Assembly: GCA_016748015.1 (NCBI GenBank) | Contig: JAAOMT010000009.1 | Coordinates: forward strand, 2,278,200-2,342,199 | DNA from: Geosiphon pyriformis uo1 | Taxonomy: Eukaryota; Fungi; Glomeromycota | Length of the DNA stretch: 64,000 nt | Direction of reading: 5' to 3' | Part shown: positions 1 to 64,000 of the stretch, piece after piece | How the letters are laid out: the number at the start of each line of letters is the position of its first letter | Numbering within the stretch: the first letter of the stretch is position 1 | Notes under the pieces: generated by a model | The model's input: the letters and a program-made list of their open reading frames with translations, nothing else | Told to the model about the DNA's origin: nothing | Databases searched by the model: none | Program-made: the position numbers and the translations under genes

Positions 1-43
1 TTTCAATTATGTATTATTTTTTTCTCTTTTTCTAAGTGTAATA
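1..43 (-). repeat. Start of the 3' LTR of element D (continues off-window); PPT at 44-60
   Basis: Near-identical to 25304-25346. Preceded on the minus strand by the purine tract AAAAAAAAGGAGATAA, as at 57469-57484. Confidence 0.85.
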
Positions 44-57
44 TTATCTCCTTTTTT

Positions 58-705
58 TTAATATTGAGCTTTGTTGAAATTTCTTAATATTTCTTTTTGT
101 AAGAATTTCATAACTTCTTTTTCTAAGATTATTTTCTCTATTTTTTTATAGAGTTTTTCAAACTGGCTGTTGGTCATTCTTCCCTATTGATTAATAAATA
201 AGCTACTGATTTCTGGTTGTAATAGTATTTCCGAATAGTCTTAAAAGATAGTGTATATTTGGTAGATAGTTTTAATATATATACCCAAATTAGATTTTTT
301 TTCAATAAAAGTTTCTATATCTTGTATAATCTTTTGATCAAAGACTCTTTTGATTTGATTCATATACAAATTCTGGATCATTAATTTTTGTCCCAAATGT
401 TAATAGCAATATAAAACTGGAAATTGTTCTATCCATTGATCCCAATTTTCTGTTGTTACTTCTTTTGGTTGGACAATGACAGCTGGTTTTTTAAGAGTGC
501 TTTTTACTTTTTTAATAATTTTGTCAGTATTATTGCTAATTTTTTTGTGTATTTATTGATATAATATAGTCTTTTTTCTTTCTCTTTTAGTGTTTTTATA
601 GTAGATAGTTTAATAATTAATTGTTATTTTCATGTCTGTTTGTTGTTAATTTATGGTCTAAAATAATTGTGGTGCTAGTTGGTAAATATGGTCTGGAATT
701 TCCAT
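58..705 (-). pseudogene. ORF3 of element D (unknown protein downstream of integrase)
   Basis: Starts MEIPDHIYQLAPQ; contains EITINY and YCYYxLGQ-like motifs; ends ...KAQY* at the PPT. Homologous to 39248-39907 and 56805-57471; in-frame stops. Confidence 0.7.
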
Positions 706-738
706 TTTTTTGTTATTATTGTCACATGTTTTGGTTCC

Positions 739-1670
739 TTATATATTGTTTTGGTAAATTAAATCAACATGTTTTGTTTCAATATATATGATTGGTTTCA
801 GATCTTGTGGAATCTTATTTGGTCTTACTAGTGTTTTTTGTACTCCCAGTTATAAAATACTATTAGTAGATAATAATATGTAGTAATAGAATTTTAGTTA
901 ATTACTATATACTGCTTTGGTTAAGATTTTGTTGTCCTATCTTAATTTATAAGTTCCATTTTCTAGAATTTTTTTAATATAAAATGGTCCATTCTATTTG
1001 GGATTAAACTTCTCACTCCATTGTTTTTTTACTTTAGTACAATGTAAAAGTATTTTGTCTCCAATCTTAAATTCGACTAGTTTATTTAGTAATTGGTTAT
1101 CATGCTGTTTTTTTTGTTTTTTTTGTGACTTTTGGATATTATTAGCTGCTTTTCGTTATTTGTTTTCCAAAGTTTCTATTAAGTCATATGTTTTTCTTAA
1201 TAATATTTCTTAGAAATTGTCTTCTGTTATTGGTTTTGTTAGATATATGTTAATTTCTAATTCAACTGATAATATTGTAATTCTATTATATACTAATTTA
1301 AATGGTGTCACTTGTGTGATATTTTGTTTTATTGTCCAATAAGCAAATAATACTAATAGTATAAATAAATCTCATTCATCCTGGTTTTCTTGGCTGATTT
1401 TGGCAATTGCTTCACATAATGTTCTGTTAAACTTTTTAATCAAACTATTTGTTTGTAGATAGTATGATAATGATAATAGTTTTTTGATTCCAAATTTTTG
1501 ACTTAATTCTACTAGTGTTCTGTTTACAAAATAAGTTCTTTAATCTAATAGTAATTTTTTTGAACATCTATGTTAACAAATTAGATTTTAATGAACAAAT
1601 TTGGCTATGGATTCTGCATCTGCTCTTTAAATTGCTTTTGCTTTTGGCCATTTTGTAAAATAATCTATAG
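739..1670 (-). pseudogene. Integrase C-terminal two-thirds, element D
   Basis: DYFTKWPKAKAI, degenerate NGLVERFNRT and GPFYI motifs; cut at 1670 by the LTR of E. Confidence 0.85.
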
Positions 1671-2621
1671 TGTTATCTGAGTAGAAAAAACCATAAAGCT
1701 ATGAGAAAACATGACAAAGAAACATAACAAAAAAAATGTGGTACAACTTAAGATAACATAAGACAAACACAAACAATAGCTAGCAATAACAAGTAATAGC
1801 TAGCAATAACAAGCAATAGCTAGCAATAATGAGCAATAGCTAACAATAACAAAACAATAGCTAGCAATAGTGAAGCAATTGAAAGCAATCCTGTAAAACC
1901 AAAAGAATATATAAAAACAAGTAATTGTAGAAGTTAAAAAGACAGTTAATTAGCAATCAATTTTACTTTGTATTATACTTATCATATATTCATAATCAGA
2001 AATACAATAATTATCAAAAACAAAAAAATCCAATTTACTAATTCATGTTTTCCAATCTTATGGATTTTAATTAAAATTAAAATCAGTATTTCCTATCTTT
2101 GTTTTGGGACAGATGTCATTAGCATAAATGTTTTAAACCCTTAATAATTTGGACCAATTGCTCTTGATCATAGCAATTGATAAGAATTAATTTTTTTCTT
2201 TTTTTTTCTTTTTTTTTCTTTATTTTTTTTTTCTTCTTTTGTTTGAAGTGACAACATAAGAAAATTGACTGTCTTGGAATAGATTTTATAATAGTCTGGT
2301 AAAAAAGGGAAGCTCCCCCTAAGTTTTGGATATTAATGTTATCTTGGTAGCTTACCAGAAGGGCAAAAAAACAATGCTAGACCTTAACAACTGTACTCAT
2401 TAGTGTAGAGAAAAAAGCTCACATTTATAAAAAATGTTGTAATCAATAAAAAACAAACTTTGTGCCTTATAACCAAAGAACTCAGTGAGTAGACTCACAT
2501 CCAGAAATAGATCTTCAAAGACTGATAATACTAACACTATGGAAAGGGCAGACAATCTTGAAAGACCCAAAAATAAAGCACCAAACATTACTATTATATC
2601 CTACCAAGTTTATTCATAATA
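1671..2621 (+). repeat. 5' LTR of element E (951 bp)
   Basis: Begins TGTTA exactly where D integrase is cut and ends 2 nt before the PBS; TATATAAA near 1908. Confidence 0.8.
1772..1872 (+). repeat. ~20-bp tandem array (AGCAATAGCTAGCAATAACA x ~5) in U3 of LTR E
   Basis: Direct inspection; lies just upstream of the TATA box. Confidence 0.85.
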
Positions 2622-2623
2622 TT

Positions 2624-2640
2624 TGGTGCTTCCTGTGAGG
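2624..2640 (+). promoter_or_regulatory. Primer binding site of E (probably elongator tRNA-Met)
   Basis: TGGTGCTTCCTGTGAGG, 2 nt after the LTR end. Confidence 0.8.
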
Positions 2641-2682
2641 TTATAAATCCACAGAGACAAAACACTCTAAAGATACACAAAA

Positions 2683-5600
2683 GTGATGACTATTAGAACA
2701 ATAAGAAAGAACCACTCCTCATATGGAAGAACACTATTTCAATATTTTCGAAAAAATTTAGGAATATTAGTAGAAACCACCATTGCAGAAAGTAATTTTT
2801 GCAATTATATCAACATGAAAATCAACTGTTTGTTAGGCCATGTAACTGATACAAAAAGACTTGGAGAACAAATCCATCAAAGCTTATTAAGATACTTAAC
2901 AACTACCACTACTTGAGCAATCACTAAAACTCTATGCATAGTCGATACAGACATTAAATACTATGTGATAAAACAATTCTCTTAAGTATAACAACTAGTA
3001 AAATCTAATCCGAAGGAATACAAGTATGGATCCAATAATTCTGCAACTGCTCAAGACAAGTTTATAGTCAACAAAAAACCAAGGTTTCTCTTTCCAACAA
3101 CTCTTTCATACCATCAAACACTCCAAAGTAAAATTGTATTCAACTCACCCCTGGAAACCCAGTTAGAAATACCACGAACTTCTGAAAATCCACACCCATG
3201 GGATCAATACAGTTAGACCAAATTACTAGAAGAATATGGATCACTGTTTGGAAATCTTACCTCAACAGCTGGTCAAACAGAAGGAAACACATCAACTTGA
3301 GAACAATCACCAGCACAAAATTCAGCAGAATTAGCATCTCTCCTAATGGAAGAAACAGCTATCTTACAATCTATTAGTTTAAGCAACAAAGAAAAACAAC
3401 CAGAATTAGCACTCAAATATGCAGACACCAATTTTCTTAAACATAACCAGTAACATCTTACTCATTAACTGGATCATGGCTTACCAAAATATCACTAAAT
3501 TAGAAAAATTTTCAGGGAAAGAAGACAACATGTATTTGTAGATTGCGGAAGCCAAGAAAGCAATCACCACCAACAACTGGGATGATGACAGAGCTATTCA
3601 AGTGCTGCCATTCTTTCTAACTAGAACTGCAAACTTATAGTATCAAAGTCTTGCAGAAAAACCAATCGATTTTAACACCTTTAAGCTTATCTTTTTATGA
3701 TACTTTTGTGATTCTAATACTTTAATCCAATTGCAGAATCAATTCAGCATAATTAAACAAAAAAATCATAAAGCAGTAACTATTTATTTCAAACAATTCA
3801 ATCAAATTCTTTGTCAAATATTAGCTATCAAAAGAGATTACTACACCACAGCACAAGTTCTTAATCAATTCATTAAAAAATTGCAGAGTAGTATTCTGAG
3901 ATTCATAAAACCCTGTTATTTAACCAATTTACAAGATGCTATTGCTCTTGCTTGTGATTTTGAGTCCACAGAACAAGAAGTGAACCATACCCAAACTATT
4001 AATTTAGCCATTAATAAAATCTCTGATATCAATGCAAAGATAACCCAATTAAGTGAGAAATTAACTCAGAAAATTAAGGAATTCTTAGCCGAAACCACAG
4101 GAACTTACCAACCACCACAACAGAAAAAAAATAACAACAACAGCAAATACCCATAGCAACAGAACCATCAGCAACAGCAACAACCTTGAAGATCTGATCT
4201 TTACAACTGTTACTACTGCCAGAAACTTAGACACATTGCCTGTGACTGTAGAAAGAAGATAATAGACCAAAATCAAAGAAACCAATACTGACAACCAAGA
4301 TATTAGCAAAACATGGTATCCCAATATTCCATCCCTCAAAATTAACCACCCCAGTACACACAACAAATCCTGTACACTCAACTACCACTCCAGAATTATT
4401 ATCAACCACCACCAATAATACAAGCAATCCCTTACTATCAAACTCTTCCTTACAGCCAGTTCAGACCTTGAGCCATAGACTATATTCAGGAATAAAGGAA
4501 TCCCAACAACAATTAGGTGCAAACCAACAGCAGACTGTCTCAACCAATCTCTTGTGGTCCTGCTTAATTTTGATCAGCACCAACTGGATACTCGAATTAA
4601 GCTTTCTATCTCAGTCTTATGGAAAACCAGGGTTTTGATAAATTTACATCTGTAGAAGAGAGGGATATAGAACAAATCTTTCAACCTTCCAAGCAAACAA
4701 AAAGCAATATCCCACCAGCCACTATTACTGAAGACACCACCTTAGCCACCATATTTCTTTTTGACATTGATAATTTGAACACTCATAGCCTTTTTAGTAG
4801 AGCAGCCATCAATCAGAATAAACCAATAATGGCCCTATATACTGATGCCAGAGTCAGAAAAATAGACATTAAATTAATACTAAATAGTAGATCAGCCAGT
4901 AATATAATCATGAAACAGCTCATGGACCAACTAGGTTGCTGAATAGACCATGCTGCTACTGCCCAGATTATTACAGCAAATGGAAACACAAAAACTCCAA
5001 TAGGAGAAATTGACAACTTTCCCTTCAAGATTAATGGAATCCAGATTCCTACCAAAGTACTCATTATGGAAGCTACTCAATATCAAGCTCTGGTAGGAAA
5101 TGATTGATTGTCAAAAGCCAATGTTACTCTTAACTAGAACACCCAAGAACTTCAACTCACGTTTAATAAACAGTATGTCCAAGTTTCAGCTATGTGCAAA
5201 CACTGTAAAACCAACATATTAAGAAACCCCTTATTGAATTCGAAAACACATCACTATTACTGACCATCAAAATCTATCAGGTTTTATGAGCAGATGATTA
5301 TCAAACTGAACTACCCCCACTACCAATCTGGGAAGAAAAAAAAAAGGCAGAGCTGAAAAAAAATTCCAATCGTCATCACTAGAATACGTAACCTCAGACC
5401 AAAGAAATTTATTTTACCAATCTCCAAAACTAATATGTGTTGATTGTGGAAAAAAGCTATCCACTATGGATGCATATATCAAAAACAACGAAAAATGGCC
5501 CACCACTACCAAATACTACTGCAGACTTTGTGTATTAGAAAAATTTGAATGACCAAAACAACAAAGCAAGTAAAACAATACACTGTGTCTCGCATGTGAT

Positions 5601-6189
5601 GAAATCCTGCCTGATGAAAGACTCTGGAATAATGTGCTTGGTAAAGGAGGAACATATGATGAGGCTTGTCAATATACCATATTAATTAATAATTGGATAC
5701 AAAAGGGAACCTCTATTGAGGATGCTTAGAAATGAGCACTCAATAGACTGGACAGTTATCCACACAATAATTACAAAATCTGGAGAATAGCAAGTGCCAA
5801 AACTAAAGATGCCATGTCTGAAGAGATACAAGAAATTAAGGACAACCCTTGGACACCCAAATATAATGGACTTAACTACTCCACAGATGATTTTTTCACA
5901 GATAACTCCAATGCATTTCAGAACTGATATTAAGAATTGGTCCTGATCTGAAAAGAGCAAAAACAGCAGCTAGTTGATCTAAATACCAAACTATGTAATT
6001 ACTACTTAATTTCTTATTACTTTTAATACTGTAATTAGTGTGATCTCATGTTTAATCCATCTCCCAAAATCCTATATCCAATCACCAAATTACCTGAGCC
6101 TAAGAAAGAAAAGGAATTACTTGCCAAGAACATGTTATTTCAGGAGCCAAATTAGACTACCAAAACAAAGCAGTACCTTGCCTATCTCT
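2683..6189 (+). pseudogene. gag-protease-Cys-rich region of E
   Basis: Capsid MAYQNITKLEKFSG at 3476; CCHC knuckle CYYCQKLRHIACDC near 4208; protease LILNSRSA (DSG decayed) near 4873; CxxC clusters at 5430-6045. Confidence 0.85.
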
Positions 6190-6357
6190 GAAGACAGATT
6201 CTGCTAATAAGTAGTTGTTGGTTAATCTTAAGTGTTGACAAAATAAGAATTTGGCAAATTCTAAATGGTTTGTCTTTATTTTTTCTGATTCTGCCACTTT
6301 TAGATAGTTGTTGTTGGTATTGGTTTTCTGTAGGATTATATTTTACAGAGAGCACCA
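6190..6357 (-). pseudogene. PBS (6357-6341) and first ~36 codons of gag of element D
   Basis: TGGTGCTCTCTGTAAAA, then GTG GCA GAA TCA GAA... homologous to the B gag start at 47615. Confidence 0.8.
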
Positions 6358-6359
6358 AA

Positions 6360-6790
6360 TGTTATAGATGATTATTTGGGATCTCAAATCAAATAACAAA
6401 CCCATAATTTGGTGTTTAATAACTGTTATAATAGTAGTATCTAAAGATTTTCATGATCTAAAGGTTTTGAGTTGGAGTTCTTTGTATAATAGACAGAAAT
6501 TCAATGGTTGTTTTATAAGTAGCCTCCTGGAATCACAATTCCATCAAATTTTTTTCTTTAGCATGGTGGTCAGTTTATTCTGACAGTTGTATTTTTTTGG
6601 TAAGCTATCCTTAATTTCTGAGTTCTCTACTCTTATTTCTGGGTCTTTTACCAAGCTATCTTTGATGTCAATAATTCAATGCTTAATCCTTAATTAATTA
6701 GTAAACAACAAAAGAAATAAAATACAAATAAAAATCAAAGAAATAAAATATAAGCCAAAACAATAAAATTAGTATTCCATTAATAGCCAT
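6360..6790 (-). repeat. 5' LTR of D, U5/R segment
   Basis: Homologous to LTR B (38372-38820); ends ...ATAACA before the PBS. Confidence 0.8.
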
Positions 6791-7763
6791 TGTTACCAGA
6801 GGTTTTTGGTCTCTTTTCTTGAATGTTGTTTAATGTTAATTTGCTGTGAATTTATGTTCTCAGGAAGTAGTTGGACTTCCAGTAACTGAATTTATTTTCA
6901 AATTATCTCCTATAATTTGAACTGCTGGACTTATAAGTAGAATGGCCAATTCTATGCCAGTTACTTTGTGTAGTTATATTGTAGTAAATGTCAACTTTTT
7001 CTTAAGAATTGCTTATCTGGAAGCTTATTAAAATGTGTAATTACTTTGCTGTGAAAGTCAACTCTTTTACAAGAATCTTGTCTGTAGGCTATCCTAATGA
7101 TTATAATAAGAAAAGAAAAGAAAAATAAAAAAAATGTAAAAAAAATAGAATTGTATCAAGAAAAATGTTTTCTATCCAGGCCTAAGGTCACTAACAGATT
7201 ATTGAAATTGGTAGCTAATCAATTTCAAACCATTAGTTTTGTGTTGAGAAAATTTTAAGTATAATAATCAAAAGATTTGGTTTTCAAATATTTAATTTTT
7301 ATTTGATTTTGTAAAAGATGATTTATTTCAATTAAGATATCTAAAGTAAGATACTATGGTAAGATATTATGAAAAGATATATTTTCTTAAAGAAAGAAGC
7401 TCTTCTTTTATACAATTTATTGTAGTACTAGTCTTTGAACTTACACTTTTCTCTTTGCTACAATTTGAGTAAACTAAAGATACATTTTGGCAAACTACAA
7501 GTTATTTCACTGAACTATTGATTATTTCGGCCAATTTTCATTAATTTCGACGAATTTTGACTATGTTAAATGGTTCAAAGTATTGTGTAATTTGATCATC
7601 TTAATTTCTAGAATACAAATTGAATTATTGATTGAGTAATGATTTTTGATAATTTGATTAAATAACAAGTGATAATCGAAATAATAATAATATATGCTAA
7701 TTAATAATAGGAATTATAAGGGTAATTTTATGCTAATTAATAGCTAGAATTCTACTGGTAATA
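6791..7763 (-). repeat. 3' LTR of A1
   Basis: Collinear with 15681-16653; inverted termini TGTTACCAG...CTGGTAA(C/T)A. Confidence 0.95.
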
Positions 7764-8432
7764 TAATCTTCTCCTTAAGACTGAGCTCTATTGAAGTCCA
7801 AGCACTATCTGTAATATTAAGATAGTAGTCCAAGATAATTGAAGTAATCTGGTCTGAAAATTGTTGAAATTTCAGTTCTGTGAGCTTTTCAATGTATTGA
7901 ATCTTCATTGAGTGAAGTATTGGGTTTTATAAGACGTTTTTACAAGTGTTAAATAAATCATAGAGTCTAAATGCTGCTCTGTTGGTCCAGCTGTTGTTTT
8001 GAATTCATTGTGAATTTGTTTTTATATAGCCTCAAGAGTAATGTTGGTTGCTTTAAGTTCTAGTTTTCGTTCATAAAGTGTTTTTCCAATATGAAAATAT
8101 CTATATATAAGGGTATGTTTATTGTTCTGTTCATTAAAGAATAATAGAAGTTTTTGTTGCATTGTGGCATTTGGTGGAATATTAATAAGAGCAGATAAAA
8201 GGTTTTCTTTTAGTGTTTGCTTCAAAAGTTCTGGTAATTGATTTCCAGAGTAACTTTTTGTTTTTTTTCTATAGAGGTGATAATTCTGAAAATTATTTAC
8301 TACTGGGGCTGTGGTTTTTTTCTGAATATAATTAATTTGACTTCTATTAATCGTTATGGATAAGTCAAAAAGTGTTTTCAAAGCTAACATTAATTTTTGG
8401 GATATTTGTTGAATATTTCGGGAAATAATCAT
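7744..8432 (-). pseudogene. ORF3 of A1
   Basis: MIISRNIQQISQKLML...YRYFHIGKTLY...RLYDLF...KLTELKFQQF; runs through the PPT into the LTR. Confidence 0.8.
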
Positions 8433-8555
8433 GATAAAAATGACTAACTAATAAACAAAAATTTGAAAAAAAATAAAGAAAATTATTTTTTGGGTATAGA
8501 GTTTTTATTTGTTTTTGGGTTTGAATGTTTCTTCTAATTATTTACTATTTTTGAT

Positions 8556-9972
8556 TTATGTTTTGTATATTTTAAAGAGGTTTGTAAAAGTGTTCAAGTT
8601 TGGTTGTTGTTCTATTATAATTATTGGTTCTAAATTTTGGAAAATATCTTCAGGATTAATTAAAAGAGAATGTGTACCAATTTGTGGAATTAATGATTCA
8701 AGATTGTTTCTAAAGTAATAGTGTTTCAATTGATTTCTATGTGCAACTTTTGCTAATACTTTGTTATCAAGTCTTAACTTGTATGATCCATTGTCCAGAA
8801 TTTCGTAAATATAAAATGGTCCATCCCATTTATGTTCAAATTTTCCACTCCATTGTTTTTCAGCCTTAGTTTTGTATAAGAAAACTTTATTTCCAACTTT
8901 AAATTTGTTGGTAACTGGTAGCAGTTTGTTGTCATGTCTTTTATTTTGTAGGGCTTGGAAGTGTTCAATATGAGTGGCTGCTATGTGTCTTTTTCCTTTC
9001 AATGTACTAAAGAGAGTGTAGGCTCTTTTTTGGAGTGTTTCTTGAAAGTTTTCTTCATTGATTGGTTGCACTGAATATGTTTCCACTGTGGAATTAATTG
9101 GTAATGTTGTTGTTTTTCCATAAGTAAGATCAAATGGTGTGTGTTTCATAGTATCTTGTTTTAGTGTTCTGTATACTAGTAACACTGATGGAATAAAGAT
9201 ATTCCATTTTTGCTCAAAATTTGTTGAGACTTTGGCTAAAGATTCACACAATATTCTGTTGAACTGTTCTACAAGTCCATTTGTTTGAGAGTAATAAGAT
9301 AATAATAAAAATCGTTTGACATTGAATCATTCACAAATTTCTTGTATCAAGTTGTTCACAAAATGTGTTCTTTGATCTGATAAGAGTTCAATTGGGCATT
9401 CATGTCTACAAATAATGTCTTTATAGATGAAATTTGCTACTGATTTTGCATCTGCTCTTTGGATGACTCTAGCTTCAGACCATTTGATAAGATAATCTAT
9501 TGCAACTACAATATAACAATTTCCTTGGGTTGTGATAGATAATGGTCCGATTAAATTAATTCCCACTCTGTCAAAAGATTGTCCAAATTTGATTGGATTT
9601 AAAAGTTCTGTGAGGCAAGTTTCTTCTTTTCTTTAACAACTATCACAAAATTCTATATATTGTCGAATGTCTTTTTACATGTGAAGCCAAAAATAATGTT
9701 TAAAGGTTCTTTGGATTGTTCTATTTCTTCCCAAATATGCTGAAGATGGATTTGTGTACATGTTGTATAGAATTGTTTTTTTTTTCATTTTCTTGTACTA
9801 GTCTGAGTGATTGGTTTGGGTTTCTATGATTCTTGTAATAAATTTTGTTGTGGTGTATAAAATATTGTTTGAATTGATGTTGTAATTGATGTTTTTCACT
9901 TGGAAACCAATTTTCTGATATGGTAAGAGTCTCCAAATAGTTTTTAATGTTGTTGTAATTTCTGAAATCCAT
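8556..9972 (-). pseudogene. Stand-alone integrase ORF of A1
   Basis: Own ATG (MDFRNYNNIKNYLE); GINLIGPL, LLSDQRTHF, NGLVEQFNR and KWDGPFYI motifs. Confidence 0.9.
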
Positions 9973-10029
9973 TGTTGTTTGTTTATTTTATTGGTAGATT
10001 AGTGAGTTGTAGTGGATTTGTTGTTGGTA

Positions 10030-13000
10030 TTAATCTTGTTTTATTCTTAAGAGACTATCAACATTGGTGTGTAGTTTTCCTGGTTTGTGGTATATAATAT
10101 ATTTGTAGTCTGCTAGGAAGTTATTCTATCGAAACTGTTTGGTACTTTGTTCAGTTTTCTTTTTATTGAGCCATTTGAGACCAATATTGTCAGTTATAAT
10201 ATTGAATTTTTTTCCATTCTTTAGATATTGTTAAAAATGTTTGAGAGCCCAAATGACTGCAGCAGTTTCTAATTCAGTTAAGCCATATTTGAGTTCTGTT
10301 GACTTGAATGTTCTACTGACATAGGCAATAACTTGTTTTTGGCTATTTTCATCTAATTGTGATAAGATAACACCAAATGCTATGTGTAAAGCATCAGTGG
10401 CTAGTTAAAATTGTTTGTTGAAATCTGGATAAGCAAGAACTGGAGCTGTTGTTAATTTTGTCTTAAGAGTTTCAAAAGCTTTTTGTTGTTCTTTAGTCTA
10501 TTGGTATGGCATGTTTTTGTTGGTAAGATAATTGAGTGGTTTGGCAATTTCTGAAAATCTTTTTATGAATTTTTGATAGTAAGAGGCTAATCTTACAAAT
10601 TCTTGTAGTTCTGTGGTATTTTTGGAAGTTTAAAAGTTTTTAACAGCACTAATTGTTCTAGGGTTTGGTTTAACTCCATCTTTGCTAACAATGTGTCCAA
10701 AAAAAATTAGACTTGTTTTTCCAAAATAACATTTCTCAATGTTTAGCTTTAATTTTGCTTTCCATAATTATTGAAAAACTTCTTACAGGTGGATAAAATG
10801 AGCTTCAAAGCTTGGAGAGTACACATTAGTATCATCAAGATAGACAACTACTAATTGCCACAAGAGTCTTTCATATACAACATCCATGAGTCATTAGAAT
10901 GTTGCTGGTGCATTACAGAGTCCAAAAGGCATAATATTAAATTCATAGTTTCTTTCTTGAGTGGTAAATGCTGTTTTGGGTCAGTCTTTTGGATCTATTT
11001 CGACTTGCCAGTATTCATTTTCCAAGTTTAAAGTTGAGAAGAACTTGGTTTTTCCTAAAGCATCTAGCATGTCATCAATTTTTGAAAGTAGATAGGCATT
11101 TCTAATTGTCACACTATTGAGCTAACAATAATTTACACAGAATCTGATTTTTCCGTTTTTCTTTTTAACAAGTACTACTAGTGAGGCCCAAGGACTTCTT
11201 GATGGTTAAATCAATCCGTTATTGAGCATTCTTTGGACCTCTTCTTTAATAAATTGGTGGCTAGCAGGTAGAACTTAATAGGCTTGTTGTTATTTTGGTG
11301 GAGCATCTCCTGTATGAATCTGATGTTGAACAATATCAGTTTTTTCAAGATCATTGTTGTCTTTTGCAAATATGTTAGCAAATTCAACTATTAGCTGTTT
11401 TAATTTCTTTGTTGTTGAGGTTCTAAGGGGCCCATGTTGATTTGAGAGAGTTTTTCTTCCAAAAGGTGGTAGTTTTCAATAGTAGAAATGATATTGGGAT
11501 TTGGGAGTAATGTATGTCTTATAATTTCGATAAAATTAGAGACAATTTGAGGGTTTTCATCTTGAAAGATGTTATTATATATGATTCTAATTTCTAATTT
11601 ATTTAATAAGACAATAGGGTAATTGTTGGGATTGTAGAATATAACTCAAAATTTTTTCATTTTTTTGGGAATATAAACATTTGGAATTGAAATTTCATGC
11701 TTTAAACAAATTTGTTTATTAGATTCAAAGATTTGTTAGATAGTGGTGGGTTTTGAGCAAGTGTAAATTTCATAATATTCTTCAAATGGTAAAATAGTAA
11801 TTGGTTGGAGAAGTTGAAAAATCTGGTGAGATTCATTCTGTGTATTGAGAGCTATATTTACTGGTACTGTAAATTGTTTAGTTGAACCAAAACCTTGCAT
11901 TCCTCTTTCACTTTTTCCCAATTGTTCTCTGTTGTTAGTTGATTGTAAATTCGAAATGTTGATTAAGAATAGGTAAATTGCTTAGACAATCTTTTTAGTA
12001 TGTTCAATCCTAAATGGTTTGTATGTTTCATTCTGTAACATAATAGTAATGTCTTTAGTATATTCTGCATCTATAACTCCTTCTCTAACATTAATTCCTT
12101 TGCTTGTCAATAATGATCAAGAAGCAATTTGTACTATTGCTCTTAGTGGTATTTCCAAAGCAATTCTGAGATTAATTTTGGTTAAAAATTTTGGTTGAAG
12201 AACCAAAGTGTCTTTGCCAAGATATTTTAGGTCATATTCTGCATCAATTTCATGGGCTTTTTCTGGTTTTATTTCTTTTCCATTGTTGTCAAAGTATTTG
12301 AGTTGTATAGCAGACTGGTTTTCAATAAGATAGATTGATGTGGTTGTAATTTCTTCTTTTGTTTCCACTTTTCCAAATTCAATTTCTTCCTGGTCATTTT
12401 TGTTGAATAAGAGAATGCTAAGAGCATAGTATTTTGGACACCATTTGTCATCACAAGGCATGATGCATTCTTTACACAATTGAATGTTCATTTGCTTTAA
12501 TCATTGAATTTAAGCTTTTTGGGTTGGATATGTGTGGTTTGCAATTTGGTAATATGTTTCTACTTTATCTTTATAGTTGAATCTAGCTAATTCTATTGTA
12601 TATTCAATGTACTCAGCTTCTTTCATTTGGCAGACATCTTCCTGTATGGCTCTATTAATTAAAGTCATTGCTAAATCAAAGATCATTTCAGCATTATAAG
12701 GGTAGTGGTAGAATTTGTTGAGAGCACTGTTGTATGTTGCATCAAATGATGTTCCTTTTTTTACTTTTTCCGAAATTGATAGGGCATATTGATAGGTTTG
12801 GTCATATACTCCTCCCCTTATTGCAACATTAATTCAGTTGCATTCTTCTGGTAGCATATCTCCACATGTGAAACAAGGAGTGTTGTCCCATTTTCCATTT
12901 CTTTTTGGGGATCCAAATCGTTCTCTATGGCATGCTTTGCAGAAGTAGCAGGTATGAGTTTCATATTTCTTTTCTGGAAAAATACAGGCTCCCATAGATG

Positions 13001-15635
13001 AAAGCTTCTTTTTGCAATCTTTGTATTTTAGTGGGATATATAATAGTTTTTTTTGTGGTTCTGGTGTAAAATATCTAACTTTCTTCTATTCTTTTGATTC
13101 TTCAAAAATCTCCTGTTCTGTTTTTTCAGCCCAATTGGATGTGGATCTAAGAGCCATATAAGTTTCAGTAAGTGGCATTTTCTTCTTCTTCTCAAATTCA
13201 AACACTGGGGCTTTTTCTAATTATTTGTTAAAAGTGCCACAAGTAGCAGATATTATGGTGTATTGTTCTTGGTATAAGATTTTAAGTTCCTGAGTTTTCC
13301 AATCTAACTTTGCATTGGCCATGAGAAGCCAATCATTTCCAACAAGAGCTTGGTATTGGGGTGTATCCATAACTAAAACTTTAATTGGAATGGTGATTCC
13401 ATCAATGGTAAATGGGAAGTTGTTAATTTCTCCTACTAATGTTTTTTTCATACTATTTGCTGTAACAATTACTGTTTGGACTGGTCTGTCAATATTTTAA
13501 TTAAGTTGTTGTATTAATTAATAAGTGATAATACTTCCAGCAGATCTACTGTTTAGGATTAATTGGATGGGCTTTTCTTCTATTGTTGCTTTAGTATACA
13601 TGGCAGTAATAGCTTTTTGCTTATTGACTGCTACATTGCTAAGCAAGAATGGTGATTTATTTGCTTCAAATTCGAATGAGAATATATCTGAAAGATTGGT
13701 ATTTTGGGCAATTTGGGTTAGTAGAATAATATTGTTGAAAGAATTTGATTTTGGTGTTACAACTTCATTTTCAGAAAGTGCAGTTTGTTGAAAATCCGAT
13801 TCTTCAGACATTGTAAGATAGCTGGGTTAAGTGTAATAGTGATTTGGTCTTTGCTGACCAGAATTTCGGGAAACTAACTAGTTATTTGGATTGATTCTGA
13901 ATTGATTTTAAGGTGTGAATTGGTTATGTTAAACCAATCTTCTGGCTGGTACTTGATATTGTTAAGTGGGTGGTGTCTAATATTGCTGAATTGGTAAAGG
14001 TTGCTGATATTGTTGCTGCATTGGTTGTGGAGCTGGTTAATAGTAACTGTTTTAATTTTGTGGTCTTGGTAAATAATAAGTTGGTGGTAGAGATTGATAA
14101 TAGGATTGTTGTGGTAAAGGGTAACGTTGATTACTCCTGTTTTGTTGGTCTCTCTGTAATTTTTTACAATCTCATTTCCAGTATCCTAAAATCTCACAAT
14201 AATGACAATTTTTAGGTTGGTTGTTGAATGGTGATCCAAAGTTGTTTTGGTTGTGTCATTGTGATGGTTAATATCTTTGTGGTTGCTGCTGTTGTTGTTG
14301 ATTTGTAAAGTAGTTTTCAACCTTCTTTGTGAGTTGGTCTATCTTTTTTTCAGCTGCTGAGCTGGTTTTTCCAATAGCTAGGTTTACAAATTTGATGTAG
14401 TTTGCTTCTTTCATTGCCATTTTATAGTTCTTTGCATGTCTAATGGCAGTTGCTAAGTCTTCTAGAATATGTGGACAAACTTTCTTAATGAGTTTGTCTT
14501 TTAATTCTGCTATGAACTAATCCAGAATCTGGGTATTGGAATAGTATTTATTGGTTTCCAATTGTCAAATTCATCGAAGAAGTTTATTGAATCTTCCAAG
14601 ATAAGTCATAATAGTTTCAGATGTTTTTTGTTTGATATTGTGAAAGCAATTGTGAAGAGTAATAAAGGTATTGTTGTCAGTGAATTGTTATAAGAAAGCA
14701 TCTTTGAATGCTTGCCAGTTCTTAAATAGTTCTTCTAAGTTTTCAAACTATTCTTGTGCAGTTTTTTGGAGAAAATATGGGATTGCTTTAAGCATTCTTG
14801 CTGTATTCTAACCATTTACATCTCCTGCTTTTTGAACTTTGTCAAGCCATTTTTGAGGACTGGTATTATTGTTTTCACCAGTAAATTCTGAGATTTTTGC
14901 AATATAAGCAGTTGCCATTTCTTCTTCATTTTTTGTAGTTTCTTCTTGTTCTAATTTAGTTTCTTCACTTTCCAAGTTTTTTGATTGATTACTTTTGTTT
15001 TCTTGTAAGTAATCAATAATATTGGTGCTTGTTAATATGGGTTCCTGTTGTTGAGTAAGACTTTTAGGTGACTAAAAATTTTTTAGTCTTGAAAAATAGA
15101 TAAGTGGTAAATTTGGTGTTTGTGATTGAGCAAGTAAAATTAGAAATAGTGTAATAAAAAGTGGTAATTTAACACTGGTTCTTTGTTCAGGTGTTTGCAA
15201 GTGTTTGGCAGTTGTCTTTGGTAGTATTGAAGTGTTTGAAGTGGTTCTTGAGTATTGTTTCACTTTTTGTTTGCCTTTGTTGCTTGTTTCTGTTTCTGAT
15301 TCAAAGTCAAGAAAGTATTTGAACTGTACTGGGTATTTTTTTTTACAATACTCAATAATGTTAAAATTAAGTTCTTGAAAGTAGGTAGCAAGTGTTTCAC
15401 TGTTCAGATCTTCTATTCCCAATTGTGAATAGTGCACTAAATTATTGTAGAGATTGTTTCTAACTTCTGAAATGTTGTAGTTTCCAAAAAAATAGTTGTT
15501 GATGCAATTTTTAATGTATTGGTATAGTGATTTTTTGAAAATTTCAATTCTGTCTTGGATGTTGAATCTTTGCTTGCAGTGTGTATAGATTAACTGGTAA
15601 TACTTTAGAGTTGTTGTATCTGGTGTGATCGCCAC
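10030..15635 (-). pseudogene. ORF1 of A1: gag-PR-Cys-rich-dUTPase-RT-RNase H
   Basis: Capsid MATAYIAKISEFTG at 14918; LILNSRSAGS; dUTPase ~12300-11875; RT VVYLDDTNV near 10840; RNase H ATDALH; stop at 10032-10030. Confidence 0.9.
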
Positions 15636-15680
15636 TTTGAATATATTGTTGCTGTGTTATTTTTATGAGAGAGCACCAAA

Positions 15681-16653
15681 TGTTATCAGAGGTTTTTGGT
15701 CTCTTTTCTTGAATGTTGTTTAATATTGATTTGCTGTGAATTCATGTTTTTAGAAAGTAGTTGGATCTCCAATAACTGAATTTATCTTCAAATTATCTCC
15801 TATAATTTGAACTGTTGGACTTATAAGTGGAATGAATAATTTCATGCCAGTTATTTTGTGTAGTTATGTTGTAGTAAACATCAACTTTTTCCCAGAAATT
15901 GCTTGTCTGGAAGCTCACTAAAATGTGTAGTTACTTTGTTGTAAAAGTCAACTCTTCTACAAGAATCTTGTCTGTAGGCTATCCTAATGATTATAATAAA
16001 AAAATAAAAGAAAAATAAAAGAAATATAAAAGAAATAGAATTGTGTTAAGAGAAACGTTTTTTATTCAGGCCTGGAGTTATTAACAGATTATTGAAATTA
16101 GTAGTTAATCAATTTTAAATCATTAGTTTTGTGTTGAGAAAATTTCAAGTGTAATAATCAAAAAATTTGGTTTTTGAATATTTAATTTTTATTTGATTTT
16201 GTAAAAGATGATTTGTTTCAATTAAGATATCTAAAGTAAGATACTATAATAAAATACTATGAGAAGATACATTTTCTTAAAGAGAAAAGCTCTTTTTTTA
16301 TACAATTTATTGTAGTACTAGTCTTTGAACTTACACTTTTCTCTTTGCTACAATTTGGGTGAACTAAAGATATATTTTGGCAAATTATAAGTTATTTTAC
16401 TGAACTATTAATTATTTTAGCCAATTTTCATTAATTTTGGCAAATTTTGACTATGTTAAATGGTTTAGGGTATTGTGTAATTTGATCATCTTAATTTCTA
16501 GAATACAAATTGAATTATTAATTAAGTAATAATTTTTGATAATTTGATTAAATAACAAGTGATAATCAAAATAATAATAATATATGCTAATTAATAATAG
16601 GAATTATGAGGGTAATTTTATGCTAATTAATAGTTAGAATTCTACTAATAACA
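15681..16653 (-). repeat. 5' LTR of A1
   Basis: Pairs with 6791-7763; followed on the minus strand by TTTGGTGCTCTCTC (PBS). Confidence 0.95.
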
Positions 16654-16923
16654 TTATAATCAAGAGTTATTGTTCCAGTATAATTAAGTGTTGAATATTA
16701 TTAATATAAAGTGTCAATAATAGAGAGTTAAGTCAGATTTTCAATTAAGTAATAGTAACATATATAAAGTAATAATAGATATGGTTTTATTTAATCTTTG
16801 ATGATTTTTACTTCAGTTAATAATAACTATTCTTAAAGTGATGAAGGAGAGAAAAAAATGGGAATTTTTATCCTAAGTAAAAAATTCGTACTTTTCTTGT
16901 TTCTAATGCTACTACTATATATA
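16654..16923 (-). repeat. 5' LTR of D, middle segment up to the TATA box
   Basis: Continues 6790 after the TSD; homologous to 38821-38998. Confidence 0.8.
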
Positions 16924-17021
16924 CAGAGGGGTATAAAAAGTATTAAACACTTTTATAATATGTTATATAAAAAAACTAAATTATGAATTGTTAATTTTTT
17001 ATTATTATATTAAAATACATG

Positions 17022-17940
17022 TTAGTATTTTGTTTGACCCCCATTTGCTTTAAGAATAACTTGAACTCGACGTGGCATAGACTTGATCAAATTATAATAG
17101 TAATTTACAGGTATCATATCTCATTCTTCCTTAACCCACTGTTCCAATTGTACAATATTTGAGGGTTGTGAATTACATTGACAAATTTTAACTTCAATAT
17201 ATGACCAAAGATTTTTTATTGGAGTAATATCAGGACTTTGTGCTAGCCAAAGAAGTAATTCAATATTTGAAGAGATAAGAAAAGAATATGCGACTTTTAA
17301 TATGTGAATTGGTGTATTGTCTTCCTGAAAAAAAACTTTTTTTTAGTTTTTTTTGCATGAAGTTTTATCATAAAAATTGCATAATTAGCCAAGGTTTTGT
17401 GGTGTATAACTCCAATAATATAACCAATCAAAGGAACTAAAGGACCCAAACCAACTCATGAAAAACATCCCCAAAACATGTGACCAAAGCTTTTTCTAAC
17501 TGTGGCCGTAATACAATCCTTATGAAAGTTTTCAGAAGATTTATGTCATACACGTCCAAATCCTGTAGTCCTAAATTGTGTATATGTAGATTCATTTGAC
17601 CAAACAATTTGTTTAAAATCTTTTACTGTCCAATTTTCATAAGTACAAGTCTATTGTAAACATTTTTTTTTATTTGATTTGAAAATTAATGGCTTGAGAC
17701 AAAGAATGCATAAGCAAAATCCTTCTTGAGCTAATCCATTTCGAATATTTTATATAGAAATAAATTTGTTAGTATCTTTAATAAAATTCAATCATATTTG
17801 AGAAAAAGTTTGGCAGCGGGTTTTTTTATTCTCCATTATTGAATATTTGAGTTGTTCACGTGCACATTTGTCAAGAATTTGTGGTTAGCCCATTCATTTT
17901 TTAGGAAGTTTTTTTAGCTTATATGACTTCCATACATGTA
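17022..17940 (-). pseudogene. Tc1 transposase, catalytic part (DD34E, decayed)
   Basis: IVWSNES, HMFWGCF, FQEDNTPIH, WLAQSPDITPIKNLW (34 residues between D and the E>K position), LIKSMPRRVQVILKANGGQTKY*. Confidence 0.92.
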
Positions 17941-18082
17941 TTATAGAAAGATGAGTTTTTTTCTCTCATTGATTCCCTGACCACAACAAAAGTGAAAGAT
18001 AATTTTAAAGAAATTGCTTTTTTTTTCCCTCTCCCCTCAATCCCTGTTAACTATTTCTTCTAACTTACCTTTATTTGTTGCA

Positions 18083-19958
18083 ATGGAACCAGTGGACTTG
18101 TCTGCTGGTGGTTCTGGTTCGGGTTTGGCTGGTTTGAGGACCCGCCAGAATGTTAAAAACAAGCGTATTGATACAGTCTATTCCCATGGTGTGTCCTACA
18201 AGAAGCCTAAAAAGCCTGCAGCTGGCATTTTGGTTGAGTTGTCTGCTGGTCTTCTATGTTTGGAAGATTTGGCTGGTAATGATGGTAACCTGGTCACATC
18301 CTGGGGAAGCAAAATGGATAGTGTTTCTGGCAGTGTAAGTAGTCTTTCAGATGTCAAGAATTTGGAGAACATGATTGCTGAGGAGACAAGCTATGTTGAT
18401 TCAGATGAGGATGACAAAATGAATGAGACTACGCCGCGAAAGACTTGTACTGAGATGTATGTATTGGAACAACCTCTTAAGGTGCCTCTATTTGCTACTA
18501 TGAATGATGATGATGACAATTCCGTGTTGCCACCTCCTAAAATCAGTGGGTCCAATCAGCTGCCCTTTTCTAAATCATGTGTTCTCAAAAGTCATAGTTT
18601 CAGGCCAGTAAAATCAAAAAATTTTTTACAAAATTAATGGTTTTGGGGGAGCTTCAACTCCCTCAAAATTTCCTGGTGTTATTCATTCAACTTTCACAAA
18701 TGAGTATAGTTTGATTAAGGCCAGGAAAATGACAGTCCATAAAAAAATTGCAGTCAATAGTGATCTTAAAAAAACAAACATTTGTTCAAATTGGGAAGTG
18801 ATTGTTAAGAAGATCCCAGTTGATCTTCCAAAGTTGGCTGTGGAATCTGTTTTTTCTAAATTTGGCAAGATCGTTTCCATCAAGATGCAATTGATTGGTC
18901 TTTGGCAAAAGGCCTTGATTGAATTTGAGTCATCAAAAGTTGCCAGTTTGGTCACTTCTAAGTGGTCTGTTCTTGTAAGAAAAGATTTGGTTTGTGTAGC
19001 ACTGGCTGTCAATGATAAATAAACATGGATGTCAAGAAATTGTCATCAAGCTTTGCTCTATACTCTTTCAGTAGGTACTTCAGCCCATGATCTGTCAGAG
19101 TTGTTGGTATCATATGGTGGGAAGACTTGTTTCATTGGCTGCAATCTTGGTTCATATATCTGTGATCAGTGTGCAATTATTTGTTTTGAGAATAAGGATG
19201 CCAGATTGGCTGCTGTTAGTACTGTTCCAATTTTCAAGGGTATTAGTTTGCATTGGGCTAGTCTTGTTTTGGCTAGCTGTACCAAGTATAAACAGTTTGG
19301 TCATATCACTACCAACTGTTCTGTGAGTGGAAGTTCTGGTGTTTGTAGGAAAAAAGTGGTTTCTGATCAGGATCGGGTTCATTTGGCTGGTATATATAAA
19401 AAGAAGTTGGCTCCTATTGCTCGTCCAGTTTTGTTTGGTAGCAAAACATGGGCCCAAGTTGCTAGTGACATCTCTTCCCATGTGTCTCTTTCTGGTTCTC
19501 CTGGTTCTGGTTTGTGTTCTGGTTCAGTTCCTCTTTCAGCAGTCTCTGATCATCTTGTTGTTTTCCATTTGAGTGATTGTTTGGCAGTTTTGGAATGCTC
19601 TTTGGAGGTTTTGGCTGACCGTGTTTCTAGCATCTTGATTAGATTGGATTCCTTTGGTGTGGTTCTTTTGGTTCTTTCTTCCCTGGCCCCCTCTTCTGTT
19701 GTTTCTGCAGCTTTGAGTTCTGAAGTGGACTCAGATATGATTGTGGACAATGCTTTGAGTTCTTCTAATATTACTTCTCTTGTTACTATTGATGCTGTTG
19801 TTGACTTTAGCACTAGTAGTTCTAAAGTTCTTACTGCTAAAGTGGGCAGTTTGGAGACAAAATTGGTCGCTTTGGAGGCTTCAGTTGGTTTGGTTTTGGA
19901 TAAGTTAAATCTTCTGTGCTCTGCTTTGGGTCTGTCAACTTCCACATCATCTCAATGA
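18083..19958 (+). pseudogene. LINE ORF1 (RRM-like domains, zinc knuckle)
   Basis: VIVKKIPVDLPKLAVESVFSKFGKIVSI (RRM-like); CTKYKQFGHITTNC (decayed CCHC); C-terminal coiled-coil-like VGSLETKLVALE. Confidence 0.8.
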
Positions 19959-22900
19959 CTCACTTAATTTGGAAGATTGCCACATATAATATTAAAGGTA
20001 TGAACATTTGTGCAAAGCAGGCAGACATTGTGCATTGGCATAAAGATATGAACAATATGGTTTTTATTGTCACTGAAACAAAGTTGAAGGGAAAAATTTG
20101 CCCTTGGATCACTGATAAGTTTGATGGTGTTTGTGTTTTTACTTCTGGACTGGATTCTGGTCACATGGGATCTGGTGTTGCAATCATTTTGGACTCTTCT
20201 TTGGCGAAACATGTGTGTAAAGTTTCAGAGGTGTCTGGTCAGCTTCTGTTGGTTAGATTGCTTTTTTAAGAACAAATTCTCTGTGTCTATTCTGGGACTG
20301 TATGCTGGTGTGTCTTTAGCAGTTCATTTTTTTCAGGCTGGTAAGGTTAACTCTCTCATTGCTAAGACTGTGAATGAATCCTCTTTTGTTATTCTTGGTA
20401 GTAATTTTAATGAGAATGGTTCTTACAAGTGTGCGAGTTTCAAAAAATGTTTCGATTTGAGTTTGATTAACTCTCTGGAGGAGAGCTTCTTCGTAAAGTC
20501 ACCCACTTGGTGCAATTTTTATGGCGTCACTAAAATGATTGACTATGTGCTTATTTCTTTTAATTTGGTTGGTGCAGTGGTGAATCATGGTGTGAATGAC
20601 ATTGAAGACTATTTTGATACTGATTACAAGACTATGTCTGTTTCTGTAGGACTGGGAGGCCTGCTCAATGTCAAGTTGAACTCATTGCGTAAACAAGCAA
20701 ATAGAAATTGTTGGAAGTATGATATCAGAAATGCCAATGAGGTTAAGTGGTCTGAGTTCAGGAATGCTATGGCTGCAAATGCTGTTATGTTCTCGGATAA
20801 GTTTGTTTCAGCTAAGCAGTTTTTTGATCTGGATGCGATGTGGAGCATTGTTTGTAAGATTATGGTTCTTTCAGCTGGTGGAACGTTCAAGAAAAAATGG
20901 TTTAAGGGTTTTGATTGTGTTTTTAATAAGGTGTCTTTCCGGTTTCATAAACTGGAGCTACTAGTGTCTAAACTGGTAAAGGCTTCTCAGTTGGTTTTTG
21001 GCAGGGATTTTGCTTTATTGTTAGATACTTAGTACAGGCTTGATTCTGTGAGTGCTTTACCAGTGAAGTCTCTGTTTCTTTCTGGCTCCAGTTTTAATAC
21101 GATCCATTCTGGGCTGGCTAAGGCGAGGAAGTCTTACCACTCTTCTAAGTTGTTAGAATCTAAGTGTGCTAAAGAATCTTGTATAAAGCAGGCTATTGAA
21201 AGGAGGATGAAAAGTTTTGAGATGAATAAAAGTCATATTATTAGGAGTGTTTTGGAGTGTCCTTTTCATAAAGTGGTGTTGGATCATTTGGTAGATAATG
21301 GGGAGTTGGTCTTGGAGCCTGAGTTGGTTAAATCTAAGGTGGATGAAATCATGGAGGGTTGGACCAAAAAATGTGTGGTGGCTTCTGATATTTCTGATGA
21401 CTAGGCAAAACAATTTCAGTCTTTGGATTATGTCTTTGATGGTGCCTTTTCTAATGTGATACATTCAATCGGTTTTGATGAAATATTTGGTGTTATTTCA
21501 AATTTGCCTGATGGGAAAGTGGCTGGTCTTTCTGGTATCACTAATGAACTTTGGAAATGCTGTAACAAGTCAGTCTTGGATATGCTTTTGGTGCTCTTGA
21601 ATTTTTGTTTAGATCATGAGTTAGTGCCTAAATCTTGGAGGGAAGCATGAGTTTCAATGATTCCTAAACCATACGAGTGGGAGGAAATTCTTATAAATAC
21701 TTGCCCCATTGCTTTGATTGAAACAGCTCATAAGGTTCTTTTCAAGATCCTTTCAGACTGGATCTCTTTGGCTTGTAGCACTTTTGATGTCCTTTGTGAG
21801 GACAATTTCTCTGTTCTAAAAGGTATGTCTACACAATCACCTATCTTTGTTATTGGTTCAGTGATCGAAAATGCTTTGGAAAAGAACCAAAAATTGTGGC
21901 TGGTTTTACAAGATATGCGCAAAGCATGATTCTGTGGGTTGGAAGCATCTCAAGAGGAGTTTGATCAGGATCAAAATGTGTGACAAATTCATCAGATTTT
22001 TTGGTTGTATTCATAATGGTCACACAAACAGAGTAATGATGGATTTTGGTTTGACTGATGGATATCAAATTCACAATGGATTGGATCAAGGAGAGGTTTT
22101 TTCGCCACTTCTTTGGCACATATTTTATGACCCACTCTTGTATAAGGTTAAAAGACAGGAGAGCATTTGTGGTTACAGGTTGATTTCTCATTTTGTTTCT
22201 AAGACTGGCCGGGTAGAATCTCAGGCTGGGCTGACATTGTTTCTGGCCACTAGTGCTTTTGTTGATAATACTATCTAAGTCAGTAACAGCCAGACTGCTA
22301 TACAACACATCCTTAATGTTGCTGGTAATTTTTTTTATTTAAATAACATTTCAATAAACAATGACAAAACTATGGCCATTCCCATCAACTGTCGGGTTAC
22401 TGCTCCTTATCTAACCATCTGTGGTCTGCCAATCTCCATTGCCAGAAGAGGTAAACCTCATCGTTATTTAGGAATTTTTTTATCTTCTGATGGTCTTTCA
22501 AAGCCCAGCTTGGTTAAGACACATTCAGATGTTTGGTTTTTCACCAATTACATTCTAAAAAAAGTTGTTTCAGATAAACAGTTTGCTTATTTGGTGTCTT
22601 TAGTTCTCTTTCCTATTGTCAGCTACAGAATTCAGTTCAGTTATATTCCTCTCAGTGTGTGTAATAAATAGGACATTTTGATTCACAAGGGCCTGAAATC
22701 TAAATCTGAGCTGTCTCTGGACTTTCCCAATAATGCACTTTATCATCCTTCTTTGTACAATTTAAAGACTTTTGAGCAGATTCAGGCTGAAAGCAAGTTG
22801 GCTTCTGTCATTGCTTTTGTGAATTTGTTTGGTGTTTTGGGTCGCTTGTTCTCTCATAGGGCTCACGATTTCCAGGTTCTTAGCTGGCATCCTCGTTACC

Positions 22901-24609
22901 CTTTGTTGTTTCCAGTTCATGTTAAAGTTAGCCCTTCGAACAACTTTTTAGCAGGTGTGGTTCGTATTTTTTCTGGGTGTGATTTGTCTTTGGGTGATTC
23001 TCTGGCCAGTGCTTTTTGTCTTCAGAGCAGTACTCTTATGTCTCTAGTTCTTGGCAAGACAATTTTCTTCAAATGTGTCTCTTCCCTCAGACATTATGGT
23101 ATTGCTTTCATAGAACAGCTTTGTAACCAGAATGGCATTGTTTTTGACTAGAAAACTTTCAAGCATTGGAAAAGACTAGACCTCCGTGGCCTGGTCCCCT
23201 CATGATTTGATCTCTTGATATATTTTCTTGGTGGTGTAGCTTCTCCTTCTGGTCGTTCTCCTTATGAGGGTGTTTGTGGCTCTTTTAACATTCATCAGTC
23301 TCTTAATTTTGGTGTTATTTGTAATAATCTGTTGAATGTTGGTGCCGCCCACCTCTCTATATACACAGATAGATCTCTGAGTAACTTAGACACTGTTGAC
23401 ATGTTGGCTGGTGCTGTGGTTTTCTTTGAGAACATTGATTTGGGTCTGGGTGTGGGGGTTTTTGGTTTAGTTTCTTCTATTTTGGCGGAGTTGCAGGCCA
23501 TTGCTTTAGCTCTTGAGTGTATTCCTTCTTTTTGTTTGGTTGACTTGTTCTTGGACAGCCAGATGACTATAGATACTTGCAAGTTGGAGTCTTTATTGGT
23601 TGGCCCTAATTTCAGGAATTGTTGTTGGATTGAGCATTATCACATTGCCAATGTTATTCATCGCAAATATTTGGATGTTAATTGGATTAAGATTAAGAGC
23701 CATTCAGGTGTTTCAGGCAATGAGCATACTGATGCACTGGCTAAGAATGCTGCCTTTTCTGTCTGGCATCTGTCTTACTTGGTCAGTGAGAGATTTTTGA
23801 AGGCTGGTGTTGATACAGTTTCTGGTAATTTGAGGCATTTTGTTCATAACATATTCAAGTCAATCCATTGCGCACATTGGGAGGTTGGTTCTGGTTCCCA
23901 GGTTGTTCCAGATTGTTTGCGTATAGCACCCGGATTCTCACATGGTGACTGGTTTTATTAGTATTCGGATGGCTGGCTTTCGTACATATTTCATGAAAGC
24001 TCTTCATCATTGCCTTCCTGTTGCTGTGTAAAAGCGTCTGTATAATAGGAGTTATTCCAGTGTAGTTTGTTTGTTCTGTGGTGAGGTTGAAGTCTCAGAC
24101 CATGTTTTTTCTTGCTCTTCTGATGCTGATAGTTACACCGGTTTGTTGGACACTTATGCAGCTGCCTGGGAGGTGTGTTTTGGTCTGTCTTGTTCTTTTT
24201 TGTGTGTATCGCAGTTGTTGTCGACTTGCATTTCAGATGTGACTATCAGTATGACCCTGTGTAAAGGCTTTGTTTTTGGCAATTGGTATTGAGAGTCTGT
24301 TTCTGTTTACAAGGATCCTAAGATGGTAGTAGTTAGTGTTATGAATTTTGTACATGAGTTTTGTCTTGCATTTTGTGATAATATCTGGCTGGTCTATGTG
24401 AAACACTGGGCCATTATGGAGAAAAATAAGCTGATTCTATGTGATGGTTCTATTCCTGTCGCTGTTTCTGGTTTTTCTACATGGCTTTTGGCTGGGTGAT
24501 CAAGTTATTGGGTGTTGCTGATGCACTTGGCATCAGTTTTGGGTATCGTAAGCGTTGTTTGTTTTATGCAGGTGTTGGTGACATGGTTTCTGTTCATATA
24601 AGTGCGTAG
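19955..24609 (+). pseudogene. LINE ORF2: AP endonuclease - RT - RNase H - zinc finger
   Basis: KIATYNIKG, TETKL, IDYV (APE); PIALIE, QDMRKA, GLDQGEVFSPLLW, AFVDNT, YLGIF (RT); YTDRS, AELQAI, LDSQ, SHSGVSGNEHTDALAK (RNase H); CLFCGEVEVSDHVFSC. Confidence 0.93.
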
Positions 24610-24745
24610 TGTTGTTTTGACTAGTCTGAGTGTCTGGTCACATGTAGCAAAGGCATGATTCATGCCTAGTTTAGATCATTTGTATGATGTATAGCATTAG
24701 GTGGCATTTGGACTTCACTCATTAAACTTTAATAAAAAAAAAAAA

Positions 24746-24863
24746 TTACAGAAAAATGTGAACATCCAATAGTTGTAGAAATCTCATTGTTTGTATGTTC
24801 TAACTTTATTGCTAAAATAATCCCTCTTTTTTGGTATTCAGAAAGTTTTTTTCCAAAACACAT
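24746..24863 (-). pseudogene. Tc1 transposase N-terminus (HTH)
   Basis: MCFGKKLSEYQKRGIILAIKLEHTNNEISTTIGCSHFSV; joins 17940 in frame across the LINE TSD. Confidence 0.85.
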
Positions 24864-25082
24864 TTGATGTGGTAAATTTTTTCATGACAAGAATGTTTGA
24901 TATTTTATATATATACATATGATCCACTGTTGTGTTTTACAAGGACGTGATTTATGTTGATTTGTAGATTATAACTATAAGTAATTATAAAAAAAATTAT
25001 GGCTTAAATTGGTAATGGTATTACTATATATAGTCTTTTTTATATATTATATTAAGTGTCCAATACTTTTTATACCCCTCTG

Positions 25083-25346
25083 TACATAATTTTCTTTACA
25101 TGAGAAATCTTTTTTCTTTGCTAAATTTCTTACAAAATTTTTAATTTCTTGAAACATCCAGGATTTCCTGAAAAATTCTCAACTTTTCTGAAATATCTTG
25201 GATTTCTTGAATAATCCTGAATTTTCTAAAACATTCAAGATTTTCTGAAAAATCTTTTTTTTTCTTCTTCTATTCTAATTGGCTAATGTGTTTTTTTTCC
25301 TCTTTTTAATTATGTATTATTTTTTTCTCTTTTTCTAAGTATAACA
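25083..25346 (-). repeat. 5' LTR of D, U3 segment
   Basis: Starts TGTTAT at 25346; CCAAT near 25280; TTCCTGAA-like array; rejoins 16923 to rebuild the TATA box. Confidence 0.85.
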
Positions 25347-28300
25347 ACAGCCATATTTCTTTTTAAATTAGAAACCCAAATCAAAACCTCATTATTTAAT
25401 AAAATCATTCTTAATACTAAATTTATTACAGCCATATATATAGATGCCAAAGTCAATAGCCATCTTATTAAGCTAATCTTTAATAGTAGATTAGCAGACA
25501 ATATAATCACTTAATAATTCATGAACCAATTAGGTCACTGAATTAATTGTGTTGTCAATGCTAAAATTATCACTGCTAATTAAATGACAAAAATGCTTAT
25601 TAATAAGATTGATGACTTCCTGTTTGAAGTCAATAGTATTATAACACTCATTAAGGTTTTTGTTATAAAGACCATACAATACTAAGCTCTTATTAATAAT
25701 AACTGGTTGTCTAAAACCAATGCTATGCTTAACTGGAATATTTAAAAGCTATAACTCAGTCAAGATAATCTGCAAATTTAGGTATCTGTTATTTGCAGTT
25801 ATTTCGAACCAACCATAATATATTCACTAATAGAATTCAAGGAAAAAAAAAAACCTATCTGAAAAGTTTATCAAGTATTATGAGCTGATAAAGATCACAA
25901 CAAACTACCACTAATCTAAACCTAAGAAGAAAAGAAAAAAAACAACAACTCCAAGTTATCATATTCACTTATATTTAATACACTACTATGCTTCAAAAAC
26001 AGAGAAATTATTGTCAATCCAAGCTAATATGTGTTAATTGTGATAAAAAATTGTTAACAATGGGCACATGTTATGATAATAATAAAGAATAACCAATGGC
26101 AACTAAGTACTACTGTTGTTTATATATTTTTGAACATTTTGGATAACTCAAATAACAGAGAAAATAAGACAAAAAATTATGTTTTGCATGTAAAACAATT
26201 TTTTTTAACAAAAAAATATAGAATAATATTTCTGAATAAGAAGGAACCTGTGATAAGTTATGTCAATATACAATTTTAATCAATAACTAGATATAAAGAA
26301 AAACTTTGATTAATACTACTTGGAAAAAATTACTGTGACAGTTAGAAAGTTATTTACACAATAAACATGAAATCTAAAGAATAGCAAGTGTCAAAACTAA
26401 AAGTGTTTTATTCAATAAAATACTAAAAATTAAAAATAACTTACTAACACTTTCTGAATCTGAATTTGTTCTAACTTTGAACTTTGCCAATAATATCATG
26501 GACAATTTCAAACAATTTTATGAGCACTATCAAAACTTAGCACTAACTTGTGAAGAATAAGAGCAAAAACTGAAACAACTAAACATAAAACTATGTAAAC
26601 ATTGCCTAATTTCTAATAATTTCAAATATTATAATAATTGTAACCTCATTTATAATCTACTATTATGTATAATTTATTCAATCCTTAAAGAAAAAAAACC
26701 AATTAACAAATATGCATTAGAATTAGAATTAAAAATTAATTATGAGTTAAACTCTAACAATAATAACAACAACAGTTTTAACTCTGTTTACTATGGCAAT
26801 AACAGTGACAATTCAAACTCCAATTACAACTTTGAACAATATATTATGCTTTTAAATCTTTCTATAAAGCAGGAACTAAAATAGTTTAGCAATAATAATG
26901 AAAATATTATGCCAGAATGTGTACATAATACTAATGCAGAATTTAATTTTAGATATTCAGAAAAAACTGCCATCAGATTGGAACTATATTTGCACACTAA
27001 TATGAATCTGAAAATAGTATTAGAGATTTTGACAACAATAATAGTCCAATTAGTTTCTAGATCTAGTTTAGCAAAAAAAAGGATTAATATCAAAGAAAGA
27101 ATAATTAATACAAGATATATAAAAAATATTATTGCAATACTACAAAACAATTTAGAAAAAAGATATATAATTAAACCAAAAAAAAAATAACACAAACAAT
27201 ATTCCTGTTTCTGATTAAAATAACCCAGTTAGTTTTAGTAGAAACAAAAAAAAAGTTAAGAATTACAACAAGAGGGATAAAGTAATTCGGATTAATAGAT
27301 AGAATAGATATATTGGTTAATATGATGGAAAAAAAAATAGTTAATATAAGAGAAATTATTTCTACTAATCAATTAATTTTTATTCTATTATATAATCAAT
27401 ATATAGTAGTTATAAAAAGAAAGATAAAAAATTAACTCCAAATTTTTGAAGTGGAAACAAATATTTGTTAATTAGAAAAGATTGCTATTACCAATCTCTA
27501 TATACTAGTCAAAAACAACAAACACATTAAAATTTTAATATACAACATAACTGAAGACTTAATTGAAATACCAAACAGAATCATTATGGAATATTTGAGC
27601 ACTAAGATTAACAATTAAACACCAACCACCATTTAAGATTTTTCACAACTTTGTGAATATGTAAATATTATATCACAAATAATATATAGATGAGAAAAAT
27701 ATTATTTGCTCCAGTCAAAACAATTGAAACAAATAAACTTGGGAAACTTAGACCCATTTTAATGTATACAACTCAAAATACTACTTAACAACTTTACTAA
27801 TATCTTTGTTAGTAAAAATGAATTCAACAGAACTGATATTATTTAACACCAAATTAAAACTAAAGATGCAATGCCAATCAAACAAAGAGCATACAAAATA
27901 CTACCAGCCAGTCATAAAATTATCTAATAAGAATCAACAGAATATTAGACAATAAGTTAATTCAACTATCAATAAATTTATGATCATTATTAATAGTACT
28001 TATTTATAAAAAGAATGGAAAGATCCACTTTTGTATGGACTATCAAAAACTCAATAGTATTACTCCTGAAGACAGCTATTTAACTTCACAGATTCAAAAA
28101 TTATTCAATGATTTCAGAAGAAAAAAATGGTTTTTAACATTAGACTTAGATAGTATTTACTAGCAGATAGCCATAAATTTAGCCAACAAAGAGAAGACAG
28201 TATTTACAACTAAAGAAAAGAATTTTGAATTTAATGTTATATTATTTGGCTTAACCAATGCTTCAGTCATCTTTCAATGACTTATAGAAATTGTCTACAC

Positions 28301-31300
28301 TAGACTACTATAAAAATTAGTAGTAATCTACTTAAATAACACCAATGTGTTCTTAAAAACATTCAATGACTATCTCTATTATCTTTAACAAGTATTTGAA
28401 AGACTAAAAAAAGCTGGATTAAAGTTAAATACAACCAAATACTTTTTTAGAAAAATTAAACTCAAGTTTTTGGAACATGTCATAAACAAAAATAACATCA
28501 AAACAAACCCAAACAAAATTAAAATAGTTAAAAACTTTTCAATACCAACTAACTTGACAAAACTAAGAGCATTCTTGGGATTTACAGAATACTATTGCTG
28601 TTTTATCCAAAATTTTTCCAAACTGGTGTAATTATTTTACCAGTTCCAAGCAAAAAATGTAAAATATAAATGGGCTAAAACCCAACAAAAAGCTTTTAAT
28701 ATCTTAAAAAGAAAACTTATTTAAGCTCCAGTACTAATTTATTCAGATTACAACAAATCATTTATTATCATTATTAATGCATTCAGCCAAGCATTAAGAG
28801 CTGTATTATCACAAAAAGAAACAAATACACAAAAACATTTAGTAATATATATCAGCCAAAGTTTAAGTTCAGCCAAAAAAAACTATAAAACTCTATTAGA
28901 ATACTTAATTATCTATTAAACTGTTATCAAATAAAAAAAATACTTAAACCAAAAGTTTGATGTATATACTAATCACAAAAAATTGACATCAATTCAGAAG
29001 TAAAAATTTGGAGACAATTGTTATACAAGATAGAAAATAGAATTATCACTATTTAATTATACTATACATTATAAAAAAGAAAAAAAAAATAAAAATGCCA
29101 ACAGTTTATTATAAATAAAACAAATCTAAGAATATTTCAACCCAAAAATATCACATAAAAATAAACACAAAAAAATATTAATAACTTTAATATTATATTA
29201 ATACTTAACAGTTTAAGAAGAAATTATCTCAAAAAAAACAAAACAACATAAAACAACAAGCAAAATATTTTATTACTTACCAAAATATATTATATTGAAA
29301 AAACAAAAAATACTTAAATTAGCCATTTAAAGTAATTACAGAACCAGAAAAAGAAACAATACTGTTCAATATGTATTCAGATTTAATAACAAGACATTTT
29401 TATAAAGAAGCAATCATAAAAAGAACAAAAAAAAAATATTATTGGCCATCTATGTATTCAAATATTATCTAATATATCTAAAATTGTGATGCTTGTCAAA
29501 GAAGAGAAATTAAATTCAGTAAACTACTAAGACTAATTAAAATGAAACAACTATTTGATTGAATTAAAATTGACTTAGTTGGATCATTAACAATAATTAT
29601 CAAAAGCAATTATTACATAGTAGTAGTCATAGACTATCTCATAAAATAGCCAGAAATGAAAGCAATTTAAAGAGCAAATACAGAATTTATAGCCAAATTC
29701 ATACACCAAGATTTAATTTGTCAACATAGATGTTCAAAAAAATTATTATTAGATCAAGAAACTCACTTTGTAAACAGAATATTAATAGAATTAAATCAAA
29801 AATTTGGAATTAAAAAACTATTATCATCATCATATTATTTACAAATAAATAACTTTATTAAAAAGTTTAATAGAATATTGTGTAAAATAATCGCCAAGAT
29901 CAGCCAAAAAAACCAAAATAAATGGGATTTGTTTATATTATCAGTATTATTTGCTTATTAAACAATGAAACAAAATACTATACAAGCAACATTATTTGAA
30001 TTTGTTTATAGTAGAACAGTAATATTACTAGTAGAAATAAATATTAACACATATCTAACAAAACCAATAACAGAAGTCAACTTCCAAAGAATATTGCTAA
30101 AAAAAACATATAACTTAATGAAAACTTTAAAAAACAAAAGACAAAAACAGTTGATAACATACAAAAATCACAAGCAAAACAAAAAAAGCAACATAATAAT
30201 TAATTACCAAATAAACCAGTCGAATTTAGAATTGGAAACAAAATATTTTTGCATTATACCAAAGCAAAAAAACAATGGAGTGGAAAATTCAATTCCAAAT
30301 GAGATAGATTATTTTACATTAAAAAAATTCTAGGAAATAGAGCTTATAAACTAAGATAGAACAACAAAATCTTAATTAAAACAGCACATAGAGATTGATT
30401 AAACCATATCACAATATAGTATTATTATTTACCAGTAATATTTTACAACTGGGAGTACAATGAATACTAGTCTAATCAGATAAAATTCTATAAGATCTAG
30501 AATTATCATAATTATCAACACAAATACATTAAATTAATAGAAAAGAAAAGTATATAAAAACCAAAAACACATAACAAAAACAAACAAAAAAATTAAAATT
30601 ACTGACAATATCTACTTATTTGTATAACAACTGTTTCAACTAATCCAATACTAATAATTAAACATAGAAATTACAATTAATCAACAAATTATTCAGTACA
30701 AAAATAGAGAAAAAAAGCCAAAACACCAATACAAAAGACATAACAAATTAAAAAACATAGTAGATAATATATTAGCAAAAGTAAGATTAGCAGTAGAAAT
30801 ACCAAGAACAATAATATTATATAAGAAATTAATAGAAGAAATTAATAAAAGAAAACTAGAAATAATAGACACAACAATTTTCAAGAAACTTTTGCTATTA
30901 TTACTTGGAACAAAATCTTAATATTTAAAATTTGTATACTAACAATACAAAATAATTGTTTGATATAACAATATTGTATTAACTTGAACAATTTGTAAAA
31001 AAAAACAACCTATTCACACAAACACAAATTATATACCAGTTATAAACAAGATTTTAAAACTGATCAGAAATACTATTGTATCTAATAATAAATACAATAA
31101 TCATTAATCAATTAAGAAAGATTACCAATATCTAATTCAAAGAATTACAGATCAAAATTTTCCAAGTAATTCTTGAAAAAAAAGTTAAAGAGTTAATCCA
31201 AGAAGAGAAGTTAAAAAATTAGGAAATTTTGATAGAGCTTAATATTAAAAAAAGAGAATAATATTATTTATAAAAATTTAAGAATTATTAATAAGAAGAT

Positions 31301-32080
31301 AAAGTAGCCAATTAAAAATAGGTATAGTAAAAGAAAAATTTTAGGATTTCTTTTGAGAAATTACAAGATTTTAGGAATTTCAGAATTTTTGATTAGAAGA
31401 ATTAAAAAAATTTAAGGAATTTTATATAATATTAATTATGTGTATATAATGAGAATATTAAAAGCAGAAAAAACAGAATTCAATTCAGAATTAATATAAA
31501 CAATAAATTAATTATTTAATATCCTTTTTTTCAAAAAGTAGTTTTTTATAACTTAAAGTGAAATCAAATTATATATCAATAAAATATTTATTATTCCCTA
31601 AATTTATAGTATTATTGCTTGATTAAAAAGTATTAATTACTTCTATTCTATCAATACTCTATGTTAATAGAATCTAATACTTAATTATACTAGATCAATA
31701 GCTCTTGATTATAACTATTAACAGAATACTAATTCCTTATTTTTTTTATTTTATTTGTTGTTTACTAATTAATTAAAAAATTAACATATGGAGTTATTAA
31801 TATTAAGAAGTACTGATAAAAAACCCAAAAACAAGAATAAAAACTCAGAATTTGAGAATAGCTTACAAGAAATTAGCCATCAAGCTAAAAAAGAAATTCA
31901 CAGAATAAGCTTCTAGAAAAGTATTGAAACAATCATTAAATATCTGTTTATTATACAAAAAACTTAACTAAAATCTTCAAATCACAAAAATCTTTAGATT
32001 TTACCAATATTATTAAGCTATTGAGTACCAAGTTATGAATTTGTTATTTGTACCAACACTCCAAATAATCACCTGTAACA
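25347..32080 (+). mobile_element. Ty3/Gypsy element F, 3' part (heavily decayed), host of D
   Basis: Protease, Cys-rich region, dUTPase (~26880-27300), RT, RNase H stop at 29127-29129, IN 29161-~30535, ORF3 ~30592-31248, PPT, LTR; collinear with C. Confidence 0.88.
31262..32080 (+). repeat. 3' LTR of F
   Basis: Follows the PPT; TATATATAA near 31443; ends CCTGTAACA like LTR C; no PBS after it. Confidence 0.85.
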
Positions 32081-33277
32081 ATGTCTATTTTTTTTTGAAA
32101 AAAAGATTTTTTTTGTTTTACAATTAATAATTGAATTTCAGATGATTTATTCTTAAAAAACTTTTGTACTTCTTTTATTTTTTCTTTTAGTATTAAATTG
32201 ATTGGTTCCCAATATTTTTAATAGATTAAACAAAACTTGTATTTGTTATTAAAAAAATACAATAGTTTATTACACTATTATTGAGCATAAAAATTATGCT
32301 ACTAATAATTATATTTGGATTTCTTGCCAGGTTTTTGGTCAAAGATTTTTCTGAATATGTTATAATAAGACCAACAAATTATTTTGTCATTTACAATAAT
32401 TTTTTTTTGTTTGTTTTGACATTATTTAATAATTTGTTATTGCTGATAAAGATAGTATAAGCAAGTTCAGTAGTTTTTTTTTGTTCATTTTCATCAGTTT
32501 TTTTATTATTTGATTTATTTAATTGTTCTTTTTTTTGGCTTTGCTTAAATATTAAACAAGTTGTTCAATAGTGACACTTAACTACAATAAAGTTTTCACT
32601 ATATTTGATGATTAATTCATATAGCTTATAGTCAAATAAGACTTTGGTCTTTTTAAGCTATTTATTGCCAATAATTATAGTGTATTTTTTAACTTCAAAT
32701 ATTTTTATATCAGTTTAAATGTTAATACTATTAATGCAAACAGAAACAGCTTTGGCAATATTTAGACTTTTTTTCTTATTTTTATGTATATTGATTATTG
32801 ATTAAGTAGAAAGTTCATTAATTTTTTTGCCAATTGCTTCAAGAAAGTGTTTGGCAATAATGCTAACAGATAATCTACTGTTTAGAATTAAATTAATAAA
32901 ATAACCAGCCACTTGGGCTTTACAAATTAGAAGAGTAATATTGCTATTTTTAGCAAATTTAGCTTAATAAAAGCATTTGTTGGTTTTTGGTGTCTTTTTC
33001 TTTAAGATTAATAATTTGTAAAGATTTTTTCTAAATTGTAAATGAGTTATTAACTGGTTAAAAGTAATATGAACTGGGATTTTTATAAGATTTTTAACAA
33101 CAAAATAAGATTTAAATTTTTGTACAATTTCTGAAGGTTCCAATTTTGGAGAATTCTTAAAAACTTTAGCCTTTAATGGCTTATTATTATTAGCAGTTGA
33201 TGTGAAAGCTTTATTAAGTTCTAGAACGAAATCAATCTTGGCTTTTTTTTTTCTTGTAAATTCAGAAAAATTAATGG
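32081..33277 (-). pseudogene. Fragment of an unrelated Ty3/Gypsy element G (gag-protease region)
   Basis: VVKNLIKIPVHITFNQLI...LICKAQVAGYFINLILNSRLSVSII...IIIGNK (aspartic protease with decayed DSG); cut on both sides by F and A2. Confidence 0.75.
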
Positions 33278-34247
33278 TATTACCAGAGGTTTTTGGTCTC
33301 TTTTCTTGAATGTTGTAAATGTCTGTTGGTTGCAAATTCATGTTTTCTAGAAGTAGTTAAACCTTCAATAACTGAATTTATCTTCAAATTATCTTCTATA
33401 ATTTGAACTTACCAGGCTTATAAGTGGAATGGACAATTCCTTGCCAGTTACTTTATGTAGTTACATTGTAGTAAATGTTAACTCTTTCCCAGGAATTGCT
33501 CATCTGGAAGCTTACTAAAAATGTGTAGTTACTTTGCTGTGAAAGTCAACTCTTCTACAGGAATTTTGTCTGTAGGCTACCCTAATGATTATAATAAGAA
33601 AATAAAAGAAAAGTGAAAGAAATGTAAAAGAAATTGAATTCTGTCAAGAGAAACGTTTTCTATTCAGGCCTAAAGTCACTAACAGTTTACTGAAATTGGT
33701 AGCTAATCAATTCAAAACGTTAGTTGGGTTTTGGGGGTTTTTCAAGTACAATAATTAAAGAATTTGGTTTTTCAAATTATTTGATATTTATTTCTTTTTG
33801 TGTGTATAGGAATGGTTCTAAGTGATAAATCTAAAGTAAGATACATTTTCTTAAAGAGAAAAGCTTTTTTTTTATACAACTTGTTGTAGTACTAGTCTAT
33901 GAACTTGCACTTTTTCTTTTTGCTCATATTTCGGCAAACTAAAGATACATTTTGATGGACTACAAGTTATTTTGCTGAACTATTGATTAATTTGGGTGAA
34001 CTATTCATAATTTCGGCAAATTTCTATAAATTTCGGCGAATTTCTGAATATTACAAAGTTCAGAGTATTGTGTAATTTGATCATCCTACTTTTTGTTATA
34101 CTAATTGGATTATTTAATTGAATCGTGATATGTAATAATTGATTAAATAATAAATCATAATTTGAAATAATATTAATATACTAATTAATTATAGGGATTA
34201 TAAAGGTAATTTTATGCTAATTAATAGCTAAAATTCTATTGGTAACA
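33278..34247 (-). repeat. 3' LTR of A2
   Basis: Homologous to the A1 LTRs and closer still to 58078-59046. Confidence 0.92.
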
Positions 34248-34934
34248 TAATCTTCTCTTCAAGACTAAGCTCTGTCAAAGTCCAAACACTATCTGTAATA
34301 TTGAGATAGTGATTCAAAATAATTGAAGTAATCTGGTCTGAAAATTGTTGAAATTTTAGTTCTGTGAGTTTGCCAATGTATTGGACTTTCATTGGTTGCA
34401 GTATTAAATTTTGTAGAACATTTTCACAAGTATTAAACAAATCATAAAGTCTAAAAGCTGTTCTAAGTTTGTAGTGAGTGTTTGTTGGTCCAGCTGCTGT
34501 TTTGAATTCATTATAAATTTGTTTTTGTATAGCTTTAGGAGTGAGATTTGTTGTTTCAAGTTTCAGTTTTTGTTTATAAAGTGTCTTTCCAATGTGAAAG
34601 TATTTATAGATAGGAGTGTGTTCATTGTTCTGTTTATTAAGAAGTAGTAGAAGTTTTTGTTGTATTGTAGTATTTAGTGGAATGTCAATAGGGGCAATTA
34701 AAAAATTTTCTTCCAGTGCTTGCTTCAAAAGTCTTGGTAACCTATTTTCAGAATGACTTCTTGTTTTTTTCTATAGAGGTAATAGTTCTGTAAATGATTT
34801 ACTACTGGGGCTGTGGTTTCTTTCTGAATGTAATTAATTTGACTTCCATTAATTGTTATGGATAAGTCAGAAAGTGTTTTCAAGACTAACATTAACTTTT
34901 GAGATATTTGTTGAATATTTCGAGAAATAATCAT
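34228..34934 (-). pseudogene. ORF3 of A2 (~235 aa, one frameshift)
   Basis: ORF-track pieces 34725-34934 and 34228-34728 match A1 ORF3. Confidence 0.85.
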
Positions 34935-35080
34935 GATAAAATTGACTAATTATAAAAAGAGAGAATAAAAAAAATTATTTTTGGATATGGAGTTTTTATT
35001 TGTTTTTGGGTTTGGGTGTTTTTTGTAATTATTTACTATTTTTTTTTCTTTGTGTTTTTATTAAAGAATTATTGTAAAAT

Positions 35081-36466
35081 TTAAGTATTCAAGTTTGGTT
35101 GTTGTTTTATTATAATTATTGGTTCTAAATTTCAAGGAATATCTTCAGAATTAATTAAAGGGGAATGTGTACCAATTTGTGGAATTAATGGTTCAAGATT
35201 GTTTCTGGAATGATAGTGTTTCAATCTGTTTCCATGTGCAATTTTTGCTAGTATTTTGTTATCAAGTCTTAATTTGTATGATCCATTGCCTAGAATTTTA
35301 TGAATATAAAATAGTTCATCTCATTTGTTTTCAAATTTCCCACTTCATTGTTTTTTAGTCTTAGTTCTGTGTAAAAGAACTTTATTTTCAACATTAAATT
35401 CATTGGTAATAAGTGGTAATTTGTTGTCATGTTTTTCTTTTTGTTGAGCTTGGAAATGTTTAATATGAGTTGCTGCTATTCTTTTTTTTCCTTCCAGTGT
35501 ACTAAGAAGAGTGTAGGCCCTTTTTTGGAGTGTTTTTTGAAAGTTTTCTTCATTAATTGGTTGCACAGGATATGTTTCTACTGTGAAATTAATTGGTAAT
35601 GTTGCTGTTCTTCCATAAGTAAGGTCAAATAGTGTGTGTTTTGTAGTATTTTGTTTTAGTGTTCTGTATGCTAGTAACACTGATGGAATAAAAATATCCC
35701 ATTTTTGCTCAAAATCTGTTGAGACTTTGGCCAACAATTCACACAATGTTCTGTTGAACTATTCTACAAGTCCATTTGTTTGAGAGTGATAAGACAATGA
35801 TAGAGGTCTTTTAATATTGAATCATTCACAAATTTTTTGTATCAAGTTGTTCACAAAATGTGTTTTTTGATCAGATAAAAGTTCAATTAGACATCCATGT
35901 TTACAAATAATGTCTTCATAGATGAAATTTGCTACTGATTTTGCATTTGCTCTTTAGATGGCTCTAGTTTCAGGCCATTTGGTAAGATAATCTACTGCTA
36001 TTACAATATAGCAATTTCCTTGGGTTGTGATAGGTAATGGTCCAACTAAATCAATTCCAACTCTGTCAAACAGTTGTCCAACTTTGATTGAATTTAAAGG
36101 TTCTGTGGGGCAAGTTCTATCTCTTCTTTAACAACTATTACAAGATTCTACATATTGTTGAATGTTTTTTTGCATGTGAGACCAAAAATAATGTTCAAAA
36201 GTTCTTTGAATTGTTCCATCTCTTCCCAAGTGTGCTAAAGATGGATCTGTGTGCATGTTATATAAAATTGTTTCTTTTTCATTTTTCTGTACTAATCTGA
36301 GTAGTTGGTTTGGGTTTTTATGATTTTTGTAATAAATTTTGTTGTGGTATATAAAATATTGTTTGGATTGGTGTTGTAATCGATGTTTTTCACTTGGGAA
36401 CCAATTTTCTGGCATGGTGAGAGTTTCCAAATAGTTTTTGATGTTGTTGTAGTTTTCTGGATCTAT
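35081..36466 (-). pseudogene. Stand-alone integrase ORF of A2
   Basis: MHTDPSLAHLG...CNSC (H2C2 finger), GIDLVGPL, LLSDQ; start ATG decayed to ATA. Confidence 0.9.
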
Positions 36467-36522
36467 TGTTGTTGATTTTGTTGTTTGTTCTACTGTTAAG
36501 TTTATTGGTGTTAATGTTGGTA

Positions 36523-38371
36523 TTAATATTGTTTCATTCTTGAGAGGCTGTCAACATTAGTGTGTATTTTTCCTGGTTTGTGGTGTACAATATATTTGTA
36601 GTCTGCTAAGAAGTCATTCCATTGAGACTGTTTGACACTTTGTTCAGTTTTCTTTTTATTGAGCCATTTGAAACTGATATTGTCAGTTATGATGTCAAAT
36701 TCTTTTCCATTCTTCAGATATTGTTGAAAATGTTTAAGAGCCCAGATGATTGTGGCAGCTTTTAATTCAGTTGAGCCATATTTTAGTTTTGTTGATTTGA
36801 GTGTTTTATTAGCATAGGTGATGACTTGTTCTTGTCTATTTTCATCCAATTGTAATAAGATGACACTAAATGCTATATGTGAAGCATTAGTGGTTAATTG
36901 GAACTGTTTGTTGAAGTCTGAGTAAGCAAGAACTGGGACTGTTGTCAATTTTGTTTTGAGAGTTTCAAAAGCTTTTTGTTGTTCTTCAGTCCATTTGTAT
37001 GGCACGTTTTTGTTGGTAAAATAATTGAGTGGTTTGACAATTTCTGAGAATTTTTTTATAAATTTTTAATAGTAAGAGGCTAATTCTACAAATCCTCTTA
37101 GTTCTGTGGTATTTTTGGGAGTTTGAAAGTTTTTGACAGCATTGATTGTTACTGGATTTGGTTTGACTCCATCTTTATTAACTATGTGTCCAAAAAAAAT
37201 TAAGCTTGTTTTTCCAAAGTGACATTTTTCAATGTTTAACTTTAATCCTGCTTTCCATAATCATTGAAAAACTTCTCACAAGTGAATGAGGTGAACTTCA
37301 AAGCTTGGTGAGTATACATCAGTGTTATCAAGATAGACAATTATTGATTGTCATAAAAGCCCTTCATATACAACATCTATGAGTTGCTGAAATGTTGCTG
37401 GTGCATTGCAGAGTCCAAAAAACATAATATTGAACTTATAGTTTCCTTCTTGAGTGGTAAATGCTGTTTTGGATGGGTCTTTTGGGTCCATTTCGACTTG
37501 TCAGTATCCACTTTCCAAGTCCAAAGTTGAGAAGAACTTGGCTTTTTCTAAAGCATCTAACATGTCATTAATTCTTGGAAGAGAGTAGATATCTTCAATT
37601 GTCATACTGTTTAATTGGCAATAGTTAACACAAAATCTGATTTTTCCATTTTTCTTTTTGACAAGGACTACTGGTGAGGCCCAAAAACTTCTTAATGGTT
37701 GAATTAATCCGTTATTGAGCATTCTCTGGACTTCTTCTCTAATGAATTGGTGGCTGGCAGGTAACACTTTGTAAGCTTGCTGATGTTTTGGTGGAGCATC
37801 TTCTGTATGGATCTGATGTTAAATCATATCCGTTTTTCCCAGATCATTGTTGTCTTTTGCAAATATATCTGCAAATTCAGCTATCAATTGTTTCAATTGT
37901 CTTTGTTGTTGAAGTTCTAAAGAACTCATGTTGATTTAAGAGAGTTTTTTTTCCAAAAAGTGGTAGTTTTCAGTAATGGAAATGATATTTGGATTTGGGA
38001 ATAGAGTGTGCCTTACAATTTCGATGAAATTAGAGACAATTTGAGGGTTTTTATCTTGAAAAATATTGCTGTGTATGATTCCAATCTCTAATTTGTTTAA
38101 TAAAACAATAGGGTAATTATTGGAATTGTAGAATATAACTTGAAATTTTTTCATTCCTTTGGGAATATAAACATTTGAAATTGAGATTTTATGCTTCAAA
38201 CAGATTTGTTTATTGGATTCAAAGATTTGTTAGATAGTAGTGAGTTTTGAGCAAGTGTAAATTTCGTGATGTTCTCCAAAAGATGAAATGGTAATTGGTT
38301 GGGGAAGTTGAAAAATCTGGTAAGATTTATTTTGTATTTTAAGGGCTATGTTTACTGGAACTGTAAATCAT
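36523..38371 (-). pseudogene. RT-RNase H of A2
   Basis: WASPVVLVKKKNGKIRFCVNY, TLDLESGY, YLDNTD, TTNASH, ITDN, HKPGKIHTNVDSLSRMKQY*. Confidence 0.92.
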
Positions 38372-39234
38372 TGTTACAGATAACTATTTCTGGTGTTGGA
38401 TTAAATAACAAATCTGTAACTTGGTGCTTAAATCTAGTTGCAGTTAATAGTGATCTGAAGGTTTGTGTTTGAAAGGTTTGTATCCAAAGAGTTTGGTTGA
38501 GTTCTTTGTATAATGGACAAAGATTCAATGGTAATAGTTTTATCCATAGCTTTCCGAAACCGCAGTTTCGTCAATTTTTTTCTCAGCTTGATAGCCGGTA
38601 TTTCTCCTGGTAAGCTATCCTCAATTGAGTGTTCTACCCTTATTTCTGGGTCTTTTACCAGTCATGTTTATTCTGACATTAGTACTCTGCACGTTAATTC
38701 TCAATAGAGTTAGTAAACAACAATAAAATTAAGGCAAGAAATAAAGAAAAGAAAAGAAAATAAAGAAAGAAAAGAAATAAGCCAAGGCAATTTGCAAGTT
38801 AGTATTCCATCAATAGCCATGATTAAGAGCTATTGTTCCAGTGTGGTTAAGTATCAATTACTATCAACATGAAGTGTTGATAGTGGCAGTGGGTTTGAAA
38901 TAACAAACAGTTATTTATTTGTGGTTTGGAAAGTTGTCTAGATAAAATCTAAATTGAGAGGTCTGTCTTTTTAGCTTCTAATCCTACTGCTATATATACA
39001 TAATTGAGATTCCTCAATTCCTCAATTCTTTACAACAGAAATCCTGAGATTCCTGCAATTCCTTTGAGAGGAATTCTGGAATTCTGGAATCCTGCGATTT
39101 CTTGTGAAAATTCTGTAATTTCTGGAATTCTGCAATTCTTGAGAGGAATCCTGGAATTCCACATTTTACTACGTCTACTTTTGATTGGTTAATAACTATG
39201 CTAATATATATTCCCTATATTTCTATGAGTAACA
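38372..39234 (-). repeat. 3' LTR of B
   Basis: TGTTAC...GTAACA termini; pairs with 47675-48546; GGAATTC/TTCCTG array at 39005-39165. Confidence 0.95.
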
Positions 39235-39247
39235 TTATTCCTTCCTT

Positions 39248-39907
39248 TTAATATTGAGCTTCATCAAAATCTAACTCTGTTAATTCCCTTTCTTGAAGTA
39301 TTTCCTGAATTTCATTTTCAAGAATTACTTGTGTTATTTGAGTCTGTAATTCTTCAAATTGAGTATTAGTGAGCTTTTTTAATTGATTACTGGTAATCAT
39401 ATCCATTGCTTTGTTGAATAAAATTTCTGGTCGATCCTGAAATGCTGTGTGTATTTGGTATATGGCTCAGGTCTGTGTGAATAAGTTGTTCTTTCTCACA
39501 AAATGTTCTAATTGTTGTAGTATTCTTATGTTGAATAATTGCTTTGTTTTATCCATATATAGATTCTAGATATTCATGTGTTGTCCCAAGTAAAAATAAC
39601 AATAGTTTCTTGGAAATTGTTGTATCCACCAATTCCAAGTTCCTTTAATCAACTCTTGGTATAATGACTCTTTTGTCAACTTTTTTATTGCTAATTTTAC
39701 TTTTGCAATAATTTTGTTAATAATATTTTCTGTTTTCTTCTATGTTCTATGTGACAATGTTTTTTTAGTGTCTTGATATCAGATGGTTTGTTGATTAATT
39801 GTAATTTCCATCTCTTGGTGTTGAATCAATTGAAAGAATTGTTGTGTTAGTGAATAGATGTTGTCTGTAATTTCTATTTTTCTGATATTTCTTGTTGCAT
39901 CTACCAT
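39248..39907 (-). pseudogene. ORF3 of B (219 codons)
   Basis: Hand translation: ...EITDNIYSLTQQFF...MEITINQQTI...YCYFYLGQ...AIYQIHTAF...NQLKKLTNTQFEELQTQIT...DFDEAQY*. Confidence 0.8.
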
Positions 39908-39931
39908 GTTTTTATATATTCTTTTGATGGA

Positions 39932-41314
39932 TTAATTTGACATGTTGTTGTCAATGATAATAATTGGTTCCAGATCTCATAGAATCTCCTCTGGTTGGAC
40001 TAGTATCTTCTGTACTTCTAATTGTGGAATATTACTGGTGGATGGTAGTGTAATGTTGTGGTATGGTTTCAGTTGATCTTTATGTGCTGCTTTGATTAAG
40101 ATTTTGTTATCCAGTCTTAATTTGTAAGCTCCATTCCCTAGAATTTCTTCTATATGAAATGGTCCATTCCATTTGGAGTCAAATTTTCCACTCCATTGTT
40201 TTTCTACTTTGGTATGATATAAGAGTACTTTGTCTTCAATCTTGAATTCAACTGGTTTGTCTGGTAGTTGATTATCATGTCTTTCTTTCTGTTTCTCTTG
40301 TGACTTTTGTATATTATCAGCTGCTCTTCTTTGTTTGTTTTCCAATGTTTCCATTAAGTTATATGTGTTTTTTAACAATGTTTTTTGGAAATTCTCTTTT
40401 GTTATTGGTTCAGTTAGATATGTGTTAACCTTTATCTTAACTGGTAATGTTGCTGTTCTACTGTATATCAATTCAAATAGTATTGCTTGTGTGGTGTTTT
40501 GCTTCATTGTTCAATAAGCAAATAATATTGATAGTATGAACAAATCCCATTTGTCCTGGTTTTTTTGGCTGAGTTTTGCTATTGTTTTACACAATGTTCT
40601 ATTAAATCTTTTAACTAATCCATTGGTTTGTAGATAGTATGGTAATAATAGTGGTCTTTTAATTCCGAATCTTTGGCTTAGTTCTGCTAATGTTCTATTC
40701 ACAAAATGGGTTCCTTGGTCTGATAATAGTTCTTTTGGACATCCATGTCAACAAATCAGATCTTGATAAATGAATTTGGCAATGGATTCTGCATCCACTC
40801 TTTGAATTGCTTTGGCTTCTGGTCATTTAGTAAAATAGTCTATGGCTACTGCAATATATTTGTTGCCTCTGCTAGTAATTGTCAATGGTCTGACTAAATC
40901 AATTTCAATGTGGTCAAATAGTTGTTCCACTTTGATTGGTCTCAATGGTTCACTGGGTCTTGTTCCTTCTTTTCTTTGACAAGCATCACAATTTTGCATA
41001 TATTGGATGATGTCTGGATACATTAATGGCCAATAATATCTCTTTCTGGTTTTTTCTATGGTTGCTTCTTTATGAAAATGTCCTGTAGTTGGATCTGAGT
41101 GCATGTTGAACAGTATTGTATCCTTTTCTGGTTCTGTAATTATTCTGGTTGGTTGATCTGAATTTTTTCTATTTTTCTGATAAAGTATATTTTGGTGAGT
41201 AATAAAATATTTGGATTGTTGTTTGATCCTCTTTTGTTTCGGTTGAGATAATTTCTCCTTGAACTGTTAAGTATCTATATAATGTTGAAGTTGTTAATAT
41301 TTTTGTGTGTTCAT
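39932..41314 (-). pseudogene. Stand-alone integrase ORF of B
   Basis: ATG at 41314 (MNTQKY); MHSDPTTGHF...CDAC, IDLVRPL, LSDQGTHF, KWNGPFHI. Confidence 0.92.
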
Positions 41315-41378
41315 CTTTTGTTATATTTTCATAAGTATTGTTTTGGTTTTGCTATATTTTTTTTGGGTTGAAATGTTC

Positions 41379-44300
41379 TTAGATTTGTCTTATTTGCAAC
41401 AAACTATTAGCATTTCTGTTGTCTTTTCCCTTTTTATAATGTATAGTATAAGTATATGTTGAAAGAGCCATTTTCCATCTTGACTGTCTTCTGTCTCCAA
41501 ATTCTTGTTTTTGGAGTGATGTTAATCTTTTGTAATCTGTGTACATCTCAAACTTTTGGCTCAAGTATTCTTTCCATTTCATAACTGCCCAATAGATTGC
41601 TAAATGTTTTAATTCTGGTGTTCCATAGTTCTTTTCAGCTGGAGTCAAACCTCGACTGGCATATATGACTAGATGTTCTCTTTCATCCAATTTTTTCTGA
41701 AATAGTACTGCTCCCAATACTTGACCTAATGCATCAGTAGTGATAATGAATGGTTTACTATGATCTGGATAGATCAATACTGGAGCTTAGATAAGCTTTT
41801 TTCTTAAGATGTCAAATGCTTCTTGCTGGGTTTCAGTTCATTCATACTTTGCATTTTTGGTTTGAAGATCATTGAGTGGTTGTACTATCTTTGAAAAGTT
41901 TTTTATAAAGCATCTATAATAGCTTGCGAATTCCAAGAATAATTTCAGCTTGGTTACGTTGGTTGGTATTGGAAAGTTTTTTACTATCTCTATTTTCTCT
42001 GAATCTGTTTTTATGCCATTTTTGCTAATTATGTGTCCCAAGAATTTTAGCTTTGTTTTGCCAAAAAAACACTTTGTTGCATTCAATTTTAATCTTGCTT
42101 GTTGTAGTTTTTCAAACACTTGTTGGAGATGATGTAGATAATCATTAAATGTTTTTGAGAACACATTGGTGTCATTTAAGTATACAACTACTGATTTCCA
42201 CAATAAGCCAGTATACACAATTTCTATTAGCTGTTGGAATGTAGCTGGAGCATTGGTTAAGCCGAATGGCATAACTTCAAACTCAAAGTTTCCCTCTCTT
42301 GTAGTGAATGCCATTTTTTCTTTGTTGGCTGGATCTATGGCTACTTGCCAGTAACCACTATCCAAGTCTAATGTTGAAAACTATTTGTTTCCACCAAAAG
42401 TGTCGAATAGTTCTTGTATCCATGAAGTTGGATAGCTGTCTTCATGAGTTACACCATTGAGTTTTCTGTAGTCTACACAAAATCAGATTTTTCCATTCTT
42501 CTTATGGATAAGTACTACTGGTAATAACTATGGGCTCATTGATGACTGAATTAACCTATTGTCAAGCATTTGGTTGATCTCTTGATGGATGATTTCATGG
42601 CTGGCTAGTGGTACCCTGTATACTTACTGTTTGATTGGCATTACATCTCCAGTCTTGATCTGATGCTGTATAATATCAGTTCTGCCAAATTTGTTTTTAC
42701 TGGTGAAGATGTCATTGAAATTATTAAGTAACATCTTTAGTTGCATCTGTTAAAGTGGGTCTAGATTTCTCATGTTCATCTGTTCCAATTGTTCTGGCTG
42801 TAACAGATAACATTTGTTTTGTTCATAGATGGTTTGTGATGTAATGTCCACATATTCACAAAGCTGTGAAAAATCTGGAATGCTGCTTGGTGCTTGATCT
42901 TTAATTTCCATGGTTAAATATTCAAGAGTGGTTCTTTCCAGTATCTCTACAACATTTCTGGTGTTGTTATAGATGAGAATTTTGATATGGTTATGGCTCT
43001 TGGCTGGTATGTGTAGATTGATAAGTCCAATTTTTCTTGATTCACAAAGAGTTGCTTCTGCTTCAAAAATCTGTTCTTGTTTCTTCTCTCTCTTTTTTAT
43101 TGCTAACATGTATCGACTATATGGTAGAATAGAAATTGTTTGACTGGTTGAGATAATTTCTCCACCATATTGACTGGTACATCTATTCTACTCATTGATC
43201 CAAATCCCTGTATCCCTCTTGCTGTTATCCCTAATTTTTCTCTATTTTCTACTAACACTAACTGAGCTATTTTAACCAGAAGCAGAAATATTGCCTGTGC
43301 TATCCTTTTATTTGGCTCTATAACATAGGCCTTTTCTGAGTCATTTTGTAGCATAGCAATAATATTTTCTATATACCCTGCATCAATTATTCCTCCTCTG
43401 ATGTTTATTCCTCTTTTTGTTAAACTACTCCTCGAAACTAGTTGAACCATTGTTGTTGCTGGAATTTTCAGTGTTATTTTCAGATCGATGCAAGTATGCG
43501 AATGGAATTCCAATTTGATGGTGTTTTTTCTTAGATATCTTAGATCAAATCCTGCATCAGTATCATGCACACATTTTGGCATGATATCTTTATCATTATC
43601 ACTGAACCATTTTAGTTCTTGCTCCTTAGTGAGATCAGAGAGTGTGATATATTGTTCATAGTTTGAATTGGAGTTTGAATCTGAGTTGGAATCATTGTCA
43701 TTGTTATAGCTATTTTGAATGGAGCTGGAACTGTTATTTTCATTATTGTCATTGTCGGAGTTTGAATTGGGGTTGAAACTCAATTCTAATTCTGATGCAC
43801 AGCTGTTGATTGGTTCTTCTTTTTTGGGGATTGTATAGATCATGCGTGGTGGTAGATTGTAGATGAGGTCACAATCATCACAGAATTGGAAGTCACATGG
43901 AATCAAACAGTGTTCACATAATTAGGTGTTGATTTTTTTCAAGTGTTGCTTTTGCTCTTCTCTCGTGGGTGCTAGATTCTGATAGTGTTCATGGAATTCT
44001 TCTGGGCTGTTTTCTATGTCAATAAAGACATCCGGGTTAAGAACCAAAACAATGTCTGTTGGTTCTGAAGAGTTATTCTTGATCTCCAGAATTTCCTTGG
44101 GCGAAGTGCCTTCTACTTTGGCATTGGCCATTCACCAGATCTTATCCTTATCATGTGGATAGCCATTTAAGCAAAATATAGCTCGGTGCCATGCTGCTGT
44201 GATGGGTGTACCATGACTTACCCAGTCGCTGATGAGGATCATGTATTGGCATAAAGCATCACATGTTCCTCCTTAACCAGGAATGTTGTCTTATATTCCT

Positions 44301-47300
44301 TTATCAAGTAATTGTTCTCCACAAGCGAGACATAGTTCGTTGTCCCATTTGTCTTGTCTTTTTGGGTAATCATATCATTTCCTATGGTAGGGCTTGCAAT
44401 AGTAATGGATTCATGTTTAGTAGTCTTTGTCTGGTGCTATCCAAGCTCCCATTAAGGACAGTTTTTTCTTATAGTTCTTGCATTTAAGAGGTATATATAA
44501 TGGCTCTTTTATAGGTTTACATGAGTATTCTCTTTCCCAGCCACTAGTTATTTTTTCTACAGTAGTGGTTTCTTCAGGTATGTTTTCTTCCCTTTCTTTC
44601 CCTTTTTTCTTGTTCTTTTCTTCCCAATCTAGAATTGGTGGCATCTTGCTTTGGTTGTTGTCAGTCCAAGCATTGATGGTGGCTTTCCAGGTAGATTCTT
44701 TTCTTTGTTTCTTCTTTTCATTGTCGTTGTTGTCCCAGGCAAGTATTGGTGGCAGTTTGTTGTGATCAATGTCGGTCCACAAGACTTGTTACACTTTCCA
44801 GGTGGGTTTTATTTTTTCTTTCTCAAATTCAATAAGTGGTATTAATAGCATGGTGATGGGCTTGAAGTGGCCACACATGGTTGGTATCTGTGTGTGTTGA
44901 CCATTCTGGCTAAGCTGGAGCTTTTGGGTGTTCCAATCTAGGGTCGCATTGGTTTTGAACAGCCAGTCATTCTCAATGAGTGCTTGGTATTGAGTGGCTT
45001 TCATGACAAGTACTTTGATTGGTACTATAATGCCATTGACTTCTATGGGAAATCATCAATCTCTCCAATGGGTGTTTTGGTCACTCTATTGGCTGTAATA
45101 ATCCTGGTGCTGGCAGTGCGATCAACTTGGTGACTTAATTGATCTATGAATTGTCTTGTGATGATGCTGCCAGCTGATCCACTATCTAGGATCAGTTTAA
45201 TAGAGTGACCATCAACTTTCACATTAGTGTACATCATGGTGATGGGTTTCTCCTTGAGTGCTGCTTTACTGAACAAAGGTGGATTGATGGTTTCCTCCAA
45301 TTCAAAAAGAAGAATGGCTGTGAGAGATTTGTTTTCAGTGACCGTTGCTGGTGAAATATTGTTGGTGAGTGTTGTTTGGGGTGGGTTGAATTCCAAGTTG
45401 TTGGTGGTGGCATCTTTTGGGGTAACCAGCAGACTTAAATAGTTCTGGGAATTCGGGTTTTGGGTAGAACCAGTACCTGAATTCCACTGTTGAGAGCCTG
45501 ATGGTTGGTGAGAAGAGCTGAGGATCAGTTGATGAACAACTATTGCTGATCTCCAGTTTTGAGTGATTCTAGGTCTTGGGTTTCTTGATGTCATTTGAGT
45601 GGAGTTTTGGAGTGGTGTTTGAATTGGTTGTTGGGGCTAATAAATTATTTGGGGCTGTGGCTGATAAATTACCAGTGGCTGCAGTTAATAAATTGGAGAT
45701 TGATATACTGGTGGTTGATAGATTGGTTGCTGTATTATTGGCAGATAAGTGGTTTGATATTGGTCTTGATTTAGGTAGTAATTCTGAGTCTGAAATCTGT
45801 GATTGGGGTTTTAATATTGATTTCCTGATCATGGATTGTTGCTATAAAATTAACAGTTAGCTCTAATGTGACCTTGTTTATTACAGTTGTGGCAAACATG
45901 CATTTCTGACTGCCACGGCTGATTGGGTAATAATGATGATGATGATGTTGATGAACATGGCTGATTTTGGAAACGATTCATGTTTCCTGAATTATTGCAT
46001 CATTGTGGTGGTTGATAGATTGCACAATTGTCAGCTAAGTATCCTTCTAGTTTCTGATTGATTGTATCACAGAATTGTTTTAGTTTGGAATCCAAGTCAG
46101 ATGATTCATTTATTACTAAATTTACAGCTTGGGCATGGTTGACTTCTAGCTTGGCTGCTTCAAAATCTCTGGCATGGGTGATGGTGGTTGGGAGGTTAAC
46201 TGGATGCTACTGCACAATCCTCTGATGAACTGGTTCAAGATCTGTGACACTGTAAAGTAATCAGCTTGGATTGCCTGAATTTGGCACAGATTTCTATGGA
46301 AGCATCCCAAATAAGTGGTGACTGCTTCTGTGTCCCCTTGTTTAATAGTGGTAAATGTGTTGGTCAAGTGATTAATACTATTGTTATTACTAAAGTATTT
46401 CAAAAATTCTGTTTTGAACTCATTGAAGGTTTGTGATTTGGTGGCTAGGCTCTGATACCATGAGTCAGCGGTATCTTTGAGAAAATAGAGAATTGCTTAA
46501 AAGGCTCTACTGTTGTTCCATCCGTTAACCACTATGGCTTTTTTAATGTCGTTGAGCCATATTTGGGCATCATCCTCTTCACCGGTAAAATTGTCAAGTT
46601 TTGTGATTAGTGCATAAGTCATTGGATCTAAGTTGGATTGTTGTGGTAGTAGTTGAAGTGGTTGTTGTTGCACAGGTTGTTGGGGTGGTAATTAAAGTAG
46701 TGGTTGTATGGGTTTGGCTATTGGATTAATCGGTGATTGATTAATGACGATTACTGGAGGTAAGTTTTGTTGATTTATTAAATCGGGGTTTCGATTATTC
46801 TGAGTTGGCAATGTCTGAATATTTGGAGTTTCAATTTCTGGATTTTTTGGGTTTAAATTTTGCTGGGTTTGAAGATTTGGGATTTCAAATTCTATGTTTT
46901 CAGTGATCGGATTCTGGTAAGTAAATACTTAATCTTCAGCTTCTTTTTCTTCCTTTTCTTCTGATTCCATTATATTCCACAAATCAGAAATTCCGAAATC
47001 TGAGGGAGGCAGTGGCGATTGGAGTCCTGATAGCATTGATGATTGCGAGTTAAATTCTTCAAAATATGCACCATATGGTCCTAATAACTCTGCTTTCTTT
47101 TGTTTACTTTGGAATAAGAATTGTCTAAATGCTGATGTCATGTTTGATGTGGCTGTGCCAGTAGATGTAATATTAATGGCACTTTTGGATATATAGTGGT
47201 ATAATAGATTAGTTGGGGACTCAACTCTTGTTTTCTTCCAAGTAGGTGGTTATATTTTTTTGGGTGTTACTGCTGGTGTTTGCAGTTTTCCTTTGCCTTT

Positions 47301-47615
47301 GCTTGTGTAAGTAATGGGGTATCTTTGCTGTATGTGGTGTTCAATTTTTTTGTTGATTTCTGTGATGATGGAGGCGAAATTGTGATTTGTTGGCAGATTG
47401 GTATTTTGAATTAATTCACTATAAAAGACTTCTCTTGCTAATTTGATATTTACTGGTGTTTTTAACAAATAGACAATTCTTTCATTGATGTAGAAATTAA
47501 AAGCTAATTCTACTGATATGTGGTTGTGATTTAATCTCAAATGTTAACAGTAGTGTTAAAATAAGGATTTCACGAATTCTAGATGGTTTGCTCCTATGTT
47601 TTCTGATTCTGCCAC
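41379..47615 (-). pseudogene. ORF1 of B: gag-PR-Cys-rich-dUTPase-RT-RNase H
   Basis: Capsid Met at 46622; CHNCNKQGHIRANC; LILDSGSAGS; dUTPase; MPFGLTNAPATFQ; TTDALG; stop after IRQI. Confidence 0.92.
43190..43610 (-). pseudogene. dut: dUTPase domain of B
   Basis: All five trimeric dUTPase motifs: DAGFDL, SRSSL, GIIDAGY, RIAQAI, RGIQGFGS. Confidence 0.92.
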
Positions 47616-47655
47616 TTTTAAATTTGTGTTGGTGCTGGTTCTCTATAGGATTATA

Positions 47656-47672
47656 CCTCACAGGGAGCACCA
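47656..47672 (-). promoter_or_regulatory. PBS of B, TGGTGCTCCCTGTGAGG (elongator tRNA-Met-like)
   Basis: Complement CCUCACAGGGAGCACCA resembles the 3' end of eukaryotic elongator tRNA-Met. Confidence 0.8.
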
Positions 47673-47674
47673 AA

Positions 47675-48546
47675 TGTTACAGATGACTATTTCTGGTGTT
47701 GGATTAAATAACAAACTCATAACTTGGTGCTCAAATCTAGTTATAGTTGATAGTAATCTGAAGGTTTATGTCTGAAAAGTTTGTATCCGAAAGGTTTGGT
47801 TGAGTTCTTTGTATAATAGACAGAGATTCAATGATAATAGTTTTATCCATAGCTTCTCGAAACTGCAGTTTTGTCAATTTTTTTCTCAGCTTGATGGCTG
47901 GTATTCCTCCTGGTAAGCTATCTTCAATCGAGTCTTCTACCCTTATTTCTGGGTCTTTTACCAGTCACATTTATCCTGATATTAGTACCCTGTGCATTAA
48001 TCCTTAATAGAGTTAGTAAACAACAATAAAATTAAAGCAAAAAATAAAGAAAAGAAAAGAAAATAAAGAAAGAAAAGAAATAAGCCAAGGCAATTTGCAA
48101 GTTAGTATTCCGTTAATAGCTATAATTAAGAGCTATTGTTCTAGCATGGTTAAGTATCAATTACTATTAACATGAAGTGTTAATAGTGGCAGCAGGTTTG
48201 AGATAACAAACAGTTTATTTATTTGTAATTTGGAAAGTTGTCTAGATGAAATCTAAACTGAAAGGTCTGTCTTTTTAGCTTCTAATTCTACTGCTATATA
48301 TACATAATTGAGATTCCTCAATTTCTTAATTCTTCACAACAGGAATCTTGGGATTCCTGGAATTCTGCAATTTCTTTGAGAGGAATCTTAGAATTCTGGA
48401 ATCCTGCAATTCCTTGTGAGAATCCTGTAATTCTTGAAATCCTGCAATTCCTGAGAGAAATCCTGGAATTCCACATTTTACTACATCTACTTCTGATTGG
48501 TTAATAACTATGCTAATATATATTTTCTATATTTCTATGAGTAACA
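47675..48546 (-). repeat. 5' LTR of B
   Basis: Pairs with 38372-39234; adjacent to the PBS. Confidence 0.95.
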
Positions 48547-49205
48547 ATGTGAGCACATTGCTCAAGAAATCATAGCACATTACTTGAAAATGTGAATAAT
48601 CTCATAAAACATCAATTATGTATATATAATGGTAGCATTAAAAGAAAAAAAGAAAGACCTCTCAGTTTAGATTTGATCTAAGCAATCTTTTACATCACAA
48701 ATATCAATAAATAATTATTTAATTATCTTAAATTCACTTCTTACTATTAACACTTTATGTTGATAGTAATTAATACTTAACTATACTGGAACAATAGCTC
48801 TTGATTATGGCTATTAACAGGATATTAGCATTTATTGTCTTGGTCTATTTCTTTATTTTTTTTTATTTTTCTTTGTTATTTTTGTTTACTAATTTATAGA
48901 GAATTAAGTGCTGAATTATTGACATCAAGAATAGCCTGGTAAAAGACCCCAAAGAAAGGGTATAACAATGAAAATTTAAGAATAGCTTACCAGAAGAGCA
49001 TTTCTGCCAGATTACTAACCACCATGCTGAGAAAAAAATTGGGCAGAATTACAATTTCAGAAGGCTACTGAAACAATTATTGAATCTCTGTTCATTATAC
49101 AAAGAACTCTACCAAAATTTTCAGATATCAACACTATTATATTAGTTGAATACCAAGTTATGGGTTTGTTATTTGCTTTGAAACCCCAAATAATTACCTG
49201 TAACA
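48547..49205 (+). repeat. 5' LTR of C (first ~125 nt missing)
   Basis: Aligns to the 3' LTR from ~57609; ends CCTGTAACA before the PBS. Confidence 0.9.
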
Positions 49206-49267
49206 TTTGGTGCTTTCTGTGAAGTATAATTCTACAGAGAACCAACACCAACAACCATTATTCAAAA

Positions 49268-52200
49268 GTGACAGAATTAGAAATAATAGGGACAAACCAT
49301 TTAGAATTCACTAAATCTTTATTCCAACAGTACAGCCAATAATTGGACTTAACCAACAACCATTATCCAGTGGAATCAGCCTTTAACTTTTATGTCAATG
49401 AAAGAATCCCAGATTTTTTGGGAAGACCAGTTAACATTGAATTAGCAAGAAAAAATTTCTATACAGAACTAATTCAACATATTAGCTTACCACAAAATTA
49501 CAGTTTTGTACCAATTATCAGAGAAATTAATCAAAAAATTGAAAGATACACTCAACAACAATTCCCCATCACCTATGCAAATAAAAGTAAAAAAAAGTTA
49601 CAAACACCAACAGCAATTCCAAAAAGAATACAATTACCAACATAGAAGAAACAAAGAATTGAATCTCTATTATATCCATCATACCATCACATACCTGAAA
49701 GCACCATCAATATTATATTAGCAGGTGTGTCCACATCAAATGTGATATCAACATTTGAACAACTACCATTTTAAAGTAAACAAAAAAAAGTGGAATTATT
49801 AGGAACTTACAACAATTATTTCGAAAAATTTAAATTGTAATTACCAATGCTATCAGGATTCCAATCACCACCACCTCCACCAGATTTCGGAACCGCAAGT
49901 TCTTGGGAGATAACAGCATCAGAAATTTAATTATCAAAACCCAATCCCAGAAAACTCAAAATTTAAAAACCCAAACAATTCAAACCCCAATAATATTAAT
50001 TAGCAAAATCAGAACCATCAAAACTCTGATTTAATTAATCAACTGAACTTATCTCCAGAAATTGTCATTGATTAGCCACCCATTGAACTGATTCAGCAAC
50101 CACTTTAATAACTACATCCATCACTAATACAACCACAACAATCGATTACATAAATGGCATATATACTAATCACAAAACTTAAAAAATTCATGGGCGAAGA
50201 AGATGACATCCAAGTATAACTCAATGACATAGAAAAAGCCATCATGGCTAATGGATGGAATGATGTCAGAGCCATGCAAGCCATCTCATATTTTTTTCAG
50301 AATACTGCCAACTCATGATATCAAAGCTTAGCCAACAAATCTCAGAACTTCAATGTATTTAAGCTTGCATTTTTACAATATTTCAGCAATAATAATAATA
50401 TTAATCATCTAGCAAATACCTTTACCACTATTAAACAAGAAAAAAATGAAGTAGTCGCTATCTACTTAGGATGCTTCCATAAAAATCTGCACCAAATTCA
50501 GGCAATTCAAGCCAATTATTTTACAGCACCACAAATTCTAAATCAATTCATTAGAGGTCTGTGCAGTAGCATTTTTCAACACATACATCCATTACATCTA
50601 ACAGACCTTTAAGCCACAGTCATCTACACCAGAGATTTTGAAGCTGCTGAATTAGAAGCCAACTATGTTCAAGCTGTAAATTTAGTGATAAACAGATTAT
50701 CTGACTTGAATTTTAAATTGAAGCAATTTAGTAAATCAATCAATCAAAAATTAGAGAAATACTTAGTTGACAATTGCACAATTTATTAACCTCCCTAACA
50801 ATACAATAATCAAGGAAACTTCAATTATTTTCAAAATCAATTGTGTTTATCATCATTAATCAATCAACAGTGGCAATCAAAAATGTGTTTGCCACTATTG
50901 TGGTAAACAAGAACATTTACAGTTTGAATGTTGCAAAAAGATAAATAACCAACAATTAGGAAATCAATATTGAAACCCCGATCACCAGTTTTAAACTCTG
51001 AATCAATACCCAAATTAGAATCAATACTCATCCTATTATACCCAAATAATTTAATAGCCAATTTATCAACTATCAGTGTATCAAGCTCTAATTTATCAAC
51101 TGACAACACTTATAATTTATTAGCTGCAGCCACAACCTATCTATCAACCACAGTCCCAAGTAATATATCAGCTTCCACAAATTCAAACACTGCCACAAAA
51201 CAGAATCCAAAAACTGAAAATAACACAACAAAGCTGGAGATTGGTAATAGTAGTTCATTAATTGATTCTCAGTTTTTTAATTCAACCATTGGGATCTTGA
51301 CAGTGGAATTTGGGCACCAAATACACCTAAAACCTGAATTCTCAACACTATTTAAGTCTCCTGGTTATTCCAAAAGATGTCTTATCCAACAACCAGAAAC
51401 CCAACCAAAACAAATCACATATCAACAACATATCTCCAGCCACCATAATCAATAATAAATTGCTAACAGCAATTTTTTTATTTAAATTCGAAGAACCATT
51501 ATCTATGCCATTGTTCAGTAGAGTTATGTTCGAAGAAAAACCAATCACTACTATGTACATTAATGCTAAAGTTGATGGCCACTTCATCAAACTTATACTA
51601 AATAGCAAGTTAACAGACAGTATTATTACATGACAACTTATGGACCAATTAAGTTGCTGAATTGATTGCACTGCCAGTATAACTACTAATGAAGTGACCA
51701 AAACTCCAATTGACAAGATTGATGATCTTTTTATAGAAGTAAACAGCATTATCATACCAATTAAAGTATTAGTTATAGAAGCCACTCAGTATCAAGCTCT
51801 TGTTGGCAATAACTGGTTGTTCAAGACCAATGCAACACTCAATTGGAACATACAAAAGCTCCAACTCAGCCAAAATAATTAATACACACATATACCAGCC
51901 ATGTGTGATCACTTTAAACCCATTACTATGTCATTAGCACCCCTTATTGAGTTTGACAACAAAAAAAAACCTACTTGGGAAGCCTACCAAGTCTCTTGGG
52001 CTGATGATAACCACAACAAATTACCACCAATATTGTCTTAGAATGACAAAAAAAAGAAAAAAAGAAAAAAAAAACATGTTTAAGAAACTGACCAAGGATC
52101 GTGGACTAATAACAACTAAGTCAAGCCATTACCAATTTGGACTTAAGAAGAAAAAAAAAAAGGAAAGAAAAGAGAAAAACCAGTCTTAGCTACTGCTTCA

Positions 52201-55200
52201 ACATATAGTCCTTATATTACACTCCAAACCCAAACAAATTACTGATAACCCAAACTTGTATGCATCAATTGTGGTAAGAAATTGTTATTAATGGGTGCAT
52301 GCTGTGGCAATGATAAAAAATACTCAACAGCAACAAAGTTTTATTGCCACCCATGCATCTTAGAATGTTTTGAATGACCAAAACAACAAGAAAAATGAGA
52401 TAACAAATCTTGTTTCACTTGTGGAGAAACTTTTTTCAATGAAGGAATGTAGAACAACATTCCTGGAAGAAGAGAAACATGCAACAAATTGTGTTAATAC
52501 ACGATTCTAATAAGTAACTGGATAAGAAAAGAGACACCAATAGAAGCAGCCTGGAAAAGAGCAGTAAAATGTCTGGATGGATGTTCACATGATGATGACA
52601 AAATCTGGTAAATTGCACTTGCCAAAATTAAAGAAATGTTATTAGAAGAAATAAGAATGATCAAAAACAATCTACTAGAACTCATAAAACTTAACTGGGG
52701 CTCAAACTCAGAGATTATCCTAGAGCTTATGGACCCAGAACAATTTTATAAGTACTACCAAGAATTAGCACCCACTAGAGAGAAATAAGAGCAATGGTTG
52801 GAAGAAATAAACACAAGACTATGTGACTATTGTTTGATCCCATATGACTTCCAATATTGTAATGAGTATAACCTCATTTACAATTCACCACTATGCATAA
52901 TCTATATGATTCCAGAAAAAAACAAATCAATCAGCAGCTGTGCATCAAAATCGGAATCAACTTTCAATTCTGATTCAAACTTTAACAATGATGACAATAA
53001 AAACAATGGTTCCAGCTCCACTTAAAATGGCAATGAAAATAACAACAATTTGGACTTCAATTCAAACCCCAAAACATACATCACACTTCTTGATCTCTCC
53101 AAAGAGCAGAAACTCAAATAGTACAGTAACAACAATAAAGATATTATGCCAGAATGAGCACATAATACAGATGCCAGGTTTGATCTAAGATATCCAGAGA
53201 AAAATGCCATCAAATTAAAACCACATTCATGCATTTGCATTAATCTGAAAATAGCACTGGAAATTCTAGCAACAATAGTTCAATTAACATCTAAGAGTAG
53301 TTTAGCAAAAAAGGGAATTAATATTAGAGGAGGAATAATTAATGCAGAATATGTAGGAAATATCATTGTAATACTACAAAATGACTTAGAAAAGGCCTAC
53401 ATCATAGAGCCAAATAAAAAAATAGCACAGGCAATATTTCTGTTTTTGGTTAAAATAGCTAAATTAGTATCAATAGAAAACAGAAAAGAATTAGAAATTA
53501 CAGCTAAAGAGATACAAAAATTCAGATCAATGGGTAAAATAGATGTACCAGTTAATTTGGCAGAAGAAAAAATTGTTGACAAGGGAGAAATTATCTCCAC
53601 CCATTAATCAATTTCTATTCCACCATATGACTGGTATATGGTAATTATAAAAAGAAAAATGAAGGATCAGATTCAGATTATTGAGACAGAAGCAACACTT
53701 TATGAATTAGGAGAAATTGGATTAGTCAATCTACACATACTAGCCAAAAACCACAGTCACATCAAAATTTCCATTTACAACAACATAAAAAACATTATTG
53801 AAATACCAGAAGGAATTATCATTGGATATTTAACCACTGAAATTGAAGATCAACTGCCAAACACCATTCCAGACTTTCCATAATTGTGTAGATATGTAGA
53901 TATCACATCTCAAACAATATACGGATGAAAAAAATGTTATCTGCTCCAACCAGAACAATTGAAACAGATAAACTTAAGAAATTTAGACCTACTACAATAT
54001 ATGCAATTTAAGATGTTACTTAACAACTTCAACAACATATTTGCAAGCAAAAATGAATTTGGAAGAACTGATATAATTCAGCATCAAATTAAGACTGAAG
54101 ATGCAATACCAATTAAACAAAGAGCATACAGAGTACTACCAGCCAGCCATGAGATTATTCATCAAGAAATCAATTGAATACTTGACAACAGGCTAATTTA
54201 GTTATCTATGAGCTCATAGTCATCACCAGTAGTACTAGTCTGTAAAAAAAATAGGAAAATCCACTTTTGTGTGGATTATTAGAAACTAAATAGAATAACA
54301 AAAAGTAATAGCTACCCAACACCAAAGATCCAAGAGCTGTTTGACACTTTCGGAGGAAAGAAATAGTTCTCAACTTTAGACTTAAACAGTGATTACTGAC
54401 AAGTAGCCATGAAACCAGAAGATAAAAAGAAAACAACTTTTACAACACAAGAAGAGAATTTTGAATTTGAGGTTATGCTATTTGGCTTGATGAATGCTCC
54501 AGCCACATTCCAATGGCTTATGGAAATTGTCTATACCAGATTGCTATAGAAATCAGTAGTCATATACTTGAATAACACCAATGTGTTCTCAAAAACATTT
54601 GACAATTATTTGCATTATCTTCAACAAGTATTTGAAAGACTCAGATAAGCAGAATTGAAATTAAATGCAAACAAGTGCTTCTTTGACAAAACAGAACTTA
54701 AGTTTTTGGGACATGTTGTAAGCAAAAATAGTATCAAAACAGATTCAGATAAGATTGAGATTATTAAGAACTTTCCAGTACCAAATAATCTTACAAAATT
54801 AAGAGTATTTTTGGAATTTGCTGAATATTACTGCCACTTTATCAAAGACTTTTTTAAAATAGCTCAATCACTACATCAATTACAAACAAAAAACACAAAA
54901 TATGAATGGACAAAAACTCAGCAAAAAGCTTTTAATACATTAAAAAGAAAGCTTATTCAAGCTCTAGTATTGATCTATTCAGATCATAGTAAACCATTCA
55001 TAATTACAACAAACACATCCAGTCAAGCATTGGGAGTAGTATTATTTCAGAAAAGACCAGATGGATAAGAACATTCAATAACTTATGCCAGTAAAAGCTT
55101 AAGTCCAGCTGAAAAGAACTATAGAACTCCAGCACTAGAACACTTAGCTATCTATTGGACTGTCATCAAATGGAAAGAATACTTGAGTCAAAAGTTTGAT

Positions 55201-55368
55201 GTGTACACTGATCATAAAGAATTGACTTCAATTTAAAAGCAAGAATTTGAAGATGATTACCATGCCAGATAAAAAATAGAACTTTTACTATTTAATTATA
55301 CAGTACATTACAAAAAAGGAAAAAAAACCAGAAATGCTGACAGATTGTCACAAATAAAACAAATCTAA
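49268..55368 (+). pseudogene. ORF1 of C: gag-PR-Cys-rich-dUTPase-RT-RNase H
   Basis: Capsid Met at 50154; CHYCGKQEHLQFEC; protease near 51590; dUTPase ~53110-53540; RT; RNase H; TAA at 55366-55368. Confidence 0.9.
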
Positions 55369-55398
55369 AAACATTTTAACACAAAAATATAACAAAAA

Positions 55399-56780
55399 AT
55401 GAATATACAAAAATACCAACAACTCCAACATTATATAAATACTCAATTGTTCAAGAAGAAATTATCTCAAAAAAAACAAAACAACATAAAACAACAATTA
55501 AAATATTTTATTAACCATCAAAATATACTTTACTGGAAGAACAAAAGAAATTCAAATCAACCAACTAGAGTAATTACAGAATCAGACAAAGAAACAATAT
55601 TATTCAACATGCACTCAGATCCAATGACAGGACATTTTCACAAAGAAGCAACTATAAAAAGAACCAGAAAAAGATACTATTGGTCATCTATGTATCCAGA
55701 TATTATTCAATATGTTCAAAATTGTGATGTTTATCAGAAAAGAGGAGGAATAAAATCCAGTAAACTATTAAGACCAATCAAAGTGGGACAACTATTTAAT
55801 TGTATTGGAATTGACTTAGTTGGACCATTAACCATAACCAGCAGAGGCAACAGATATATTGCAGTCGCCATAGACTATCTCACAAAATGGCCAAAAACAA
55901 AAACCATTTAAAGAGCAAATGCAGAATCTGTTGCCAAATTCATTCATCAAGATTTGATTTGTCAACATGAATGTCCAAAAGAACTATTATCAGATCAAGG
56001 AACTTACTTTGTGAATAAAACATTGACAGAATTAAGTCAAAAATTTGGAATAAAAAGACTATTATCATCACCATACCATTCACAAACAAATAGGTTAGTT
56101 GAAAGATTTAACAAAACACTGTGTAAAACAATAGCCAAGATCAGCCAAAAAAACCAGAACAAATGGAATTTGTTTATACCATCAGTATTATTTGTTTACA
56201 GAACAATAGAACAAGACACTACACAAGCAACACTATTTAAATTAGTATATGGTAGAACAACAACATTACCAGTTGAGATAGAAGTTAGAACATATTTAAC
56301 AGAACCAATAACAGAAGAAAATTTTCAAAAAACATTGCTAAGAAGAACATATGACTTAATGAAAACACTAGAAAACAAACAGCAAAAAGCAGTTGATAAC
56401 ATTTAAAAGTCACAAAAAAAACAAAAAAAAAGACATGATAATTAACTAATAAATAAACCAGTTGAATTCAGAATTGGAGACAAAGTACTTCTACATTGTA
56501 CCAAAGCAGAAAAACAATGAAGTGGAAAATTTGACCCCAAATAGAACAGACCATTTTACATAGAAAAATTCTAGGAAATAGAGCTTATAAATTAAGATGG
56601 AATAACAAAATCTTAGCCAAAACAGTACATAGTGATTGACTAAAACCATATTACTATATAGTGTTGCCATTCACCAGTAATATTCCACAATTAGAAGTAC
56701 AAAGAATACTAGTCCAACCAGATAAGATTTTACGAGATCTGGAACCAATCATAATAATTGAACCAAACACATCAAATTGA
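55399..56780 (+). pseudogene. Stand-alone integrase ORF of C
   Basis: MNIQKYQQLQHY; MHSDPMTGHF; IGIDLVGPL; LLSDQGTYF; LVERFNKT. Confidence 0.92.
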
Positions 56781-56804
56781 ACAACCAAAAGAGTATATAA
56801 AGAC

Positions 56805-57471
56805 ATAGTATATATGACAAAAGCAACAAAAAAAAATAGAAATACTAGATTATATTTACACTTTAGCTCAATAATTGTTTCAGGCTTTAAGTCAACAGCA
56901 AGTAAACATGGAAATTATTATCAATAACCAAACAATCTGTTATCAAAACACCAAACAAAAAGGGAAAAAACCACCATATCAGCAATCATAGAAACAATTA
57001 ATAAACTGGTCAGATAAAATAATAAAAAAAGTAAAGAACACTTTTGGAAAGATAACCATTACAGTTCCAACAAAAGAACTGGTAAAAGAAAATTAGAACA
57101 AATAAATAGACCAACTTCCAATACTATACTGCTACTATCAATTGGAACAAAAAGTAGATATTCAAAAGTTATATCTTGACAAATCCAAAATAATTTTCAA
57201 TCAAGAGATAGTCTGAAACATTGAAGACATTATTAAAAAGAAAACAAACTTAACACTACACATTAGGACCATTTATTAACTACACATTATATTTCAAAAC
57301 TACCCAGAAGTATTATTATACTCTAACATAAAAACAATAACCATCAACCAATAGAGAAGAATAAACAACTTACAAATTGAAGAAATAAAGAATAAGATGA
57401 AACAGATACTACTGAAAAAAGAAGTATTCAATATAATTCAAAATAAGAATTTCAACAGAGCTCAATATTAA
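56805..57471 (+). pseudogene. ORF3 of C
   Basis: MEIIINNQTICYQ, YYCYYQLEQ, NNLQIEEI...NFNRAQY*; homologous to ORF3 of B and D. Confidence 0.75.
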
Positions 57472-57484
57472 AAAAAGGAGATAA

Positions 57485-58077
57485 TATTACTCATAAAAAA
57501 AAACAGATATAGAAAATAGTAAACCAATAGGAAAGTAGTAGTTAGCATGTGAGCATATTGCTCAGCAATGTGGAGCAATGTTAGAAAATTAGGGCACATT
57601 GCTCAGCAATGTGAGCATTGTTCAAGAAATCATAGCACATTGCTTGGGAATATGAGTGATCTTATAGAACATCAATTATGTATATATAGTAGTAGCATTA
57701 AAAGGAGAAAAAAGAAACCTCTCAGTTTAGATTTGATCTAAACAACCTTCCACATCACAAATATTAATAAATAATTATTCAATTATCTCAAATCTACTTC
57801 CCATTATCAACACTTCATGTTGATAGTAATTGATACTTAACCATACTGAAACAATAGCTCTTGATTATGGCTATTGATAGAATATTAACATTTATTGCCT
57901 TGGCCCATTTTTTTATTTTTTTTATTTTTTATTATTATTTTTGTTTACTAATTTATGGAGAATTAAGTGCTGAATTATTGATGTCAAGGATAGCTTGGTA
58001 AAAAACCCCAAAGAAAGAGTATAATAATGAGAATTTAAGAATAGCTTACTAAAAGAGCATCTCTGCCAGATTACTGG
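57485..58077 (+). repeat. 3' LTR of C (interrupted by A3)
   Basis: Follows the PPT; matches 48547-49017; CCAAT near 57524; TATATATA near 57681. Confidence 0.9.
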
Positions 58078-59046
58078 TGTTACCAGTAGAATTTTAGCTA
58101 TTAATTAGCATGAAATTACCCTTATAATTCCTATAATTAATTAGTATATTAATATCATTTCAAATTATCATTTATTATTTAATCAATTATTACATATCAC
58201 GATTCAATTAAAATAATCTAATTAGTATAACAGAAAGTATGATGATCAAATTACACAATACTCTGAACTTTGTAACATTCTAAAATTCGCCGAAATTTAC
58301 AGAAATTCGCCGAAATTATGAATAGTTTACCCAAATTAATCAATAGTTCAGTGAAATAACTTGTAATTCATCAAAATGTATCTTTAGTTTGCCGAAATTT
58401 GAGCAAAGAGAAAAAGTGCAAGTTCATAGACTAGTACTACAACAAGTTGTATAAAAGAAGAGCTTTTCTCTTCAAGAAAATGTATCTTACTTTAGATTTA
58501 TCACTTAGAACCATTCCTACACACACAAAAAGAAATAAATATCAAATAATTCGAAAAACCAAATTCTTTAATTATTGCACTTGGAAAATCCTCAAAACCC
58601 AACTAACGTTTTGAAATTGATTAGCTACCAATTTCAGTAAACTATTAGTGACTCCAGGCCTGGATAGAAAACGTTTCCCTTGATAAAATCCTATTTTTTT
58701 ACATTTTTTTTATTTTTCTTTTCTTTTCTTATTAAAATTATTAGGATAGTCTACAAACAAGATTCCTGTAGAAGAGTTGACTTTCACAGCAAAGTAACTA
58801 CACATTTTTAGTAAGCTTCCAGATGAGCAATTCCTGGGAAAGAGTTGATATTACTACAACGTAACTACATAAAGTAACTGGCAAGGAATTGGCCATTCTA
58901 CTTATAAGCCCAATAGTTCAAATTATAGAAGATAATTTGAAGATAAATTCAGTTATTGGAGGTTTAACTACTTCCTGAAAACGTGAATTCACAGCAAATC
59001 AACATTAACAACATTAAAAAAAAGAGACCAAAAACCCCCAGTAACA
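58078..59046 (+). repeat. 5' LTR of A3
   Basis: TGTTACCAG...CAGTAACA; reverse-complement homologue of 33278-34247. Confidence 0.93.
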
Positions 59047-59092
59047 TTTGGTGCTCTTCTACGGAAATAACACAGCAACAACAAACTTCAAA

Positions 59093-62000
59093 ATGGCAAT
59101 TACACCAGACACAACAACTCTAGAGTATTATCAATCAATTTATACCCATTGCAAGCAGAGATTCAACATCCCAGACGGAATTGAAATTGTTGAAAGAACA
59201 CTCTACCAATACATTGAAAACTGTATCAACAATTATCTTCTTAGAAATTACAATATTTTAAAAGTGAGAAGCAACCTCTACAATAATTTAGTACACTATT
59301 CATGATTGGAAACTGAAAACCTTAACAGTGAAACACTTGCCACCTACTTTCAAGAACTTAATTACAACATTATCAAGTATTGCAAAGAAAAATACCCAGT
59401 ACAGTCTAAATACTCTTTTGACTTTGAATCAAAAACAGAAACAGGCAACAAAGGCAAAAAAAAGTGAAACAACACTCAAAAACTGCTTCAAACACTCCAA
59501 TACTACCAAAGACAACTGTCACACACTTGCAAACACCTGAACAAGGAACCAGTGTCAAATTACCACTTTCTATCACATCATTTCCAATTTCACTTGTTTG
59601 ACCACAAACACCAAATTCACTACTTAACTATTTTTCCAGACCAGAAGATTTTCAGTCATCTAAAAATTCTACTCAACAGCAGAAACCTATATTAACAAGC
59701 ACCAATATTATTGAATACTTGCAAGAAAACAAAAGTGATCATTCAGAAAATTTGGAAAGTAAAAAAACTGAATCAAAACAAGGAGAAGTCACAGAAAATG
59801 AAGAGGAAATGGCAACTGCTTATATTGCAAAGATTCCAGAATTCACAGGTGAAGATAATGATACCAGTCCTCAAGAATGGCTTGACAAAATTCAAAAAGC
59901 AGAAGATGCAAATGGTTGGATTACAGCAAGAATGCTTAAAGCAATTCTCTACTTTCTCCAAAGAACAGCAGGAGAATGGTTTGAAAATTTAGAAGAACTA
60001 TTTGAAAACTGGCAAACATTCAAAGATGTTTTTCTACAACAATTTACCAACAACAATACCTCTATCACTCTCAGAAACCGCTTTTGCAATATCAAACAAA
60101 AAACATCTAAAACTGTTATGATCTATCTTGAAAGATTTAAACTTCTCAAACAAATCTGACAATTAAAAACCAATGACTACTATTCTGATGCTCAAATTCT
60201 GGATCAGTTTATAGCAGGGTTAAAAGACAAACTGATTAAAAAAGTCTGTTTACATGCTCCAGCAGACTTAGCAACTGTTATTAAACATGCAAAGAATTAT
60301 GAAATTGCTATAAAAGAAGCAAACCACACCAAACTTGTTAACTTGGCTATTGGAGAAACCAGCTCAGCAGCTGAAAAAAAGATAAACCAACTCACAAAAA
60401 AAATTGAAAGCTATTTTACAAACCAACAACAACAGCAGCAACAACCCCAAAAATATCAACCACTATAGTGACACAATCAAAACAACTTTGGACCACTATC
60501 CAACAACCAACCTCAAAATTGTCACTATTGTGGAATTCCAGGACACTGGAAACAAGATTGCAGGAAACTACAAAGAAACCAACAAAACAGGAGTAATCAA
60601 TATTACTCTTTATCACAACAATCTTATTACCAACCCCCACCACCAACTTATTATTTACTAAGATCACAAATTCAAAACAGCTATTATCAACCAGTTCCAC
60701 AACCAATTCAACAACAATATCAACAACCTTTACCAATTCAGCAATTTTAGACACCACTCACTCAACAATATCAAATACTAGCAAGAAGATTGGTTCAACA
60801 TAACCAATTCACATTCCAAAATCAATTGCAGAGTAACAACAACAGAATCAATCCAAATAACCAGTTGGTTCCCCGAAATTCTGGTCAGCAAAGACCCAAT
60901 TACTATCACACTCAACCCAGTTATCTTACAATACCAGAGGAATCGGATTTTCAACAAACTGCATTTTCTGAAGGTGAAGTTGCAGTACCAAGATCAAACC
61001 CTTTTAACCACACCATTCCACCAGCTCAAATTGCCCAAAATGCCAATCTGTCAGATATATTTCCATTTGAATTTGAAGCAAATGAATTACCATTTCTGCT
61101 TAGTAATGCAGCAGTCAATGAACAGAAAACAATTACTGCTATGTACACAGAAGCTACAGTGAAAGAAAAACCCATTTGCTTAATCTTAGATAGTGGATTG
61201 GCTGAAAGTATTATCACTTACCAGCTGATGTAACAACTCAAACAAAATGTAGACAGACCAGCTCAAACAGTTATTGTCACAGTTAATGATATGAAAAAGA
61301 CTCCAGTAGGAGAAATTAATGATTTTCCCTTTACAATTGATGGAATCACCATTCTAGTTAAAGTTCTTGTTATGAATGCACCCCAATACCAAGCTCTAGT
61401 TGGAAATGATTGGCTTTTCAAGGCCAATGCAAACCTGAACTGGAAAACTCAAGAACTTAAAATTTCATACCAAGGACAATATACCATAGTATCTGCAACT
61501 TGTAGTATCTTTAACAAACAATCAGAAAAAGCTCCAGTATTTGAATTTGAAGAAGAGAAGAAAATGCCACTCACTGAAACCTACATGGCTCTTGGATCAC
61601 CATCCAATTGGGCTGAGGAAACAGAACAAGAGATTTTTGAAGAATCAAGAAGATAGAAGAAAGTTAGATATTCCACACCAGAACCATGAAAAGAACCACC
61701 ATACATTCCACTAAAATGCAAAGATTGCAAAAAGAAGCTTTTATTTATGAGAGCCTGTATTTCCCCAGAAGAGGAATATGAAACTCGTACTTGCTACTTC
61801 TACAAGACATACCATAGAGAATTATTTAGATCCTTAAAGAGAAATGGAAAATGGGACAAAACTCCTTGTCTTACTTGTGGAGAAAGGCTACCAGAAGAAT
61901 GCAATTGGATTGATGTAGTAATGAGATGAGGAATATGTGATCAAACCTGTCAATATGCTCTATTAATTTCGGAAAAAGTCAAAAGAAAAACACTATTTGA

Positions 62001-64000
62001 TGCAGCATACAACAGTGCTCTCAATAAACTTTACCACTACCCTCATGATACTGAAATAATTTTTGACTTAGCAATAGCATTGATTAATAGAGCCACCCAA
62101 GAAGATGTCCACCAAATAAAAGAAGCTGAATACATTGAGTATACCATAGAATTAGCTGGATTTGATTATAAAGATGAAGTAGAAACCTACCACCAAATTG
62201 CAAGCCACACATATCCAACCAAAGAAGCTCAAATTCAATGATTAGAGCAAATGAACATTCAGTTGTGTAAAGAATGTATTATGCCTTGTAATGACCAATA
62301 ATGTTTAGAATGTTATGTTCTTAGCATTTCTCTGCCAGATGAGAATGATGAAAATGAAATCGAATTTAGAGTATTTGAACTAGTAAAAAAACTACCAACC
62401 ACCCCTATCTATTTTCTTAAAAAGCAACCACCTCTACAACTTAAATATTTTGACAACCATGGCCAAGGAATCAGACCAGAAAAAGCACACGAAATTGATG
62501 CTGGATATGACCTAAGATACCCAGGAAAAGATACTTTGGTTTTCCAACCAAAGTCCTTAACAAAAATCAATTTCAAAATTGCTCTTGAAATTCCACCAAG
62601 AGCAATGATTCAAATTGCCTTCAGATTATTATTGACAAGCAAAGGAATCAATATTAGAGAAGGAGTTATAGATGCAGGATACACTGGAGACATTACTATC
62701 ATGTTACAGAATAAGACAGACAAACCATTCAAAATTGAACATGCTGAAAAAATTGTTCAAGCAATTTACTTATCCTTAATCAATATTTCGGGTTTACAAT
62801 CAGTAAACAACAGAGAACAATTGGGAAAAAGTGAAAGAGGAACTCAAGATTTTGGTTCAACTGGATGATTTACAGTTCCAGTAAACATAGCTCTTAATAC
62901 ACAAAATAAATCTCACCAGATTCTTCAACTTTTCCAGCCAATTACTATTTCACCTTTTGAAAAACATCACGAAATTTACACTTGCTCAAAACCCACCACT
63001 ACACAACAAATCTTTGAATCCAATAAACAAATCTGTTTGAAGCATAAAATCTCAATTCCAAATGTTTATATTTCCAAAGGAATGAAAAAATTTTGAGTTA
63101 CATTTTACAACTCCAATAATTACTCTATTGTCTTATTAAACAAACTGGAGATTGGAATCATACACAGCAATATTTTTCAAGATGAAAACCCTCAAATTGT
63201 CTTTAATTTCATCGAAATTGTAAAGCACACTCTATTCCCAAATCCAAATATCATTCTCACTACTGAAAACTACCACTTTTTGGAAGAAAAACTCTCTCAA
63301 ATCAACATGAATCCCTTAGAACCTCAACAACAAAGACAATTGAAACAATTGATAGCTGAATTTGCAGATATATTTGCAAAAGACAACAATAACCTAGGAA
63401 AAACGGATATGGTTCAAAATCAGATCCATACAGAAGATGCTCCACCAAAACATCAGCAAGCTTACAAAGTGCCACCTGCCAGCCACCAATTCATCAGAGA
63501 AGAAGTTCAGAGAATGCTCAATAACGGATTGATTCAACCATCAAGAAGTCTTTGGGCCTCACCAGTAGTCCTTATTAAAAAGAAAAATGGAAAAATCAGA
63601 TTTTGTGTTAACTATCGCCAAGTAAACAGTGTGACTATTGGAGATGCCTACTCTCTTTTAAGAATTGATGACATGCTAGATGCTCTAGAAAAAGCCAAGT
63701 TCTTCTCAACTTTAGACTTGGAAAGTGGATACTGGCAAGTCGAAATGGATTCAAAAGACTGATCCAAAACAGCATTTACCACTTAGGGAGGAAACTATAA
63801 GTTCAATGTTATGCCTTTTGGACTCTGCAATGCACCAGCAACATTTCAGCAACTTATGAATGTTGTATATAAAGGGCTCTTGTGGCAATCAGTAGTTGTC
63901 TATCTTGATAACACTGATGTATACTCACCAAGCTTTGAGACTTATCTTATCCACCTGTGAAAAGTTTTTCAATGATTACGGAAAGCAGGATTGAAGTTAA
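59093..64000 (+). pseudogene. ORF1 of A3: gag-PR-Cys-rich-dUTPase-RT (truncated by window edge)
   Basis: MATAYIAKIPEFTG at 59809; CHYCGIPGHWKQDC; LILDSGLA; dUTPase; WASPVVL; MPFGLCNAPATFQ; YLDNTD. Confidence 0.92.
62440..62865 (+). pseudogene. dut: dUTPase domain of A3
   Basis: DAGYDL, GVIDAGYTG, KIVQAI, RGTQDFGSTG. Confidence 0.92.

Follow-up and report, generated by a model that had tools for sequence, protein, structure and literature searches.

To our knowledge, the integrase of every known LTR retrotransposon and retrovirus enters the particle as part of Pol. Fungal Gypsy elements, as described in PMC2864245, mostly consist of one fused ORF or of two (gag and pol), and some carry a dUTPase. 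In PosPlaTy3-5 of Postia, this domain lies between PR and RT, and dUTPase-bearing elements of Phanerochaete and Tuber (Tmt1) are cited in the same paper. Integrases with a YPYY motif are described in PMC2836005 from Athila/Tat-related groups, including Gypsy-1-I_RO, and from Ginger1 transposases, which have TIRs, lack RT and are reported there from four animal species. Troyka, an unusual LTR retrotransposon lineage that resembles the present elements in its Gypsy-like domain order, is characterized in PMC12440569 by CG...CG ends, 3-bp target duplications, mostly one Gag-Pol, absence of GPY/F and exclusively animal hosts.

We analyzed a 64,000-nt stretch of the Geosiphon pyriformis genome (the window), which contains nested Ty3/Gypsy elements (Table 1). 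All copies are dead by mutation and contain many transition-made stop codons. The B1 LTRs, for example, are 90.5% identical and differ by 90 transitions versus 2 transversions. B1 is inserted in the LTR of fragment G, and B3 in the 3' LTR of D; the flanks of C1 do not match, and C1 is therefore probably recombinant. Outside the Gypsy elements, about 8 kb (~16900-25100) belongs to a LINE-like element and to what is probably the remnant of a Tc1. An earlier note on this DNA distinguished six families, A to F. By the 80% rule the window copies form six or seven, but the deep lineages are only two, B versus C/D/E/F, with 64-68% integrase identity between them.

Table 1. Elements, fragments and ORFs located in the window
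Feature	Position	Strand	Details
Element F, fragment	27..1668	-	integrase 3' part, PPT, 3' LTR start
F ORF3	705-58	-	ATG
Fragment A2	2500..6150	+	limits approximate; capsid, CCHC, PR, Cys-rich region of another family
Fragment G	6190..6790	-	5' LTR end, PBS, first ORF1 codons (GTG 6297)
Element B1, full length	6791..16653	-	5' LTR 15683-16653; 3' LTR 6791-7763
B1 ORF1	10030..15635	-	decayed, about 1,870 codons; first codon GTG; TAA 10032-10030
B1 integrase	8556..9972	-	own ATG, 57 nt past ORF1 stop
B1 ORF3	7744..8432	-	own ATG; crosses PPT into 3' LTR
Element E, 5'-truncated	25400..32083	+	start approximate; PR to RNase H (TAA 29127-29129), PPT, 3' LTR
E integrase	29161-30537	+	first codon ATA
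E ORF3	30592-31248	+	
Element B2, 3' half	33280..38371	-	RT-RNase H to TAA 36525-36523; 3' LTR 33280-34247
B2 integrase	36466-35081	-	first codon ATA
B2 ORF3	34934-34228	-	crosses PPT into 3' LTR
Element C1, full length	38372..48546	-	5' LTR 47675-48546; 3' LTR 38372-39234 (90.4% identical)
C1 ORF1	41379..47615	-	first codon GTG; Cys-rich 44509-43628; dUTPase 43627-43193; TAA 41381-41379
C1 integrase	39932..41314	-	own ATG, 64 nt past ORF1 stop
C1 ORF3	39248..39877	-	stop immediately 5' of PPT (39247-39235)
Element D	48547..58077	+	truncated 5' LTR 48547-49205, PBS; 3' LTR from 57486, split by B3
D ORF1	49268-55368	+	TAA 55366-55368
D integrase	55399-56780	+	ATG, 30-nt spacer
D ORF3	56836-57471	+	followed by PPT
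Element B3, 5' part	58078..64000	+	5' LTR 58078-59046, PBS; RT exits window edge
B3 ORF1 parts		+	ATG 59093; Cys-rich 61690-62418; dUTPase 62419-62865; then RT

Gag, PR, a Cys-rich region, dUTPase, RT and RNase H are laid out in a single frame, ORF1. In B3, the capsid, CCHC knuckle, protease, Cys-rich region, dUTPase and RT share one frame of 1,466 codons with 16 stops, versus 74 and 117 in the other two frames; the ORF1 frame of D (955 codons) has 19 stops versus 91 and 81, and B2 and C1 show the same pattern. B1 preserves the full order of N-terminal domain, capsid, CCHC, PR, Cys-rich region, dUTPase, RT and RNase H. For each junction between domains, one or more window copies keep the frame, and none of the frameshifts detected recurs in every copy of the region concerned. 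Past RNase H, a TAA stands at the homologous place in all five copies that retain the junction, and at the B2 stop every other letter stays below 20% among 242 run X1 contigs aligned to the junction. The single ORF1 and the hard stop that the earlier note had described are thus borne out.

The integrase follows as a gene of its own. Its spacers measure 57, 56, 64, 30 and 31 nt (B1, B2, C1, D and E), are A/C-rich and unstructured (MFE 0 to -0.3 kcal/mol) and place the integrase in all three frames relative to RNase H, the two being in the same frame in B1 and D. The first codon is ATG in B1, C1 and D and ATA in B2 and E; no ATG variant of the B2 site is among those listed for the 242 run X1 contigs, so the ATA cannot be demonstrated to be a decayed ATG. 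The same initial Met occurs in 100 of 120 integrase homologs and is retained at about 45-55% protein identity, in agreement with the start codon proposed earlier. In the decayed window copies, Integrase_H2C2 scores above the cut-off and rve and SH3_Tf2-1 below it; intact homologs have both rve and H2C2, and among PDB sequences the integrase profile matches Ty3 Gag-Pol best (E 2e-47).

Intact relatives were sought in metagenomes, and all 52 that hold both an RNase H end and an integrase start, retrieved with a profile of stand-alone integrases, are split, 50 of them with ATG. Relatives whose ORF1s stay open over 1,370-1,621 codons are split as well. The 52 ORF1s end in TAA (32), TAG (11) or TGA (9), with gaps to the integrase of -20 to +943 nt distributed over the frames 12/20/20. 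The three-ORF lineage extends far beyond the G. pyriformis genome; Rhizophagus, Entrophospora and probably Rhizopus provide named members, and intact-looking copies are present in Rhizophagus irregularis and Rhizopus. A search of viral contigs gave only three weak, unrelated-looking matches. With canonical Ty3/Gypsy elements, these elements share TG...CA LTRs, a PBS, a PPT, the order PR-RT-RH-IN and an integrase with H2C2, DDE and GPY/F; unlike them, integrase is a separate gene in 5/5 window copies and 52/52 relatives.

In trees, split elements largely group together. The RT tree, from which 24 of 151 rows had been removed beforehand (23 Cordylochernes and 1 Lolium gene models), places 44 split rows on one side of a branch with SH 93. 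In the IN tree, a branch with support 100 unites 86 split rows with one fused row, P0272, and in two further RT trees of 65 rows each, another fused row (P0254, on a long branch) falls inside the split group. The RT trees exclude B1 and contain database hits only, without named GyDB/REXdb clades. As to the monophyly of the layout, raised earlier, split rows cluster in both RT and IN trees, with one fused row inside each. A diversified lineage that has this layout and expresses integrase in a manner of its own is supported.

The dUTPase is present in all five window copies that span its region. However, it is absent from nine of nine intact relative ORF1s spanning PR-RT, was detected in none of 80 relative loci, and, among 12 proteins that terminate in RNase H, occurs in one. 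It marks a sublineage only; dUTPase as the hallmark of the whole lineage, as first suggested, is not supported. Its position between PR and RT matches PosPlaTy3-5. The dUTPase-bearing fungal Gypsy elements are described in PMC2864245 with neither a separate integrase nor such an ORF3, and in the present elements about 240 aa of Cys-rich sequence precede the dUTPase. This region folded poorly (predicted-model pLDDT 38.5) and, among the sequences compared, matches Geosiphon-type proteins only. The N-terminal domain of ORF1 in the window copies, judged from sequence alone, has no Pfam match and no Gly2 for myristoylation, leaving its earlier designation as matrix-like unsupported.

ORF3 is found in all six window copies that retain the 3' end. 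It ends just 5' of the PPT in C1, D, E and F, as the earlier note had it for the group, but in B1 and B2 it crosses the PPT. Differences between ORF3 copies by codon position number 210/147/249, lowest at position 2 (p=3e-9 for three non-independent pairs taken together), versus a flat 71/76/77 in an LTR control (p=0.81); this pattern of substitutions shows purifying selection on ORF3. The frame is carried by 27 of 36 relative loci. No 19-residue hydropathy window reached 1.6 in any of 36 ORF3s (maximum 1.32), so no membrane segment was detected, and the predicted model is compact and all-helical. As modeled, ORF3 is a soluble helical protein and not Env.

Searches with ORF3 found no Pfam family (0/36 at E<0.01), no PDB sequence match and, with Foldseek against PDB and BFVD, nothing at E<=0.001. 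The best structural scores (VIA, Z 5.7; MIT domains, Z 4.6-4.8) lie within background, and the ESM Atlas returned Mucoromycota hypothetical clusters only, or nothing usable. Such searches with a predicted model do not prove a new fold. A representative search with a narrow, Geosiphon-only profile gave 35 matches, nearly all Geosiphon-like, plus two metagenome proteins; in G. pyriformis, at least 120 ORF3 homologs are annotated as hypothetical host genes. To speak of retrovirus-like accessory genes, as was done initially, is too strong for a protein with no membrane segment, Pfam or fold match, in an element with no evidence of matrix.

Several known identities were considered for these elements. 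By eye, the integrase agrees with the description of YPYY integrases: the ORF starts a few residues before Y-P-Y-Y, followed by H2C2, DDE and GPY/F. Termini in TGT and a target duplication that is probably 4 bp long (in B1) also fit that group. Ginger1 itself is rejected by the LTRs in the window and by RNase H, which immediately precedes the integrase in 52 of the 76 loci where the integrase start is present, the other 24 being unclassified and many of them short contigs. None of the features given for Troyka in PMC12440569 (CG...CG ends, 3-bp duplication, lack of GPY/F, animal host) fits. A chromovirus is rejected by the integrase C-terminus, as neither the window copies nor 120 homologs, by their precomputed Pfam lists, have a chromodomain. 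An errantivirus or other env-bearing element is contradicted by the absence of a membrane segment from all 36 ORF3s and by their all-helical predicted model.

How is the integrase produced? The reading we favor, to which we give about an even chance, is that of a Mucoromycota Ty3/Gypsy lineage, dead in the window, with three genes, in which ribosomes likely re-initiate or are recruited on full-length RNA just past the ORF1 stop. Low efficiency of this step would set a low integrase-to-Gag ratio and so might fill the role of the gag-pol frameshift in other elements. Stop-restart translation occurs in RNA viruses and in the SART1 retroelement, although re-initiation past an ORF of 1,400-1,900 codons is normally very inefficient in eukaryotes; we know of no LTR element whose integrase is made in this way. 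Among the 52 relatives, nine junctions are overlaps or 2-nt gaps, TAATG among them, and resemble those systems, unlike the window spacers of 30-64 nt. In one subgroup (28 of 80 loci), a single 40-nt RNA motif always lies just before the integrase ATG, mostly ending 0-14 nt upstream. It covaries, with 96% of cells paired and two-sided changes in 7 of 10 pairs, and 11 loci gave no Rfam match. The restart device would vary by subgroup among a stop/start overlap, a structured 40-nt RNA and an unstructured A/C-rich spacer. The window has no stop/start overlap at its junctions, and its best match to the motif (19 bits) lies inside RNase H coding sequence, so that the restart signal proposed for it derives from relatives.

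Alternatively, within a genuine three-gene layout, integrase and ORF3 are expressed from subgenomic RNAs that arise by an internal promoter, self-cleavage of the motif or splicing, as for errantivirus env or foamy virus Pol. We regard this as a serious possibility, although a somewhat doubtful one. Spacers of up to 210 nt contain 13 ATGs versus 42.9 expected, a count as low in none of 2,000 shuffles, and 33 of 39 are ATG-free. This depletion agrees with re-initiation but would suit the 5' leader of a subgenomic mRNA equally well. Some gaps also reach hundreds of bases, and upstream of ORF3, B1 and B2 have T-rich tracts followed by TTAG, with T-rich tracts there in several relatives. The seven spacers longer than 210 nt are not AUG-poor (82 versus 69 expected), and some look like premature stops in the ORF1 tail (L024 versus L026). 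Against this alternative, YAG acceptors are not in excess before the integrase ATG (17 versus 20 expected; 9 versus 14 in motif-less loci), and the nine junctions with an overlap or a gap of only 2 nt follow the pattern of stop-restart translation.

Fusion of RNase H to integrase by read-through, by frameshifting or by splicing out the spacer, the Ogre route, with the Met being incidental, appears improbable. The shared frame in B1 and D and the close fused relative P0272 would agree with it, but frames and stop codons vary freely over the 52 junctions, most relative spacers contain additional in-frame stops, and the Met is retained at the divergence noted above while no acceptor is conserved. 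That mutational decay of ordinary gag-pol elements created the layout is refuted for practical purposes: transition-made stops do occur throughout the window copies, but the same TAA is found in five of five copies across two lineages about 65% identical, intact relatives with open ORF1s are also split, ORF3 is under codon-position selection, and 100 of 120 homologs have the Met in common.

If integrase is made separately, the lineage needs other solutions for both polycistronic translation and packaging. Under re-initiation, free integrase would enter the particle noncovalently, and ORF3 is, speculatively, the best candidate helper. The established function of the dUTPase family is to keep uracil out of DNA; here the enzyme may be a later capture by one sublineage that keeps uracil out of cDNA.

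In a comparison that covered the research literature, we found no published description of a three-ORF layout with separate integrase, and the lineage may thus be undescribed. None came to light in PMC2864245 or PMC2836005, although the element structures and alignments in their supplements and figures may bear on novelty. Gypsy-1-I_RO, a Repbase element that PMC2836005 mentions, may itself belong to the lineage. A more far-reaching view, which we consider unlikely, is that of an ancient, Mucoromycota-wide tricistronic lineage whose integrase was freed where Ginger1 begins, is started by an undescribed 40-nt RNA element or an overlap, and is brought into the particle by ORF3.

These elements are abundant in G. 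pyriformis, with at least 120 ORF3 homologs in a genome whose LTR content is given as 41% in PMC11952901. In surveys that rely on rve, such as PMC5751038, stand-alone integrases of this kind could, we infer, be mistaken for Ginger DNA transposons. The covarying RNA element is a candidate for a new translation-initiation signal in fungi, and the intact copies put integrase translation and packaging within reach of testing. If the far-reaching tricistronic view is true, the lineage would represent a polycistronic retroelement in eukaryotes and a candidate bridge from Gypsy integrases to Ginger1 DNA transposons.

The window elements fit Ty3/Gypsy in their termini, domain order and type of integrase; however, they and their relatives depart from the Ty3/Gypsy arrangement in that integrase does not lie within Pol. 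In copy B3, one frame encodes capsid, CCHC, protease, a Cys-rich region, dUTPase and RT with 16 stops in 1,466 codons, and the other two frames hold 74 and 117 stops over the same stretch. This single frame carries on to RNase H in copies D, B2 and C1. A TAA follows RNase H at the same place in all five copies that include the junction; these copies represent two lineages with 64-68% integrase identity. At the B2 junction stop, no alternative letter reaches 20% among 242 contigs of run X1 aligned to the junction. The single ORF1 and hard stop proposed in the earlier note are therefore upheld. Integrase starts just ahead of a YPYY-like motif, after spacers of 57, 56, 64, 30 and 31 nt; the first codon is ATG in three of the copies, and the other two read ATA. 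ATG is not listed at the B2 integrase start in the run X1 contigs, so the ATA there cannot be called a decayed ATG.

Separate integrase genes are also found in relatives. A conserved start Met is present in 100 of 120 integrase homologs listed within a range of 253-807 aa, which excludes fused forms; 19 others begin further in, and one has five extra residues. Named sources among them are Rhizophagus irregularis and R. clarus, plus one cluster from Entrophospora. A DNA-level search, free of length bias, yielded 80 metagenome loci, 76 of which hold the integrase start and 52 of these also the RNase H end. All 52 are split, 50 with ATG, bearing out the earlier claim that integrase has its own start. 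At three loci, an open ORF1 of 1,370-1,621 codons carries CCHC knuckle, PR, RT and RNase H but no integrase; two of them also give a capsid score. In Rhizopus delemar, a 1,398-aa protein, judged from its protein record, likewise ends at RNase H. Nine loci (L020, L026, L027, L030, L045, L058, L065, L067 and L078) have an ORF1 tail of 219-343 residues past RNase H, and mostly fall within the RNA-motif subclade described below.

The trees place the elements among database hits rather than named reference clades. The RT-RNase H tree has 127 rows, 24 of the original 151 having been removed; a single branch (SH 93) separates off the 44 rows that are split or end at RNase H, all of them on the same side. 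On 65 rows, 33 of 34 fused rows separate off (SH-aLRT 93 and 98); the other, a long-branch plant gene model, falls among split rows. In the 117-row integrase tree, 86 split rows share one branch (support 100) with one fused row, P0272, a single ORF of 1,530 aa. The RT-RNase H and integrase groupings make a single origin of split elements likely. In the integrase tree, window elements group (support 99) with locus L013; its spacer is 24 nt long, and its ORF3 is the one closest to theirs.

We give about even odds to translation of integrase from the full-length RNA, with ribosomes either re-initiating or starting internally. Spacers of up to 210 nt contain 13 ATGs versus 42.9 expected, seven longer gaps show no ATG depletion, and nine of 52 junctions overlap or nearly contact the ORF1 stop, TAATG among them. 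Subgenomic RNAs are a somewhat less probable source of integrase; splice acceptors are not in excess in the spacers. Read-through or frameshifting is opposed by the variable frame and stop codon of the 52 junctions.

A 40-nt RNA element lies just ahead of the integrase ATG in 28 of 80 loci, 24 of which were used to build its model, and ends mostly 0-14 nt before the ATG (for example, L017:293-337). Pairing holds in 96% of cells, and covariation is seen as two-sided changes in 7 of 10 pairs; slid controls score far lower. No Rfam match was found for the 11 loci tested. The element is mostly limited to one subclade of the integrase tree and is absent from the window, where spacers are short, G-poor and unstructured. 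In a second subgroup (L001-L010, L014, L044 and L047), spacers are 74-98 nt long and contain another recurring motif, GGA...TTAAC, before the ATG.

Features of the window and metagenome loci carrying the RNA element
Feature	Position or loci	Strand	Remarks
Element B1	6791-16653		full length
Element C1	38372-48546		full length
ORF1 starts	15635, 47615, 6297 (-); 49268, 59093 (+)		GTG in 4/5 copies, ATG in one
LINE-like element, decayed	17996-24700, limits approximate	+	ORF1 with weak RRM match, then RT, RNase H
Tc1/mariner remnant, probable, by eye	~16920-17650 (-) and ~25070 (+)		matching terminal repeats on both sides of LINE
Gag-protease-like fragment, another Gypsy family	32083-33280	-	B2 inserted in it
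RNA element, first 14 loci	L016-L018, L020, L021, L023-L027, L029, L030, L032, L035
RNA element, other 14 loci	L041-L043, L045, L049, L052, L055, L057, L058, L063, L064, L066, L067, L078

The window (GC about 30%; CpG at 0.15 of expectation) contains nested LTR elements, identified by self-comparison and Pfam searches. D is nearly full length; only parts remain of B2, B3, E, F, A2 and G, and every copy, B1 and C1 included, is dead. LTRs end in TGTTAC...GTAACA; next come TT and a TGGTGC primer site, and a purine tract precedes the 3' LTR. LTR pairs differ almost wholly by transitions (90 versus 2 transversions, and 81 versus 2), so a divergence of roughly 10% is not by itself a sign of old insertions. 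Internal sequence of B2 borders C1 on one side and the LTR of D on the other, without target duplication, probably as a result of ectopic recombination between two insertions. The flanking terminal repeats suggest that the LINE inserted into the probable Tc1/mariner remnant.

The GTG of ORF1 lies in a good start context, and a second Met stands just ahead of capsid. Long non-AUG-started and short Gag forms could both be made, by analogy with glyco-Gag. Window ORF1 N-termini gave no support for the 'matrix-like' domain proposed earlier, and structure prediction gave no usable model of the Cys-rich region. Relatives (L001, L004, L016, L017, L019, L026, L036, L047, L051, L065 and L078) carry a conserved His/Cys-containing domain upstream of capsid, H...C..C.P...F..FW.W, which differs from the N-terminal domains of window copies. 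dUTPase occurs in all five window copies spanning its region, and its expected motifs can be seen there. As a lineage trait it fails: none of the 9 intact ORF1s of relatives that cover PR to RT has it, BLAST finds it at none of the 80 metagenome loci, and a single one of 12 proteins ending at RNase H carries it. It is the mark of a sublineage. An earlier report already places dUTPase at this position in PosPlaTy3-5 (PMC2864245).

The layout in the earlier note stands, and its interpretation stands in part. Identity with Troyka was rejected by its description in the available portion of PMC12440569. In the text available, PMC2836005 reports the YPYY motif in Ginger1, in Athila/Tat and in a handful of others, Gypsy-1-I_RO among them, so a Repbase member may exist. 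The portions consulted of PMC11952901, PMC3248453 and PMC5751038 cover abundance and classes and not the three-ORF layout, of which we found no description in literature outside Repbase, GyDB and most subscription papers.

The conserved third ORF noted earlier is present in all six window copies that retain a 3' end, and the ORFs of the two lineages are homologous. A search with one window ORF3 returned 185 proteins; the 120 listed are all Geosiphon pyriformis hypothetical proteins (64-89% identity), which makes this Glomeromycotina fungus the most likely host. Codon-position bias is seen in three copy pairs (p = 0.0015, 1.5e-5 and 0.038) and not in an LTR control. Of 36 loci that extend 700 nt or more beyond integrase, 27 have ORF3 behind it; this count is partly circular in that 35 such ORFs, clustered by BLAST, served to build the metagenome profile. 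This metagenome-only profile also picks up the B2 copy and, with a best E of 5e-9, ORF3 proteins of Geosiphon. Behind integrase, ORF3 is replaced by a NUDIX hydrolase gene (E 2e-10) at L046:1876-2889 and by an ORF with a weak helix-turn-helix match at L009:6522-6944. Sequence and structure comparisons gave no clear match to known families or folds. Env is ruled out by the lack of a membrane segment in all 36 ORF3 sequences and by a model of the L042 member with eight helices (pLDDT 93.8). We speculate that ORF3 would help to package free integrase.

Follow-up and report, generated by a model that had tools for sequence, protein, structure and literature searches.

Introduction

In textbook LTR retroelements and in retroviruses, integrase (IN) enters the particle as part of Gag-Pol. 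The position of IN within Pol is a usual trait of Ty3/Gypsy elements, not a formal criterion of the Metaviridae. According to the papers cited in this section, the Ty3/Gypsy domain order is carried by DGLT-A in a single ORF (PMC5911963), and fungal LTR elements have IN inside the pol polyprotein (PMC3248453). LINE-1 has a 63-nt spacer before ORF2 that is thought to be scanned (PMC5972666), and SART1 uses an overlapping UAAUG for its second ORF (PMC5972666, PMC10275272). Termination-reinitiation works on fungal ribosomes in the victorivirus HvV190S and the hypovirus CHV1 (PMC10275272, PMC5972666); TURBS reinitiation operates with stop and start within 20 nt and is weaker beyond about 30 nt (PMC10275272). 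In Ginger1 the integrase stands alone, is Gypsy-like and bears H2C2 and GPY-type motifs, and Ginger1 is proposed to be Gypsy-derived (PMC2836005, PMC6839031), while the additional RNase H of Tat elements, a separate ORF, and the DIRS recombinase are replication enzymes encoded outside the Pol ORF (PMC10508981, PMC7192593). Among the titles and abstracts found in the literature, none describes a Gypsy element whose integrase has its own ORF further downstream, and the same holds for the papers cited here and the available sections of PMC6431247, PMC8487063 and PMC11673190; Repbase Reports, most subscription journals and supplements lay outside the scope of the search.

The window, by which we mean the whole 64,000-nt stretch of DNA that was analysed, holds nested, decayed LTR retrotransposons stacked across its length. 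These follow the Ty3/Gypsy plan (Metaviridae; Ty3, DGLT-A) in having LTRs with TG...CA ends, Gag, protease (PR), RT, RNase H (RH), and an IN that carries an H2C2 zinc finger, an rve core and an SH3-like tail, in the order Gag-PR-RT-RH-IN (Pfam matches in copy C; gag and PR by tblastn). Pfam RT_RNaseH and RT_RNaseH_2 are matched, and the RT tree places the elements among mostly unnamed Gypsy-like polyproteins, in a tree without named references or a non-Gypsy outgroup. Unlike Ty3/Gypsy elements, both the window copies and their intact relatives have IN not inside the Pol polyprotein but behind a stop, as a separate ORF with its own ATG; a third ORF (ORF3) follows, and a dUTPase lies between PR and RT. 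The split integrase is a clade-wide variation on this plan; how IN would be translated and packaged is what we infer.

Like LINE-1 and SART1, these elements encode a retroelement enzyme in an ORF that follows a stop. LINE-1 and SART1 differ in being non-LTR elements whose second ORF, an endonuclease-RT, needs no capsid entry, and the mechanism is in our case one that we infer. HvV190S, CHV1 and the TURBS viruses combine overlapping or close stop and start codons with upstream RNA elements (for TURBS, a distance within about 20-30 nt and an upstream UGGGA), whereas in the present elements 30-205 nt separate stop and start and no upstream element was found. Ginger1 is transposase-only, with terminal inverted repeats and without Gag, RT or LTRs. 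In the window, by contrast, IN follows RT-RH and is flanked by LTRs, and RNase H is likewise upstream of IN in the outside loci L002, L003, L007 and L010. In Tat elements the enzyme set apart is an extra RNase H, and in DIRS elements it is a tyrosine recombinase; neither is a DDE integrase. The Gypsy order with IN before RT, which we take to be Gmr1-like, is also distinct, as the window IN is downstream of RT and 11 IN-first database rows form a separate clade. The nearest named proteins come from Rhizophagus and Cetraspora, which makes a mycorrhizal-type fungus the likely host, and the window elements are part of a wide Gypsy-type group, likely of mycorrhizal fungi.

Results and Discussion

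Retrotransposon families in the window

The stop-spacer-start junction occurs in two families, A (copies A1 and A2) and B/C/F. A1 and A2 are 85% identical, copies within B/C/F are 75-79% identical, and family A is about 60% identical to B/C/F. Decay is heavy, with 13-30 stops per copy in 828 codons and a CpG observed/expected ratio of 0.05-0.12. LTR pairs were identified for A1 and B, with ends TGTTA.../...TAACA. In copy C, Pfam domains occur in the order dUTPase, RT, RNase H, H2C2 zinc finger, rve core, and the region from PR through dUTPase, RT and RH to IN is a single frame if its stops are read as X. Gag and protease were located upstream in the window elements by tblastn with intact relatives as queries; in element D the gag, PR and RT matches all fall within one frame. 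Positions are collected in Table 1.

Table 1. Positions of LTRs, reading frames and junctions of the elements within the window.
Feature	Position	Strand	Remarks
Copy A1 LTRs	about 6791-7760 and 15681-16653		
Copy C 5' LTR	approx. 48612..49323	+	
Copy C 3' LTR	about 57672-58075		interrupted by element D, whose LTR starts at 58078
Copy C ORF1, part	50401..55365	+	rest of gag, protease, Cys-rich stretch, dUTPase, RT, RNase H; decayed; 5' end lies beyond the mapped part
Copy C stop TAA	55366..55368	+	ends the Gag-PR-dUTPase-RT-RNase H ORF, four codons past the last RNase H motif
Copy C spacer	55369..55398	+	30 nt, G-free, in frame, second in-frame stop, no AUG
Copy C integrase ORF	55399..56780	+	own ATG at 55399; Pfam H2C2 zinc finger and rve core; about 460 codons
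Copy C second A-rich spacer (TATATAA) and decayed ORF3	56781..57560	+	start and end approximate
Copy B junction	41312..41381	-	TAA 41381-41379, 64-nt spacer, ATG 41314-41312
Copy B integrase ORF	39932..41314	-	460 codons without frameshift; stop 39934-39932; then ORF3
Copy F junction	29127..29163	+	TAA 29127-29129, 31-nt spacer, ATA at IN residue 1 (29161)
Copy A2 junction	36464..36525	-	TAA 36525-36523, 56-nt spacer, ATA 36466 at IN residue 1
Copy A2 IN-ORF3 junction		-	IN stop 35083-35081; 146-nt spacer; ORF3 ATG 34934
Copy A1 junction	9970..10032	-	TAA 10032-10030, 57-nt spacer, ATG 9972-9970
Copy A1 ORF3 ATG	8432	-	ATG common to A1 and A2
Truncated copy G (27-1668), IN-ORF3 junction	703..761	-	IN stop 761-759, ORF3 ATG at 705
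TATATAA in IN-ORF3 spacer	56781-56800	+	4/4 copies
TATATAA in IN-ORF3 spacer	30538-30557	+	4/4 copies
TATATAA in IN-ORF3 spacer	39931-39912	-	4/4 copies
TATATAA in IN-ORF3 spacer	758-739	-	4/4 copies

Between the protease and dUTPase of copy C lies a Cys-rich stretch (about 52200-53100, + strand) that has homologues in A1, B and D and no Pfam match in copy C. Amid the LTR elements, long ORF fragments at 17996-23961 (+) carry motifs that presumably represent a non-LTR retrotransposon, namely its endonuclease, RT and RNase H.

A stop between RNase H and integrase

The first-pass annotation of the window, made from the letters alone, had described a TAA after RNase H, a spacer and an integrase start codon in A1, F, A2, B and C, and every stop coordinate, spacer length and start codon that it gave is correct. 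The TAA lies four codons past the last RNase H motif in all five copies. The placement of the start codon at the homologous first IN residue is borne out by tblastn with P0002, an intact stand-alone IN, whose residue 1 falls exactly on the start codons of F, A2, B and C; the A1 match begins at residue 62, past a frameshift. The ATA found at this position in A2 and F fits decay, since G in TG context was lost at 13/59 (A1) and 10/59 (A2) control sites. The further argument that spacer lengths break frame fails for two of the five, 57 nt in A1 and 30 nt in C being multiples of three; each of these in-frame spacers contains a second in-frame stop. The spacers had also been called A/C-rich, which is true of the window families (0-6% G, 74-84% A+C) but not of the outside relatives (48-62% A+C). 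The G-poor zone extends beyond the spacer into the first 180 nt of IN. The longer spacer of copy B is a duplication relative to C and F, and the A1 and A2 spacers are about 67% identical, versus 85% in flanking sequence. The IN of copy C has decayed, with one frameshift near 56560, and ends at a stop at 56778-56780.

Across 828 ungapped codon columns spanning RT-RH, junction and IN, the junction is the only column with a stop in all five copies; coding columns have stops in at most three. Stop-prone columns, defined as those with CAA, CAG, CGA, TGG or a stop in all five copies (n=36), contain stops in 39 of 180 cells, and the product of the per-copy rates is 3e-4, the copies being partly non-independent. 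The junction stops had been held not to be independent products of decay, and this stands, because no other column behaves so and because intact relatives terminate at the same place.

Contigs of run X1 were mapped on 401 nt (5509 pieces). Among the 40 variants listed of 145, none falls at 55366-55368, while neighbouring derived letters vary at 55358, 55377, 55381 and 55398. This pattern favours a conserved TAA at 55366-55368, although it is suggestive only. A B-like longer spacer without the AUG of copy B appears, weakly, in 5-6 further records of the same run.

Stand-alone integrases among intact relatives

A search with the copy B integrase, covering proteins of 405-1292 aa, returned 329 matches. 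Among the best 120, 119 are stand-alone proteins of 405-453 aa with integrase domains only. Met stands at residue 1 in 116 of these 119, and the second residue is Asp or Glu (G at +4) in 95 of the 116. With this second residue and a purine at -3 in 9/9 junctions, the IN start looks, as judged by sequence, like a true initiation site.

In a search for longer proteins, six of the 120 matches listed have at least 44% identity. Five are NCBI eukaryotic gene models that join upstream Gag/Pol parts to IN, each at a different place and with loss of conserved RT, RNase H or IN residues; we take these joins to be introns that were predicted across the stop. The sixth, P0125, looks like an RT-RH-IN-ORF3 fusion in one contiguous frame. 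It falls just outside the clade described below in the RT tree (from a shortened segment) and inside it by IN (support 100, FastTree), so that it could be either a retained fusion or a re-fusion.

Pol proteins that end after RNase H

The RT side gives a matching picture. Among 120 listed RT-RH matches (910-2897 aa), all 12 with at least 45% identity are without IN; at 44% identity, four of those listed are without IN and three have it. A tree of 99 rows was built from all 46 non-fused proteins of the 193 that passed the coverage filter, 42 of the 147 fused ones, P0125, four gene models, locus L010 and the five window copies; P0130 was omitted. The representative search was dominated by multi-RT gene models, and single-copy rows entered the tree. 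The five copies fall inside a 35-row clade (SH-aLRT 98, quick search), the other rows of which are 25 proteins without IN, L010 and four eukaryotic gene models, with no contiguous fusion. The count without IN leaves out 11 rows with IN upstream of RT, as well as nine other non-fused rows outside the clade that are perhaps cut at contig ends. In 16 of the 25 proteins the C-terminus lies no more than about 10 residues past the last RNase H motif, which is the place of the window stop; one continues for 23 residues past the motif, and eight have an extension of 65-302 residues. Three Gag-Pol/IN pairs share their longest-contig size (5689, 7746 and 7536 nt), circumstantial evidence that the partners are neighbours.

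DNA of the outside loci

Among 80 genome-contig loci, L007-L010 stood out as close relatives; a scan of metagenomes found three loci, and viral contigs gave three matches, partial and distant. L007, L008, L009 and L010 are filed within bacterial genome records though they are fungal-type retroelements, and contamination is the likely reason. At L007, RNase H is followed by a long acidic, Cys/His extension (one frameshift), two stops, 102 nt and a 409-aa IN without internal stops, after which come a spacer rich in U, an ORF3 of 146 aa and, at some distance, gag. The split is also present in L003 (205-nt spacer), in L010 (117-nt spacer) and in the near-identical, decayed L001 and L002 (66-nt spacer), while in L008 an intact IN is preceded by stops and no RNase H is visible. 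The outside spacers, at 66, 102, 117 and 205 nt, are 3-20% G. At L003 397-603, the spacer contains a 48-codon ORF.

A sense codon at the junction, named in the first-pass annotation as a finding that would speak against its reading, was seen in none of the relatives' loci. Its claim that IN has an ORF of its own, as opposed to one set apart by decay, is upheld, since the intact relatives show the same split. On this comparison of sequences, a real and clade-wide split of IN from Pol behind a genuine stop is, in our judgement, almost certain.

A second junction before ORF3

IN ends at a common stop in 4/4 copies of B/C/F/G, followed by an A-rich spacer with TATATAA and then by ORF3, which starts 24 or about 54-55 nt past the IN stop. 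The corresponding spacer is U-rich in family A and in L007, and that of L007 contains TATAAATA. TATATAA may serve ORF3 as a TATA box or an IN mRNA as its 3'-end signal. The ORF3 region of A2 is matched at E 0.001 by a profile built from four ORF3 sequences of outside loci, B and A2 match each other in ORF3 at 6e-4, and the ORF3 of L007 matches the tail of P0125, the one relative in which ORF3 is fused to IN, at 2e-11. ORF3 belongs to no Pfam family; Atlas matches at or below 0.83 are leads only, and the single-sequence structure model has a pLDDT of 36. With a second stop-spacer-start junction before this conserved frame, the layout amounts to three cistrons, and to judge by their sequences the elements look tricistronic.

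How integrase would be translated

The long Gag-protease-dUTPase-RT-RNase H frame ends at the TAA and IN starts at its own ATG; we give an even chance to the reading that IN is made by ribosomes reinitiating across the spacer. Ribosomes would end at the TAA, and a fraction of them would, after termination, scan an unstructured, AUG-free spacer and reinitiate at the IN AUG in its good context, as proposed for LINE-1 ORF2. Such a route would keep the amount of IN below that of Gag and RT, even where a single ORF encodes the latter two, and the free IN would associate non-covalently with the particle or the cDNA instead of arriving as a cleavage product of Pol. The spacer is AUG-free in 4/5 window copies and also in L001 and L007. 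Stop-to-start regions in the window fold at only 0 to -3 kcal/mol, and structure near the window junctions is not unusually stable (z from -1.1 to +1.2). TGGGA is absent upstream of all nine stops (one GGGA occurs in B), although decay may mask motifs in the window copies. Upstream AUGs, which scanning would reach first, are present in the spacers of L003 (three), L010 (one) and copy B (one), and the contiguous fusion in P0125 also counts against the split and against reinitiation. Because the outside spacers are long and hold upstream AUGs, and because no coupling element was found, reinitiation is favoured at even confidence and one alternative is retained beside it.

That alternative, which is possible although we hold it with distinctly lower confidence, is that IN and ORF3 are translated from subgenomic mRNAs. 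These would start at an internal promoter within the RNase H region or arise through splicing that joins the 5' leader to a spacer acceptor, as happens for retroviral env; the spacer would then be a 5' UTR. The long spacers with upstream AUGs in L003 and L010 suit such RNAs better than scanning. TATATAA in all four IN-ORF3 spacers of B/C/F/G, the L007 motif and the U-rich spacers of family A and L007 are consistent with them, and AG immediately precedes the start codon of IN in B, as it does in about 62% of the depth at 55398 in run X1. However, the A1, C and F spacers have no AG (decay may have erased it), no acceptor position is common to the families, and TATATA is, we assume, equally possible as a 3'-end signal.

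It is unlikely that the A-rich spacer is a cap-independent internal entry site that works independently of upstream translation. The composition and lack of structure of the window spacers would suit such a site, but the lower A+C of the outside spacers, the lack of a common motif and the low identity of the A1 and A2 spacers relative to the sequence around them all argue against it.

We regard it as very unlikely that IN is still made as a Pol fusion through readthrough, frameshifting or an intron that removes the stop. The spacers of A1, C, L001, L007 and L010 are multiples of three, the IN frame is open across the A2 spacer, and the five NCBI gene models link upstream Gag/Pol parts with IN; yet every in-frame spacer has 1-4 further in-frame stops, the gene models join at differing places and drop conserved residues, and a fusion would not require the invariant Met at IN residue 1. 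An intron fusing RNase H to IN was the other contrary finding named in the first-pass annotation. Its absence is borne out for the five window copies, L003 and L007, where no stop-free in-frame GT-AG join exists, but not for L001 and L010, which have candidate joins.

For family A, it is improbable that the stop once overlapped an upstream start codon since lost to decay, as both copies lose such a G at 3/59 control sites and the A1/A2 spacer does not look coding. That the stop is itself a decay artefact of a fused Pol, through C-to-T or G-to-A change in a Gln, Arg or Trp codon, is scarcely credible: the many stops, the low CpG ratio and the single frame of copy C would allow it, but the chance product is small, the stop is common to two families of limited identity, and intact relatives terminate at the same place.

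Implications of the split

A large, successful clade without IN in Gag-Pol means that the link between IN and Pol is not obligatory, and it provides a natural system for how free IN finds cDNA and how IN dose is set. The split also points to polycistronic translation on fungal ribosomes. Where gene models in mycorrhizal genomes bridge the junction by splicing, they are probably artefacts, and software that demands an intact Pol will misjudge intact elements of this clade as broken. As a tentative picture, the fungal clade might use a three-cistron mRNA (Gag-Pol without IN, IN, ORF3) translated by successive restarts, with IN separately dosed and reaching the cDNA without being cut from Pol, possibly aided by ORF3; this could be the source architecture for integrase-only Ginger1-like transposons.

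Variation in the Pol frame

A subgroup extends Pol by 200-300 acidic, Cys/His-rich residues past RNase H (L007 2-1149; P0289, P0294, P0303, P0307, P0325), and its five database proteins share a terminal LD. L010, the nearest tree neighbour of which is the short, RT-RH-only P0428, has an in-frame stop between PR and RT that may be a further split or decay.
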